Source: an uncultured Gemmataceae bacterium (lineage in GTDB: Bacteria > Planctomycetota > Planctomycetia > Gemmatales > Gemmataceae). From it: a DNA stretch of 58,363 bases. The position numbers were made by a program, and so were the translations under genes. Location of the stretch: positions 1 through 58,363 of the forward strand of contig CAVVPN010000006.1 in assembly GCA_963750165.1 (NCBI GenBank), read 5' to 3'. A model generated the notes under the pieces. The model saw nothing but the letters and a program-made list of their open reading frames with translations. It was not told where the DNA came from and ran no database searches. Positions within the stretch are counted from its first letter, which is position 1. The number at the start of each line of letters is the position of its first letter. This document shows, one piece after another, positions 1 to 58,363 of the stretch.

Positions 1-52
1 AAGCAAGAAATACGCAAAAACCCAGGAAATTTCTTGAGTTTTCTTATTTTGG

Positions 53-131
53 CTGACACCAGACACCTGTTTTGACACCCGATTGCGGGTGTCAGCGGGT
101 GTCAGTCGAAAAGGTGTCAGAAACGGGTGTC
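53..131. repeat. Cluster of convergent GACACC / GGTGTC motifs
   Basis: GACACC within 53-60, 61-67 and 72-80; inverse GGTGTC within 87-95, 97-105, 113-120 and 125-131. Confidence 0.7.
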
Positions 132-149
132 TTGCCCGAATCCGCCGGT

Positions 150-902
150 TCAGGAAGTTTTGACCCAGTACACGCCGAGGCCGTCAATCGGCTGCACGGG
201 GGCGGCCACGCCGTGCGCAGCGCGGAAGTCGTGGACCGCTTGGCGGCAGGCCGGGATGGCGCCGAAGTCATCGACGATGACCACGCCACCGGGGGAGACT
301 TTGTGGTACAGCGCGACCAGGGCCTCCATCGTGGACTCGTACATGTCGCCGTCCAGCCGCAGGACCGCCAGCTGGTCGATGGGCGCCGCCGGCAGGGTGT
401 CCTTGAACCAGCCCTTGAGGAAGCGCACCTGCTCGTCGAGCAGCCCGTAGCGGGCGAAGTTGCCCTGGACATCTTCCAGGGACACCGCCAATTGGGCGTA
501 GGTGTGGTGGCGGTCGCCGCGGTCCGCGGGGTAGCGCTCGGGATCGGGCGGCGGCAGCCCCTCGAACGAGTCGGCGACCCACACGCGGCGGTCGGTGACG
601 CCGTATGCCTTCAGGATGGTGCGCATGAAAATGCAGGCGCCGCCGCGCCAGACGCCGGTTTCGATGAGGTCGCCGGGGATGTGCTGGCGGAGGACGTGTT
701 CCACGGCACCGCGGAGGTTGTCCATGCGCATCCGGCCGATCATCGAGTGGGCGCGCAACGGCCAGTCGAGGCCGCGGGCGCGCTTCGCCACGTCGAAGAC
801 GGGCTGCGACCAGGGGTCCTGGGCCGGGTCCTCATAAATCAGGCCGAGCAGGCAGCGCTGCATCAAGTCGATGTACAAGTCGCGTGGATTGACGGTAGAC
901 AT
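150..902 (-). CDS. TylF/MycF/NovP-family SAM-dependent O-methyltransferase
   Basis: Motifs HSMIGRMRMDNL, IPGDLIETGVWRGG, DSFEGLP, KGWFKDTLP, LRLDGDMYEST, GGVVIVDDF; likely start ATG at 902 (MSTVNPRDLY). Confidence 0.93.
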   Translation of the reverse strand: MSTVNPRDLYIDLMQRCLLGLIYEDPAQDPWSQPVFDVAKRARGLDWPLRAHSMIGRMRMDNLRGAVEHVLRQHIPGDLIETGVWRGGACIFMRTILKAYGVTDRRVWVADSFEGLPPPDPERYPADRGDRHHTYAQLAVSLEDVQGNFARYGLLDEQVRFLKGWFKDTLPAAPIDQLAVLRLDGDMYESTMEALVALYHKVSPGGVVIVDDFGAIPACRQAVHDFRAAHGVAAPVQPIDGLGVYWVKTS

Positions 903-1108
903 CGCTTGCGCTCGAACCAGTGTGATGAGGCTGTTAATGAAGCACCACGGCAACACGCCCGTAGGCTCGCGAGTTCTCATCGGCTCAGCAAACCCGACAC
1001 CAGGTTTATTAACCACAGAACTGCCGCCGGTCAACGAAAATCACCGCCATTGCGCGGTCCTTTTTGTTTTGTAGACGTGTATGGCTGGCGGCGGGAAGTC
1101 GGGTTGGC

Positions 1109-1146
1109 GTGCAGGCTGTAGGTGCCGAGCAGGTCGCGGTTGTGCT
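1109..1146 (-). pseudogene. Short relic of toxin neck (HNRDLLGTYSLH) abutting the IS66 end
   Basis: Near-identical to the neck segment in the toxin cassettes (e.g. about 14326-14343, 17746-17782). Confidence 0.7.
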
Positions 1147-1252
1147 GTAAGCGCCCGGCCAATCACGTCGATTTGCCAAAAGCAAACGGCGTCCGCCCGT
1201 GGATCACTGCGATCCGCAGGCTGACGCCGTGTTTTTCTGGCTCCGTGTTTAC

Positions 1253-2834
1253 TCACCCGGCCCGGGCGGCACTGCCCGGTGATTCCCGGCCACGTCGCAG
1301 GAGCCACCGATCTGGCAGCCAGTCCAGTAATTGCTCTGCCGTTGGCTGCTCTCCCAACGCGAACATCCCCGGCAGCGCCTCGCGCAGATACCCGAACGGG
1401 TCGATGCCCAGGTGCTTACACGTCCCTACCAGCGTGTACAGCACCGCCGCCGTCTGACCCCCGGCCTCACTACCGAGCACGCCCCAGTTGTTCCGACCCA
1501 GGGCGATGGCCCGTAGCGTCCGCTCGCTCAGATTGTTGTCGATGGCCAGATACCCTTGCTCCAGGTAACGCGCCCGCGCCGCCCAGTTGTTCAAGGCATC
1601 GCCGATGGCCTGACCCAGCGCCGTCTTGGGCAAGGCCCGCGGACGCTCCTCGTCCAGCCACTGCTTCAGTGCGGCCAGGATCGGTTCGGCTTGCTGCTGG
1701 CGGCGCTGCCGGCGTTGCTCTTCGCGCTGGCGGCGCTGTTCCCGGGTGGCCGGCTCGTCCGCGGGCGGCAGCAACAACGGCAGGTCGCGCTCGATGGCGT
1801 ACAACTGCCGGATGCGTTCCAGCGCCGCGTCGGCACGCGCGTCGCCCCCTTCGGCGGCCGCCACGAACTTGCGGCGGGCGTGCGCCCAGCAGCAGACGTG
1901 CTTGACCTTGTCCGCGCCGTACAGCCCTTCGTACTGGGCCAGGGCGTCCGCCTGCAGATAGCCCCGGTAGCCTGCCAAAAAGGTCGTCGGCCCCGCCGCC
2001 GTGTAATCGGCGGTGAAGTCGAACACGGCATACGGGGAGTCGGCGTCGCCGATGCCCACCCACAGGTGCGCCTTGCGGGTCCGGTCCGCCCCCGGCACGC
2101 GCAACTTCACCGTCGTGTCGTCGCCGTGGATCACCCGCGCGAGCAACAGGCGTTGGTGCATCAGCTGGTACAGCGGGTCGAGCAAAGCCGCTGCCCCGGC
2201 CAGCCAGTCGCCCAGCGTGGACCGCGCCACGGTGACGCCGGAGCGACCGAGTTGCCCGGTCAGGCGGTGCAGCGGCGTGGGGTCGGCGAACTTGGCCGTG
2301 ATGACGTGGGCCAACAGACCGGGGCCGCACAACCCCTTGGCGAGCGGCCCGACTTGCTCCGGCCCGGCCGTCTGCAAGCGCTGCTCGACCGGCACACAGG
2401 CCGGGTCGCAGTGCTGGCAGGCATAGGTCTTCTTGACGGTGCGGCGCACGAAGAAGCGGGCCGGCTCCAGGTCCAGTTGCTCGGCCGTTTGCGTACCGAT
2501 GCACACCCGCCCTTGGCCGCAGCAAGGGCAGAGCTTCTCCGCCTCGGTCAAGTCGTGGACCACCTCGCGGCGCTCCAGGTGTTCGGGCAACGCGGCGCGG
2601 CCGTGCTCGTCGCGGCGTGGCTTGGGCTGGTCCTCGTCACGCGTCTTGGGCTGGGGCCGGCGGCGTTCCGAGCGGCGGCCGAAGCGGTGCTGGAGCGCCT
2701 GGTCGAGCTTGCTCTTGAGTTCCGCGTTCTCGGCGCAGCCGGGCCACTTCCGCGAGCAGTTCGCGGATCAGGGCTTGCAGCGCCGCCACGTCATCGGGCA
2801 ACGGAGCATCGGGAGGGAAGGAGGAGGCGTCCAT
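1253..2834 (-). CDS. tnpC: IS66 transposase TnpC, frameshift near 2735
   Basis: N-terminal coiled coil (LPDDVAALQALI...RFGRRSER), CPCCG Zn finger, HGDDT, LQADA, CWAHARRKF, IDNNLSER. Confidence 0.9.
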
Positions 2835-2874
2835 GCCTGGTGAAACCCCGGCGCAGCTGCCGGGTAGCGGTGGC

Positions 2875-3228
2875 TCAGCGCGGCGGCGTGAAGTGCTTGA
2901 AGCGGCGGACGCGGGACAGGTCGATGCCGTCGAGGATCATCTGGAACTGGCCGGCGGTCAAGGCGACGCTCGTGCTGTCGGCGGGTGCCTCGGGGAAGTG
3001 GTAGCGGCCCGCCTCCAGGCGCTGGCAGAACAGGCACAGGCCGTGCCCGCCCCAGTACAGCACCTTGAGGCGGTCGGCGTTCTTGTTGCGGAAGATGAAG
3101 AGGTGGCCGGACAGCGGGTCGGCCTGGAGGCGGTTGCGCACCAGGGCGAACAGGCCATCGAAGCCGAGGCGCATATCGACGGCATCGGGGCAGTACCACA
3201 GTTGAACGGCGGGAGAGAAGCTCAGCAC
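2875..3228 (-). CDS. tnpB: IS66 accessory protein TnpB
   Basis: VDMRLGFDGL, GHLFIFRN, LKVLYW, QRLEAGRY motifs. Confidence 0.93.
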   Translation of the reverse strand: MLSFSPAVQLWYCPDAVDMRLGFDGLFALVRNRLQADPLSGHLFIFRNKNADRLKVLYWGGHGLCLFCQRLEAGRYHFPEAPADSTSVALTAGQFQMILDGIDLSRVRRFKHFTPPR

Positions 3229-3600
3229 GGCAGCACTCCCAACAAGCGGAGCAAGGAGCCGAGGGTGGCCGCATCGGCGCCAGGGCCGAGGCGCAGGACG
3301 GCGCCGCCGGGCAGGACCAACTCGATGGCCGGGGTCTGGTCGGCGAGGCGCACGGGCAGCAAGCGCGGGCCGGCTTCCGGCCGGGAAAACTCTGGGCCGG
3401 CAGAGAGGTTCTGTGCGGCGAGGCGGCGCTTCCAGAGGTAAAAGGAGGCGACGGAGACGCCCTCGGCGGCGCAGAACTGAGCGGTGGTCAGGCCGGCGGC
3501 GGCGAAGCGGGCGAGGCGCTCGGCCCAGGTCTGGCGGACGGCGTCACGGGAGGCGCGGGGAGTGAGGGACTTCGGTCGGAGCAAGAATCGGTTCGGACAT
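3222..3600 (-). CDS. tnpA: IS66 accessory protein TnpA; probable frameshift near the start
   Basis: WAERLARF..GLTTAQFCAAEGVSVASFYLWKRRL, IELVLPGG; ATG at 3600 with upstream GGAGG is out of frame with the body. Confidence 0.85.
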
Positions 3601-3675
3601 GGGAGACCTCCAGAGGATCGGGCGACCCCTCCAAGGTACTCATCTCGTCAAGGACGTGATCCGCCGGGCGGGTAC

Positions 3676-3948
3676 GGTGTAGGTGGCGTAGGCCGAGACG
3701 GTGGCCAGGCCGGCGCCGCCCGTGCCCGCGATGGTGAGCAGGCTGAGCGTGGCCAGGGTGCCGGCACCGCTGCCGGACACGGAGTCGGAGCCCGTGTCCA
3801 GGCTGCTCTGCCTCGACAGGTAGGTATCCAGGCTGTCGGCGGGGTACTTGGGGTTGGCGTAACTGCGGTTGCCCGCGGCGTTCAGGCTGTAGGTGGCCGC
3901 CCAGTCGCGGTCGAGCGCGAACGTGACGTTGCCGGTGTCCCCGGTCTC
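3676..3948 (-). pseudogene. Divergent toxin-neck fragment truncated by IS66
   Basis: Translates ETGDTGNVTFALDRDWAATYSLNAAG...QSSLDTGSDSVSGSGAGTLATLSLLTIAGTG...YATYT, homologous to the cassette necks but more diverged. Confidence 0.85.
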
Positions 3949-4104
3949 ATGTTTTCCGAGTTCCGCGAGATAACTTGAGGTGCAATTTGCACCTAACTCA
4001 TGTTGCCGTCATGCATTGCAAGAAGCGTCTCGATTTTCGTTCATGTTGATGCCAGGCAGTTCAAGAAGGGGCTCCTTTTTCATTTTTCCGCGACTCTACC
4101 TTGG

Positions 4105-5613
4105 CAGTCGCACTTTTCCGAGTGCTCAAACCGCGAGATTTACGCAGTTTTTCAGCGCTTCGATGAGTTTCAGGAGTTCCGTTGCATCGGCCGACTTGGG
4201 TTTAATTAGGGCGTTCAAAGTCGCCCGCCGCAACACGGCAACCATATGACGCAACGACCATTCACTCTCCCAGGGTCCCATCACTTGCGCAATTCCTCCG
4301 CCTCCGGCAACTGCCGACCGGCGGTAAGATACCACACCATCACGACGCTCTGCAACGACCACACCCACGGCGCCACCTTCTCCACCGCTTCCCGACTGTA
4401 GTGTTGTGGCGCCTCGAGGTCCAGCACCTGTTTGCTCGCCCGGAACAGTACCTCAATGGACCAGCGCCAGGCGAACTGCGTAATCACCCACCCCACGTCC
4501 GCACGCACGTCGGTCGTGAACAGGTAGGCATCGTCCAACTTCCCGTCCGGGTCGCGCACCACCACCACCTGCACCGGCCGCAACCCCAACACCCGCGGCC
4601 ACACCGCCCGGTAGGCGAACGCCCGCAGGACGCGCTGCTCCCCGTAGACGGTCACCGTCACCGCCTGCCACACCCAGTCCCCGGTGGCCACGCGCTTACG
4701 GTCGGCCTTGGCGGCGGCTGCTTTGGGGTTGGGCAGACGCGGCCCCTTCTTCGCCTTGCGGCCGCGCCGGCCGGGCTTGGCCTGAGGCAGACGCGGGTCG
4801 TACACGGCCGCGTCGCCGCGCAACCGGCCGACGAAGGTCACGCGCTCGTCCAGGTCCGCCAGCAGCGCTTGGGCCGCGTAAGCGCCGTCGGCCACCAGGG
4901 TAAAGCGCCGGCCGGGGAACCAGGCCAGCACTTCGGCGAGCAGCGCGTGCGCGAGCAGTGGGCAGGACGGCTGCGCCTGGCCGGGCCGGTGCAACCGGGC
5001 CAGCAAGGGCAACGCCAGGATCGGGGCGTTCGCGAAGGGCAGGCAGACGGCGACGGCGACGACCACCCAGTTGTGCCCCGCGGCCGTGGCGGTGCGTTTG
5101 CGGGTCGAGGCGACGGCATCGCGGAACCAGCCGAGGCCCCAGACGTGCTTGCCGCGCTTGTGGGCCAGGGTGTCGTCCACCAACAGCGTGATGGTGCCGC
5201 CCAGGTGGAGGCGCGTGAGGATGAGGACGGCGACGTGGTAGGCCAACCCGGTCACGGTCCAGGCGGAGCGCGCAAAGAAGTTGTAGGTGGTGTCCAGGCC
5301 GTGGCGCCGGGAATGGTCCCGCAAGTCTTGGGGTTGGGCGGTGTCGGCGACGCGACAGAGGCGGTGCTGGCCCAGGCACATCACCCAGCCGAGCACGAGT
5401 TGGCAGTGGGTGTGGAACGAGGGCAGGGTGAAGGCCGGGGCGAGGGCTTGGACGATGGGCTGGAGAGAAGCTATCATCAGCCACATGAGGGGCTCCTTCC
5501 GGCGAGTGCATGGCTTGAGAACCTATGCACAAACTTAGGAGGAACCCCTCTCTCTTTCTGCGACAGCCCCGTGACACTATCGGTGTTCGTCTGTTCATGG
5601 AAGCGTGCGACAG
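4105..5613 (-). mobile_element. IS701-like (DDE) insertion sequence
   Basis: Imperfect IRs CAGTCGCACTTTTCC (4105) and CTGTCGCACGCTTCC (reverse complement ending 5613) flank the transposase. Confidence 0.7.
4126..5486 (-). CDS. DDE transposase (IS701-like), frameshift near 4285
   Basis: VDDTLAHKRG, GHNWVV, VADGAY, RWSIEVLF; C-terminus continues in another frame (WESEWSLRHMVAVLRRATL) to 4126. Confidence 0.85.
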
Positions 5614-5634
5614 TTCAGCTACAAAACGGGATGA

Positions 5635-6369
5635 TTAACACTTCACCAGCCGCCAGTTGCCATAAGGATTGTAAAATAGATCATCAGAGGGAAACCGGAC
5701 GCATGGTTCCAGAACCGCTTTGAAACGGCCCTTAACTCCTACACAAGTAAAACAATCCAAGTTAGCACTCGGAGTGTCAAATTCCAAAGTTGACAGCAAC
5801 AAGCAATCCAGTAACTTTTTCGCTGTGGCGGAGTCAAGCTCCATAGAGACGGATGCATCGGGCAATCCAAGATTATGCATGCCACATGCATAGTACTCTG
5901 AGTCCGATGTTACGAGAACAACAAAAGCGGAATACAATGACTTAGGACTCGGATCGAGAGTGAGTTCGATCCACTGCGCTGCGGAGTGGGCCACGCCAGA
6001 GGATTCAATCTTGACTGCAATCCCTCCAGACTGAAGCACAGCACTTGTAGCGTTCATGAGGGATCTTGCTTTACTAACACTTCCTCCCCGGGCGACCAAG
6101 TACATTGCATAGCGATGGACAGAAATCTGTTCCATTTCAGCGCTTGTGAGACTGCCAGAATTGGCGTTCGCAAAGGCCTCCACTAGAACAGGATCATGAT
6201 GGTATAGGTCAACTTTGTAAACCTCACCAGTAGAAGGATTGATTAAGGCGTCACCTGCAAACAAGTATCCACCACTGCGCTTAGCAATGCTCGTCACAAT
6301 CTCCCTTCGGCTGTTCCAGATGCCTGGGATACAAATGACGGTTTTGGGTCTTCTTCTCGACGAGTTCAT
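5635..6369 (-). CDS. Putative additional immunity protein (DUF4261-like C-terminus)
   Basis: AT-richer ORF, TAATG-coupled to the upstream gene; CGMHNLGLPD and NPYGNWRL motifs. Confidence 0.55.
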   Translation of the reverse strand: MNSSRRRPKTVICIPGIWNSRREIVTSIAKRSGGYLFAGDALINPSTGEVYKVDLYHHDPVLVEAFANANSGSLTSAEMEQISVHRYAMYLVARGGSVSKARSLMNATSAVLQSGGIAVKIESSGVAHSAAQWIELTLDPSPKSLYSAFVVLVTSDSEYYACGMHNLGLPDASVSMELDSATAKKLLDCLLLSTLEFDTPSANLDCFTCVGVKGRFKAVLEPCVRFPSDDLFYNPYGNWRLVKC

Positions 6370-6905
6370 TATTTCTCTTTGCTCCTCTCTGGTCCAAGCT
6401 TGTTGAGCGTTTCGCGAACACATGAACGGACTTCAAGGGAACGATCTTTTAGAAAAGGCGTAAGCAATCTTGCAATCGAAGTTCCACCGATCATACCCAA
6501 TGCTTGGACGGCATGGATTCGGACTTGTTCCTTGGGATCCTTTAGCAAAGGAGAAAGAAATCGAATGTCTTCCCGTTTCCGCATTCTCCCGAGCATCAGG
6601 GCAGACCACATCCGTGGCCCAGCTTCTCCGGCGCGCGTAGCCTTCCGCAATGCAGTACGCAATTTCTTTTCATCGAGCGACTCCAACAGATGCACTACTG
6701 ACCAGTATACCTCAAACGCATCACCGTACCCAAAAGATTGGATCAACGGAGTGATGCAGGTTTCATCGACAATCGGCCCTAAATCATCAATAATCGTTTG
6801 ATACTCGGTCAACACCTTGTCTGACAATTTGTCATCGGAAGGCATCGGAATCATGCTTTCGAGCCTTGTCAACAATTCCTGGCGCAGTTGAAACTTCTTT
6901 GACAT
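6369..6905 (-). CDS. Immunity protein, HEAT-repeat / Imm30-like; cognate of the cassette 7 tip
   Basis: FGYGDAFEVYWSVVHLLE followed by HEAT repeats (LLKDPKEQVRIHAVQALG); first gene after the toxin once ISAzo13 is removed. Confidence 0.7.
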   Translation of the reverse strand: MSKKFQLRQELLTRLESMIPMPSDDKLSDKVLTEYQTIIDDLGPIVDETCITPLIQSFGYGDAFEVYWSVVHLLESLDEKKLRTALRKATRAGEAGPRMWSALMLGRMRKREDIRFLSPLLKDPKEQVRIHAVQALGMIGGTSIARLLTPFLKDRSLEVRSCVRETLNKLGPERSKEK

Positions 6906-6975
6906 AATTCTCTCTGCTTTTACCACCTTAGCCAAGGCGTGCAAACACACCAATTACATTTGAGTAGGGAGGTTA

Positions 6976-8362
6976 GGCAGCCGTTCAAAATTAGTCCGCA
7001 GCTTACACCTGGGTGCTGATGTTAGAATATTGTCCAACGTGGCTTGATGGTGTAATTCCAACTGGGGCAGACGGCATGCCTTTGGAGGCGCCACGTCTGC
7101 ATTTCTGCGTCCGGCACCTTGACCCCCTTCGCGTACTCCGCGTCCAGCAACGTCGCACGTACCGCCCAACCGGCGTCCGTCTCCGTGCCCCGGATGCAGG
7201 CCAACAGCGTCTCCACGGTTCGCAGCGGCTCCCCCGCCCAGTTGACGCTGATGCGGCTGAACAGCCGGTGCTCCACCGGGTTCCACTTCGACGCCCCCCG
7301 CGGGTAATGGCACACCGTCACCCACAGCCCCCAGCGGTCGGCCAACTCCTCCTGGAGGCGCTGTTTCCACAACCGCACGCGGCAACTGTTGCTCCCGCCC
7401 GCGTCGCACAGGATCAGCAACTCGTCGGCCTGCGGGTACCACAGCCGTCCCTCGCCGCGCCACCACCGGCCGATCACGTCCCCCGCGAACGCCGCGGTGT
7501 CGGCGGACAACCCCACGTAGACATGGCCGCGGTCCTGGCGCACGTCGTAGACCCCGTAGGGGACGGCCCGGCCCAAGGCGTCGTCCAGGAAGTCGTGGGC
7601 GTTGACCTCCGTCGCGCGCCGGCACCACTGCCGCCCTGCATTCTTGAAGTTGCCGATCAACTCCTTTTTCTTGCTGTCCACGCTGATCACCGGCTGGCCG
7701 AGGATGGCGAAGCGGCGCCGCTGCCCGGCGATGTACGCGAACTGCCGGTCCCGGTCTGGGTGAGGCGGGCCGGTGAAGCGCTTGCGGTTGGCCTTGAGCG
7801 AATAGCCCAGGTCGTCCAACAGGCGATAGACCGTGGCGGGGCTGACGGCGAAGCCTTGGCCTTGCAACCGCGTGCTCAGGTAGGCGACGCTGTGGCGCAC
7901 CCACTTCTGACAGGTTTGCGGGCTGCCGGCGGTCTGCTCCTCAACCAGCTGCCTCAAAGCGTTCATGAGGCCCGGCACTTTTTTTTCACAGCGGGCCGTC
8001 CTGCCCCGGGCCGGCGGATGCGATCCGGGGGGCAGTCCCGCAGGGAGTCCTCGAGTTCCCGGCGACCGCGCCGGATGGTTTCCACGTTCAGGCCGGTGAT
8101 GAGGGACAGTAGGCGGTCGCCGCCGCGGCCGACCTTCTGGGACTCCCAGGCTGCCAACCACCGGCGTTGGTGCTCATCCAACCGGCTCAGGAGAAGGTTG
8201 AGCCGGTAATGGAGGGCGCGTTCGGGGTGGTCCGCACCTTGTCGGCAGTGAGGGCATTGGCATTGGTGGATGTCCACGGCTCTGCCTCCCTTCCAAACCA
8301 GGCCCCCGGTTGGGCCAGGGTTATTGTAGAAGGGAACTGCGGATTAATTTTGAAACGTTGCC
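6976..8362 (-). mobile_element. ISAzo13-family insertion sequence
   Basis: IRs GGCAGCCGTTCAAAATTAGTCCGCAG / GGCAACGTTTCAAAATTAATCCGCAG; TTA target duplication at 6973-6975 and 8363-8365. Confidence 0.92.
7022..8277 (-). CDS. ISAzo13 transposase, two ORFs joined by a probable -1 programmed frameshift
   Basis: ORF A 8277-7963; ORF B has ISVDSKKKELIGNF, CDAGGSN, SKWNPVEHRLF, WNYTI; A8-G slippery run at 7978-7986. Confidence 0.9.
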
Positions 8363-8394
8363 TTACCAACCATCTACTACGCTGTCTAGAGTAT

Positions 8395-11291
8395 CTAGAG
8401 GAATCTCCTCAGCAGAGGATCCTTATTGGCTCCCTTCATCTTGTTCGGGACGATCTTTTTGTAATACTTGAGGAGATCGCGGATCCCATCATCGTACATT
8501 GTGGGCTTTCCGGCCTGCTTTGCAATTTTGCGGATGTCTTGGATGTCTTTTTTAAGCACTTTCAGGAATGCAACACCCGTGTCGGTCACCTTGGTCGCCT
8601 TGCCTGCATTTCCGTAAGTCCGTGTCTGTGCGTGACGGTTGCCCCTCATCATGACCGCTCCCCCGTCCTGCCGAGGAAGGTGCCCAAGGCCGTCCTGGGG
8701 CATGTGATGAGGAGTTAGTTTATCACCTGTTTTTCCTCGCGGCTTCAGGTCGCCAAATCTGCCACCTTCGCCTTCTTTGACGTAGGCGTTGTGTGCCCAG
8801 ACGGAGAAACCCCACCCGTCGTCGCCGACGAAGTAGGTGTGGAAGTCGGCCACGCGCAGGTTGTACACCTGCTGGTACAGGCCGCTCGGCGCCACCCCCG
8901 CCACCGCCGTCGTAGCCTCGCGCTCCATCCCCAGGATACCGTCACCAATAGCCAACTCACCCGCCGCCGTCCAGCCCCGGCCCGCCACCCCGAACGAGTG
9001 CTCCGCCGTCGTCTCGATGATGCGCCCGCCCACGTGCAGGTTCGTCACCAACGCCCAGGTCACGAACACCGCCTCGACCCGCTTCCACACCAGCGGACCT
9101 TCCGGGTCGTTCTCGTCCCGCGACAGCACTTCGTCGCCCACCCGCAGCCGGTCCAGCCGCCGCCAGCCCTCGCCCCAGTCCCCCCGCGCGTACACCTTGG
9201 TCCGGCCCGTGAAGCACGAGCGCGTGGCCGAGAAGAGGTCCGCGGCCCCCTGCGCCACCTGGAGCATGCCCCCGACCAGGTCGCCGTTGGCGATGGCCTG
9301 GATGCCCTGCACGCCGCTGCCGACCCCCTGCACCACCGACACGCCGCGCGTCACCCAGACCGCCGCGAACTCCGCCACCGAGCCCGCGAACTCCCCGGCC
9401 GCCTTCGAGGCCGTCCAGCCCTTGGCCGCCGCGCCCACCACGCACGGACCCGCCTGAATCGCAAACATCGCGATTGACTGGCCCGCCATCCAGCCCGCGT
9501 CCGTCCACCGCCCCGCCAGCGCCGCGTCCCCCGCCTGCGCCAGCCCCCCGGCCAGCTGGTAGCCGCGCAGCGCGTTGGCCGCCACCCCCAGCCAGCCCCC
9601 CGGCGTCCACACCGTCAGCGCGATCTGCACCACCTGACCGGCCTGCTGCCCCGCCTGGTACGAGCCCGACTGCGTGTTGATGAACCCGCCCAGGCTCAGG
9701 TCGCCCCCCGTCAGCAGCCCGTACCCCGAGCTGTTCAGCAGCCAGCGGCCGAACTGCGTGCGGAACAGCCCCCCCGTCAACTGGTCCGCCACCCCCGCCA
9801 CCCACTCCACCCCGCGCCGCCAGTAGTCCGTCGTCACGCTCCCGCCCGGCGGCAGGTTGCGCGCAGCGCCTCCCAGCTCTTCGTCGCCGCCAGCGCCAGC
9901 GGGTCGGCCGCCCGCGCCGCCTGCTCGAAGCGCAGCCAGGCGTCGTCCAGCACGGGCTCGGCCGGCCCGCCCGGCAGCAGCAGCGCCCACACCCGCCACT
10001 GGTTCACCGGCAGCCCCGCGCCGGCGCTGGCCTGCGTCAGCCAGTCCGTCTCGCGCGTCGCCGGGTTGTACGGGCCGTCCGCCACCCGCCACGGCCGGTC
10101 CGTCATGGCGAACACCCGCCAGCCCGTGGCGTACGGGAACAGGCCCTCGTACTTGGCCGCCACGCCCGGCGCCAGCGGCGGCGGCACCAGCCCATCCGGC
10201 AGCGCCAGCGCCAGCGCCCGCGGCCAGCGCGTCGGGTCGGCCATCCCGTCTGCCCCGCCCGGCTCGAGGATCTCCGTCCAGCCCTGCAGCAGGTTCAGCC
10301 CGGCGTGGTTCGGCTCCCCCGGGCCGGCCAGCGCCGCCGCCGTGTCGGTCGGCCCGTTGCTGTAGTTCTCGTCGCTGCCGCCCTGGGTGTAGGTGGCGTA
10401 AGACGCGGCACTGGCGGTGCCGGTGGCCCCCGTCCCCGAGACGGTGAGCAGGCTGAGCGTCGCCAGGGTGCCCACCCCGCTGCCGGACACCGAGTCGTAG
10501 CCGGTGTCCAGGCTGCTCTGGTTCAGGTCGTAGGAACTCAGGTCGTAGGCGGGCGCGCTGTTGCCCACGGCGGTGGACGTGCCGACGGCGTGCAGATTGA
10601 AGGTGCCGCGCAGGTCGCGGTCGTGCGCGAAGCTGGTGCCGCCGCTGTCGCCCGTCTCGGCCGAGCTGAACGAGCCGGTGGCGGCGTCGTCCTGGGTGAA
10701 GCCGATGGTCGTGGTGCCGCTGGCGCCGGTGTTGGTGACGTTCAGCGCCAGGGTGAAGCCGCTGTCGCCGCCGCCGGTGGCCGAGAAGCTGTCCGTGCCC
10801 GACTGGCCGCTGTAGGACCACGACTCGTAAGTCCCCTTGGCGGCGCTGAAGCTGTTGCCCCCGGTCTGGTCGTCCGTCCAGCGGGCGCCGGCGAAGTACT
10901 GGAAGGAGGTCACCGAGACGGTGTCCGTGGCCCACTGCTCGTCGCTGGAGGAGTAGCTGCCCAGGTTGGTGTCGCGGAAGCCGCTGCCCGTGGTCGTCAG
11001 CGTGTTGCGGCCCGCCAGGTCGATGGACAACTCGTCGCCGCTGGTGACCTTCAGCGCGTAGCTGGACAGGCCGTAAGGCCAGCCACTGCCGCCGGCCGCC
11101 CCCTCGACGTGCAGGGTGGCCAGGGACCAGCGGTCGTCCTGGGCGGTGCCGGCCTGCCAGGAGTCGTCCTGGGTGGTGGCGGTGGCGTTGAACGGCGCGT
11201 TCTGGCCCAGCGCGAAGGTGCCGGTGACCGTGCCGTTGGCCGACACCGTCTCCCGGCTGGTGTACGTCACGCCCTGCGTGGCACTGGCGAC
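8395..11291 (-). pseudogene. Orphan toxin cassette 7: neck, Hint (allele B), HNH-like nuclease tip (8395-8787)
   Basis: 5'-truncated copy of the giant gene; CF..TAEH..VYNL..HTYFV..AHN Hint; tip GDKLTPHHMPQ...HAQTRTYG; frameshift near 9858. Confidence 0.85.
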
Positions 11292-11316
11292 AACCCGCTG
11301 GCGCGCGACCCTGGGA

Positions 11317-11550
11317 TCAGTTCCGGCGCGGGTCGTCGCGCGGATGCGTCAGGAGTTGGTCCCCCGGCCGGAGGTCTTCGACCCGTTTCGGGCCATCGGC
11401 GGTTGCCAGCAAGGTGCCAACGGAGACACCCGTTCGCAGGCAGGCCAGCACGTCGGCGGCTCCCTGGTCGGGCTCGTGTGGGCCGAACTCTGAGATGGCT
11501 TCGATTATCACGACTTGGTGCTTCTCCTTGCCGGACACTCGAACAGACAT
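11317..11550 (-). CDS. Mini-Hint ORF (Hint N-terminal segment, Cys1->Gly), shorter paralog of 28223-28579
   Basis: CLRTGVSVGTLLATADGPKRVEDLRPGDQLLT...RRN*. Confidence 0.6.
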   Translation of the reverse strand: MSVRVSGKEKHQVVIIEAISEFGPHEPDQGAADVLACLRTGVSVGTLLATADGPKRVEDLRPGDQLLTHPRDDPRRN

Positions 11551-11572
11551 ATTTAATAACTCTTCTCGTCAC

Positions 11573-12106
11573 TCAAGGTCGCGTAAGATACCAATAAAGG
11601 TACTGTTCGAGATTTGGGAACCTGTTGAACTCATAATTATCATACGACCAAACTTCTGGTTCGCTGATCTCGTCTTTCCAGGCAAGATAAATCAGAACGT
11701 CCGGCACTCCCGGTGTGACACCAAAAAGAGACAACTTATTATCAGAGAACAACATAGGTGCAGAACCTTCGTAGTGCCCACGCAAAGCTGTGTGCCGAAT
11801 TCTGATTGACCGTTTTTTTATCCATTTCATCATATCCTTTGTCCCAAGCCAAAGATACCAACCCGTATCCACAGTGCTTGCATACTCAAATCTAGCCCGC
11901 AACATTTCGGTCGGGCTGTAAGTTGCCTTCGAGGAAAAGGTCGGAATTGTATCAAATGCTTCTGGTGGATTGATCGCAATCTCCAATGGGTCGAAGGGGC
12001 CCTGTTTTGCCATGTAGCTTTCCGCTTCCTCTTTTCTTCGAGGGAAGTCCCTAACAATGTCATCCAACAGTTTCCAAATTCTGCGCTGAGTGTCCAGTTT
12101 TTCCAT
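11573..12106 (-). CDS. Immunity protein for cassette 6 (possibly SUKH-like)
   Basis: AT-rich ORF directly after the tip; C-terminal EPEVWSY...RFPNLEQYL. Confidence 0.7.
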   Translation of the reverse strand: MEKLDTQRRIWKLLDDIVRDFPRRKEEAESYMAKQGPFDPLEIAINPPEAFDTIPTFSSKATYSPTEMLRARFEYASTVDTGWYLWLGTKDMMKWIKKRSIRIRHTALRGHYEGSAPMLFSDNKLSLFGVTPGVPDVLIYLAWKDEISEPEVWSYDNYEFNRFPNLEQYLYWYLTRP

Positions 12107-12148
12107 GTTTAATTACCGCTTTCTGGGAGTCACGAGAAGACGAATTCA

Positions 12149-14370
12149 CTACACCAACCGCACATCATGATATGTCGTCCCCACTGAAATGTGAGGGTAA
12201 ATCGATGAAATGTACGCATTAACAGTTGGATGGAGAGCCATGAATCTTCCGTTTGCGGGAACAGCAGTACCCCCAGCAGCAGCGTCGGGCACATGCCCAA
12301 CGTCTCGATCCTTAACTCGATCAGGGTGTGCTCGTCGGATCCTTCTCCTCCAATTATGAGCATCAGCGTTTTCCACAGATGTTGGTGTCCTTCGTGTCAG
12401 AGAGCCACCGGCATCGGCAATCGCTTTCTTCCACTTCGCCACGTACCTTTGAAGATGGCGGTATTCAACCGTGTTAGATTTGTAAGGGTTTGTAATTTCA
12501 ATGGTTGTTTTGCCATTCTGATCAGTGGCCACATTACATGCGTTGTGCGCCCAGACGGAGAAGCCCCAGTCGTCGCCGCCGACGAAGTAGGTGTGGAAGT
12601 CGGCGACGCGCAGGTTGTAGACCGTCTCGTACGCGCCGGTGTCGTAGACTTCCTCGACGACGGCCCACCGGCCCCCCGTGCGGGTCGAGAGCAGGTCCCC
12701 CGGCTGCAATTCCTGCGCCGCCACCCAGCCCTTGCCCTTAACCCGGAACGGGTGCTCGCCCGTCGTCCGGATCACCCGGCCGGCCACGTGCAGGTGCCAG
12801 ACCCGCCCCAGCGTCGCGAACACCGCCTCAACCTCTTTTACCTCCACCGGCCCGTCCGCGTCCAGTTCATTCCGCGACCACAGCTTGTCCCCGGGGTGGA
12901 AGTCGATGATCGGCTTCCACCCCGCGGGCGTCTCCAACTCCGTCTCGAACGTGAAGCACGAGCGCGTGGCCGAGAAGATGTCCGCGGCGCCCTGCGCGAC
13001 CTGGAGCATGCCGCCGACCAGGTCGCCGTTGGCGATGGCCTGGATGCCCTGCACGCCGCTGCCGACCCCCTGCACCACCGACACGCCGCGCGTCACCCAG
13101 CTCGCCGCGAACTGCGCCACCGAGCCCGCGAACTCCCCGGCCACCTTGCCCACCGCGCACGGCCCCGCCTGGATGAGCAGCATCGCAAACGACTGGCCCG
13201 CCATCCAGCCCGCGTCCGTCCACCGCCCCGCCAGCGCCACGTCCCCCGCCTGCGCCAGCCCCCCGGCCAGCTGGTAGCCGCGCAGCGCGTTGGCCGCCAC
13301 CCCCAGCCAGCCCCCCGGCGTCCACACCGTCAGCGCGATCTGCACCACCTGACCGGCCTGCTGCCCCGCCTGGTACGCCCCCGACTGCGTGTTCAGGAAC
13401 CCGCCCAGGCTCAGGTCGCCCCCCGTCAGCAGCCCGTACCCCGAGCTGTTCAGCAGCCAGCGGCCGAACTGCGTGCGGAACAGCCCCCCCGTCAGCTGGT
13501 CCGCCACCCCCGCCGCCCACTCCACCCCGCGCCGCCAGTAGTCCGTCGTCACGCTCCCGCCCGGCGGCAGGGCGGCGCGCAGCGCCTCCCAGCTCTTCGT
13601 CGCCGCCAGCGCCAGCGGGTCGGCCGCCCGCGCCGCCTGCTCGAAGCGCAGCCAGGCGTCGTCCAGCACGGGCTCGGCTGGCCCGCCCGGCAGCAGCAGC
13701 GCCCACACCCGCCATTGGTTCACCGGCAGCCCCGCGCCGGCGCTCGCCTGCGTCAGCCAGTCCGTCTCGCGCGTCGCCGGGTTGTAGGGGCCGTCCGGGA
13801 CCCGCCACGGCCGGTCCGTCATGGCGAACACCCGCCAGCCCGTGAAGTACGGGAACAGGCCCTCGTACTTGGCCGCCACGCCCGGCGCCAGCGGCGGCGT
13901 CACCAGCCCATCCGGCAGGGGCAGTGCCAACGCCCGCGGCCAGTGCGTCGGGTCGGCCAGGCCGTCCGCCCCGCCCGGCTCGAGGATCTCCGTCCAGCCC
14001 TGCAGCAGGTTCAGCCCGGCGTGGTTCGGCTCCCCCGGGCCGGCCAGCGCCGCCGCCGTGTCGGTCGGCCCGTTGCTGTAGTTCTCGGTGCTGCCGCCCT
14101 GGGTGTAGGTGGCGTAGGACGCGGCACTGGCGGTGCCGGTGGCCCCCGTCCCCGAGACGGTGAGCAGACTGAGCGTCGCCAGGGTGCCCACCCCGCTGCC
14201 GCTGACCGAGTCGTAGCCGGTGTCCAGGCTGCTCTGGTTCAGGTCGTAGGAACTCAGGTCGTAGGCGGGCGCGCTGTTGCCCACGGCGGTGGACGTGCCG
14301 GCGGCGTGCAGGCTGTAGGTGCCGCGCAGGTCGCGGTTGTGCTCGAAGCTGGTGCCGCCGCTGTCGCCCG
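12149..14370 (-). pseudogene. Orphan toxin cassette 6: neck, Hint (allele C), HNH-like nuclease tip (12149-12541)
   Basis: Open frame but 5'-truncated; tip DVGHVPDAAAGG...VN resembles a beta-beta-alpha-metal motif. Confidence 0.85.
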
Positions 14371-14484
14371 CTTGGTGGCCGCCGTGGGAGGGGGTAAGCC
14401 CGCCGTCGAAGGTAAGGTCGCCACTATCCTGGTTGATGTCGGCGCTGTTGATGAATCTGCTGTTGGTGCCAGATCTGAGGCTGA

Positions 14485-14946
14485 TTAATTGCGTAGCAAT
14501 TTACGAACTTCTTCAGTTTCAATGTCTAGCGCAAAGGCTAACGATTCGATGAATCTTTCATCTTCAAGACGGTCCGTCTCAAATTCGGGGTGGCGAATAA
14601 GCCGCCAGATTAGCTGCTCACCCCCAATTTCTCGTAAATCGTCCAACATGGAACTCAGTTCAAAAGTGAACCCACCATATTTTGTGTCGGGATTGACTTT
14701 TTTTCCGACGTATAGAGACATTAAAATTTCAATAGCAGCCTCCAAGTTAAGTTGCGCCAGCGCCCCGAACGCTGTTATAGGAAATATCCGATTGACAATT
14801 AGTCCCTGCAGAAGCTTTTCATCTTCTGGCGTCCCAATTTCTGAGAATAAACTCGCATCAGTACGCCGCCAGGCTTCAAGAAGTTCGTTCTGCGCTTGCA
14901 AAGCCTGTTGCGCTTTTTGTCGAAAATCTTCAAGGTTCTCACTCAT
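14485..14946 (-). CDS. Putative second immunity protein (helical, unassigned)
   Basis: AT-rich ORF with GAGGGA RBS, directly after the SUKH gene. Confidence 0.55.
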   Translation of the reverse strand: MSENLEDFRQKAQQALQAQNELLEAWRRTDASLFSEIGTPEDEKLLQGLIVNRIFPITAFGALAQLNLEAAIEILMSLYVGKKVNPDTKYGGFTFELSSMLDDLREIGGEQLIWRLIRHPEFETDRLEDERFIESLAFALDIETEEVRKLLRN

Positions 14947-14978
14947 ACATCCCTCGGAATTATTGTAGCGGACGGATG

Positions 14979-15419
14979 TCACACCAGTTTCTCAAGAAGT
15001 TCGTCCACGCTAGAAGCAACTTCATAGAGGCTGCTGGGGGCGTCGCCTTGCGGATGCTCATGATCCCAGAAAAAGATCTTCCCTGCGGAGTCACCCGAAG
15101 TGCATGTACATAACATATTGCCGCCCGTGTCGATTGCTATCGGAATGAAGCGGTCAGGGATGTAGTCTTCGGCATTCTGAAAGCTGGCCTCCAGGTCATA
15201 GTACCCGCCTTGACCGATGCCCAAAAAATGGTTGACGCAGGTGGACTGACCAGACCATCCGGGGATGAACAGGCGGTCGGGAGTCGGCTCTCCACCGTTG
15301 GTCTTCAAGAGAAACGCTTTGTACGAATCGGGAAGCGATATGCCATTTCGTTGCTCAAACTGTTCGATCTCCTTCCTCGAAACTGGAGGAGCCTGTTTGG
15401 TGATCTTGGCAGCCGTCAT
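14979..15419 (-). CDS. SMI1/KNR4 (SUKH) immunity protein
   Basis: EIEQFEQRNGISLPDSYKAFLLKTNGG, IPIAIDTGGNMLC, GKIFFWDHE, VASSVDELL. Confidence 0.92.
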   Translation of the reverse strand: MTAAKITKQAPPVSRKEIEQFEQRNGISLPDSYKAFLLKTNGGEPTPDRLFIPGWSGQSTCVNHFLGIGQGGYYDLEASFQNAEDYIPDRFIPIAIDTGGNMLCTCTSGDSAGKIFFWDHEHPQGDAPSSLYEVASSVDELLEKLV

Positions 15420-15442
15420 TGACGCTCTCCCTATGCTCCTTA

Positions 15443-15556
15443 GAGGCTGTTCCAAATGCAAACGTTTGTTCAGTATGACTTATTACTGACAGTGTCGAAA
15501 ACAGCGCGTTTTTTAGCTACTAACACGGTAGCTATTTAGCCTTTTGGAACAGCCTC
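15443..15556. mobile_element. 114-bp MITE with IS5-family-like ends
   Basis: Perfect 14-bp TIR GAGGCTGTTCCAAA...TTTGGAACAGCCTC; TTA duplication at 15440-15442 and 15557-15559; no ORF. Confidence 0.85.
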
Positions 15557-15563
15557 TTAGTTG

Positions 15564-17812
15564 TTACAGCCCAGAAACGCCACCCGCGTGGGGGAAGCCT
15601 CCGAGGGCGACATTGTGGATGCTTGAGGGGACAAGCAGCATGTGGACACCATCCTCATGATGATGCCAAGTCGTGCCTTCGATTGGTGCTTTCGCTCCCG
15701 CTTCCGGCATGCCAACCGCTTTGTTTGCTGCGATGAAATCTTTGTAGCGGTCGGGCTGCTGCTTGCCGATTTTCACCTTCGCCAGAGCATGAGGACCGAA
15801 GTCGGGGTGGCCCTGCGAGTTATATGTGACAGTTACGCCATCCTTCCTGATGTAGGTGGTGTACCCCGGAGCGCCGTCGTTTTCGATGACGAGGCCGCCC
15901 TTCTTTTCCCATTTCTTCTTGTTGGGCATGTAGTCGCGGGCATCACCATATTCGTTATGCGCCCAGACGCTGAAACCCCAGTCGTTGCCGCCGACGAAGT
16001 AGGTATGATAATCGGCGACGCGCAGGTTGTAGACCGTCTCGTACTCGCCGGTGTCGTAGACTTCTTCTACGACCGCCCACTGGCCCCCCGTGCGGGTCGA
16101 GAGCAGGTCCCCCGGTTGCAACTCGTGCACGGGCCGCCAGCCCTTGCCCTGAACCCGGAACGGGTGCTCGCCCGTCGTCCGGATCACCCGGCCGGCCACG
16201 TGCAGGTGCCAGACCCGCCCCAGCGTCGCGAACACCGCCTCAACTTCTTTTACTTCCACCGGCCCGTCCGCGTCCAGTTCATTCCGCGACCACAGCTTGT
16301 CCCCGGGGTGGAAGTCGATGATCGGCTTTAACCCCGCGGGCGTCTCCAACTCCGTCTCGAAGGTGAAGCACGAGCGCGTGGCCGAGAAGATGTCGGCGGC
16401 GCCCTGCGCGACCTGGAGCATGCCCCCGACCAGGTCGCCGTTGGCAATCGCCTGGATGCCCTGGACGCCGCTGCCGACCCCCTGCACCACCGAGATGCCG
16501 CGCGTCACCCAGACCGCCGCGAACTCCGCCACCGAGCCCGCGAACTCCCCGGCCGCCTTCGAGGCCGTCCAGCCCTTGGCCGCCGCGCCCACCACGCACG
16601 GACCCGCCTGAATCGCAAACATCGCGAGCGACTGGCCCGCCATCCAGCCCGCGTCCGTCCACCGCCCCGCCAGCGCCGCGTCCCCCGCCTGCGCCAGCCC
16701 CCCGGCCAGCTGGTAGCCGCGCAGGGCGTTGGCCGCCACCCCCAGCCAGCCCCCCGGCGTCCACACCGTCAGCGCGATCTGCACCACCTGACCGGCCTGC
16801 TGCCCCGCCTGGTACGAGCCCGACTGCGTGTTGATGAACCCGCCCAGGCTCAGGTCGCCCCCCGTCAGCAGCCCGTACCCCGAGCTGTTCAGCAGCCAGC
16901 GGCCGAACTGCGTGCGGAACAGCCCCCCCGTCAGCTGGTCCGCCACCCCCGCCGCCCACTCCACCCCGCGCCGCCAGTAGTCCGTCGTCACGCTCCCGCC
17001 CGGCGGCAGGGCGGCGCGCAGCGCCTCCCAACTCTTGGTCGCCGTCAGCGCCAGCGGGTCGGCCGCCCGCGCCGCCTGCTCGAAGCGCAGCCAGGCGTCG
17101 TCCAGCACGGGCTCGGCCGGCCCGCCCGGCAGCAGCAGCGCCCACACCCGCCACTGGTTCACCGGCAGCCCCGCCCCGGCGCTCGCCTGCGTCAGCCAGT
17201 CCGTCTCGCGCGTCGCCGGGTTGTAGGGGCCGTCCGGGACCCGCCACGGCCGGTCCGTCATGGCGAACACCCGCCAGCCGGTGAAGTACGGGAACAGGCC
17301 CTCGTACTTGGCCGCCACGCCCGGCGCCAGCGGCGGCGGCACCAGCCCATCCGGCAGCGCCAGCGCCAGCGCCCGCGGCCAGCGCGTCGGGTCGGCCAGG
17401 CCGTCCGCCCCGCCCGGCTCGAGGATCTCCGTCCAGCCCTGCAGCAGGCTCAGCCCGGCGTGGTTCGGCTCCCCCGGGCCGGCCAGCGCCGCCGCCGTGT
17501 CGGTCGGGCCGTTGCTGTAGTTCTCGGTGCTGCCGCCCTGGGTGTAGGTGGCGTAGGACGCGGCACTGGCGGTGCCGGTGGCCCCCGTCCCCGAGACGGT
17601 GAGCAGACTGAGCGTCGCCAGGGTGCCCACCCCGCTGCCGCTGACCGAGTCGTAGCCGGTGTCCAGGCTGCTCTGGGTGAGCAGGTAGCTGCCCAGGTTC
17701 TCGTCGGGCGCGTTGTTGCTGTGAGCGGTGGACGTGCCGACGGCGTGCAGATTGAAGGTGCCGAGCAGGTCGCGGTTGTGCTCGAAGCTGGTGCCGCCGC
17801 TGTCGCCCGTCT
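15564..17812 (-). pseudogene. Orphan toxin cassette 5: neck, Hint (allele C), WHH-family HNH nuclease tip (15564-15953)
   Basis: Tip GHPDF...DFIAANKA...TWHHHEDG..MLLVP..IH...HAGG; paired with a SUKH gene. Confidence 0.9.
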
Positions 17813-17896
17813 TGATTGTCGCGGGCCAAGCAGAGGTATATTTTATTCCTAACTCATTTCACCATCATACTTTGCCAGAAGCGTCCCCAATTATCC

Positions 17897-18135
17897 TCAC
17901 GGCGGGTGGAAAATCCGGCGGCGCCAGTTGCGCTCCCACCAGCGAAGCTCGCCATCGCCCTGGCCGTCGTCGGCGTGCGGCTTGTGGTTGCCCTGGTGGT
18001 CGCCGGGCTGCCCCTGGATCATGTCGCCCGGCTTGATGTCCTCGATGCGCTTGTAGCCGTCCGCCGTCAGGAGCGGCGTCCCGGCGGCGAAGCCGAGAAT
18101 GGGCCTGGGGTCAGCTGGTTGGGTTCTGGTGTTAT
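17897..18135 (-). pseudogene. Mini-Hint reading frame (Cys1->Gly), no intact start; not in the ORF track
   Basis: Manual translation: PRPILGFAAGTPLLTADGYKRIEDIKPGDMIQG...RWWERN...; AAGGAG upstream at about 18144-18149. Confidence 0.65.
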
Positions 18136-18154
18136 TGGCTTCACTCCTTGGAGG

Positions 18155-18553
18155 TCATGCCCACTCTTTTTTGGTCAGGGCTTGAACTAGGTCCCTCTTG
18201 AAACGCTCGGCATCGAAGTCGGAAATCTTCAACTCCCCGGACAGGTCAAGGGACCGCAGGATCGCCGCCGCAAGGAGCTTCCGTTGGGTGAGTGCATCGC
18301 CTTCCTTGAAGGCTTGATGGTCCACCTTCAGCCGGAACTCTACTACTCCGGTGCGCTTCTTGTAGCGCCGAACTTCCGGGTAGGCTGGATCGTCTTCGTC
18401 CATGATGATGTAGATGAGCGCCCATTCGGTCACGCCAGCACCATAGTCCTCGGAAGCGACCGAGGCGTTCAACGCCTGCTCCACATCCTTTCGGGCGAAG
18501 CGATACGGTTCAGCTATGTCGCTCATTACCTCGCCTGAAGTCCACACCCGCAT
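18155..18553 (-). CDS. Immunity protein, Imm44/Imm12-like
   Basis: DYGAGV..W.LI.II...YPEVRRYKK...EFRLKVDH..F; GGAG RBS; follows the URI2-type tip. Confidence 0.75.
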   Translation of the reverse strand: MRVWTSGEVMSDIAEPYRFARKDVEQALNASVASEDYGAGVTEWALIYIIMDEDDPAYPEVRRYKKRTGVVEFRLKVDHQAFKEGDALTQRKLLAAAILRSLDLSGELKISDFDAERFKRDLVQALTKKEWA

Positions 18554-18561
18554 AGTGTCTC

Positions 18562-21500
18562 CTAATAGTTGCTCCTGTTCAGTTGCGGGCGCTGCCCGAA
18601 CTGATCGACGTGATCCAAGATCATCCGGTTCTGCCAGGCGTGCATCGCCCGCTTCGTGCCCACTTTCTCGAAGACCATATCGGCGTTGATCGAATCCAGG
18701 TATTTCTTGGAATACCGGGTCGTGCCGGGCTTGGTCGTTTCGCCGTACTTGAGGATTTCCCCGGTGTCACGATCCCGCAGCGTGTAGCCCCGTGCCTTGG
18801 CGTTGGTGTTCAGGCTGTTGCCGTGGAGCAGGCTTTCATCCACATAGCCCTGCTTCACCGCATGTTCCTTGATGGCACGCTGCTGCTTGGGCGTGAGTTC
18901 TCCCCAATCCGTGGCCCGGCCCTTCTTGACATCCTTGGCGTACTTATTGGCGAAGCCGTCCTTCTCCTTGGCCGACATCCGCTCTGCATATTCATTGTGT
19001 GCCCAGACGGAGAAATCCCACCCATCGTCGCCGACGAAGTAGGTGTGGAAGTCGGCCACGCGCAGGTTGTACACCTGCTGGTACAGGCCGCTTGGCGCCA
19101 CCCCCTCCACCGCCGTCGTCGCGCCGACCGTCTTCCCCAGGATACCGTCACCAATAGCCAACTCGCCCGCCGCCGTCCAGCCCCGACCCGCCACCCCGAA
19201 CGAGTGCTCCGCCGTCGTCTCGATGATGCGCCCGCCCACGTGCAGGTTCGTCACCAACGCCCAGGTCACGAACACCGCCTCGACCCGCTTCCACACCAGC
19301 GGACCTTCCGGGTCGTTCTCGTCCCGCGACAGCACTTCGTCGCCCACCCGCAGCCGGTCCAGCCGCCGCCAGCCCTCGCCCCAGTCCCCCCGCGCGTACA
19401 CCTTGGTCCGGCCCGTGAAGCACGAGCGCGTGGCCGAGAAGAGGTCCGCGGCGCCTTGCGCGACCTGCAGCATGCCCCCGACCAGGTCGCCGTTGGCGAT
19501 GGCCTGGATGCCCTGCACGCCGCTGCCGACCCCCTGCACCACCGAGATGCCGCGCGTCACCCAGACCGCCGCGAACTCCGCCACCGAGCCCGCGAACTCC
19601 CCGGCCGCCTTCGAGGCCGTCCAGCCCTTGGCCGCCGCGCCCACCACGCACGGACCCGCCTGAATCGCAAACATCGCGAGCGACTGGCCCGCCATCCAGC
19701 CCGCGTCCGTCCACCGCCCCTGCAGCGCCACGTCCCCCGCCTGCGCCAGCCCCCCGGCCAGCTGGTAGCCGCGCAGCGCGTTGGCCGCCACCCCCAGCCA
19801 GCCCCCCGGCGTCCACACCGTCAGCGCGATCTGCACCACCTGACCGGCCTGCTGCCCCGCCTGGTACGCCCCCGACTGCGTGTTCAGGAACCCGCCCAGG
19901 CTCAGGTCGCCCCCCGTCAGCAGCCCGTACCCCGAGCTGTTCAGCAGCCAGCGGCCGAACTGCGTGCGGAACAGCCCCCCCGTCAGCTGGTCCGCCACCC
20001 CCGCCGCCCACTCCACCCCGCGCCGCCAGTAGTCCGTCGTCACGCTCCCGCCCGGCGGCAGGGCGGCGCGCAGCGCCTCCCAACTCTTCGTCGCCGCCAG
20101 CGCCAGCGGGTCGGCCGCCCGCGCCGCCTGCTCGAAGCGCTGCCAGGCGTCGTCCAGCACGGGTTCGGCCGGCCCGCCCGGCAGCAGCAGCGCCCACACC
20201 CGCCACTGGTTCACCGGCAGCCCCGCCCCGGCGCTGGTCTGCGCCAGCCAGTCCGCCTCACGCGTCGCCGGGTTGTAGGGGCCGTCCGCCACCCGCCACG
20301 GCCGGTCCGTCATGGCGAACACCCGCCAGCCGGTGAAGTACGGGAACAGGCCCTCGTACTTGGCCGCCGCGGTCGGCGCCCCAGGCGGCACCACCAGCCC
20401 ATCCGGCAGGGGCAGCGCCAGCGCCCGCGGCCAGCGCGTCGGGTCGGCCATCCCGTCTGCCCCGCCCGGCTCGAGGATCTCCGTCCAGCCCTGCAGCAGG
20501 CTCAGCCCGGCGTGGTTCGGCTCCCCCGGGCCGGCCAGCGCCGCCGCCGTGTCGGTCGGCCCGTTGCTGTAGTTCTCGGTGCTGCCGCCCTGGGTGTAGG
20601 TGGCGTAAGACGCGGCACTGGCGGTGCCGGTGGCCCCCGTCCCCGAGACGGTGAGCAGACTGAGCGTCGCCAGGGTGCCCACCCCGCTGCCGCTGACCGA
20701 GTCGTAGCCGGTGTCCAGGCTGCTCTGGTTCAGGTCGTAGGAACTCAGGTCGTAGGCGGGCGCGCTGTTGCTCACGGCGGTGGACGTGCCGGCCGCGTGC
20801 AGGCTGTAGGTGCCGCGCAGGTCGCGGTTGTGCTCGAAGTTGGTGCCGCCGCTGTCGCCCGTCTCGGCCGAGCTGAACGAGCCGGTGGCGGCGTCGTCTT
20901 GCGTGAAGCCGATGGTCGTGGTGCCGCTGGCGCCGGTGTTGGTGACATTCAGCGCCAGGGTGAAGCCGCTGTCACCGCCGCCGGTGGCCGAGAAGCTGTC
21001 CGTGCCCGACTGGCCGCTGTAGGACCACGACTCGTAGGTCCCCTTGGCGGCGCTGTAGCTGTTGCCCCCGGTCTGGTCGTCCGTCCAGCGGGCGCCGGCG
21101 AAGTACTGGAACGAGGTCACCGACACGGTGTCCGTGGCCCACTGCTCGTCGCTGGAGGAGTAGCTGCCCAGGTTGGTGTCGCGGAAGCCGCTGCCCGTGG
21201 TCGTCAGCGTGTTGCGGCCGGCCAAATCGATGGACAACTCGTCGCCGCTGGTGACCTTCAGCGCGTAGCTGGACAGGCCGTAAGGCCAGCCGCTGCCGCC
21301 GGCCGCGCCCTCGACGTGCAGGGTGGCCAGGGACCAGCGGTCGTCCTGGGCGGTGCCGGCCTGCCAGGAGTCGTCCTGGGTGGTGGCGGTGGCGTTGAAC
21401 GGCGCGTTCTGGCCCAGCGCGAAGGTGCCGGTGACCGTGCCGTTGGCCGACACCGTCTCCCGGCTGGTGTACGTCACGCCCTGCGTGGCACTGGCGACGC

Positions 21501-22379
21501 CGTCGAGCAGGAAACAGGACAGGCCCGAGTCGTCATACTCGCGGTGGCTCTCGTAGTCGCCGTTGCTCAGGGCCAGCAGACTGAAAGTGGTGGTGGCGTT
21601 ATCCTCGCTGATCAGGTTCTGCACCCCCCTGGGGTGCGCGGACGACCGCAGGGACGTTTGGGTCTGGATGCTGTGGGTGACGCGGTCGTCGGTCAGGGTG
21701 AGCTGGCTCTCCCCCTCGGCGTCGAAGACGACCGAGTCCAACACCCAGCCACCCTGATCGAGGCTGTAGCTGCCGGCCTGGTGCTGGTTGAACTCGTCGT
21801 CAGACGACTGCTGGAGCACCTGGGTCTGGCTGCCGTCCTGCGTGCCGGTGACCAGCGAGGTCGAGAGCGAGGTGTCGGTCATCGAGAAGCCGGACTCGTC
21901 GGTCTGGGTCGTGGTGAGCACCGACGAGGACAGCGCCGCGTCGCGCCAGTCGAAGGTCATGCTGTCCAGCGCGTACGAGCCGCCGGCGAACGAGCCCGAC
22001 TGGGACAGCGCGTAGCTGCCGGTGCTGACCGTCGTGGCCCGGGAGTTGCCGGCCCGGTCGGTCTCGTAATCCTGGAAGCCGTTGTGGCTGAAGCTGCCGG
22101 CGGCGCCGCCCGAGTCGGTGTCGGCCAGCGCGGTGCTGTAGCCGCTGGTGCTGCACTGCTCGCTGCCCTCGTAGTGGATGCACTCCACCGAGGTCAGGGT
22201 GGTCGTGGTGGTGCCGACGCGGGTGGTCGTGTAGACGACGCTGCCGTAGGCGTAGCTGCCGGCGGCGTAGACGCCCTGCTGGGCCTGGCTGGAGTACACG
22301 GCGTAGGAGGCGTTCGCGGTCTGGAGCGTGCTGACGGTGGTGTTGCTGACGGCGGCGCGGCTGCGGCGGTCGTAGTCCA
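18562..22379 (-). pseudogene. Orphan toxin cassette 4 (longest): stalk end, neck, Hint (allele B), Tox-URI2 nuclease tip (18562-18993)
   Basis: Uninterrupted 1272-aa frame without a true N-terminus; tip HGNS...GYTL...LKYGET...RY...P.LN. Confidence 0.88.
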
Positions 22380-22462
22380 ATGGCCCAAGGCGGTGACGAT
22401 CTCGGCGGCCCAGTCGCCGTCACGGGGCGAAGGTGAGTCGCTAGTGTCGCGAGGCCGTTTGA

Positions 22463-23086
22463 CTACTTGCCTTTCAAAAAAAGCCACTCCTTCTGGGGGG
22501 GCAGTAATGTTGCATTGGCGACAATTTTCGAGTCTAGCGCCGGGAATGAATCATCGAGAGGAATTCTCAACAACTCGCTCCGCTTATCGATCAAGGACTC
22601 CTCAGTCTTCACGTGCTCGAAAACACTTCTTGAAAAATGATAGAAGTTGATCGCGCTTTTCTCTCCATAGCCCTCGGGGATCAGCGGGTCAGACGGATTG
22701 ATGCCCTGTTTGTAGGCCACATATGTCGAGTAGACAATTGACGCGTAATCAACGGCCGAAAGATAATATTTCAATTCTTCTTGCTCTGCGAGTAATAGCA
22801 ACATTTCGCCCGGAACAAGCAAATCAGAATCATAGCCTTCATCTTCAGCCAGTTCTTCGCGGTTCTCAATCCGAATGGCCAAACGTTGAATAGCCGATCG
22901 ACTAACCGATTTGCCAGTTGCAATTTCCCAGGTGGTATCAATAGCTTTTTGTTGATAATATTTCTTCTGGAAATGAGGCGAATAATAGCTCAGTGCCTTC
23001 TCACAAGAGATTGCAGCCCAAGCCATACGTTGGGGCCGAGAGACCGTGGCTAATTCAGCCTCTGTGACGTATTGCGGAGATTTCAT
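22463..23086 (-). CDS. Immunity protein for the deaminase tip (DUF416/Imm5-like helical N-terminus)
   Basis: AT-rich; QRMAWAAISCEKALSYY...AIDTTWE. Confidence 0.7.
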   Translation of the reverse strand: MKSPQYVTEAELATVSRPQRMAWAAISCEKALSYYSPHFQKKYYQQKAIDTTWEIATGKSVSRSAIQRLAIRIENREELAEDEGYDSDLLVPGEMLLLLAEQEELKYYLSAVDYASIVYSTYVAYKQGINPSDPLIPEGYGEKSAINFYHFSRSVFEHVKTEESLIDKRSELLRIPLDDSFPALDSKIVANATLLPPQKEWLFLKGK

Positions 23087-23112
23087 TGCCCTAACCTAAA
23101 GCAGGGTGGTCT

Positions 23113-24862
23113 TTATGATGCCCCAACAAGAGGAGTTGACAAGGTGCTGCTAAGTCCAGCTCTGCTAAACGCGTTCTGACAGACTCGACAGATCGGCTTG
23201 GTAGCCCCAATTGCAACAAGGCTTGCACCAGCCTCTTTTTTAATTGCACGAAGGAGTTGCCTTTCAGCGTCGTTAAGGTGGTTCCCAGGCTTGCCAGGCT
23301 TTGCCGAAATCCCTTTTGGATCAAAATCCTTCTTAAACCGCACAGCGAGGCCATCAGGGTTCAGTTTTTTATCATTGTGGAGGGCATCCAACACTCTTTG
23401 GGGAACCTTCTTGCTTCCGTTTGCAGACACCCAGATCTCTCGGCCGTTCTTGGTTTTCACCTCAGCAACAGCATAGGTAATCCGGGGATTGGGCTGCATC
23501 ACACGATTCCCGTTTTTATCAAAAACGGGCTTGCCATTGCTTCGCTTTTGCTTCAAGGGGATCTGAGAAGACAGCCATGCACTCCTCTGGGCAGTGAGTT
23601 GCTGAGGGTTTTGGTTTTGCTCGTTCCCATACTTCGAGTTGTGCGCCAGACGGAAAAGCCCCACGTCTCACCGCCGACGAAGTAGGTGTGGAACTCCTCC
23701 ACCTGGAAGTTGTAGACCGTCGTGACTTCGCCGGTGTCCGCGACGCCCTCGACGCGCAGCACCTGGCCGTCGTGGCTGAGCAGCAGGTCGCCGTCCTCCA
23801 GGAACGCCGCCTCCGTCCACCCCTTCCACAGCACGTAGAACGGGTGCTCCGCCGTCGTCCGCACCTCCACCCCCGCCACCCGCACCGCCAGTATAGGCGC
23901 CACCCGCACGAACGTCTGCACCACCCGCCGGTAGGCCAGCGGACCGTCCGGGTCTTGCTCCGCGCGCGACAGCAGCCGGTCGTCAAAGGTGATGTCCTCC
24001 ACCGCCTTGAGGCCGCCTTCGGTGTGCAGCTTGGTCCCCGCCGGGAAACACGAGCGCGTGGCCGAGAAGATGTCCGCGGCGCCCTGCGCCACCTGCAGCA
24101 TGCCGCCGACCAGGTCGCCGTTGGCGATGGCCTGGATGCCCTGCACGCCGCTGCCGACCCCCTGCACCACCGACACGCCGCGCGTCACCCAGACCGCCGC
24201 GAACTCCGCCACCGAGCCCGCGAACTCCCCGGCCGCCTTCGAGGCCGTCCAGCCCTTGGCCGCCGCGCCCACCACGCACGGCCCCGCCTGAATCGCAAAC
24301 ATCGCGAGCGACTGGCCCGCCATCCAGCCCGCGTCCGTCCACCGCCCCTGCAGCGCCACGTCCCCCGCCTGCGCCAGCCCCCCGGCCAGCTGGTAGCCGC
24401 GCAGCGCGTTGGCCGCCACCCCCAGCCAGCCCCCCGGCGTCCACACCGTCAGCGCGATCTGCACCACCTGACCGGCCTGCTGCCCCGCCTGGTACGAGCC
24501 CGACTGCGTGTTGATGAACCCGCCCAGGCTCAGGTCGCCCCCCGTCAGCAGCCCGTACCCCGCGCTGTTCAGCAGCCAGTGGCCGAACTGCGTGCGGAAC
24601 AGCCCCCCCGTCAGCTGGTCCGCCACCCCCGCCGCCCACTCCACCCCGCGCCGCCAGTAGTCCGTCGTCACGCTCCCGCCCGGCGGCAGGGCGGCGCACA
24701 GCGCCTCCCAGCTCTTGGTCGCCGTCAGCGCCAGCGGGTCGGCCGCCCGCGCCGCCTGCTCGAAGCGCTGCCAGGCGGCGTCCAGCACGGGCTCGGCCGG
24801 CCCGCCCGGCAGCAGCAGCGCCCACGCCCGCCACTGGTTCACCGGCAGCCCCGCGCCGGCGC
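23113..24862 (-). pseudogene. Orphan toxin cassette 3: neck, Hint (allele A), deaminase-fold tip (23113-23637)
   Basis: Tip NHLNDAERQLL...IGATKPICRVC; one C missing near 23646 relative to sibling copies. Confidence 0.85.
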
Positions 24863-24936
24863 CTGTGTCATGCAATCACAAATGAGGGAGTACGGAAAAC
24901 CAGCACCAATTATACTTCAGCTGATTTCAATATGAA

Positions 24937-25269
24937 TTAGCAAGGATAGTCGCACGAAAATGGGAATGTGAACAACTCTGAATTAAGGTTTCGCTTTGAA
25001 AGGAAAGATTCTACCTCCTCAAGGGAGTCAGCCACCACGTTTTCGTGGTTAATGATGAACGGTTCGTCTCCGTCGAGATTGTTATCCCTCTCTTCAAGAT
25101 CTTTGATGCCAATCTCGATCCAGCGTAAGCGATACCGCTTTCTCTCATCGTCGGGGTCCAGGAAAGGGTAAATTGCAACCCACGATCGATACCCTGGCAA
25201 CGACGCAGGGACTTCAGTAGCTAATACTTCACCGCGATCAAGGTTCCAGACAAATGTAGAATCCAGCAC
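24937..25269 (-). CDS. Immunity protein for cassette 2 (unassigned)
   Basis: AT-rich acidic 110-aa ORF, GGAGG RBS, GTG start, directly after the tip. Confidence 0.7.
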   Translation of the reverse strand: MLDSTFVWNLDRGEVLATEVPASLPGYRSWVAIYPFLDPDDERKRYRLRWIEIGIKDLEERDNNLDGDEPFIINHENVVADSLEEVESFLSKRNLNSELFTFPFSCDYPC

Positions 25270-25302
25270 GGGTCTTCCTCCAGCATCGGAGTTTAACGCG
25301 AT

Positions 25303-28207
25303 CTACGAGGGCGGCGCGACCGTACTTGGAAGGCCAGCAGGACGAGGGCCGTAGAGGATTCGGACAACTCGGCCGTCATGGGTGTGGATCTGAAGATGAG
25401 GCCAATAGCTGTGGGCATTCCCATCATCATAATGCCCCTCCATCCTCGTTGCGCCAGGGATCCGCTCGCTGCTCTTTCCGGGGACATCGTCCCAATGGTA
25501 TGTACCGGCTTTGCCATGCCTCCTGTATTCTTCCGACTTCCATCCCGTCGTGTCCCGGTACTTTGGGTTTTTGCCTGAACGAAACTCCCTGAAAAACACT
25601 TCCTTCGCCTCGTTTTTATTCTTAACAAGGATTTCATTCTTATTGCCGTCTCGGAGTTGCTTACCCTTTTTGGCCAGTTCCTTGGAAGAGTAATCATTGT
25701 GTGCCCAGACGGAGAAATCCCACCCATCGTCGCCGACGAAGTAGGTGTGGAAGTCGGCCACGCGCAGGTTGTACACCTGCTGGTACAGGCCGCTTGGCGC
25801 CACCCCCTCCACCGCCGTCGTCGCGCCGACCGCCATCCCCAGGATACCGTCACCAATAGCCAACTCGCCCGCCGCCGTCCAGCCCCGACCCGCCACCCCG
25901 AACGGGTGCTCCGCCGTCGTCTCGATGATGCTCCCGCCCACGTGCAGGTTTGTCACCAGCGCCCAGGTCACGAACACCGCCTCGATCCGCTTCCACACTA
26001 GCGGACCTTCCGGGTCGTTCTCGTCCCGCGACAGAACTTCGTCGCCCACCCGCAGCCGGTCCAGCCGCCGCCAGCCCTCGCCCCAGCCCCCCGCGCGTAC
26101 ACCTTGGTCCGGCCCGTGAAGCACGAGCGCGCGGCCGAGAAGATGTCCGCGGCCCCCTGCGCGACCTGCAGCATGCCCCCGACCAGGTCGCCGTTGGCCA
26201 TCGCCTGGATGCCCTGCACGCCGCTGCCGACCCCCTGCACCACCGAGATGCCGCGCGTCACCCAGACCGCCGCGAACTCCGCCACCGAGCCCGCGAACTC
26301 CCCGGCCGCCTTCGAGGCCGTCCAGCCCTTGGCCGCCGCGCCCACCACGCACGGACCCGCCTGAATCGCAAACATCGCGAGCGACTGGCCCGCCATCCAG
26401 CCCGCGTCCGTCCACCGCCCCTGCAGCGCCACGTCCCCCGCCTGCGCCAGCCCCCCGGCCAGCTGGTAGCCGCGCAGCGCGTTGGCCGCCACCCCCAGCC
26501 AGCCCCCCGGCGTCCACACCGTCAGCGCGATCTGCACCACCTGGCCGGCCTGCTGCCCCGCCTGGTACGAGCCCGACTGCGTGTTGATGAACCCGCCCAG
26601 GCTCAGGTCGCCCCCCGTCAGCAGCCCGTACCCCGCGCTGTTCAGCAGCCAGCGGCCGAACTGCGTGCGGAACAGCCCGCCCGTCAGCTGGTCCGCCACC
26701 CCCGCCGCCCACTCCACCCCGCGCCGCCAGTAGTCCGTCGTCACGCTCCCGCCCGGCGGCAGGGCGGCGCGCAGCGCCTCCCAGCTCTTCGTCGCCGCCA
26801 GCGCCAGCGGGTCGGCCGCCCGCGCCGCCTGCTCGAAGCGCTGCCAGGCGTCGTCCAGCACGGGCTCGGCCGGCCCGCCCGGCAGCAGCAGCGCCCACAC
26901 CCGCCATTGGTTCACCGGCAGCCCCGCGCCGGCGCTCGCCTGCGTCAGCCAGTCCGTCTCGCGCGTCGCCGGGTTGTAGGGGCCGTCCGGGACCCGCCAC
27001 GGCCGGTCCGTCATGGCGAACACCCGCCAGCCCGTGAAGTACGGGAACAGGCCCTCGTACTTGGCCGCCACGCCCGGCGCCAGCGGCGGCGTCACCAGCC
27101 CATCCGGCAGGGGCAGTGCCAACGCCCGCGGCCAGTGCGTCGGGTCGGCCAGGCCGTCCGCCCCGCCCGGCTCGAGGATCTCCGTCCAGCCCTGCAGCAG
27201 GTTCAGCCCGGCGTGGTTCGGCTCCCCCGGGCCGGCCAGCGCCGCCGCCGTGTCGGTCGGCCCGTTGCTGTAGTTCTCGTCGCTGCCGCCCTGGGTGTAG
27301 GTGGCGTAAGACGCGGCGCTGGCGGTGCCGGTGGCCCCCGTCCCCGAGACGGTGAGCAGACTGAGCGTCGCCAGGGTGCCCACCACGCTGCCGCTGACCG
27401 AGTCGTAGCCGGTGTCCAGGCTGCTCTGGTTCAGGTCGTAGGAACTCAGGTCGTAGGCGGGCGCGCTGTTGCCCACGGCGGTGGACGTGCCGGCCGCGTG
27501 CAGGCTGTAGGTGCCGCGCAGGTCGCGGTTGTGCTCGAAGTCGGTGCCGCCGCTGTCGCCCGTCTCGGCCGAGCTGAAAGAGCCGGTGGCGGCGGCGTCT
27601 TGCGTGAAGCCGATGGTCGTGGTGCCGCCGGCGTAGGTGACGCTCAGCGACAGGGTGAAGCCGCTGTCACCGCCGCCGGTGGCCGAGAAGCTGTCCGAGC
27701 CCGATTGGCCGCTGTAGGACCACGGCTCGTAAGTCCCCTTGGCGGCGCTGAAGCTGTTGCCCCCGGTCTGGTCGTCCGTCCAGCGGGCGCCGGCGAAGTA
27801 CTGGAACGAGGTCACCGACACGGTGTCCGTGGCCCACTGCTCGTCGCTGGAGGAGTAGCTGCCCAGGTTGGTGTCGCGGAAGCCGCTGCCGGTGGTCGTC
27901 AGCGTGTTGCGGCCCGCCAGGTCGATGGACAACTCGTCGCCGCTGGTGACCTTCAGCGCGTAGCTGGACAGGCCGTCAGGCCAGCCGCTGCCGCCGGCCG
28001 CCTCCTCGACGTGCAGGGTGGCCAGGGACCAGCGGTCGTCCTGGGCGGTGCCGGCCTGCCAGGAGTCGTCCTGGGTGGTGGCGGTGGCGTTGAACGGCGC
28101 GTTCTGGCCCAGCGCGAAGGTGCCGGTGACCGTCCCGTTCGCCGACACCGTCTCCCGGCTGGTGTACGTCACGCCCTGCGTGGCACTGGCGACGCCGTCC
28201 AGCAGGA
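25303..28207 (-). pseudogene. Orphan toxin cassette 2: neck, Hint (allele B), His-rich putative nuclease tip (25303-25695)
   Basis: Tip GTYHWD...GHYD...HSYWPHLQIH; frameshift near 26087. Confidence 0.85.
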
Positions 28208-28222
28208 TGCCGGTTCAGGGGA

Positions 28223-28579
28223 TCAATTCCGGCGCAGGTCGTCGGGCGGGCGCGTCAGGAGTTGGTCGCCCGGCCGGAGGTCTTCGACTTTTTTGGGGCC
28301 GTCGGGGGTGGCCAGCGTGGTGCCGGCCAGCAAGCCGCCGTGGCGCAGGCAGCGGGTGATGTCGTCCTCCGGCTGCGGCGCTGCGGCCCCGTCGCTGCCG
28401 CGGGTGACGGCCTCGATGGTCAGGGTGCGGCCGTCCTGACCGAGGAACCGGTCACCGGCGCGGAGGTCGGCGGCCAGGGTCCAGCCGCGGTTGAGGACGT
28501 AGAAGGGGCGGGCCGCCGTCGTCCGGATGGTTTGACCGCGGACGTACAGGGTGACGCCATCGCTTGGGGTGAGAGCCAT
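28223..28579 (-). CDS. Circularly permuted, catalytically dead stand-alone Hint-like protein (118 aa)
   Basis: GGAGG RBS plus ATG; Hint middle (IRTTAARPFYV..RGW..AADL.AGD) precedes Hint N-terminus (GLLAGT.LATPDG.KKVEDLRPGD.LL). Confidence 0.7.
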   Translation of the reverse strand: MALTPSDGVTLYVRGQTIRTTAARPFYVLNRGWTLAADLRAGDRFLGQDGRTLTIEAVTRGSDGAAAPQPEDDITRCLRHGGLLAGTTLATPDGPKKVEDLRPGDQLLTRPPDDLRRN

Positions 28580-28795
28580 CGCTTCCCTCCCGGTGCTTGG
28601 GAACCTGGGTGGCGACGGGCACCGCCCGCCGGCGTGTGGGCTTTGGCCGGCCGCGGCCGAGGACAGCGGCAGCCTCATTGTCGCCCACCTTCCGACCCGC
28701 TCGTCTCGCTGAACCACTTGAGGTGCAGTTTGCCGCTAATTGGTTTTACTGTAAGTCATTGCGGGAATCTTCCCGATTTTCCCGCCACCGGACCT

Positions 28796-29143
28796 CTAAT
28801 GTCGTTTTCGACGACGCTTGCTCTCTTTTACTGATGTTCTCAGATCTCGCCACCTCCACGAAATAAGGCCATCTGGTTGTATCGCAGGGATGGAAATACC
28901 CCTTTTATCACCTTTTTCATCTAACAACTCCCAATTATCCTCGTTTAAGAAATGCTCCGGGAATGGTGGATCCTGCGAGAAATTATCTGGGTTTGTCATA
29001 AAATTGAAAAATTCAAAGAATTCAGAGGTAACACTAGGGCCCGGAGCAAACTGTCCATGCATCCAAAGGCCCTCGCCCTCGACAGACGTAATTTCTCCAA
29101 GCACCCGGCCAGAGAAAAGTAATTCCACAGCGTTTTTCCTCAA
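28796..29143 (-). CDS. Cognate immunity protein of the full-length toxin
   Basis: TTG start overlaps the toxin TGA; AT-rich; no recognised family. Confidence 0.7.
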   Translation of the reverse strand: MRKNAVELLFSGRVLGEITSVEGEGLWMHGQFAPGPSVTSEFFEFFNFMTNPDNFSQDPPFPEHFLNEDNWELLDEKGDKRGISIPAIQPDGLISWRWRDLRTSVKESKRRRKRH

Positions 29144-32100
29144 TGCGATCTTGTGACCGTCAAAAACCGAGATGGGACAACCCCCTGGATCAAGTACTCA
29201 TTGTCTCTGATTGCGAAGGATGTTGCCATCTTCTTCCAATGAGGAGTGAGGTTGGGATCGCGCTGGATTGCTCTCCGCACCTGCGATGGCGTGTAAATCC
29301 TCACCCCTTTTACTTCACCGGACCTGATCGCGGCCCGAAGTCCTTTGAGATCGACCTTAATGACGTTTTTCCCGTATCCAGCCGCAACCTGCCCATTCGG
29401 CGTGAGACTAATGAAGGGGCTATTGGACTTGGCACGTCCCCGGAACCCACCAAGGACATGCTCACCAACCGAGACTTGCCTGCCCTTATATTGCCCAGTC
29501 AGGCTCGCAGGTCGCAGATCGCCAGCCCGGTTAATGTAAGGTTTACGGAGTCCGTTCTTCGGGCTTAGGGCTTTCCGGGGAGCGTCATCACCTCGGTAGC
29601 CGTTGTTCGCGTTGTGTGCCCAGATGGAGAAGCCCCACCCATCCCCGCCAACGAAGTAGGTGTGGAACTCCTCCACCTGGAAGTTGTAGACCGTCGTCAC
29701 TTCGCCCGTGTCGGTGACGCCTTCGACGCGCAGCACCTGGCCGTCGTGGCTGAGCAGCAGGTCGCCGTCCTCCAGGAACGCCGCCCCCGTCCACCCCTTC
29801 CACAAGACGTAGAACGGGTGCTCCGCCGTCGTCCGCACCTCCACCCCCGCCACCCGCACCGCCAGTATAGGCGCCACCCGCACGAACGTCTGCACCACCC
29901 GCCGGTACGCCAGCGGCCCGTCCGGGTCGTCCTCCGCGCGCGACAGCAGCCGGTCGTCGAAGGTGATGTCCTCCACCGCCTTGAGGCCGCCTTCGGTGTG
30001 CAGCTTGGTCCCCGCCGGGAAGCACGAGCGCGTGGCCGAGAAGAGGTCCGCGGCCCCCTGCGCCACCTGCAACATGCCCCCGACCAGGTCGCCGTTGGCG
30101 ATGGCCTGGATGCCCTGCACGCCGCTGCTGACCCCCTGCACCACCGACACGCCGCGCGTCACCCAGCTCGCCGCGAACTGCGCCACCGAGCCCGCGAACT
30201 CCCCGGCCACCTTGCCCACCCGCGCACGGCCCCGCCTGGATGAGCAGCATCGCAAACGACTGGCCCGCCATCCAGCCCGCGTCCGTCCACCGCCCCGCCA
30301 GCGCCACGTCCCCCGCCTGCGCCAGCCCCCCGGCCAGCTGGTAGCCGCGCAGCGCGTTGGCCGCCACCCCCAGCCAGCCCCCCGGCGTCCACACCGTCAG
30401 CGCGATCTGCACCACCTGACCGGCCTGCTGCCCCGCCTGGTACGAGCCCGACTGCGTGTTGATGAACCCGCCCAGGCTCAGGTCGCCCCCCGTCAGCAGC
30501 CCGTACCCCGCGCTGTTCAGCAGCCAGCGGCCGAACTGCGTGCGGAACAGCCCGCCCGTCAGCTGGTCCGCCACCCCCGCCGCCCACTCCACCCCGCGCC
30601 GCCAGTAGTCCGTCGTCACGCTCCCGCCCGGCGGCAGGGCGGCGCACAGCGCCTCCCAGCTCTTCGTCGCCGCCAGCGCCAGCGGGTCGGCCGCCCGCGC
30701 CGCCTGCTCGAAGCGCTGCCAGGCGGCGTCCAGCACGGGCTCGGCCGGCCCGCCCGGCAGCAGCAGCGCCCACACCCGCCATTGGTTCACCGGCAGCCCC
30801 GCGCCGGCGCTCGCCTGCGTCAGCCAGTCCGTCTCGCGCGTCGCCGGGTTGTACGGGCCGTCCGCCACCCGCCACGGCCGGTCCGTCATGGCGAACACCC
30901 GCCAGCCGGTGAAGTACGGGAACAGGCCCTCGTACTTGGCCGCCGCGGTCGGCGCCCAGGCGGCACCACCAGCCCATCCGGCAGGGGCAGCGCCAGCGCC
31001 CGCGGCCAGCGCGTCGGGTCGGCCATCCCGTCTGCCCCGCCCGGCTCGAGGATCTCCGTCCAGCCCTGCAGCAGGCTCAGCCCGGCGTGGTTCGGCTCCC
31101 CCGGGCCGGCCAGCGCCGCCGCCGTGTCGGTCGGCCCGTTGCTGTAGTTCTCGGTGCTGCCGCCCTGGGTGTAGGTGGCGTAAGACGCGGCACTGGCGGT
31201 GCCGGTGGCCCCCGTCCCCGAGACGGTGAGCAGACTGAGCGTCGCCAGGGTGCCCACCCCGCTGCCGCTGACCGAGTCGTAGCCGGTGTCCAGGCTGCTC
31301 TGGTTCAGGTCGTAGGAACTCAGGTCGTAGGCGGGCGCGCTGTTGCTCACGGCGGTGGACGTGCCGGCCGCGTGCAGGCTGTAGGTGCCGCGCAGGTCGC
31401 GGTTGTGCTCGAAGTTGGTGCCGCCGCTGTCGCCCGTCTCGGCCGAGCTGAAAGAGCCGGTGGCGGCGTCGTCTTGCGTGAAGCCGATGGTCGTGGTGCC
31501 GCTGGCGCCGGTGTTGGTGACATTCAGCGCCAGGGTGAAGCCGCTGTCGCCGCCGCCGGTGGCCGAGAAGCTGTCCGTGCCCGACTGGCCGCTGTAGGAC
31601 CACGACTCGTAGGTCCCCTTGGCGGCGCTGTAGCTGTTGCCCCCGGTCTGGTCGTCCGTCCAGCGGGCGCCGGCGAAGTACTGGAACGAGGTCACCGACA
31701 CGGTGTCCGTGGCCCACTGCTCGTCGCTGGAGGAGTAGCTGCCCAGGTTGGTGTCGCGGAAGCCGCTGCCCGTGGTCGTCAGCGTGTTGCGGCCGGCCAA
31801 ATCGATGGACAACTCGTCGCCGCTGGTGACCTTCAGCGCGTAGCTGGACAGGCCGTAAGGCCAGCCGCTGCCGCCGGCCGCGCCCTCGACGTGCAGGGTG
31901 GCCAGGGACCAGCGGTCGTCCTGGGCGGTGCCGGCCTGCCAGGAGTCGTCCTGGGTGGTGGCGGTGGCGTTGAACGGCGCGTTCTGGCCCAGCGCGAAGG
32001 TGCCGGTGACCGTGCCGTTGGCCGACACCGTCTCCCGGCTGGTGTACGTCACGCCCTGCGTGGCACTGGCGACGCCGTCGAGCAGGAAACAGGACAGGCC

Positions 32101-35100
32101 CGAGTCGTCATACTCGCGGTGGCTCTCGTAGTCGCCGTTGCTCAGGGCCAGCAGACTGAAAGTGGTGGTGGCGTTGTCCTCGCTGATCAGGTTCTGCACC
32201 CCCCTGGGGTGCGCGGACGACCGCAGGGACGTTTGGGTCTGGATGCTGTGGGTGACGCGGTCGTCGGTCAGGGTGAGCTGGCTCTCCCCCTCGGCGTCGA
32301 AGACGACCGAGTCCAACACCCAGCCACCCTGATCGAGGCTGTAGCTGCCGGCCTGGTGCTGGTTGAACTCGTCGTCAGACGACTGCTGGAGCACCTGGGT
32401 CTGGCTGCCGTCCTGCGTGCCGGTGACCAGCGAGGTCGAGAGCGAGGTGTCGGTCATCGAGAAGCCGGACTCGTCGGTCTGGGTCGTGGTCAGCACCGAC
32501 GAGGACAGCGCCGCGTCGCGCCAGTCGAAGGTCATGCTGTCCAGCGCGTACGAGCCGCCGGCGAACGAGCCCGACTGGGACAGCGCGTAGCTGCCGGTGC
32601 TGACCGTCGTGGCCCGGGAGTTGCCGGCCCGGTCGGTCTCGTAATCCTGGAAGCCGTTGTGGCTGAAGCTGCCGGCGGCGCCGCCCGAGTCGGTGTCGGC
32701 CAGCGCGGTGCTGTAGCCGCTGGTGCTGCACTGCTCGCTGCCCTCGTAGTGGATGCACTCCACCGAGGTCAGGGTGGTCGTGGTGGTGCCGACGCGGGTG
32801 GTCGTGTAGACGACGCTGCCGTAGGCGTAGCTGCCGGCGGCGTAGACGCCCTGCTGGGCCTGGCTGGAGTACACGGCGTAGGAGGCGTTCGCGGTCTGGA
32901 GCGTGCTGACGGTGGTGTTGCTGACGGCGGCGCGGCTGCGGCGGTCGTAGTCCAGGGTGCCCTGGGGGGCGGTGAGCGTGGCCAGGGCGGTGTCCTTGCT
33001 GATGCTGCTGAGCGAGATGGTCTGCAGGTAGTTCGTGGAGCAGGCCAGGGCGGTGGTCTGCTCGGAGGCGGTCGTGGCCAGGCTGTCGCTGTAGGCGTTG
33101 ACGCTGGACAGGTCCCAGCCGGCGTTGGTGAGGTAGCCGTCCTCGTAAGCGCGGTTGGTGGACTTGACGTAGCGCGTGGTGTTGTGGTTCTCGACGCCGT
33201 ACTGCGTGGCGACGGACGTCTGGCCGGAGGAGAAGCTGCCGTCGCCGAAGGTGTAGGAGGCGCTGCTCTGGGCCTGGAAGTTGGTGGTCGCGGTGGTGGC
33301 GAGGCTGCTGGTGGTGGCGGCGGTCTCGGTGAACGTGGTCAGGTCGGAGCCGCGCTTGTCGGTGGTCAGGTGGTCGAAGGCGAAGGTGCCGTTCACGACC
33401 GAGCCGTACTGGATGACCGTGCCGGTGCTGGTGCCGGTGCTGGTGAACGTGTCGTTGGTCGCCTGGCTGAAACTGCTGGTGGTGAGCGAGGTGGCGGTGA
33501 ACGTCGCCAGGCCGTAGCCGGCCGGGGAGTCCCCGGTGGTGACCGTCTGCAGGTCCCAGGTTTCGCCGGCGGTGCTGGTGACCAGGGAGTACTGGTTCTG
33601 GGTCAGTGACTCGGTGCTGGTCTCGGTGTTGACCACGCTTGACAGCCCCCAGGTGTCGTTGGTGAACGAGCCCAGCTGGAGGATGGTGTAGCCGTTGACG
33701 AAGCTCTGGTTGGGTACCGAGACGGTGTTGCCGCTCGCCTGCGTGGCCCGCGCGTCGTGGACGACCGTGAAGGAGTCGGCGCCGTTGGCGACCACGCCGG
33801 AGGTGCTCGTCTGCGTGCCCTGCACGGTGAAGGTGTCGGCGGTGGCGTTCGAGGAGGACTGCAGGGCGGTTTGCTGGTACGTGCCGCGGGACACGCCGGT
33901 CTGGGTGTAGACCATGCTGTCGTAGCTGAAACTGCCGTCGAAGTACGCGCCGGTCTGCGTCTGCGTGGTGGTGGTGTTACTGGTCTGGATCAGGGCGTCG
34001 GTGCTGCCGCGGCCCAGGGTGTTGGTCAGGCTGCTGCCGAACGTCACGCCGCCGGTCAGGGTCGTCTCCAGCGCGCCGGTGCCGTAGTAGCCCTGGTAGC
34101 GGACCTCGGTGCTGGTGGCGCCTGAATACTTTTCGAGGTTGAGCGTTTCGGAGGACCCCTGGAACGAGTAGACGCTGCCGAAGGCGTAGCTGTCGTTGGC
34201 GAAGGCGCCCTGCTCGGTGTACAGGTAGCTGCTGGCGCTATTGGTGGTGCTGCTCTGGACCGCCGAGGAAATCTCGGAGTAGGTGCTCAGGCCGGACGCG
34301 CTGAACAGCCCGGTGGCGGCGTAACCGCCCGGCACACCCGTGTCGCTGGCATAGATGGCGTCGATGGAGAAGGTGTCGCCGCCGGTGCCGGTCTGCGTCG
34401 TCGTGCTGGTGGACAGGACCGTGCTGCCGCTGGTGCCCGACTGGTTTTGCGTGACGTTCGCGAAGGCGTAGCTGTCGCCGTTGAAGTCGCCGAGTTGGGT
34501 GAACGTGCTGTAGTCGGTCCCCGTCTCCGTCGAGGTGAACGAGGTGGTAGCCGTGGTGGTCTGCGCGGACCAGCGTGTGAACGACTGCGGCCCCAGCGCG
34601 GGCAGCGTGTTGCTCGGGAAGACGGCGGCGCCGGAGCGCTCGCCGGTGGCGGTCCAGCTGTCGGTGTTGCCGTCGCTGGCCGTGCCCTGCTGCGTTTGCG
34701 TCCAGCTGGTGGTGCCGTAGTCGCCGGAGTTGACGCTGGACAGGTTGTAGCTGTCGCCGTTGAAGACGCCGGCCTCGTAATAGGTCGAGGTCGTGGTGCT
34801 GTAGGCCGTGTAGGCGGACGTGCTGAACAGGCTGTGCGACTCGCCCGACCGCCCCGCGCGCACCACCCGGGCCGGGCCGCCGCCCACGGGCAGCGTCCAG
34901 TAGGTGTAACTGTCGCTGAGGCTGTTGCTGGACGTGCTCGTGTCGGTCTGCTGGAAGGTGCCGTTCTGGTGGCTCACCTGCTGGTTGACCACGCTGGTCA
35001 GGCTGTAGCTGAAGTTACTGAAGATGCCGGCGCCGGTCTGCGTCGCCAGGCTGTCGCCGTTGTTCTGACTGGTGGAGCCGGTGGTGTCGCTGAAGGTGCC

Positions 35101-38100
35101 GTCGGAGGTCTCCTGGACGGTGCCGGTGCTGGGGCCGACGCTGAGGGTGTCGCCGCCGTAGTCCTTGCCGTCGCCGGCCTGGTTGGTCCTCAGCGTGTCG
35201 TAGTGGTACGAGCCGCTGTTGGTCGCGGACTGCGTCTCGGTGGCGGACCAGGTCTGCCGGCTGACGGAGGTGTCGGTGATGCTGTTCAGGCCGTCGCTGC
35301 CCAGGCTGTAACTGCCGGCCTCGTAATGACTGGTGCTGTCACTGAAGTAGAGCGTCTGGGTGGACGATGAACTGCTGGATTGGGTAATGGTCTCCTGCCC
35401 CGACATGCTCTGGATGCTGGCGTCCGCCGCGCCGGAGCCGTTGATACCGGCGCCGGCCACCGAGGTGTTGGAGTTGTAGTAGGTGGTGAGGGTACTGTCG
35501 GCACCGCCCCCGGAGGCGGAGGTGACGGTGCCGTTGGAGGACTCGCTGCTCTGCAGGACGACGCAGCTCAGGCTGAAACTGCCGGCGCCGAACACGCCTT
35601 CCTGGTGCTGGTACACGCTGCCGGAGCCGGAACTGGTCACGGTCTCGGCGGAGTAGTTGTTGTAGCTGCCGGTCGAGGTCTGCACCAGGGAGCCGCCGCC
35701 GAAGGTGCCGCCGGTCGAGGCAATCGTGACGTTACTGCTCCAGGAGAAGTGACCGCTGGTCGATTCCGTGGACGAGTTCTTGCGGCTGAAGGTGCTCGTG
35801 GTCGAACTGGTCTGCGCGAAACTACTCAGGCCGAAGGAGCCGTTCGCGAAGGCCCCGCCCTGGTAGTAGGTCATGGTGCTCGTGGAGTTGACGGTCTCGC
35901 TCGAACTCGTGGTGCGCGTGGTGGAGAAACTGGTCGTGCCGGATTGCGCGAAGGTGCCGAGGTCCCCCTGGACCGGGTTGCCGCTGGCGAGCACGGTCTG
36001 GCCGCCGAGTTGCGACTGAGTGAACCCCTGGGAGCCGCTCTCGGTGGCGGTCGTGGTGTCGGACGAGACGACGGTATCCTTGGAGGTCTGGGTGCCCAGG
36101 CTGGTGACGCTGGTGAAGTGGTAACTGAAGCCCGCGTAGACGCCCTCCTGCCGGGTGCTGAAGCTGGTGGTGCCGGCGCTCGTGGAGTTGTCGGTGCTGG
36201 TCTCGCTGGCGGGGCCGGTGGTGGTGTCGGTGAGGGAGCTGCCGTCCGAGTTGGAGTAATCGACGCCGGCAAAGGACATACCGCCGGCGTCGCTTCCGCT
36301 GTCGGTTTCGGTCATGGTTTCCGTGCCGGATTCCGCCTGCGTCTCGATGCTGGTGGTTGTCCCGAAACTCGTGGCCGCACGGTCAATCGCCACGCTGGAC
36401 AGGTTCCAACTGCCGCCGGAGAACTGGCCCGCGCGGTAGTCGGCCCGGGAAAAGGTGCCGCTGAAGATGGCCGTAAGGCTCTCGTTGTCGGTGTAGCTGT
36501 ACGAGCCGGTGTCCGTGAAGTCGAAGGCCCCCTGCCCGCTGTCGCCGGTGGTGGCGTAGGTGGTCGTGTCGCTGCCCGTTCCAGTGCCGTGGTCGGAGTC
36601 GGTGGCGGTGCCGCTCTGAGTGTCCTGCCCGGTGACGGTCTGGGCCGAGGACCCGCTCTCGCTGGTGCTGAAGACGAAACTGGAGAGTGAGACGCTGGTG
36701 CCACCCTTGCCGCCACCGCTGGCGCTGCCGATCTGCGTCAGGGTGTAATTCAGTTCCCCCGATTCGTTGAGGCTCTCGGAGGAGGTGCCCGTGCCCGTGT
36801 AGGTCGAGGTGGTGCCGTAGGATTCCGTGTTGACGCCGTCCTGGGAACTGGTGCTGCCGAACGCCTGCGTGAAGCTGTCGGTGCCGGTCCCGTTCTCGGT
36901 TGCACTGCCGGTGGCGCTTTCGGTCTCGGTGACCGACTGATCCGTTGAAAACGTGCCCGAGGCCGACAGTCCCAGGCTGAAGTTGGAGAGGTCGTACCGT
37001 TGCCCCGCGTAGGACCCCAGGATGGAGCGGTCGTAGGTGCCGGCGGCGGATTCGGAGCGGTGGCCGGACAGGGATTCGGTGAAGGTGCCGCTCTCACCGT
37101 CCACGGTGCCGTCGGTCAGGGTGCCGTCGATGCCAAAGCTATTGACGCCGGCCAGCGATTCCGTGGCGCTGAACGAACCGGAATCTCCTTCACCGTAGAA
37201 CAGGGACAGGGACTGGTTTCCGGAGCCCTGCCCGGCGTAGGTCAGGCTGCCCAGGCTGAAGGAGCCCCCGGCGTAGCCGCCCTGTTCGGTCAGGGTGAAG
37301 GGGCCGGAGCTATCTTCGTGGTAGGTGAACGTGTCCGACTTGATTTTGAAGGTGAGGGCCTCACCCTGGGATTCGTGGACCTGGTTCTGGGGTGGGCCAA
37401 AGGATTGCAGCCCACTGGCCGTCATTGTGCCGGTCGCGGTGTAGGTCCCCGTCTCGTCCAGCGAGGCGCTGCCCGAGCCCGTCTCGCCGTAGGCCACGCT
37501 GCCGAAGACGAAATCCCCGGAGTAGGAGCCGTCTTCGTGGAGGGTGAAACTGTCCTGCCCCTGCTGGGTGCCGCTGAACGCCCGGACGGTCGTGCTCGCG
37601 TACGCCTCGCTGCCGGTCTCCTCCAGGTCCGCGACGGGCTCACTGCCACTGGCGGTCAGCGTGGCCAGGCCGTCGCTCAGTGTCAGCGCGTAGTTCTCGT
37701 CCCCCGCCTCGTCCACGGTGAAGCTGTCGGCGCTCAGGCTGGACAGGCCCAGGCCGTTGTCGTCCGAAAGTTGCTGGGTCAGGCCGCGCCAGTTGAGCCC
37801 GGCCCAGAAGAAGGGGTCCGCGACCGCCCCGTCCGTGACCACGACCGTCTCGGTGCCGCCCAGCGACTGGACGGTTTCGTCGCTGCCGTCCAGTTCCAGG
37901 TATGTCCAGTCGAGTGTGGCGGTCTGCGTGGCCGAAGCGCTGGTGGGACTGAAGCCTGTGGGCGTGAGTTGTCCCGCGACGCTCAGGCTGAAGGCAACTG
38001 TGCCGGACTCCCAGAAGGCGTAGGAGTCGCCGCCGACGGTGCCGGCCTGGTTCAGGGTGAGGCTGTAGTCCCCGCCGGTGGTCAGCGCGAAACTGCCGGT

Positions 38101-38358
38101 CACGTCGCTGGTGCCGGACTGGGAGTCGAACAGCGGTTGCAGCTCGGCCGCCACGGGCTGGAACAGCCGGTATCCGAAGTAGCCTCCGGAGATACCGCTG
38201 TTGACCTCCAGGCGCTGCGGCAGCCAGACGTTGAGGCTCAGCAGTTCGCGGCGCTCCAGCAGTTCGAGGTTCGGGCGGAGCTGCGGGGGCTTCCCGGAGC
38301 GGGATTTCTTCCGCCGGAAACGTCCTGTCAGTCGGGCAAACCAAGAGGCCGGTTCCAT
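29140..38358 (-). CDS. Giant polymorphic toxin: LExRxLL export motif, Ser/Thr-rich stalk, neck, Hint (29611-30024, allele A), ART-like tip (29140-29610); two indels
   Basis: AGGAG plus ATG at 38358; LRPNLELLERRELLS; one C fewer near 30958 and one extra near 30220 versus sibling copies; tip YRGD...SPFISLT...DNEYLI. Confidence 0.88.
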
Positions 38359-38435
38359 GCCGCACTCCTGTAAGGCGCTGGGCTCGTCTCCTCCGCCCGA
38401 CGGTCGGTCTGGACGGGCGAAAGAAGGGAGGTTGG

Positions 38436-38463
38436 ATTTTTCCAGCTTTATTCCGGATGTCAA
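38436..38463 (-). promoter_or_regulatory. Candidate sigma70-type promoter for the toxin gene
   Basis: TTGACA-N16-AAAAAT with TG extension, in an AT-rich patch about 80 nt before the ATG. Confidence 0.5.
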
Positions 38464-38844
38464 GAATATTTTGATTAAGAAAGCATTAGATAGTGCGAGT
38501 GTGCGCATAAAGGGGGCTTCTGCGGCGAGTTAGGGCGGCACGGGCTGCGTGTGAAAAAACGCGGTAGCCGTCCGGGTGCCGAACAGAGAGGCAATGGCCC
38601 CGCCCGAAGTGGACAAGGAAGATGCCGCCTTTGCGGTCTGTCAATACACAGTAGCAAAGGTTGCGACCGCGACCGCATCATGCCCGACTGACGGGCAGTG
38701 TCGGGAAACGTGGGACTAGCTGGGCACGATCTTGCACTCCCGCGCCTGCATTCCGTGCGCACGGCCAATTCTCGATGAGGTTTGATCACTGGCCTCAACT
38801 TGCCCCGGCAACCCATAAGGGCCTCCGCGCTCAGAGGAGCCGCT

Positions 38845-41800
38845 ATGCCGCTGAAATACCTGTTTGGCCCGGTCACCGCCGCCTTCGCCGACCAGAACCT
38901 GCGCGCACAGCGCGACCGGGGTGACTGTCTGGCGTTCAACTCCGACGGCGACACCGACCTGACCGTCCGCTTCACCGACACGTGGGAAGATGTCCGCGGC
39001 CGCCTGCCCGACGGCTGGCAGCCAGACTTTTTGGCCCTGTACCTGCCGTACACCACTGTCGCCCCCTGCCTGTGGTCGGCCCCGCTGCCGCGGGTCGGGC
39101 TGGCCCTCGACTGGCACCTGCTCTGGCACACCTACCGCAAGTCTCTGCCCGGCTGCGACGTGGTGCTGACCGACACGCGGGGCGCCGAGTTGATGGCCCG
39201 GGAGGGCATCGCCCAGGCCCGCGCTGCCAACCTCTGCGGCTGCGAGCGCGCCTTCCTGGAGGAGACGTGGGGGGACGGACAGCGGGACATCGATGTCCTG
39301 TTCGTGGGCAACCTCAACCCGACCGTCCAGCGCGAGCGTATGCCCTGGCTCGGCCGCCTCGCCCGGCTTGGTCGCCGCCGCGTGCTCATCCAGACCGGCG
39401 TCTTCGGCGAGAGCTACCGCCGCATGCTGGCCCGGGCCAAGATCGTCTTCCAGTTCAGCGGCCGCGGCAAGTGCGGGCGGCGTTCCTTCGAGGCGGCGCT
39501 CGCCGGGGCGCTGGTCTTCCAGGAGGCCGGGAACCGGGAACTGCCGGCTTACTTCCGCGACCGCCAGGAGTGCGTGTACTACCGCCCTGACGACCTGGAG
39601 GAACTGCTTGAGCACTACCTGGATGACGAGGCCAAGCGCCGGGCCATCACGGAGGCGGCGCGTGTCAAGGCACGGCAGTTCGGCTTCGAGCAACTCTGGG
39701 ACGAGTCGGTCCGGGAGGTCGAGGCCGACTGGCAGGCGCTGCGCTACCGCACCGGGCGCTCGGGGCTGCCGGACCCCGTGGAGGACTTGTGGGTGCGGTG
39801 CTTCCAGACCCAGGCGAGCAGCCGGCACGAAGACCTGACCCTGATCCGCGACCTGGAGCGGGCGCTGAAGGACCACCCGCAGGCCGCATTGTTCCACAAC
39901 GCCATCGGCTGCCTGCTGGGTCGCCAGGCGCAGCGGGGCGACCCCGGCACCCAGGCCGCCGCCGAGGTGGCCGTGGACTGCTTCCGCCGGGCGCTCGCCG
40001 CCCAACCCGAGTTCGCGCTCGCCTGCCTGAACCTCGCCGAGGCTCTGTGGGCGGCCGGGCAGAAGACGTTCGCCCTGGAGGCGGCCCGCCGCGCCCTGGA
40101 CGGGCTGAACCGCGGGCAGGAGCTAGAGCCCGCCTCCGCGGACGGGCTGACCCTGGTGGCCGGCTTCGACCTGTTCCGGGTCGAGTGGGAGCGGGCGGGC
40201 TGGGAACACGCCGGCGACCCCGCGGCCGAGGCCCAGGCGAAGCGCCGGCTGCTGCTCTGGAGGTTGCACGGGCTGCTGGGGGCCTGGACGGGGGAGGCGG
40301 CGCACCACTACGAGGCTGCCCTGTTCCGCCCCGACCTGCCGGCGCTGCGGCAGGCCCTGGCCGATACCCACTTGCGCCGGCCGGGCGGGCTACGCTCGGT
40401 CCCACGCGCAGTAGGCGCTGGCCGCCAACCCTTTCGACCGGGACGCCGCCCGCACCTACTTCCAGGTGCTCGGGGCGCTCGGGGATGTGCAGGGTCAACG
40501 CGGCCTGGTGGAGGAGCGGCAAGTCCTGTCCCGGGCCGCCCCCCAGCTGGTGCCCGCAGAGCCCTGGTTCACGCCGCCGCGCCCCAAGGGCAACGAACTG
40601 GCGTCCATCCTCATCCTGTGCTGCAACCAACTCCGCTACACGCGGCTCTGCCTGGAGAGCCTGCTGCGGCATACGCGGCCGCCTTACGAGTTGGTGATCG
40701 TGGACAACGCCTCAACCGACGGCACCGGGGAATACCTGGAAGCGCTTCGCCGTCGGCGCGGCCCCGCGCACGTCGAGGTCATCCGCAACGCGACCAACCG
40801 CGGCTTCGCCGCCGGCTGCAACCAGGCCCTGGAACGCGCCCGCGGCCGCTACCTGGTGTTCCTGAACAACGACACGGTGCTGACCCCGGGCTGGCTGGAC
40901 GGCCTGGTGAAGTGGTCGCTGCACGACTGGCCGAATGTCGGCATGGTCGGCCCCGTGACCAACGGGGCGCCCGCCCCGCAGGGCATCCGGGTCCCGTACC
41001 AGCTGCCCGCGTGGGACGGGGAGGGCCAGTCCCTACCGGACCTGTCGGTGCTGGACGCCTTCGCGGCCCGCCGGCGCCGGGACTGCGCCGGGCAACACCT
41101 GCTGCTGCGGCGGCTGACCGGCTTCTGTTTGCTGGCCCGGCGGGAGGTGTTTGAGCGCATCGGCCCGCTCGACGAGCGCTTCGGCATTGGCTTCTTCGAG
41201 GACGACGATCTGGGCATCCGCACCCGGGAGGCGGGGTTCCGCCTGCTGATGGCCCAGGACGTGTACGTCCACCACTTCGGCAACAGCACCTTCAAGGCCC
41301 TGGGCATCGACACGCGGCAGAAACTGGCGGAAAACTTCGCCCTCTTCAAGGGCAAGTGGGGCATGGAGCACGCGGCCGGCTACCACCTGCCGCCCGAGCC
41401 CGCCGCGGACGAGGCACGGCAGCCGGAGGAACAACCACAGGCGAGCGCGGCCGCGGACGAACGTGCGGAGGCTCCTCCCCCGCCCGTGCCGTTCCTGGAG
41501 CCAGCGGAGGGGCGGCCGCACACCTCGCTGTGCATGATCGTCAAGAACGAGGAGAAGAACCTGCCAGACTGCCTCCGCTCCGTCGAGGGGCTGTTCGGGG
41601 AGATCGTCATCGCCGACACCGGCTCCGCGGACAACACCCGGGACGTGGCCCGGCGCTTCGGCGCCCGCGTGGTGGAGTTCCCCTGGTGCGACAGCTTCGG
41701 CGCCGCCCGCAACGCCAGCCTGGGGGCCGCCACGGGTAAGTGGGTCATGTGGCTCGACGCCGACGACCGCCTGGACGAGGAGAACCGGCGGCGGCTCCGG

Positions 41801-42973
41801 GACGTGCTCACCGGGCTGGGAGACGAGTTGGACGCCTATGCCATGAAGGTGCGCTCCGTGCTGGACCCTGGCCGCACCGCCTTCCGCCTGTTGGACCAGG
41901 TGCGCCTCTTCCGCAACCTGCCGCAGATCCGGTGGGACTACCGGATCCACGAGCAGATCCTGCCGGCGGTGAACCGCCTGGGCGGCGGGGTGCGGTGGGC
42001 GGACGTGGTCATCGACCACGTCGGCTACCAGGACCCCGCGTTGCGACAGGGGAAGCTCGACCGGAACCTGCGGCTGTTGGAGATGGAGGCGGCCGAGAAG
42101 CCCGACGACTCCTTCGCGCTGTTCAACCTGGGCTGGACGCTGATGGACCTGGGGCGGCACCGGGAGGCGCTGCCGCGGCTGCAGCGCAGCCTGGAGCGGG
42201 TGACGCCGCAGTCGTCCATCGTCCGCAAGCTGTATCACCTACTGTCCCTGACGCACCGCCTGCTGGGTGAATCCGAGGAGGCCCTGAAGGTCTGCCGCCA
42301 GGGCCTGGGGCGCTTCCCCGACGACGGGGAGTTGCTGCTGGAGGAGGGGCTGTTCTTGCGCGACCGGGGGGACTGGCTCGGGGCCGAGCAAAGCTGGCTG
42401 CGGTTGTTGTACTCGCGCAAGGGGAATTACTTCGCCAGCGAGGAGGTCGGCCTGCGCGGCTACAAGACCCGGCAGCTCCTGGCCGAGGTGTACCTGCAGC
42501 AGGACCGTCTGGTCGAGGCGGAAGCGCAGCTGCGGGCGGCTCTGGCGGAGCGGCCGGATTTCGAGCCGTCGTGGATGGCCCTGGGGGAAGTCCTGCTGCG
42601 CAGCGCGCGCTGGGCGGAGTTGGAAGAACTCACGCAGCGGCTGGAGAAGAAGGGGGCGCCGTCGCCCAGGCTGGGTTGGCTCAAGGCCCGCGGCCAGGTG
42701 CAGCGCGGCGACTTCGCGGCGGCTCGCCAGACGTTAGAGGCGGCCATCGCCCGGGACGGCAAGGCGTTCGGCCTGCGCGTCCTGCTGAGCCACGCGCTGA
42801 TTCAGGAAGGCCGCGACTGGGAGGCGGCAGAGCGAGCGCTGCGGTCGGTGCTGGCGCTGGACCCAGCCCATGCCGAAACCCGGCACAACCTCGCGGTGTT
42901 GCTGAGACGGCTCGGCAGGTCCGTCGAGCAGGCACCTGCGCTTGTTGGTGACCCCGGCAGTGAGCGAGGATGA
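38845..42973 (+). CDS. Multi-domain glycosyltransferase (GT-B/CgeB-like, TPR, GT2, GT2, TPR); frame broken at about 40365-40415
   Basis: GAGGAG plus ATG; DIDVLFVG...RSFEAALAG; IVDNASTDGT...FLNNDT...FEDDD; SLCMIVKNEE...DTGS...WLDADD...IHE; TPR-like helices. Confidence 0.88.
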
Positions 42974-43267
42974 CCGAATCAGGCAACTACGCCGACCAAG
43001 CGTTCGACTGTGCCATTACCGGCACGGAGCATTGGTGAGCACCTCTTGGAAGCCACACGTACTAAACCGTGGCGAAGTGACGAGGCACTGGCCAACCTTT
43101 TGGCTCCCAACGGCTTCCGCCTCGCCACGGTTACCACGCCAATGACGGGATGGCGAGGCTGCCCTGCCTCGCCACGCTGACGCTGCCCCGCCACGTGCGC
43201 CAACCCCTGGCGAGACAAAAGCTGTTGCTGTTCCATCACTTAACGCGCCTCGCCATCCTCGCCAATC

Positions 43268-43480
43268 TCAGGTCTCGCGGAGTTGCCAGTACCCCCGCTT
43301 GTCCCCCGGTTTGGTGACGGTGGGGCCGCAAACGCCCGGCTGGTTGCGGTAGCCGTGAGCGGCCCGCTCCAGGGTCCGGGCGGCGATGCCCGCCTTCCTG
43401 GCGGCGGCCACACAATCCTCCTTCAACTGCATGCCTTCCTGCAAGAATGTGGTCAGGAACTCCCTGGCCCGCTCCTGCTG
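43268..43480 (-). pseudogene. C-terminal winged-helix-like remnant resembling mobile-element AAA/helicase tails
   Basis: AREFLTTFLQEG...AARKAGIAARTLERA...GYWQL; no plausible own start; abuts truncated cas8c. Confidence 0.45.
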
Positions 43481-44274
43481 CAGCGCGGGCCATCGTTCGC
43501 GACTACCTGGAAGCCAAACTGCCGGCGGTGCAAGCCAACCTCGGCGCATGGTTCCGTGACCTGACCATCGCCGTCGCCACCCGAGACGGCGCCGGCCACC
43601 CTACCAACTTGTTCCCGTTACGGAAACTCGCGCTGGCCACGGCGCGGGAGTGGGACCACCAGGTCGCTCCGGACCTGCCCGCGCGACTCGCGCGCACGGC
43701 CCTCATGAGTGAGCCCATCCCGGATTCCGTGCTCGCCGCGTGCCTCGGGCGGCTGCGTGTCGAGGGCAGCACGGGTTTCCGTCCAGAACGCCTGGCCCTG
43801 GTCAAACTGATCTTACAACGGAGGGATGTCCCGGTGACCGCAACCTTGAATGAGGCAGAAGCGCACCCGGCTTACGTGTGCGGCCAACTGCTGTCCGTGT
43901 TCGAGCAGATCCAGTACGCCGCCCTGGGCGACGTGAACGCCACCGTGACCGACAAATACTTCGGCACGTTCAGCGCAGCGCCGGCGGTCGTCCTGGGGCG
44001 ACTGTACGCCAACGCACAACATCATCTGCGAAAGCTCCGCGGCGAGAAGCCGGGCGCGTTCGTCGCCCTGGAAAAGTTGCTCACGGAAGTATCGAAGAAA
44101 TTGCCGGCTTCCGAAGTGCGGCAAAAGCAACTGTCGCTGCGGGAGCAGGGCCTGTTCGCCCTCGGCTACTACCACCAGAAAGCCCAACGGTTCGCCGACA
44201 TCGCCGAACGCCAGGCCACCAGGGCCGCGACCCTGGCTGAGCAAAAATCTCTTCCGACATCCTCCAACACTTGA
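43480..44274 (+). pseudogene. cas8c: 5'-truncated cas8c (csd1)
   Basis: AARAIVRDY, PAYVCGQLLSVFEQIQ, NATVTDKYFG, EQGLFALGYYHQ; N-terminal portion missing. Confidence 0.88.
43834..44274 (+). CDS. cas11c: Cas11c small subunit from an internal start within cas8c (146 aa)
   Basis: GGAGG at 43820-43824, in-frame GTG at 43834 just before LNEAEAHPAYVCGQL. Confidence 0.65.
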   Translation: MTATLNEAEAHPAYVCGQLLSVFEQIQYAALGDVNATVTDKYFGTFSAAPAVVLGRLYANAQHHLRKLRGEKPGAFVALEKLLTEVSKKLPASEVRQKQLSLREQGLFALGYYHQKAQRFADIAERQATRAATLAEQKSLPTSSNT

Positions 44275-44285
44275 AAGGCTTTGCC

Positions 44286-45317
44286 ATGACTGCCACCGCG
44301 ACCGACATCGTCAACCGCCGCTATGACTTCGTCTTGCTGTTCGACGTCATCGACGGCAATCCGAACGGCGACCCCGATGCAGGGAACCTGCCGCGCCTTG
44401 ACCCGCAGTCGCTGCAAGGACTCGTCTCCGACGGGTGCCTGAAACGAAAGATCCGCAACGCCATCGCCGTCCTCGGCGCGGGACAACCGGGCACGGACCT
44501 GTACTTCCAGACGCAAGACGCCGTGTACGAGCGGCGCATCCTCAACCGCATCCACCAATCCGCGTGGGACGCGCTCGGGCTGAAGCCGGCCGAAGGGGAC
44601 GGTGCCTCGTCGGCGGACGAGCCGGAGGAAAACGCCGCGGGGAAAAAGGGGCGCAAGGCCAAGGCCCGGCCCGGTGACCGCGGGGACTACGACAGCGTCC
44701 GGAAGGCCCGCGAGTGGATGTGCAAAAACTTCTACGACGTGCGTGCTTTTGGCGCCGTGATGACGACGGGGGTCAACTGCGGCCAGGTCCGGGGGGCGAC
44801 CCAGTTCACGTTCGCCCGCTCGATCGACCCGATCGTGCCGATGGAACACGCGATCACGCGGAAGGCGGTGACGACGGAGCGGGAAGCGGCAGAGCAAATC
44901 AACAAGAAAGACGATGAGACCGGCAAGCGATTTGGCACCATCACGGGTACGATGGGCCGCAAGAACACGGTCCCCTACGCCCTGTTCCGCTGCTACGGAT
45001 TCGTCAATCCCTACCTGGCACGAGACACCGGCTTCACTTTCGGCGACCTGGAACTGCTGTGGCAGGCGCTGAAGGGGACGATGTGGGAGATCGACCGCTC
45101 CGCCAGCCGGGGCCTGATGGCGACGCGCGGCCTGTACGTCTTTGAACACGCCTCGATGCTCGGCGGCGCACCGACGCACGAACTGTTTGACCGAATCGAG
45201 GTGACGCCTCTGGGCGGCGAGGCGGCACCTCGGGCCTTCGGAGATTACAAAGGCCGCATCACCGTCCGCGATGGCAACCTGCCCGCGGGCGTAACCCTGA
45301 ACCGCTTGGTTGGATGA
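44286..45317 (+). CDS. cas7c: Type I-C Cas7 (Csd2)
   Basis: NRRYDFVLLFDV..GNPNGDPDAGNLPR, LKRKIRN, FYDVRAFGAV, GTMGRK. Confidence 0.96.
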   Translation: MTATATDIVNRRYDFVLLFDVIDGNPNGDPDAGNLPRLDPQSLQGLVSDGCLKRKIRNAIAVLGAGQPGTDLYFQTQDAVYERRILNRIHQSAWDALGLKPAEGDGASSADEPEENAAGKKGRKAKARPGDRGDYDSVRKAREWMCKNFYDVRAFGAVMTTGVNCGQVRGATQFTFARSIDPIVPMEHAITRKAVTTEREAAEQINKKDDETGKRFGTITGTMGRKNTVPYALFRCYGFVNPYLARDTGFTFGDLELLWQALKGTMWEIDRSASRGLMATRGLYVFEHASMLGGAPTHELFDRIEVTPLGGEAAPRAFGDYKGRITVRDGNLPAGVTLNRLVG

Positions 45318-45320
45318 ACC

Positions 45321-45989
45321 ATGATCACCTCCTTGACGGTCCACACCCCGCCTGATGGCGACGACTACCCGCCGCTGTCGGCCCTCAACGACTTCCTGTT
45401 CTGCCCGCGGCGGTGCTATTTGCACCGCGTCGAGGGCCTGTGGGCGGAGAACGTCCACACCGTCTCCGGCTCCCTCGCCCACCAGCGCGTCCATGCCCCG
45501 CGCGACGCCGACGAGTCCCCGTTCCGCACCGCCCGCGGCCTGCGCCTGGTCAGTCACCGCCTCAAGGTCGCTGGCGTCGCCGACCTGGTCGAGTTCCGCC
45601 CCGACCCGGCGGGCGGCCCCGACGTGCCCTTCCCCGTCGAGTACAAGCGCGGCCGTCGCCGCCGCTGGGACAACGACGAGGTGCAGGTCTGCGCCCAGGC
45701 CATCTGCCTGGAGGAGATGCTGGGCGTGGCCGTCCCCGCCGGGGCCGTCTTCAGCGTCAAATCCAAACGCCGCCGGGCGGTGGCGTTTGACGCGGCGCTG
45801 CGCCGACAAACCGAGGACGCCGCCGCCCGGCTCCACCAACTCCTGGCCTCTGGGACGACCCCGCCCCCGGTGGTCCACCCGAAGTGTCGCCAGTGTTCGG
45901 TCAACCCCCTCTGCCTCCCCGACCTGGTATCTGCTCAGGCCCGCTACCAGAGGGCCGCGCACGACCTGTTCCGTCAACCCAACTCCTGA
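45321..45989 (+). CDS. cas4: Cas4
   Basis: LSALNDFLFCPRR, GVADLVE, PVEYKRG, QVCAQAICLEEM, C-terminal CRQCS...C. Confidence 0.95.
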   Translation: MITSLTVHTPPDGDDYPPLSALNDFLFCPRRCYLHRVEGLWAENVHTVSGSLAHQRVHAPRDADESPFRTARGLRLVSHRLKVAGVADLVEFRPDPAGGPDVPFPVEYKRGRRRRWDNDEVQVCAQAICLEEMLGVAVPAGAVFSVKSKRRRAVAFDAALRRQTEDAAARLHQLLASGTTPPPVVHPKCRQCSVNPLCLPDLVSAQARYQRAAHDLFRQPNS

Positions 45990-46001
45990 GGAACCCTCCC
46001 G

Positions 46002-47036
46002 GTGGACGTGCAACTCAACACCCTGTACGTAGTCACGCGCGGGTCCACGCTGCGCCGCGACCACCTCACCGTGAAGGTCGAGGTGGAGCGCCAGACCCGC
46101 CTGTCCGTCCCCATCCACCAGCTGGAGTCCGTGGCCGTTTTCGGCGGCGTCCACGTCACCCCGGCGGTCATGGCCCTGTGCGCCGAGCGCGGCGTGGCCG
46201 TCACCTTCCTGTCCGAGTCCGGCCGGCTGCTGTGCCGGGTGGACGCCCCGTTCTCCGGCAACGTCATGGTGCGCCGCGAGCAGTACCGCCGCGCCGACCA
46301 GCCTGAGCGCCGCGCCGACATCGCCCGGTGTGTGGTCGCCGGCAAGGTCCATAACGCCCGCAACTTGCTGCTGCGGGCCGGCCGCGAGACGGAAGTCGCC
46401 GCCGACCAGGTGGTGATCACCGCCGCGGTCAACCGCTTGGCGGACGCCCTGCCGGCGCTGGGCCGAGCTGCCGACGTGGACTCCGTCCGCGGTCATGAGG
46501 GAGACGCCGCCCGCGTCTACTTCGAGACCTTCCCGGCTTTGGTGCGGCAGAACCGGGAGGCCTTTCGCCCCCACGGCCGCACGCGCAGGCCCCCGCTCGA
46601 CCCCATGAACGCCTTGCTCTCGTTCACCTACGGCTTGCTGCTGACGGACTGCGCCGCGGCCGCGGCGGCGGCCGGTCTGGACCCCAGCGTCGGCTTCCTG
46701 CATGTGGACCGGCCGGGCCGCCCCGGCTTGGCCCTGGACCTGATGGAGGAGTTCCGGCCCTTGCTGGCGGATCGGCTCGCCCTGGCGCTGGTGAACCGGC
46801 AACAGGTAAAGCCAGCCGGGTTCGTGACGCGCGAGGGCGGCGGGGTGTACCTGGACGAGGCCACGCGCCGCGTGATTCTGGCGGCCTACCAGCAGCGCAA
46901 GCGCGAGGAGGTGACGCACCCGTTGCTGGAGCAGAAGGCGCCGGTCGGCAGGCTGCCGTTCCTGCAGGCGCGGGTGCTGGCCCGTTACTTGCGCGGCGAC
47001 CTGCCGAGTTACGTCCCGTGCGTGTTAAAGAACTGA
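46002..47036 (+). CDS. cas1: Type I-C Cas1
   Basis: LNTLYV, RGHEGDAARVYF, RRPPLDPMNALLSF, GFLH, LALDLMEEFRP. Confidence 0.97.
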   Translation: MDVQLNTLYVVTRGSTLRRDHLTVKVEVERQTRLSVPIHQLESVAVFGGVHVTPAVMALCAERGVAVTFLSESGRLLCRVDAPFSGNVMVRREQYRRADQPERRADIARCVVAGKVHNARNLLLRAGRETEVAADQVVITAAVNRLADALPALGRAADVDSVRGHEGDAARVYFETFPALVRQNREAFRPHGRTRRPPLDPMNALLSFTYGLLLTDCAAAAAAAGLDPSVGFLHVDRPGRPGLALDLMEEFRPLLADRLALALVNRQQVKPAGFVTREGGGVYLDEATRRVILAAYQQRKREEVTHPLLEQKAPVGRLPFLQARVLARYLRGDLPSYVPCVLKN

Positions 47037-47060
47037 GCGGGTTTCACCGATGAGGGAGCC

Positions 47061-47345
47061 ATGAAAGTGTTGATCGCCTACGATGTCAGCACCACGGACT
47101 CCGCCGGGGAACGGCGGCTGCGGCGGGTGGCGCGGGCCTGCCAGGATTACGGCCAACGGGTGCAGAAGTCGGTTTTCGAGTGTGCGATCGGCCCGGCGGA
47201 GTGGGTGCAGTTGCGCGGCCGCCTGTTGGCGGAGATCGACCAGGCCCGGGACTCGTTGCGCTTTTACTTTCTGAGTGCGGACGTGCGGACGGAACACCAC
47301 GGCGCTGGCCTCCCCGTCGATCTCGAAGGCCCGCTTGTGGTGTGA
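47061..47345 (+). CDS. cas2: Cas2
   Basis: VLIAYDV, RRLRRVA, GQRVQKSVFEC, DSLRFY. Confidence 0.97.
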   Translation: MKVLIAYDVSTTDSAGERRLRRVARACQDYGQRVQKSVFECAIGPAEWVQLRGRLLAEIDQARDSLRFYFLSADVRTEHHGAGLPVDLEGPLVV

Positions 47346-47534
47346 AGCGTAGCCATCGCGAACCTGGAGTGCTGGCGTCAGGCCAGGCAGGTCCGCGAAA
47401 GACGGAAGTGTTTAACGTGCAGAGGATTTTGTGGTGACCGAGGACTGGAAGCGTGGTAACACCTCTTCCACTTTGAGGGGTTCGCGACTGATCCCCTCAA
47501 ACTACTGGCCATTTCACCACTTGCAAGGACTGCA
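47346..47534 (+). promoter_or_regulatory. CRISPR leader
   Basis: AT-richer non-coding gap between cas2 and the first repeat; TCGCGAACC ... GGTTCGCGA inverted motifs. Confidence 0.75.
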
Positions 47535-48199
47535 GTTTCCCCTGGCCGCCGGGCCAGGGGCGGATTGAAACCAGCGTGCTCGTGCGCGACCCGGACAAGC
47601 AGGCCGGTTTCCCCTGGCCGCCGGGCCAGGGGCGGATTGAAACACCTTCACGCCCAGGGGCCCGCTGCACTGGACCTAGTTTCCCCTGGCCGCCGGGCCA
47701 GGGGCGGATTGAAACACGCAGGCCCACGAGGCGCTCGCCGCCCACCACGGGTTTCCCCTGGCCGCCGGGCCAGGGGCGGATTGAAACTCGACCGTCTTGC
47801 GGTCCACGTGGACGCCCCAGTGTTTCCCCTGGCCGCCGGGCCAGGGGCGGATTGAAACGAGTCGCAGGCGCTGGGCCTGGTCAACGCCCACGGGTTTCCC
47901 CTGGCCGCCGGGCCAGGGGCGGATTGAAACTGGAAGGGGAAGGTGGGCGTATCGCGGGCTAGCCGTTTCCCCTGGCCGCCGGGCCAGGGGCGGATTGAAA
48001 CCGCTTGGCGTCGATGCGTCCACCAGGGCCGGCGCCGTTTCCCCTGGCCGCCGGGCCGGGGGCGGATTGAAACTTTGCTGCGGCCCGCGTAGACAGTTTG
48101 CGGGGCTGATTTCCCCTGGCCGTGCGGCCGGGGGCGGATGGAAACAGATCGCTGCGGCCGGGAACGAAATCCCCAGCGACCGTTTCCCCTGGCCGTGCG
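47535..48199 (+). CRISPR. Type I-C array: 9 full 37-bp repeats, 1 partial repeat, 9 spacers of 34-36 nt
   Basis: GTTTCCCCTGGCCGCCGGGCCAGGGGCGGATTGAAAC at 47535, 47607, 47679, 47751, 47822, 47894, 47965; degenerate at 48037 and 48109; 18-nt partial at 48182. Confidence 0.98.
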
Positions 48200-48783
48200 C
48201 GTGCCGAACCCTTCGGCCGGCTCGTGCGTGGCGCCCAGCTTCTTGCCGGTGAGTCCTAGGTGGCCTTTGGTGACGCGGCCGCCCTCGACAAAGACGTGGG
48301 AGCCGCCGTGCTTCTGGCCGTCCTCACTAGTTTGGGCGCCGATGGTGATCCAGTGGCCCTCGGCGCGGCGAGCGTACTGGACGGTCGAGCGCGGCCGGGG
48401 CCGGCGAGCAAGTCGAGGTGATCGGGCCGGGTGGCCGCCCGGCTGTAGTGCAGCGTGCCACGTTCGGGTCCTTCAAGCAAAGGCAAGTTGGCGGCCGAGG
48501 TCGTAAACAATCTCCGACACGTCCTGGTTAGTGTGCCCCAGCTGCACCCTCGGCCTGTTGCTCAGAATCTTCGGCCCGCCCAATTACCCCGCTGCTGGCC
48601 CTGTCACCGTGGCCTGAATCGGTGACAGAAAGTGCCACGTTCCCCGTACCCCCGGCCGGCCGAACACCTGGGCCTCCAGAGCTGCAAGGCGCCGGCGGAA
48701 GTCGCGTTCGATGGCCGCGGAGATGAGCCGCAGTACCATCGCATCGATGTGAACCTGGGCCATCTCGTCTTGCGGCCATGCGA

Positions 48784-48990
48784 TCATGATGCACCTTGGG
48801 TCTTGACCGGGGCGATTGGTTTTGGACGCAGGCGAGCCAGCTTCGCCTTCTGCGTCAGCAGGAACGCGGCGGCTTGGCGGCGATCCCGTGGCAGTAAAGA
48901 TTCGTCGCGGACCTGTTCGACGAGCAGGTCAATGGCCTCTTGGAGCACCGCGTCCGAGAAAAGTTCGCGTAGATCGATGGGCATGGGCAT
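48784..48990 (-). CDS. Hypothetical protein (68 aa)
   Basis: AAGGA RBS, ATGA coupling with the next ORF (48584-48787). Confidence 0.45.
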   Translation of the reverse strand: MPMPIDLRELFSDAVLQEAIDLLVEQVRDESLLPRDRRQAAAFLLTQKAKLARLRPKPIAPVKTQGAS

Positions 48991-49007
48991 GATCCTTGGG
49001 TGGATGG

Positions 49008-49436
49008 TCAGGAGGGTCCGCGGCCCATTTCGATTGCCTTCAGGTCCGCCTCGATGCGATTTAAGCGCTCCTCGAAGTCGGCGATCTTGATGAATTCCGC
49101 GGCCCGTTCCAGCACAGTCCGGGCCGCCCCGAGCTTGATGCTGCTATTCGAGTCGCTAAGCAACTGGTTCAGGACGGCCGCCGCCTGGGTCGCGGTCTGC
49201 GCCAGCTTCCCGGTGGTTTCGGTGATGAGCGCCGCGCGTAGTTCGTGGACGAGTTCTCTGAAGGCGGCCGAGCGGCGCCATCGCCATGCGGTGGCGGAAC
49301 CGATACCGCACTTCTTTGCGGCAATCTCGTTAGAATCGCCACAAGCGATCAGCAGGGCCAAGCGGCCCTGCTTCGATGCGAACACCCCATCGGGAGTGTC
49401 GCTGTCGTCGGCATCGTGTTGGTTGTCCTCAGTCAT
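49008..49436 (-). CDS. HTH protein resembling phage small-terminase-like (phBC6A51-type) proteins
   Basis: AAKKCGIGSATAWRWRRSAAF...AAAVLNQLL...KLGAARTVLE. Confidence 0.55.
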   Translation of the reverse strand: MTEDNQHDADDSDTPDGVFASKQGRLALLIACGDSNEIAAKKCGIGSATAWRWRRSAAFRELVHELRAALITETTGKLAQTATQAAAVLNQLLSDSNSSIKLGAARTVLERAAEFIKIADFEERLNRIEADLKAIEMGRGPS

Positions 49437-49669
49437 TGCCGGGCCGCCGCTGTATCACTTTTGAATCACCGACCCCATGACCTGAGTGAAGCAAAAAGAG
49501 CCGTTCGGGGGACAATATATCCATGCCGATGCTGAAAGATTCTCAATGATTGACGGACAAGGTAGCGGCGTATGTGATACATCCGGCATGTTGGCGGTGA
49601 AAATTCGGTATCTCAGGCTGCATGCTGAACGGCAGCCAGAAATCGACGAAGGGTCCGGGGGACAGGCGG

Positions 49670-49882
49670 TCATGCGCTGAGCCGTGCTTCGGTCGGTTCT
49701 AGGTAGGCGGTCGCCGATGGTGTGGGTGGTCCTGGCGGCGGCACCTCATCCACGGTGACACACCGCAGCCCGAAGCCGCGCAGGGCCGTCTTGAGAAACC
49801 GCCGCAGCCGCACGACGCCGGGCACGGTATCGGGCAGCGGGCGCAGGATGACGTGGTAATCGCCTGGCTGCTGCATGCTCAC
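49670..49882 (-). CDS. Small hypothetical element protein
   Basis: GGAGG RBS; LRPLP...RLRRFLKTALRGFGLRC. Confidence 0.55.
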   Translation of the reverse strand: MSMQQPGDYHVILRPLPDTVPGVVRLRRFLKTALRGFGLRCVTVDEVPPPGPPTPSATAYLEPTEARLSA

Positions 49883-50053
49883 CTCCGGGCACTGCCGAGC
49901 CGGCGCAGCGAGCGCTGGCCAGTTCGCTCGAACGGGCCGGCGTGCAGCTGGTGGTTGTCGTGTAGCATGGCCTCGAACACCGTATCGCTGCCGTGGTCGT
50001 CGTCGCGGGCGTTCGCCCCTGGGGCGGTCGGGGCATCGGGGCCGTCGTCGGGA

Positions 50054-50314
50054 TCAGGAAGCAGCGCCATCTTGGTCAAGCAGCACACACGGTTCGCCGT
50101 CTTTCCAAGACTCCATGACGGCAGCGGTCGCGAGCTTCTCATTGGCGGCACCGAGCAGGGCGCTCATGCGTGCCCCGCTGCGAATGCCGATCTGACGCCG
50201 TCCCCGCAGACACGCCGCAATCTCATTCAGGTTCTGACGGCACTGCCTGATTTGCGCTTCGAGACACGCACGCATGATTGCCTCCCGGTTTTCCAAATGG
50301 TCAGGTACTGACAT
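50054..50314 (-). CDS. Hypothetical protein (86 aa)
   Basis: ATG ORF co-oriented in the element operon. Confidence 0.4.
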   Translation of the reverse strand: MSVPDHLENREAIMRACLEAQIRQCRQNLNEIAACLRGRRQIGIRSGARMSALLGAANEKLATAAVMESWKDGEPCVLLDQDGAAS

Positions 50315-50343
50315 CGATCCGAAGGGTCTCTTGCATCCTCCCG

Positions 50344-50457
50344 AACATCATCATCGTGCTGGGCGGGTCTCTCTTTAGAGAGAGAGACCCGCCGCATGAT
50401 GATGTTGACATCGGGAACATTGATCCGCCCAATGTTCCCGCCCAGTGTTCCCGATGT
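50344..50457. repeat. Nested inverted repeats downstream of the replication gene (candidate ori or terminator)
   Basis: AACATCATCAT/ATGATGATGTT enclosing GGCGGGTCTCTCT/AGAGAGACCCGCC; ACATCGGGAACA/TGTTCCCGATGT. Confidence 0.7.
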
Positions 50458-53255
50458 TCACTCCGGCGTCAGCCGGACGGCATCGGTGTTCGGTTCCTCG
50501 CTTGTGTCGCCTGGGGATTCGTCGCTGTGAATGCAGTGAGTACGGTGAGTACGGGGGGCCTCGTTTTTGTGCGCGGCCAGAGCCAGGGGGTTGACCTCAT
50601 AATCCGGGCTCTTGTGGCCTCTGCCGGTCTTGCCGGGTTCACCGTCGGTTGGCCGCAAATACTTCTCCCGCACGAGGATGTTCAGGATGGAATCCAGCTG
50701 GTCGGCGCTGGGGAACGCGCACCGGTTGGCCTGGTGGATGTTGCGCCGTGAAAAACGAGGGGGGGCGCTCTCACTGTACTCACTGTTCTCACTCTTCTCA
50801 CATAACCGGCAGATGCTCAGCCACACCTTGCGGGCTTTCTCCATCTGCTCATCGGCCCCCATGACGCCGAACGCGGCCGAAGCGTGCGGCAGCAGGTAGT
50901 CACGGCCGATCCGTGCGGCGGCGCTCACCGCACGGTCGCTGACCGTGGTTTCCACGTTGGCGCCCCTGCCGATGGCCTCGGCAACGTGCAGCACGCCGGC
51001 GATCCGGGCGACGGCGCCGGCCAGCTTGTTCGCCCAGCCGGCCAGATGGAACAGTTGCTCACCCTCGGCCAACTGCGGCTCCAGCCAGCGCTCCAGGGAC
51101 AGAATGTGTTCGTTCCCGACGCTGCCAAGCCGCAGGGTGACCTCGCTGTTGTCCGCGCGCGGCGTCAGCATCCACAGCCGCAGCATGTTGTCCTGGTACG
51201 CGGTGCGCACCTCCGGCTGCACCGCTGCCGCCCCGGGCCTGCGCCGGCCCACGGTGCTCTGCGGCACCGCGTACAGCCAGCGGGCCAGGAAGCCGCGGCC
51301 GCGCATGCTGGCCTGCTCCGCCAGGCCGACGATCACGTCCGGCTGCACCGCCAGGGCGGCCGACAGCGCCGGGCGGTCTACCTCGTCCTGGTCCCGGCCG
51401 ACGCGGCCGACGCGTAGCGGGTCGCCGGCGTGTCCCTTCAGGTAAACGTCAAAGTTGGCCGTCTCGGAGTAGCGGCCCTTGGCGATCTCGAACGCCGTGC
51501 CCTCAGCGCTGGCCTGGAGCATGCGGCCGCCCTGCTGGGCCAGCAGCTGCCCCAGGCGTTCCGGCGTCACATCGTCGCAGTACAATTGCGGTGCGAACGG
51601 CACGCGGCACTCGTCCAGCTCCTTCGCCAGCGCCGCGCCCTCTTCCTTGAGGAGTGCCCGCGCCGCCAGGTCGTCCTCCCTCGCGGCCTTCTTCTCGACG
51701 TTCTTCAGCCGCTCTTCGAGGACGCGCCGCTCGCTCGCCTTGGCGGCGATGACGGGCGCCAGCTGGATCCGTTCGCTGGCCTCGTGTGCCTGGACGGGGG
51801 CGATAATCTCGGCGAAGACGGCGCTCTTGCGGTCGCCCGGCGGCAACGCCACCACAGCGAACAGGTTGACCGGCTCGGTCCAACCGTCGCGGACCTGGAC
51901 GCGGTAGCGGCGGGCCAGTGCGGCGGCGGCCACGGCGAGCACCAGCATGACCACCAGGTCAACCGGCGTCTGCGTAGCCTCGGCAAGTTGCCGGCAGAAG
52001 TCACCCATCCATTTGGGCAGCAGGTCCACGGGGAACGGCGGGACGGCCGCGGTTGCGGTGAGCGGGATGGGCAGTTCCCACGACACGCCGCCGGTCTCGT
52101 TCACGCCCGCCGGCGAGTTTCCCGCCCTGGCCGTTGGCAGGCCGTTGCGTTCCGGGGGAGGCTCGTCGCGCAGCCAACCCCGCGGCTTGCCGAAGGGCTT
52201 GGTGTCGGCGTCGCGGCACTTGTGCCGCAGGTCGCCCTCCGACCAGGGCGGTTGACAGCGTGGGTTGAAATTCTCCCGGAGGATTTGGAAGCCGAGCTCT
52301 TCACCGAGGTCGAAGCCGTAGCAGGCGACCCGCGCCGGCCAGTACGTGTCATCGTGTCCGCCCTGCTCGGAGACGGCCGGGTCGCACGTCGCCAGGTAGG
52401 CGATGGCGCGGCGGATAACGGCGGCCTGGTCCGGCGGCGCGATGGGCGACGGCCCTGCGTCGCCAACCCGGGGCATCCTGCAGCCGCACGCTAAGGCCAG
52501 TCGGCCGGTAGCGTCCCACAGTTCTTGAAACGGCGCCACGGTCGGCTCTCCGGGCTTACCGCCGACCCACGTGCGCAGCTCGCCGCTGGGGTGGAGGGAG
52601 GGGGCGCCACGACCTGGCCGCCGGTGCCGATGAAGTCGAGCACGCCGGCCTTTGTCGTGGCGTGCCTGAAGTGCTTGAGGAACGGCCCGGCGTGGCCTTT
52701 CGCCTGGAGCGCGGCCGGGGCGGCCTGCCCGGCCCGGCTCACCGCCCAGTGGGGGATCGACTCGACCGGCACGAGGTAGTAGCGGTGCGACCGCGGTTTG
52801 CCGGCGCGGCCTTCCTCCATGCCGGTCGCCGGCAGGAAGTGGTCGGCCTGCGCGACCGCTTCCGGCGCATCCAGGTCGATGATGACCAGGGCGTGGCCGG
52901 GCCGGTTGCCGTCAGACAGAGACCCGCCCAGGATGCCGAGCAGGTCGCCGGGCTGGAAGTCTTCCGGCGCCAGCGACCGCGCTGGCCAGCTCCTGTGCGT
53001 CGGCTTTTTCTTGCCCGGGTCCGGCCTGCAGAGGGCAAAGCCGCGGTCGATCAGATGACGTGCGGCGGCCCGGATTTTCGGCGACGCGGTGTGTTTGTCG
53101 GTGGCGGTTGTGGTGGGGCCGGTTTTACCGCCGGCGTTGTAGGCGGTCCGGTTTTTTCCGCCCGATTTACGGGCGACGGCCGCACCCGTATCTGCGGTTT
53201 CTGGTAGAGTCACGGGAGAAACCTCTTTTCGGCGCCGGTCTCGGGAAAGTTGCAT
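50458..53255 (-). CDS. Prim-Pol primase fused to a DUF3987 (YfjI-like) domain; frameshift near 52600; start uncertain
   Basis: KKKP..W, VIIDLD, SHRYY, GGQVVAPPS; CQPPWS...HK; FPVDLLP, NLF...PPGDRKS, DDVTPE, RGFLARWL. Confidence 0.8.
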
Positions 53256-53306
53256 CCTCCCGAGACCGGCGTTTTTCGTTGCTGGTCTCCTACCGCCCGG
53301 GTCCGC

Positions 53307-53507
53307 TCAGCCCTGCACCTGCTGCCGCTTGTGCAGTTCCACGTCCTCCCGCCGCCACCGCGTACACCGCCGGCCAATCTTCAGCGGGGCCGGGAACTTC
53401 CCCTTGGCGGCCCAGTCGCGCAGGGTCTTGGTGCTGATGTCCAACTCGGAGGAAACTTGTTCGATGGTCATCAGATTTTCCAGTCCGGGAATCGTGGTCG
53501 TACTCAT
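53307..53507 (-). CDS. AlpA-like HTH regulator
   Basis: LMTIEQV...ISTKTLRDW...GKFPAPLKIG...RWRREDV; GAGGA RBS. Confidence 0.85.
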   Translation of the reverse strand: MSTTTIPGLENLMTIEQVSSELDISTKTLRDWAAKGKFPAPLKIGRRCTRWRREDVELHKRQQVQG

Positions 53508-53551
53508 CGGGGCCGTCCTCTCTGTGGTTGGTGAATGGGCCGTGTGCTCAT

Positions 53552-54307
53552 TTAGCCATAAGGCCGCGTTCCGGGGTTAGGTACATGGTGCAACGGCTGG
53601 CCGTCCGGGGGACATGCCGTTCTGGCGTTCGCCGGAACGCTCCGGGCAGACACCCAGGCTGCAGTCCGCCTTAAACCCGCCGCACGACCTGGCGGGCCGC
53701 CTGCGAACGCTGGCGTGCTAGCAGCCGGCCGGTGGGGTCGCGAGCCGGTCGGCCATGAACTTCTCACGGGCGATGATGCTGGCGGCGTTCCAGGCCGCCA
53801 CCAATTCCGGGTAGCCCTCGGGGGAACCCCCGAGGGCTGCGGTTCGGGTTGCTCGGTGCGGGCCAGGTCGCGACGGATCTGCTCCTTGCTCACGCCAAGC
53901 GTCGTGCCGATCTCCTGCAAGCTCTTGCCTTCGGCGCGCAGCCGGGCGGTTTCAGCACGGCGCTGCCAGCGCTGCGCGGCAGTGATGACGGGCTGTGCGG
54001 CGGGATACTCCTTGCCGTCCTTGCCGGTGATAGCGTCACCTGCGTCATCGAATGACGCAGGTGACGCTACTTGCAAATCACGTCGCACGGTTGTTTCACT
54101 CACCCCGAGGTCGTCGCTGATCTGCCGCGTGCTCTTGCCTTCCTGGCGCAACTCTGCCGCGTTCCGTCTCCTGGTCACGAGCTCCTCGCGCTGCACCGGC
54201 GTCAGGTGCCGGGTAGGTCTTGCCGTCAGTGCCGACGGTAGTAGAACCTGAACACTCTGGCTGTGGTCACGGCCCAGGTGGCGGGGTCGCCCGCCGAATT
54301 CCACCAT
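53552..54307 (-). CDS. Double-HTH protein resembling ParB-like C-terminal regions; boundaries uncertain
   Basis: RHLTPVQREE, GKSTRQISDDLGVSETTVRRDL, GKDGKEYPA, second HTH GKSLQEIGTTLGVSKEQIRRDL. Confidence 0.6.
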   Translation of the reverse strand: MVEFGGRPRHLGRDHSQSVQVLLPSALTARPTRHLTPVQREELVTRRRNAAELRQEGKSTRQISDDLGVSETTVRRDLQVASPASFDDAGDAITGKDGKEYPAAQPVITAAQRWQRRAETARLRAEGKSLQEIGTTLGVSKEQIRRDLARTEQPEPQPSGVPPRATRNWWRPGTPPASSPVRSSWPTGSRPHRPAASTPAFAGGPPGRAAGLRRTAAWVSARSVPANARTACPPDGQPLHHVPNPGTRPYG

Positions 54308-54310
54308 GTC

Positions 54311-55710
54311 TCAATTCGCCATCGGGCCGAGCGGCCCGATGGCTTGATGGACCCGGCGGCGCACGCCGTCAAGGAACACGGAGTCCTTTTTCTCCTGGTC
54401 CACCTCGCTGTTGAACAGGTTCACGTCGATGATGCGATTAATGGCTTCGCGAAGAATGCTCTGCAGTTGTTCCGGCGATAGGGCCTCCAACTCCCAGACG
54501 CGCTCACCGTGCGCACTCACAAACCGCTCGCGACGTGACGACCCGGCCTTCGCATTCGCCACGGGCGGCAGCTGCAACCGCAGCACCTGCTCTGCGGTCA
54601 ACGCCACCTTGACGGCCTCAATGCTGGAGATCCCGAAGTCGTCCCGCAGCGACCGCGCGAAACTGTGGGCGATGTCTTCCCCCTCGGGGTCGAAGTCGGA
54701 GAGCACGAGCAGGAGCATCTTGTTCTTGCCGGATCGCTCGAAGCGCTTGGCCATCGCGTGCCGCGGCGGCAGGGAGCAGTAGCCGCGGCCGATGGTGTAC
54801 GGGATGCGAAACTCCATCGCCACGGGGTGGATGATCGACTCGATGGTGTTCTTCTCGCCGATGATCTCGATGTGGTTGGGCTGGCTCTGCATCAGGTCGC
54901 GGTAGTACCCCTTCAGGAAGTCGTTGAGTTCTTGACGGACGAACGGCTGCGGCTGGCGAAAGACGTTCCACGTCGTCACGGGGCGCGTCGGGTCTGCAAT
55001 TGCCTCGAAGGGAATCCGGCCGCAGAGCCGGCGCGCGTCAGCAACTCACACAGTGCCTTGTAGCACTTGAGGTTGTTGGCGTACCGCGAGCCCGGCTTGC
55101 TGGCGTGGATCAGCGGCGGGTCGTTCAGCAGGGCGTAGTGAATCTGGCGGTCGGAGAGCGGCCAGAAGTTGCGGCGCTTGTCCAGGATGCGCCGGATGGC
55201 TTCGACGAATGGTTTCTTGGCCGCGGAGATTGCCGCCCGCCGCTTGTGGCCTTGGATTGTGATGGGGTTCACCTCAACACTGGCCAGCTTCCGCCGGTGT
55301 TCAGTCAGCACGCGGTACGCCTCCTCGGGGTCGGCACATACCACTTCCTCGCGCAGCTGCTCGTCGAGGCTCTTGACTCGCTGCCGGTTGTGCTCGACCA
55401 GCAGCTTCGGGAACGCCGGGTCGGTGCTGAGGATCGATTCGTACTGGACGGGCACCGTCATGACACCGGCCAGCTGGCACGCTACCCGCCGCCGGTGGCC
55501 GCTCAGGATCACGTTGTCCCTCGTGGCCACCAGTGGCGTCTTCAGGCCGATTTCACGGATGCTATCCGCCAGGGTGCGCACCTCCGGGTCGCCAGGATCC
55601 ACGGGGCGGTAAATTTGGTCGTTCAGCTTCGCCGGCTGAAGGTCCGCCAGCGGCATGTAGACAATTGAGACATGGCCCGATTTTCGGGTCTTACGGGCTG
55701 CGGTTTTCAT
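54311..55710 (-). CDS. ParB N-terminal domain fused to a winged-helix/Toprim (TopoVI-A/Spo11-like) region; frameshift near 55025
   Basis: LADSIREIGLKTPL...ILSGHRRRVA; LSDRQIHYAL; IEIIGEK, RGYCS, SDFDPEG, WELEAL. Confidence 0.75.
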
Positions 55711-55757
55711 GGTCAGTGTCGGCATCCAGTTGAAGTGCGGAGCAGGTCGGGCCAGCC

Positions 55758-55781
55758 CTGCAACGCCACGTGGCGTTGCAG
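55758..55781. promoter_or_regulatory. Perfect 24-bp palindrome upstream of the ParB-Toprim gene
   Basis: CTGCAACGCCACGTGGCGTTGCAG. Confidence 0.6.
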
Positions 55782-55816
55782 TCACAGCCGAAGCGCCGTG
55801 TTAGCAGCGGTAAACC

Positions 55817-55851
55817 TGTTGAAGTTGTTGATCTTGTTGAAGTTGTTGATC
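55817..55851. repeat. Tandem 9/18-bp repeat
   Basis: TGTTGAAGT TGTTGATCT TGTTGAAGT TGTTGATC. Confidence 0.75.
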
Positions 55852-56000
55852 CTGGCAAGCTTACCCAGGTTCCCAGTTTTGTTGCAGGCTGGCGGCCGGA
55901 TCGTTCGATAAGAACGGTGCTGACGGTCGCCAAGACGCAGAAAATAGACGGTGCTGCGAAAAGCCTGGTGCCGGCCGGGTATGGCCAGTTGGCCGCGAGG

Positions 56001-56393
56001 TCAATCCGGGAAGTAGTCCACCATTCCGGCTGGCAGACGCTTCCGCCGAGTTGCGGGCTTGGGCGGCGGCCCGCCATGCCGCAGACACTCGAACGCGGCC
56101 AGCGCGTCCGGCAAGATAACCCAACGCGTCCGCCGGCACAACGCCGTGGCGGTGTTGATGGCGGCCAGCTGGCCGGACCTGATCCAGGCGCGCACCTTGT
56201 CCGGGCTGACCCGGTAACGGCGAGCGACCTCCCGTACCGTCCAGCCGGCGGGCGGTGCCGTCGATTCTTCGGCCGTCGTGCCGGCCGGTTCGTGGCATGA
56301 CCGGAGACTTCTGGTCAACACCGATTTTGACAATCTGCTCATGGCCACTTGTCGGGAAAAAGAAATGCGGCACTGGGGTTTTCGTGCCCTCAA
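56001..56393 (-). CDS. Excisionase-like HTH protein; start uncertain
   Basis: WTVREVARRYRVSPDKVRAWIRSGQLAA...RWVI. Confidence 0.75.
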   Translation of the reverse strand: MRARKPQCRISFSRQVAMSRLSKSVLTRSLRSCHEPAGTTAEESTAPPAGWTVREVARRYRVSPDKVRAWIRSGQLAAINTATALCRRTRWVILPDALAAFECLRHGGPPPKPATRRKRLPAGMVDYFPD

Positions 56394-56470
56394 ATATTAC
56401 CCAGTTTCGCCAGTCGTCTTGAGACGAAGCGTTTGACTTTCGACGAAAAGGCGCGTCGCCCGGCCGGGTC

Positions 56471-56515
56471 GCGAATCCGTTGACGGTTGCGAATCCGTTG
56501 ACGGCCGCGAATCCG
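56471..56515. repeat. 18-bp-period direct repeats between divergent HTH genes
   Basis: GCGAATCCGTTGACGG at 56471 and 56489, partial GCGAATCCG at 56507. Confidence 0.8.
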
Positions 56516-56544
56516 GCGCGGCGGGGTTGGCCACGGAGGTTTCC

Positions 56545-56745
56545 ATGAGCAGAGAGAGCCGCGGCTACATGACGACACGCGAGGCGGCCGAAGAATTGGG
56601 TGTGAGCGACACGCAAGTCGGCCGGCTGTGCGAGCGCGGCGTCCTGCGCCGCCGCCGATCTGGCCGGTGTTGGATGGTGTCGGCGGATGACGTGCGGATC
56701 CACAAGGAGAAGGCCGGGGACAAGGCGCGGGGGGCGGGCCGCTGA
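56545..56745 (+). CDS. Excisionase-like HTH protein
   Basis: GGAGGT RBS; YMTTREAAEELGVS..QV.RL...G.L...R.GR.W.V. Confidence 0.8.
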   Translation: MSRESRGYMTTREAAEELGVSDTQVGRLCERGVLRRRRSGRCWMVSADDVRIHKEKAGDKARGAGR

Positions 56746-56805
56746 AGACTATTTCGTGCGCGGCATAAGCCGGGCCGGGCACGCGCCCAGCCCGGCGCCG
56801 CGGCA

Positions 56806-58363
56806 TCATTCTTCCTCGCTGGCGCCCTGCTGGTTTTTGTTGTTGGCCGGCGGGAACAGCCAGGCGCGGACGTGGTCGGTGACGGCCTTCAGCCGGGCGT
56901 CGCTGATCGTCTCGCGGTAGACGCTGCTCATGTGCGCCACCTCGTGGCCCATGATGAAGTCGGCGGCGGGCTGGTCCTTGGCTTCATCGGCCACGGTGCG
57001 GAAGGTGTGGCGCAGCGTGTAGAACCCCAGTCCCTTGCGGCCGTTGATTCCCAGTCGGCGTAGGAGTTTGCCCAACTCTTGACTGACCGGGTTGGTGGTC
57101 GTCTCCTTTGACCAGCTCTCGCCGTACTTGGTGATGAACGCCAGGCTGGCGTCTGCCTCGTCCTTCGCCTGGCGGCCTTTCGCCAGGACGGCCCGGAGCG
57201 CCGCGACCGTTTCGGGCCACAGGGGGCAACGCCGGGCGATGCCGGTCTTCGGCCGCGGGAAGTCGATCCACCCGCCGTCCAGGTCCAGCGCGGACCAGGG
57301 CAGTCTGGCGCAGTCGCTGTTGCCGAAGCCCGCGTTGATGCCCAACAGGATCATCGCCTTCATCGGCTTGCCGGCCTCGTCCAGCAGTCGGCGGACTTCC
57401 TCGGCGGTGAACAACTTCGCCCCCTGCTCGGCCCGGTGCAACCGCATAGTTTTTTTCATGGGCCGCTTGAACCCGTGCCCGAACCGGATCGGCGCGGTAA
57501 GCAACCCGTCCTCGAAGGCGTGTTTGAATATGGAGCGGATGTACTGGATGGTGGTTCCCAGGCGGTGCGGCCCCCACTTCCGGGCCATCTTGTTCCGCAG
57601 TGCGGCGAAGTCCTGCGGGTCCAGGTCGGCCACGGACCGCGACTTACCCAGGTGAGAAACCAACTCCGCTGCTGCGATCTTGTACCCATCCCAGGTGCGG
57701 GGGGACAACTCGCCCACGTCCACGAGGTGCTGCTTGTGGTTCAGGAAGGCGTTGGTCACGTCCTTCACGGTCAAGGCGTCCTGGTCGGGTCGCGGCTTGC
57801 GTCCGGCGTGCAGGGCGTCCTTCTCTTCCAGGTATTTTTTCAGGGCAGCGTCGGGGTCGGACCACGGGCCGAAGTAGTGCGTCTTGCCGCGGATTTTCTT
57901 GGCCCAGCGGCCGCTGGAGTGGGCGAACAGGGGGAAGTCATCGTAGGGCTTGGAGGGCTTGCCATCACCGGCCGCGGTGCGCCGCGGCTTCTTCTTCCTC
58001 CCCTTGCCCGCCACGAAATCCTGGTACTCCTTCAGGGCGCCGTCGGGGTCGGACCAGCTTCCGAAGTAGCGCGTCTTGCCATCGATCTTCTTGGCCCAAC
58101 GGCCAGTGGCGTGGGCGAACAGGGGGAAGTCATCGTAGGGCTTGGCGGGCCTGCCGTCGCCCTGCTTGCCGGAGTCCACCTGAGCCGCCTTGGGCTTCGC
58201 CAGAACCTCGCCCGAGAGGAATGCCTGGTAAGCCCGCAGCGCGGCGTCGGGGTCCTCCCAGCGGCCGAAGTAGTGCATCTTCCCCTTGATCTTCTTCGCC
58301 CACCGCCCCGTCGCGTGGGGGAACAGTGGGAAGTCGGGGTGGGGCTTGCTCGGCCTGGACGGC
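56806..58363 (-). CDS. Tyrosine recombinase/integrase; N-terminus beyond the window
   Basis: AMILLGINAG, RPKTG, FYTLRHTFRT, IMGH, SSVY; repeated N-terminal domains. Confidence 0.9.
   Translation of the reverse strand, partial: PSRPSKPHPDFPLFPHATGRWAKKIKGKMHYFGRWEDPDAALRAYQAFLSGEVLAKPKAAQVDSGKQGDGRPAKPYDDFPLFAHATGRWAKKIDGKTRYFGSWSDPDGALKEYQDFVAGKGRKKKPRRTAAGDGKPSKPYDDFPLFAHSSGRWAKKIRGKTHYFGPWSDPDAALKKYLEEKDALHAGRKPRPDQDALTVKDVTNAFLNHKQHLVDVGELSPRTWDGYKIAAAELVSHLGKSRSVADLDPQDFAALRNKMARKWGPHRLGTTIQYIRSIFKHAFEDGLLTAPIRFGHGFKRPMKKTMRLHRAEQGAKLFTAEEVRRLLDEAGKPMKAMILLGINAGFGNSDCARLPWSALDLDGGWIDFPRPKTGIARRCPLWPETVAALRAVLAKGRQAKDEADASLAFITKYGESWSKETTTNPVSQELGKLLRRLGINGRKGLGFYTLRHTFRTVADEAKDQPAADFIMGHEVAHMSSVYRETISDARLKAVTDHVRAWLFPPANNKNQQGASEEE

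Follow-up and report, generated by a model that had tools for sequence, protein, structure and literature searches.

A probable polymorphic toxin system with interchangeable C-terminal tips on an undescribed carrier protein of a Gemmata-like planctomycete

What kind of system is encoded by one giant gene followed, on the same strand, by a series of shortened copies that each end in a different C-terminus? The question was raised by a DNA stretch of 58,363 nucleotides from an uncultured Gemmataceae bacterium (GCA_963750165.1 CAVVPN010000006.1:1-58363; hereafter the window), for which the original prediction, made from the sequence alone, proposed a planctomycete toxin system that may represent an undescribed class of toxin delivery. 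After the analyses described herein, we consider it quite probable that the locus encodes a polymorphic toxin system as defined by Zhang and Aravind, belonging to a Gemmata-like planctomycete and built on an undescribed carrier protein.

The toxin gene of 9,219 bp lies on the minus strand (29140..38358), starts with ATG at 38358 behind an AGGAG sequence and runs down to 29140, and is followed by six co-oriented copies. A blastn search of the window with this main gene placed the homology at 8786-11291 (copy A), 12540-14370 (B), 15953-17812 (C), 18995-22379 (D), 23633-24862 (E) and 26097-28207 (F), all on the minus strand, with about 86-95% identity (up to 100% in neck/stalk DNA) to positions 29606-32954 of the main gene across 1.2-3.4 kb. 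All six copies are truncated at the 5' side, at four distinct points, one junction being common to A and F and another to B and C. The homology of all seven copies stops directly 3' of W(G/D)FS(V/I)WAHN, beyond which seven unrelated tips follow. The tips (50-58% GC) and the ORFs downstream of them (45-58%) are poorer in GC than the neck (76%) or the stalk (68%). The seven co-oriented copies, their 5' truncation, the switch of tips right after WAHN and the AT-richer tips followed by small AT-rich ORFs were thus all found as originally described, and orphan 5'-truncated toxin/immunity cassettes with upstream homology, one of the characters of a polymorphic toxin system, are present six times.

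One end of the array has been eroded by IS elements. This region (1107..5486, minus strand) holds stalk remnants (1107-1146 and 3676-3948, minus strand) together with an IS66 transposase (1253-2590, minus strand) and a DDE_5 transposase (4281-5486, minus strand), and an ISAzo13-type transposase (7022..8161, minus strand; E 2.4e-113) is inserted directly behind tip 7. Comparison with the main gene and ORF scanning identified Hint remnants at 28223-28735, 17897-18154 and 11317-11568, the first (minus strand) made up of degenerate pieces at cassette F's 5' junction. The contig carries many mobile elements and a truncated cas8c.

The 9.2-kb gene predicted to be complete is indeed present from start to tip, but as assembled it is not a single ORF: comparison with copy D puts a frameshift (GGGG to GGG) near 30958, and the original frame resumes near 30222 (GG to GGG). 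Copy F is broken once near 26094, copy A once near 9857 and copy E once at 23646 (W|AHN), the last by a one-base deletion (GGG to GG) that parts the Hint domain from tip 3. Three of the six orphans, as well as the main gene with its two breaks, are therefore affected, giving five breaks in ~25 kb of cassette DNA. This density, the three transposases with stalk and Hint remnants within the array, and the mobile-element-rich contig with its truncated cas8c would fit a decaying relic, whose main gene and several cassettes, worn down by IS elements, would be genuine pseudogenes and would no longer deliver anything. We regard such decay as rather unlikely, however, because the essential rpoC gene in the same assembly is broken likewise, with at least two frame breaks in ~4 kb, one of them inside the conserved, invariant GKRVDYS/RSVIVVGPEL motif, so that assembly error alone would give the break density of the array. 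In addition, four of the five breaks lie in or beside G runs, the reading frames are otherwise clean, all Hint domains keep their catalytic residues, and the main gene and copy D agree with 100% protein identity over 667 aa (32955-30955), diverging only thereafter. The frame breaks are most likely sequencing or assembly errors, and the error rate must be uneven across the assembly, since rpoB is intact. The same one-base W|AHN deletion recurs in cassette E, in an RHS toxin gene on contig C11 of the same genome and in two cassettes of the related genome G412, for which random error offers no obvious explanation.

The main gene encodes, in this order, an LExRxLL-type N-terminus, a head, about 20 repeats, a neck, a Hint domain and a tip of ~130-175 aa, with a candidate immunity gene directly behind it. 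The conserved head (NVWLPQRL... to about aa 248; 37615..38238, minus strand) is common to all family members and gave no Pfam match. The stalk (aa 249-2067; 32158..37614, minus strand) is composed of 20 tandem repeats of ~90 aa with the core G-x-[YF]-x-x-G-S-[YF]-x-L-x-S-V, scoring E 1.7e-6 to 1.5e-15 with a repeat HMM; S, T and G together make up 46% of its residues, and relatives carry 16-27 repeats. An AF2 model of four repeats, based on an alignment of paralogous repeat windows, predicts with moderate confidence (pLDDT 69.5) an all-beta structure of long antiparallel strands. Behind an irregular S/T-rich stalk end (30955..32157, minus strand) follows the neck (30028..30954, minus strand), a pre-toxin stretch rich in Gly and Ala that closes with GD..GG.L...Q.A.D..(R)SCF and is predicted, at low confidence, to be helical.

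The profile search proposed for these parts was carried out against Pfam and NCBIfam, and N-terminus, head, stalk and neck matched no family; for the neck, Pfam at E<=10 returned only DUF4644 (0.062), and PT-TG (PF14449) was not matched. The 2540-aa carrier frame gave 0 Pfam families at E<=0.01 and, in agreement with the predicted absence of YD/RHS, FHA, LXG and PAAR signatures, the Pfam scan detected none of YD/RHS, FHA, LXG, WXG100, PAAR, VgrG or Hcp. As judged from these sequence searches, head, stalk and neck appear to belong to no described family, and the carrier is what is new in this locus. It is also rare, with only 11 full-length relatives among 5.8 billion proteins; among 251 genomes belonging to the same family, 7 carry the head, and one of these has the same cassette array. 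Genome G412 carries a full gene and at least six Hint cassettes, including AHH+Imm11 and Ntox17+Imm31.

With regard to export, the carrier starts with a basic stretch, 9 of the first 30 aa being K/R, followed by LELLERRELL at aa 31-40 (38239..38268, minus strand) and a Ser. The sequence ELLERRELLS fits ExLExRxLL[A/S], the tail of the RRLxxExLExRxLLA cell-surface motif of Studholme et al. 2004 (cited in PMC8567305), and thus bears out the LExRxLL motif claimed for this N-terminus. In the available part of PMC8567305, the LExRxLL-type planctomycete N-terminal motif is treated as a putative export signal and reported for 52 proteins of T. immobilis, among them 8 of its 10 longest. The Planc_extracel HMM (PF07595) gave no match to the N-terminus at E<=10. 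Across the genome the motif sits at N-termini: of 13 strict instances followed by 300 aa or more, 11 are located within 88 codons of the upstream stop. We infer a planctomycete export route for the carrier.

Alternatively, a known machine encoded elsewhere, either a T6SS-like system on contig C3 or Sec/T2SS, could deliver the carrier, the LExRxLL motif then being irrelevant. Two VipB/TssC sheath genes of T6SS type are indeed present on that contig (C3:940343-943101), and HINT toxins without a special leader are filed under Sec/T2SS in the accessible text of Zhang et al. 2012 (PMC3482391). This route is nevertheless unlikely, for PAAR, VgrG and Hcp were not detected in the carrier, the same text states that HINT is never combined with T6SS, and the first 100 aa contain no hydrophobic h-region of a signal peptide (Kyte-Doolittle maximum 0.45 in a 15-aa window), whereas the motif stands at the same place in five of the six relatives read and starts other giant ORFs of the same genome. 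Within the window, as originally noted, neither TpsB/CdiB nor any T6SS gene was found among the 41 ORFs scanned; a ShlB search of the genome gave 0 matches, as did its control in every genome.

Release of the tips by self-cleavage is suggested by the domain that precedes them. PT-HINT (PF07591) was detected in all seven copies (E 4e-12 to 3e-19, covering positions 3-137 of the 137 in the profile), that of the main gene (SCF...TTAEH...WAHN) lying at 29611..30027 on the minus strand, and Cys1 (SCF), block B (TTAEH/TTGEH; TTxEH) and the terminal WAHN are kept in all; models of the Hint domains reached pLDDT 84-94. With A, D, E, E, A, A or S at position +1 behind the Hint, six of the seven lack a splicing nucleophile. 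By its profile match and conserved residues the domain is an A-type BIL/PT-HINT, a putative autoprotease. The near-identity of the copies claimed for the neck DNA holds for the neck itself, but not for the Hint, which falls into three sequence types (main/E, D/F/A and B/C) with ~57% DNA identity between types; these re-converge only in the last ~100 bp ahead of WAHN, in a mosaic pattern.

What, then, are the tips? All tips, cassettes and neighbouring ORFs described here are on the minus strand. Tip 1 of the main gene (29143..29610, 156 aa) is ~50% identical over 97% of its length to the toxin domain at the C-terminus of LXG/PT-TG toxins from Bacillaceae, which form the majority of 55 proteins matched at E<=1e-3, while three other matches carry PT-HINT. 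No PDB chain was alike in sequence (best E 0.087); the nearest embedding clusters are ADP-ribosyltransferase-toxin families, and tip 1 is likely, as a lead only, an ADP-ribosyltransferase. Its candidate immunity gene (28799..29143; up to 115 aa, 45% GC) encodes a product that tip 1 is predicted to bind: ipSAE was 0.93 in three of three runs against 0.01 for the best of three controls, partner pLDDT was at least 85, and contacts agreed between runs by at least 97%. Among solved pairs, 51 of 78 attain the mark of this pair; among mismatches, 2 of 108 do. The predicted interface includes R9, S71, D139 and E141.

Among the orphans, cassette D (18562..22380) keeps an intact 1272-aa frame and ends in the Tox-URI2-like tip 4 (18565-18993; Y...KYGE), 36% identical to the tip of the full-length relative P0009, and the gene behind it (18155..18553) is a full-length match to Imm44 (E 2.1e-16), the partner of Tox-URI2 in a table of Zhang et al. 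2012 (PMC3482391). Cassette C (15564..17822) carries a WHH HNH/EndoVII nuclease as tip 5 (15567-15953; E 3e-11), followed by a SUKH-1 (SMI1/KNR4) immunity gene (14979..15461; E 4.7e-24) and a second AT-rich ORF (14485-14982). Cassette E (23116..24875) ends in the deaminase-like tip 3 (23116-23637), which shows the motif HxE...PCxxC and matches OTT_1508 weakly (E 2e-3), and the 207-aa AT-rich ORF behind it (22463..23086) gave a weak Imm5-like match (E 0.041). Tip 6 (12152-12541) of cassette B (12149..14416) shares 66% identity with the C-terminal end of an RHS + PT-HINT protein elsewhere and is followed by an AT-rich ORF of 177 aa (11573..12106), tip 2 (25306-25695) of cassette F (25303..28207) by one of 110 aa (24937..25269), both ORFs matching no family. 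Cassette A (8395..11291) ends in tip 7 (8398-8787); an AT-rich HEAT-repeat ORF (6369-6953) and a second AT-rich ORF without a family (5635-6423), 48% GC together, are possibly immunity genes moved away from tip 7 by the IS element, HEAT being an immunity type listed in PMC3482391. Tips 1, 2, 6 and 7 gave no Pfam family, and each of the seven tips occurs only once in the genome.

Seven unrelated tips thus stand as variable, predicted toxin domains behind a conserved neck and Hint, and downstream immunity genes are represented by SUKH-1, Imm44 and the predicted tip 1 complex, the other ORFs being AT-rich; the predicted organization as orphan toxin/immunity modules is supported by six cassettes, whose tips include WHH, deaminase-like and URI2-like ones. 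A giant surface adhesin or S-layer-like protein that processes itself, with the variable C-termini as binding modules, would suit a repeat stalk and head without any toxin-specific feature and four tips without Pfam family, but is highly improbable in view of the WHH nuclease, the deaminase motif, the SUKH-1 and Imm44 neighbours, the presence of tips 1 and 6 at the ends of LXG and RHS toxins elsewhere, and the toxin/immunity pairs in the sister array of G412.

As a polymorphic toxin system, the locus may work as follows. The N-terminal motif would guide the carrier to the cell surface via a planctomycete route, where the repeats could build a long stalk or sheet displaying the C-terminus; the Hint domain, with its catalytic residues present, would cut at the HN|X junction and free the tip; and the tips, judged by family membership, would kill non-immune neighbours as nuclease, deaminase, likely ADP-ribosyltransferase and others. 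The six 5'-truncated copies would represent silent orphan cassettes. Since the orphans share 1.2-3.4 kb of homology with the expressed gene, homologous recombination could install a new tip with its immunity gene, and such switching is suggested by this homology and by the mosaicism.

Is the delivery class itself new? The template described in the available part of Zhang et al. 2012 (PMC3482391), namely an N-terminal trafficking element, a repeat stalk, a pre-toxin region and HINT as releasing peptidase, followed by a variable toxin, an immunity gene and orphan cassettes, with HINT release not dependent on the stalk type, already covers this arrangement. Moreover, the same genome encodes an RHS-repeat + PT-HINT toxin (G000:C11:709743-720995) with the similar N-terminal motif FDVLERRLVLA, so that the pairing of motif and Hint is not tied to the stalk found here. 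The claim of an undescribed toxin delivery class was therefore overstated, and what is new here is a variant of the stalk: the principle is known from other bacteria, but the carrier protein is of a rare, undescribed type.

The locus was also compared with known systems. With planctomycete RRLxxExLExRxLLA proteins the carrier shares its giant size, and behind its basic stretch it has a sequence that fits the tail of their motif, although the PF07595 model gave it no score; toxin cargo is not mentioned in the available part of PMC8567305. T7SS LXG toxins of Bacillaceae share the toxin domain of tip 1, but their carrier is helical, of ~570 aa, uses another secretion system and has no Hint; with this domain alone in common and no Pfam match, assignment as a T7SS LXG/WXG toxin was rejected, as was that as a T6SS effector, with no PAAR, VgrG or Hcp match and no T6SS gene in the window. 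CdiA/CdiB systems resemble the locus in the long surface stalk, the downstream immunity gene, the orphan cdiA-CT/cdiI arrays and the toxin swap at a short conserved junction (VENN in CdiA, WAHN here). The carrier was nonetheless rejected as CdiA/TpsA, having no TPS domain, FHA repeats or VENN by Pfam and NCBIfam. No CdiB/TpsB is among the ORFs scanned in the window; the stalk is predicted to be antiparallel long-strand beta, in contrast to the parallel beta-helix of CdiA, and release is assigned to the Hint domain. Rhs/YD toxins, including the C11 protein, likewise have a giant beta-rich repeat carrier, a C-terminal polymorphic toxin, orphan rhs-CT/rhsI modules and recombination via conserved upstream sequence, and the C11 protein shares the Gly-rich neck and PT-HINT as well. 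The same Pfam scan, however, detected 27 RHS repeats (PF05593) in the C11 protein and 0 in our carrier, repeat HMM search and hhalign showed no relation between the repeats, and the Rhs core with its aspartyl autoprotease is absent; membership in this group was rejected on these sequence comparisons, to which the fold comparison adds nothing. The predicted unit of ~90 aa with four long strands differs from the ~20-40-aa YD hairpin. HINT polymorphic toxins (PMC3482391, PMC3113570) are among the closest counterparts: the carrier matches none of the leaders, repeats (RHS, FilH, ALF, tail fibre) or pre-toxin domains (PT-TG, PT-VENN, DUF637) listed in the available parts of these sources, and its LExRxLL-type leader is not a signal peptide, TPS, PAAR, LXG or WXG element, but both have a trafficking N-terminus, a repeat stalk, a pre-toxin region, PT-HINT directly ahead of the toxin, an immunity gene directly downstream and arrays of 5'-truncated orphan cassettes, and both draw on the same toxin and immunity families (WHH, deaminase, URI, SUKH, Imm44 and HEAT).

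The window makes up the entire contig C6 of a genome of 9.62 Mb (12 contigs, 66% GC), and its minus strand bears the whole toxin array. Self-comparison of the window bore out the proposal of one long gene with six co-oriented partial copies: the main gene starts with an ATG at 38358 behind AGGAG and stops at 29140, and its segment 29606-32954 matches, with 86-95% DNA identity, the minus-strand copies A (8786-11291), B (12540-14370), C (15953-17812), D (18995-22379), E (23633-24862) and F (26097-28207). The 5' truncations of the six copies fall at four distinct points, and since A and F have about 130 bp of upstream junction sequence in common, and B and C about 12 bp, the orphans were themselves duplicated. 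Comparison of the seven copies also confirmed the switch to unrelated tips right after W(G/D)FS(V/I)WAHN and the AT-richness of what follows, GC content being 50-58% for the tips and 45-58% for the downstream ORFs against 76% for the neck and 68% for the stalk. None of the seven tips has a second copy in the genome. The neck DNA of the copies had further been described as near-identical; this stands, but the Hint is not uniform and falls into three types (main gene and E; D, F and A; B and C) with about 57% DNA identity, which become alike again no earlier than the final ~100 bp. Since the tips differ even within one Hint type, the switch point after WAHN is upheld. The protein of copy D is identical (100%) to that of the main gene over 667 aa and divergent thereafter, the expected footprint of recent gene conversion, which supports tip switching.

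Fragments of a different Hint N-terminus (C..G[TS].LAT.DGPK.VEDLRPGDQLLT) were observed at 11317-11568, 17897-18154 and 28223-28735, each short and immediately upstream of the point at which a cassette (A, C and F, respectively) is cut at its 5' end; they were probably left behind by the events that gave rise to the orphans. Contig C6 as a whole is rich in mobile elements; stalk fragments remain at 1107-1146 and 3676-3948, with IS66 and DDE_5 transposases between them. Beyond the array, the first ORF of a type I-C cas cluster (43447-47036) covers only profile positions 321-559 of 559 of Csd1/Cas8c, its C-terminal half, and Cas7, Cas4 and Cas1 come after it; cas3 and cas5 were found among none of the window ORFs scanned, and the cluster thus looks 5'-truncated. 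The block from 50458 to 58278, at the contig end, encodes a DUF3987 helicase-like protein, a Prim-Pol, an HTH protein and a tyrosine integrase and looks like an integrative element. Within 38782-42973, a GT1-like ORF (38782-41154) runs into junk-like sequence and is overlapped in another frame by a GT2+TPR ORF (40466-42973), possibly an assembly frame break or else two overlapping genes.

The main gene, taken in the original prediction as a complete gene of 9.2 kb, is not a single ORF as assembled, its frame being broken twice: a G is lost from a GGGG run near 30958, and a G gained near 30222 restores the first frame. Copies F (about 26094), A (about 9857) and E (23646) carry one break apiece, which brings the total over some 25 kb of cassette DNA to five, four of them in or beside G runs. 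As controls from the same assembly, rpoB was read as a single 1259-aa frame and rpoC (contig C12, G000:C12:312568-321531) as at least three frames, with one break inside the invariant GKRVDYS/RSVIVVGPEL motif. The last ~280 codons of rpoC recur about 4.7 kb downstream (312568-313418), and the split together with the repeated end points to assembly indels, with possible local mis-assembly or duplication. Assembly indel errors thus occur roughly once per few kilobases, the same order as the breaks of the array. Since rpoC is broken at a like density and most array breaks lie at G runs, the latter are probably assembly artefacts. At the Hint/tip junction W|AHN, an identical one-base loss (TGGGCGCA to TGGCGCA; GGG to GG) was found in four cassettes from two genomes, each time placing the tip out of frame: in cassette E (window 23646, minus strand), in an RHS toxin on contig C11 of the same genome (G000:C11 about 709770) that is unrelated to cassette E, and in cassettes of G412, a genome of the same family with a like array (L011 about 10500 and L012 about 380). 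Either a systematic error of sequencing or a mutation that truly recurs may lie behind this repeated loss. A programmed -1 frameshift was rejected, because GTCTGGC is no slippery heptamer and cassettes B and C are in frame with the same context.

PT-HINT was detected in all seven copies (E 4e-12 to 3e-19), with Cys1 (SCF), TT(A/G)EH and a terminal HN. The residue after the terminal N is A, D, E, E, A, A or S, by which splicing is excluded for six of the seven Hints. Cleavage at the junction is the expected chemistry of A-type BIL domains, and such cleavage would free exactly the variable tip. The neck, about 300 aa in front of the Hint, is Gly/Ala-rich and moderately hydrophobic (Kyte-Doolittle maximum 1.27), and matched no Pfam family, PT-TG included; it was modelled as eight helices with low confidence (pLDDT 40-70), the adjoining Hint with pLDDT 84-94.

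Tips 5 and 4 are followed by genes of recognised immunity families. Tip 5 (cassette C) is a predicted WHH nuclease (E 3e-11) with SUKH-1 (E 4.7e-24) as neighbour, a known pairing (PMC3113570). Tip 4 (cassette D) carries Y...KYGE and is Tox-URI2-like, with 36% identity to the tip of the carrier relative P0009, and is accompanied by Imm44 (E 2.1e-16); in the sections of Zhang et al. 2012 (PMC3482391) that treat it, Tox-URI2 has this same signature and Imm44 as partner. The tip of the main gene, tip 1, belongs to no Pfam family, and a search returned 55 proteins at E<=1e-3, mostly Bacillaceae LXG + PT-TG toxins with about 50% identity over 97% of the tip, and three others with PT-HINT. Its nearest embedding clusters were ADP-ribosyltransferase toxin families (score 0.96, 191/256 features), a likeness taken as a lead only. 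The adjacent ORF 28799-29143 is its predicted binder: complex prediction gave ipSAE 0.93 in each of three runs, the highest value among three controls being 0.01, with a partner pLDDT of at least 85 and agreement between runs in at least 97% of contacts, a mark reached in calibration by 51 of 78 solved pairs and by 2 of 108 mismatches. As no PDB chain resembles tip 1 by sequence, the result is unlikely to reflect a remembered complex. The predicted interface covers R9, S71, D139 and E141, which may fall in an R...S...E pattern as in ADP-ribosyltransferases.

Tip 3 (cassette E) is deaminase-like (HxE...PCxxC), with a weak OTT_1508 match (E 2e-3), and is followed by ORF 22463-23086. Tip 2 (cassette F), with the AT-rich ORF 24937-25269 of no family, is unassigned; its embedding lay nearest to unnamed clusters (0.90-0.91), with Ntox37 and Tox-HNH-EHHH at 0.88, again a lead only. 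Tip 6 (cassette B), likewise with an AT-rich ORF of no family (11573-12106), is matched along its entire length, with 66% identity, by the C-terminal end of an RHS + PT-HINT protein. Searches of PDB sequences with tips 1, 2, 6 and 7 gave nothing below E 0.08. That tip 6 (DVGHVPD) and the unassigned tip 7 of cassette A (PHHMP) are presumably HNH/EndoVII-type nucleases is a guess from their motifs and is not claimed here. Immediately behind tip 7 stands an ISAzo13 element, with a HEAT-repeat ORF beyond it; HEAT repeats are one of the immunity types listed in Zhang et al. 2012 (PMC3482391), in the portion concerned.

The carrier starts with MEPASWFARLTGRFRRKKSRSGKPPQLRPNLELLERRELLS, has 9 K/R among its first 30 residues and is without a hydrophobic core (Kyte-Doolittle maximum 0.45 over 15 residues). 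Pfam model PF07595 did not match the carrier protein; its ExLExRxLL[S] tail agrees with the published consensus RRLxxExLExRxLLA, a presumed novel export signal (Studholme et al. 2004, as cited in PMC8567305). According to the relevant part of PMC8567305, the motif is present in 52 proteins of T. immobilis, including 8 of the 10 longest of that organism; 20 were detected by proteomics, 8 of these solely in the SDS-soluble fraction. In the genome herewith analysed, the strict motif was found in 21 instances (open segments of at least 200 aa), 13 with at least 300 aa downstream; it lies within 88 codons of the upstream stop in 11 of these 13, and one heads a frame of 11,353 aa. Behind the motif follows the head (NVWLPQRL...), which spans about 210 aa and is shared by every relative, and then the stalk (aa 249-2067), composed of 20 tandem repeats of 84-96 aa that matched the repeat HMM built in this study with E 1.7e-6 to 1.5e-15, and in which S, T and G make up 46% of residues.

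Searches of Pfam and NCBIfam with head, stalk and neck matched no family, in line with the original inference that the carrier lacks YD/RHS, FHA, LXG and PAAR signatures. For a four-repeat AlphaFold2 model, the alignment consisted of 18 repeat windows in phase, drawn from this gene and from four relatives; two other alignments were discarded, one of a short query with full-length relatives (scattered) and one of overlapping windows (staircase). The model consists of beta structure throughout (pLDDT 69.5, pTM 0.53), and each repeat contributes about four strands of 16-23 residues. Foldseek returned no hits at E<=1e-3; the best VIA-align matches (Z 10.6-10.9) were walls of outer-membrane beta-barrels, mostly at rmsd 5-15 A, and RHS, teneurin and FHA were absent among the 50 matches listed. 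The modelled stalk is read as a generic long-strand antiparallel up-and-down beta meander and not as an FHA-type parallel beta-helix. By HMM and profile-profile comparison the stalk is unrelated to RHS: the repeat HMM gave no significant match to the RHS protein of the same genome or to its 4663-aa Hint protein, and hhalign of the stalk repeat with RHS gave a probability of 0.02%.

Three more PT-HINT matches exist in the genome, all on contig C11. One frame of 3751 aa (G000:C11:709743-720995; L015:4744-15996, minus strand) has the N-terminal sequence FDVLERRLVLA, related to LExRxLL, followed by DUF7948, SBBP beta-propeller repeats, Big_9, 27 RHS repeats, a Gly-rich neck and PT-HINT, with a tip of ~230 aa in another frame; by its domains it is a classical RHS+HINT toxin carrying the planctomycete motif. 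Another frame of 4663 aa (G000:C11:2064518-2078506; L016:4519-18507, minus strand; T 20%, S 12%) gave PT-HINT at aa 4214-4347 as its sole Pfam match, followed by a Gly-rich hydrophobic tail and AQEG repeats, and is a third kind of Hint-bearing giant, unrelated to the window repeat by HMM. Hint-released toxins of this organism are therefore carried by giant proteins of three or more kinds, and no fewer than two of these kinds bear the planctomycete motif. The suggestion of an undescribed toxin delivery class goes too far: the carrier matches no family in Pfam or NCBIfam, but its novelty is limited by the RHS+HINT toxin of the same genome, which bears a like motif. According to what Zhang et al. 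2012 (PMC3482391) write on HINT, release by this domain does not depend on the type of stalk, and HINT never occurs together with T6SS or PVC. Pfam detected no PAAR, VgrG or Hcp elements in the carrier, and a genome search for ShlB/TpsB gave no match, the search control likewise matching in no genome. On contig C3, two adjacent VipB/TssC-type sheath genes were observed (G000:C3:940343-943101; E 4e-131 and 5e-120), which means that this genome encodes a contractile system, T6SS-like or of another type.

The carrier is rare. With its first 2400 residues, 11 proteins were found among 5.8 billion, three of them annotated (precomputed) with PT-HINT, and five of the six relatives read share the LExRxL(F/M)-NVWLPQ N-terminus. 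In P0010, a relative of 1662 aa (metagenome/NCBI), a right-handed beta-helix region and Ig-like segments precede head and stalk, and the head, unlike that of the other relatives read, does not follow immediately on the LExRxLL motif. Head and stalk can thus also occur as a module inside a protein. The neck yielded 20 representatives among 1.84 billion, some being the window's own; 9 of the 11 short ones scanned consist of neck, PT-HINT and an unrecognised tip, and these nine look like orphan cassettes. No related loci were found in genome contigs by the neck search. Of 400 other genomes sampled from the whole phylum, one has the head, as a marginal match (E 5.7e-4). Among genomes of the order, it was present in 7 of the 251 that belong to the same family, all seven from different genera, and marginally in 1 of 15 of a second family. 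G412, one of the genomes with the head, has the same layout: behind a full-length gene, a stretch of 40 kb holds six or more additional Hint cassettes, of which one is part of a near-complete copy of 2486 aa, with AT-richer tips and with neighbours including AHH+Imm11, Ntox17+Imm31, HEAT and TPR proteins. The cassette-array architecture is hence a conserved property of the family and not an accident of one contig.

Domain order, catalytic residues, toxin and immunity families, mosaic homology tracts and family-wide conservation can be read directly from the sequence. The polymorphic toxin locus is genuine and well preserved, and its carrier is rare. The carrier would be exported via a motif-dependent planctomycete route, its beta-rich stalk would display the C-terminus, and the Hint would cleave at HN|X; the freed tip would then enter a neighbouring cell, perhaps aided by the Gly-rich helical neck, and kill it unless the cognate immunity protein is present. 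Tip switching would come about when the expressed gene recombines with an orphan cassette through their shared homology. We give only limited credence to the bolder reading that head, repeat stalk and neck form a self-contained vehicle exported through the planctomycete LExRxLL pathway, with the beta sheet as a fibre or Rhs-like shell and the neck as a membrane-translocation device; if true, it would represent a route of interbacterial toxin secretion and delivery distinct from the T1-T9SS-linked carriers, and the toxin would be the first selectable read-out for the machinery of the LExRxLL pathway.

The planctomycete cell envelope is unusual, and the giant surface proteins of these bacteria share an N-terminal motif for which, to our knowledge, no export machinery is described. 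Because the motif here bears a putatively lethal, easily scored cargo together with matching antidotes, the locus could be a practical handle on this export pathway, and as such is worth more than in itself. No description of the carrier was found in the part of the literature on planctomycete polymorphic toxins and the motif that was covered. In principle such a system is already known, and the stalk type of the carrier is its new part: to the polymorphic-toxin carriers RHS, FHA, ALF, tail fibre and LXG it adds a rare, lineage-restricted stalk, and the same toxin modules move among planctomycete Hint carriers, Firmicute T7SS toxins and RHS toxins.

Follow-up and report, generated by a model that had tools for sequence, protein, structure and literature searches.

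What are three short, Hint-like reading frames doing among the polymorphic toxin genes of an uncultured Gemmataceae bacterium when each of them carries Gly at the position of the catalytic nucleophile (Cys1)? A preliminary description of the locus proposed an accessory gene family of the toxin system rather than debris from the local Hints. The window that we analyzed is an entire 58-kb contig (58,363 nt) of a 9.6-Mb genome. On its minus strand, seven neck-Hint-toxin cassettes stand in a row, with a PT-HINT domain in all seven, and a small, low-GC gene lies directly after six of them and a transposase gene after the seventh. Further domains of the array are a WHH nuclease, a deaminase-like domain, and SUKH and Imm44 immunity genes; frameshifts are present in four of the seven toxin cassettes. 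Gly-type frames, here called G-Hints and designated by their first coordinate, stand behind three of the seven cassettes (Table 1), and no further Gly-type copy was detected elsewhere in the 9.6-Mb genome.

Table 1. Coordinates of G-Hints, their start signals, and neighboring genes in the window
Feature	Coordinates	Strand	Basis or remark
G-Hint, permuted form, 118 aa	28223..28579	-	Pfam PT-HINT 44-101 then Hint_2 3-30
Shine-Dalgarno-like GGGAGGG	28585..28591	-	5 nt before ATG at 28579
G-Hint, 5'-shortened relative of 28223, 77 aa	11317..11550	-	Sequence comparison
G-Hint mini, predicted pseudogene: PILG-block A, acidic linker, RWWERN	17924..18135	-	Family comparison
AAGGAG, ribosome-binding-like	18144..18149	-	5 nt after Imm44 stop, 8 nt before ATA
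Large gene	30886-38508	-	Window
Main gene: canonical PT-HINT (Cys1, His-Asn) and toxin domain, reached across frameshifts	29140..30396	-	
Likely immunity gene of the 29140 toxin	28796..29143	-	Low GC, no Pfam
Orphan cassette: neck, canonical PT-HINT, toxin domain	18562..22419	-	
Imm44 immunity gene	18155..18553	-	Pfam E 2e-16
Orphan cassette: neck, canonical PT-HINT, toxin domain	12149..14500	-	
Likely immunity gene of the 12149 toxin	11573..12106	-	44% homologue in G316

The three frames are present as first described, on the minus strand: 11317-11550 and 28223 both end in RRN and a stop codon, and the 17897 frame reads WWERN and then TGG. Alignment against the local Hints agrees with the placement of Gly at the Cys1 position in all three copies, and block A of each matched Pfam Hint_2 with E values of 4e-5, 5e-4, and 3e-6, all three below the curated cut-off. 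The layout of immunity gene, copy, and next neck also holds, in that each copy is flanked by a small, low-GC gene and by the start of the next neck. An immunity domain (Imm44) was recognized by Pfam only in 18155-18553, and the other two flanking genes are assigned to immunity by position and composition. The homologue of 11573 in G316 (44%) likewise lies between a homologue of the 12149 toxin and a G-Hint. The WHH/SUKH pair of the window has no G-Hint behind it, whereas a homologous pair in G500 has one.

The label "mini-Hint" fits the form of 17897 but not that of 28223, which is a permuted Hint in which a block B module is followed by a linker, block A with Gly1, and the RRN end. The block B His is replaced by Arg in 28223, and the protein aligns with family member P0089 without gaps over 118 residues (42% identity). 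It is the only intact-looking copy in the window and is likely the working one. The 11317 frame consists of the last strand of the B module, the linker, block A with Gly1, and the RRN end. It is 70% identical to 28223 over 46 residues (phmmer aligned residues 52-118 of 28223 with 13-77 of 11317) and 77% identical in amino acids and 78% in nucleotides over block A, and both copies enter the neck at the same base; over 37 codons, pS was 0.35 and pN 0.15. We regard 11317 as a shortened derivative whose status is uncertain. Since 17897 is 50 to 53% identical to the other two copies, the claim of mutual divergence stands for it but not for the pair of 11317 and 28223, and the window holds two lineages rather than three.

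The 17897 copy had been said to lack an intact start, and indeed the family start Met is replaced by ATA at 18133-18135. After the ATA, the typical N-terminal residues of the family lie in another frame. Two additional lesions are a one-base frameshift near 18112, a few codons after the ATA, and TGG at 17924-17926 at the family stop position. The open frame (17897-18154) therefore reads WWERN, TGG, and then 8 further codons, and past the Asn codon, 20 nt agree at 90% with the flank behind the stop of the G316 copy. Provided that the assembly is correct at the lesions, 17897 is a pseudogene. No RNA data set was listed as containing the locus, and four DNA runs with a low share yielded only short pieces of relatives, none of them over the lesions. 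It is 81% identical to P0035 over 59 aa and 72 to 81% identical to family members of other samples, compared with 46 to 61%, over block A only, for the best canonical Hints.

A search with the 28223 protein led to one full-length relative and, through it, to 24 proteins; a profile of the block A-tail unit then matched 154 proteins of 18 to 128 aa, the best 120 of which were listed. The 142 proteins listed in total comprise 138 outside members, 2 canonical Hints, and 2 window copies. These homologues do not mostly retain Cys: at position 1 of the 143 block A copies among the matches listed, Gly was found in 119, Leu in 18, Ser in 1, and Cys in at least 3, a lower bound since Gly members served to build the profile and the tally leaves out 34 weaker matches. 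Nor do they look like truncated full Hints, given that the block F strand-hairpin motif with its His was found in 0 of 145 family proteins. By pattern tally of the 142 listed proteins, block A stands alone in 79, precedes block B in 10, and follows it in 41 (about 44 with pattern variants), and a few have the order A-B-A or B-A-B. The main forms are a mini of ~65 aa and a permuted Hint with block B before block A. What precedes Gly is either a short, Pro-rich leader or a B module; an N-extein of a host protein and a nucleophilic residue 1 are both missing. Within B modules, the His of the T-x-x-H motif is kept in 59 of 65, and the minis have no such module.

The opposite end of these proteins is equally distinctive. 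A terminal Asn followed by a stop was found in 101 of 140 listed proteins (the other 39 end differently), and among these 101, Glu occupies position -3 in 88 and Trp position -4 in 76, with 13 different residues at -2, where His occurs in 5. The canonical Hints of these loci end in S-V-W-A-H-N. Because Trp is at -4 in 72 of 73 of them, the W-x-x-N tail is likely to be block G without its His. With the stop directly after Asn, the combination of a His-Asn end and a toxin domain in one chain is absent from G-Hints. Two subfamilies could be distinguished. Subfamily 1, which includes 17897, has a PILG-F..GT motif and an acidic linker, and subfamily 2 (20 proteins, with 28223 among them) is mostly 116 to 118 aa long, with the motif PFPC-TG-L and, in place of the Trp tail, a short end that reads ERN. 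Acidic tails have a median net charge of -7 (63 tails). When 28223 was searched against 1.84 billion representatives, the best 150 of 2,429 matches listed contained five additional small members and a further one that is extended by 170 residues at its N-terminus. Three long proteins whose matches span the junction proved to be tandem canonical Hints. Nearly all clusters of the family are singletons; NCBIfam holds no model for it, and the Atlas returned generic Hint clusters only.

The family profile matched the PT-HINT structure 2LWY (PDB) with an E value of 1e-21 in swapped order, profile positions 6-68 aligning with 53-115 and positions 87-118 with 5-36, and it also matched the ataxin-1 AXH domain weakly over block A (E 0.002). 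In AF2 monomer models of P0008 and P0097, the B module was confident and the global pTM was 0.40 and 0.50, low values that may reflect the shallow depth of the alignments (16 to 50 sequences). Superposition of the model on inteins is confined to residues 1-71 (Z 9.7, rmsd 2.8 over 69). Together with the low pTM, this indicates that block A is not docked in these models. The closed Hint fold with its A-B-F-G order is absent, and Foldseek returned no match at an E of ≤0.001. By comparison with the canonical consensus, block A comprises the first strand, a hairpin, a helix, and the fourth strand and is without its usual packing strands; block A would probably need a partner. Descent from the Hint superfamily is evident from both sequence and fold homology.

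Gly-type copies occur in 9 of 252 Gemmataceae genomes, the source genome included. One member, P0029, is annotated in Tuwongella immobilis, and this copy looks degenerate. Among 400 genomes of the class and 400 of the phylum, with 15 candidates scored per genome, no Gly-type member was found outside the Gemmataceae. A strict DNA pattern hit one locus in genome contigs and none in viral contigs, P0028 had no match in plasmids, and no relatives of P0002 were found in the genome contigs searched. A link to toxin loci is visible outside the window as well: a small, co-oriented gene lies directly upstream of the G-Hint in 18 of 19 outside loci, the exception being L050, where the G-Hint lies among Hint fragments. 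In 10 of the 19, that small gene is preceded by a PT-HINT toxin (including GHH, AHH, WHH, and Ntox17); a GH-E nuclease or SUKH gene is visible in 3 others, and 5 are too short for a toxin to appear. Because toxin and G-Hint are separated by another gene wherever a Hint toxin is visible, in 10 outside loci as well as in the 3 window cassettes, the G-Hint is not in the position of the cognate immunity gene. Nine of the 19 outside copies read through to Asn-stop, eight are truncated or interrupted (i.e., 8 of 17 assessable copies are broken), and two lie at contig ends. In L132 and L191, a cassette that starts within a Hint was found directly downstream of the G-Hint; L127 and L131 have such cassettes close by. 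No common DNA site, such as a recombination or repeat element, was found in 14 3' flanks beyond related pairs; G000 and G316 have 20 nt of 3' flank in common, as do G026 and G503.

In 12 block A modules of subfamily 1, pN was lower than pS in 66 of 66 pairs (means of 0.27 and 0.51, hence a pN/pS of only about 0.5), and identity by codon position was 0.68/0.78/0.55, the second position being the most conserved. Over all 17 block A modules, pN was lower in 125 of 136 pairs. Close pairs gave pN/pS values of 0.06/0.21, 0.13/0.38, 0.02/0.17, and 0.15/0.35; B modules were compared in close pairs only, as the L193 row is misplaced in the full set. AGGAG- or GGAG-like sites precede many starts and also an internal Met ahead of block A. 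We consider these patterns to give moderate support to protein-level selection on G-Hints, and no more than that because the pairs are nonindependent and were picked by protein similarity. In trees of 65 columns, built without six family rows and with a single window Hint in either tree, the family label clusters (2 changes versus 22 and 13 in shuffles). The 28223 copy forms a long branch, and AU tests gave p values of 0.58 for one family clade and 0.52 for 28223 joined to a local Hint, so 65 columns fix neither a single origin nor the placement of 28223. Taken together, the idea of an accessory gene family is supported with respect to ancestry, position, and coding selection. We infer that G-Hints do something for the toxin system; many copies are decaying.

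Several known systems resemble G-Hints in part. PT-HINT/BIL domains of polymorphic toxins (PF07591) share their descent in sequence and fold and occur in the same loci, but G-Hints are stand-alone, lack Cys1, block F, and a fused toxin, usually lack the penultimate His, stop after Asn, and often have blocks A and B reversed. [quoted passage not shown] AXH (PF08517; ataxin-1 and HBP1) is a Hint-related module without a splicing role that homodimerizes by exchanging an N-terminal motif. Its match to G-Hints is weak (fold Z 2.9 besides the block A match given above) and far under the family cut-off, and G-Hints, unlike AXH, are bacterial, free-standing, permuted, and associated with toxin cassettes. 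Inteins of class 2 (KlbA) and of class 3 are complete, embedded in hosts, and splice with other nucleophiles (PMC7664689). They share with G-Hints a Hint fold without a position 1 nucleophile, but G-Hints have neither block F, which carries a Cys in class 3, nor a +1 residue. Finally, orphan toxin-immunity cassettes (CDI, Rhs, and MafB arrays) follow the same array logic and decay frequently, whereas G-Hints come after the immunity gene, have their own start signals, and are not homologous to the local recombination region. By the features compared, G-Hints fall outside every active Hint, intein, or AXH family. In the full-text literature outside subscription journals, including PMC3482391, PMC7664689, PMC10189870, PMC7738311, and PMC4725963, we found no account of toxin loci with Hint genes that are inactive, permuted, or stand-alone. 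G-Hints constitute a real, lineage-restricted, and apparently undescribed Hint-derived family tied to Hint-toxin cassettes.

How might such a gene act? We tentatively favor, at somewhat less than even confidence, a model in which the G-Hint is a trans-acting dead Hint piece that restrains self-cleavage of the toxin by swapping into the toxin's Hint. The G-Hint would be made in the producer cytoplasm together with the immunity protein, and its block A segment, unable to complete a Hint subdomain alone, would exchange into the Hint of the toxin precursor. This exchange would put Gly at the Cys1 site, and in most members the W-x-x-N strand would replace the W-A-H-N strand; the resulting dead hybrid would delay release of the toxin domain. 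Intermolecular domain swapping of Hints is reportedly the subject of a paper, and the short N-fragments of atypically split inteins (PMC10189870) offer a precedent for an exchangeable block A segment. We favor this brake because it explains why the gene lies where it does, why precisely the catalytic residues are lost, and why the terminal Asn is kept. The sporadic presence of G-Hints (in 9 of 252 genomes, behind 3 of 7 cassettes, and missing from the WHH/SUKH pair) implies that the toxins do not need them, and five architectures and two tail types fit poorly with one precise binding mode. A wider proposition is doubtful: that Hint autoprocessing has natural regulators in trans in the form of G-Hints, as dead, circularly permuted or halved Hints that gate toxin release by strand swapping, and that these make up a third class of cassette gene, beside toxin and immunity, and show the halves of the fold to be reorderable. 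How the producer times or avoids self-cleavage of a Hint toxin is an open question that a dead-Hint cassette gene makes testable, and a naturally permuted or halved Hint is relevant to the proposal that the fold arose through duplication and swapping. If the brake were real, it would be a new kind of part in bacterial toxin weapons, and permuted G-Hints would be living evidence that the pseudo-symmetric halves of the Hint can be reordered; tools for conditional splicing and cleavage would benefit from a genetically encoded inhibitor or trigger of Hints.

Two of the alternatives deny the G-Hint any such role. The copies might be old, dead, rearranged Hint fragments that came to lie behind an immunity gene and were spread by cassette recombination with little or no function. 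We consider this, the main alternative, somewhat unlikely. It owes that standing to the broken copies (8 of 17 outside and at least 1 of 3 in the window), the scattered occurrence, and the shuffling of modules into five orders, all of which fit the brake less well; mostly singleton clusters, the 3' flanks common to G000/G316 and G026/G503, and the frameshifts of the neighboring toxin cassettes themselves (4 of 7) are also in its favor. Against it are a pN below pS even in close pairs, a terminal Asn retained beside a widely varying preceding codon, ribosome-binding-like sites with ATG at fixed places, the mostly constant length of subfamily 2 (116 to 118 aa), and the lack of a common DNA motif across most 3' flanks. 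Even a functionless G-Hint would serve as a marker of cassette movement among Gemmataceae genomes. It is very improbable that each copy is instead a fragment broken off from the Hints of the array itself. The sequences had been said to differ from those of the local Hints, and this is borne out for block A (3 to 47% aa identity, at most 40% for 17897) but not for the leader of 11317, in which, over the 13 residues that precede Gly, 6 are identical in register to the local junction of neck and Hint, compared with at most 4 of 13 for 70 other junctions. The tree likewise does not reject the joining of 28223 to a local Hint. Set against these points are the ~80% identity of 17897 to distant members, the gap-free alignment of 28223, along the entire permuted protein, with family members, and more than 130 homologues with the same features from unrelated samples. 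A local origin is refuted for 17897, and the architecture of 28223 refutes it there as well; a partial local contribution to 11317 is possible.

The other two alternatives grant G-Hints a function of a different kind. An AXH-like adaptor, in which a half-Hint would dimerize through its internal pseudo-symmetry or bind some other partner and leave Hint cleavage unaffected, is improbable. In its favor, the Hint fold has two pseudo-C2-related subdomains (PMC7664689), the monomer models are open, free reordering of A and B would suit a symmetric assembly, and the family profile matches ataxin-1 AXH over block A. The AXH match amounts to 15.1 bits for the 28223 frame against a Pfam cut-off of 33, though, and canonical Hints match AXH better than G-Hints do; the mini form lacks the long strands that a half-domain would need, and the strict place behind immunity genes of Hint toxins would be left unexplained. 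Still less probable is a split-Hint trigger, with a Gly1 block A completing orphan Hints that lack their N-terminal segment, so that the toxin would be freed by Asn cyclization without an N-terminal cut. Natural short IntN fragments exist (PMC10189870), the Hint-internal cassette starts adjoin the G-Hint at L132 and L191 and lie near it at L127 and L131, and the acidic tails are in keeping with such a role. The downstream cassettes of the window nevertheless have whole Cys-Hints, and start signals are typically missing from orphan toxin fragments (PMC4725963); in addition, the W-x-x-N tail would compete with the last strand of the partner, and forms containing block B would duplicate its B module.

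A separate feature of these proteins concerns Cys residues ahead of block A. A displaced catalytic Cys was considered: in subfamily 2, a Cys lies 3 residues before position 1 in 19 of 19 listed proteins, but subfamily 1 has none. In the window, both 28223 and 11317 have a Cys 4 to 5 residues before Gly.

Of the 13 residues that precede the Gly in the shortened G-Hint relative 11317, six are identical to the local neck-Hint junction, a closer match than to any of the 70 other junctions compared. This resemblance could reflect either gene conversion or chance. A Cys three residues ahead of the dead position 1 (the place of the Cys1 nucleophile in active Hints) is kept in subfamily 2, the mostly 116- to 118-aa G-Hint form (P0097, P0080, P0089, and 16 other proteins), and both 11317 and the permuted window copy, 28223, have a Cys 4 to 5 residues ahead of that position.

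A 66-nt noncoding stretch ahead of the 28223 gene is 74% like a stretch in the array's distal end, and each of the two is followed by a cassette remnant. Two transposase genes break up this distal end directly after the 8395 toxin. Four of the seven toxin cassettes, the main gene among them, carry frameshifts, located in the neck or beside the Hint; these may represent either real decay or assembly error.

Three of the window's toxin-immunity pairs were found again in other Gemmataceae genera, at 37 to 83% identity. After the SUKH immunity gene lies a second low-GC gene, which occupies the position held by G-Hints in other cassettes and had no convincing match in Pfam.

Features of the toxin array and their window coordinates
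Feature	Window position	Remark
Similar stretches	28700-28770 and 3973-4038	Sequence comparison
Recurring toxin-immunity pairs	12149/11573, 15564/14979, 25303/24937	Compared with loci L130, L193, L002
Second low-GC gene	14485-14982	
Transposase gene, DDE_5 type	One of 4281-5486 and 7022-8343	Distal end of array
Transposase gene, ISAzo13-like	One of 4281-5486 and 7022-8343	Split over two frames
Cassettes surveyed for frameshifts	8395-38508	
11317 match to local junction	11431-11470	

The proteins P0151, P0154, and P0168 each contain three to five tandem canonical Hint domains; in two of the three, a membrane segment and additional domains come after these. In P0169, ~170 unrelated residues precede a fused permuted G-Hint, an arrangement that possibly arose by read-through or gene fusion. 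The closed genome G023 (L126 to L140) has 37 Hint matches spread over several arrays; only two G-Hint copies were found in it, both degenerate.
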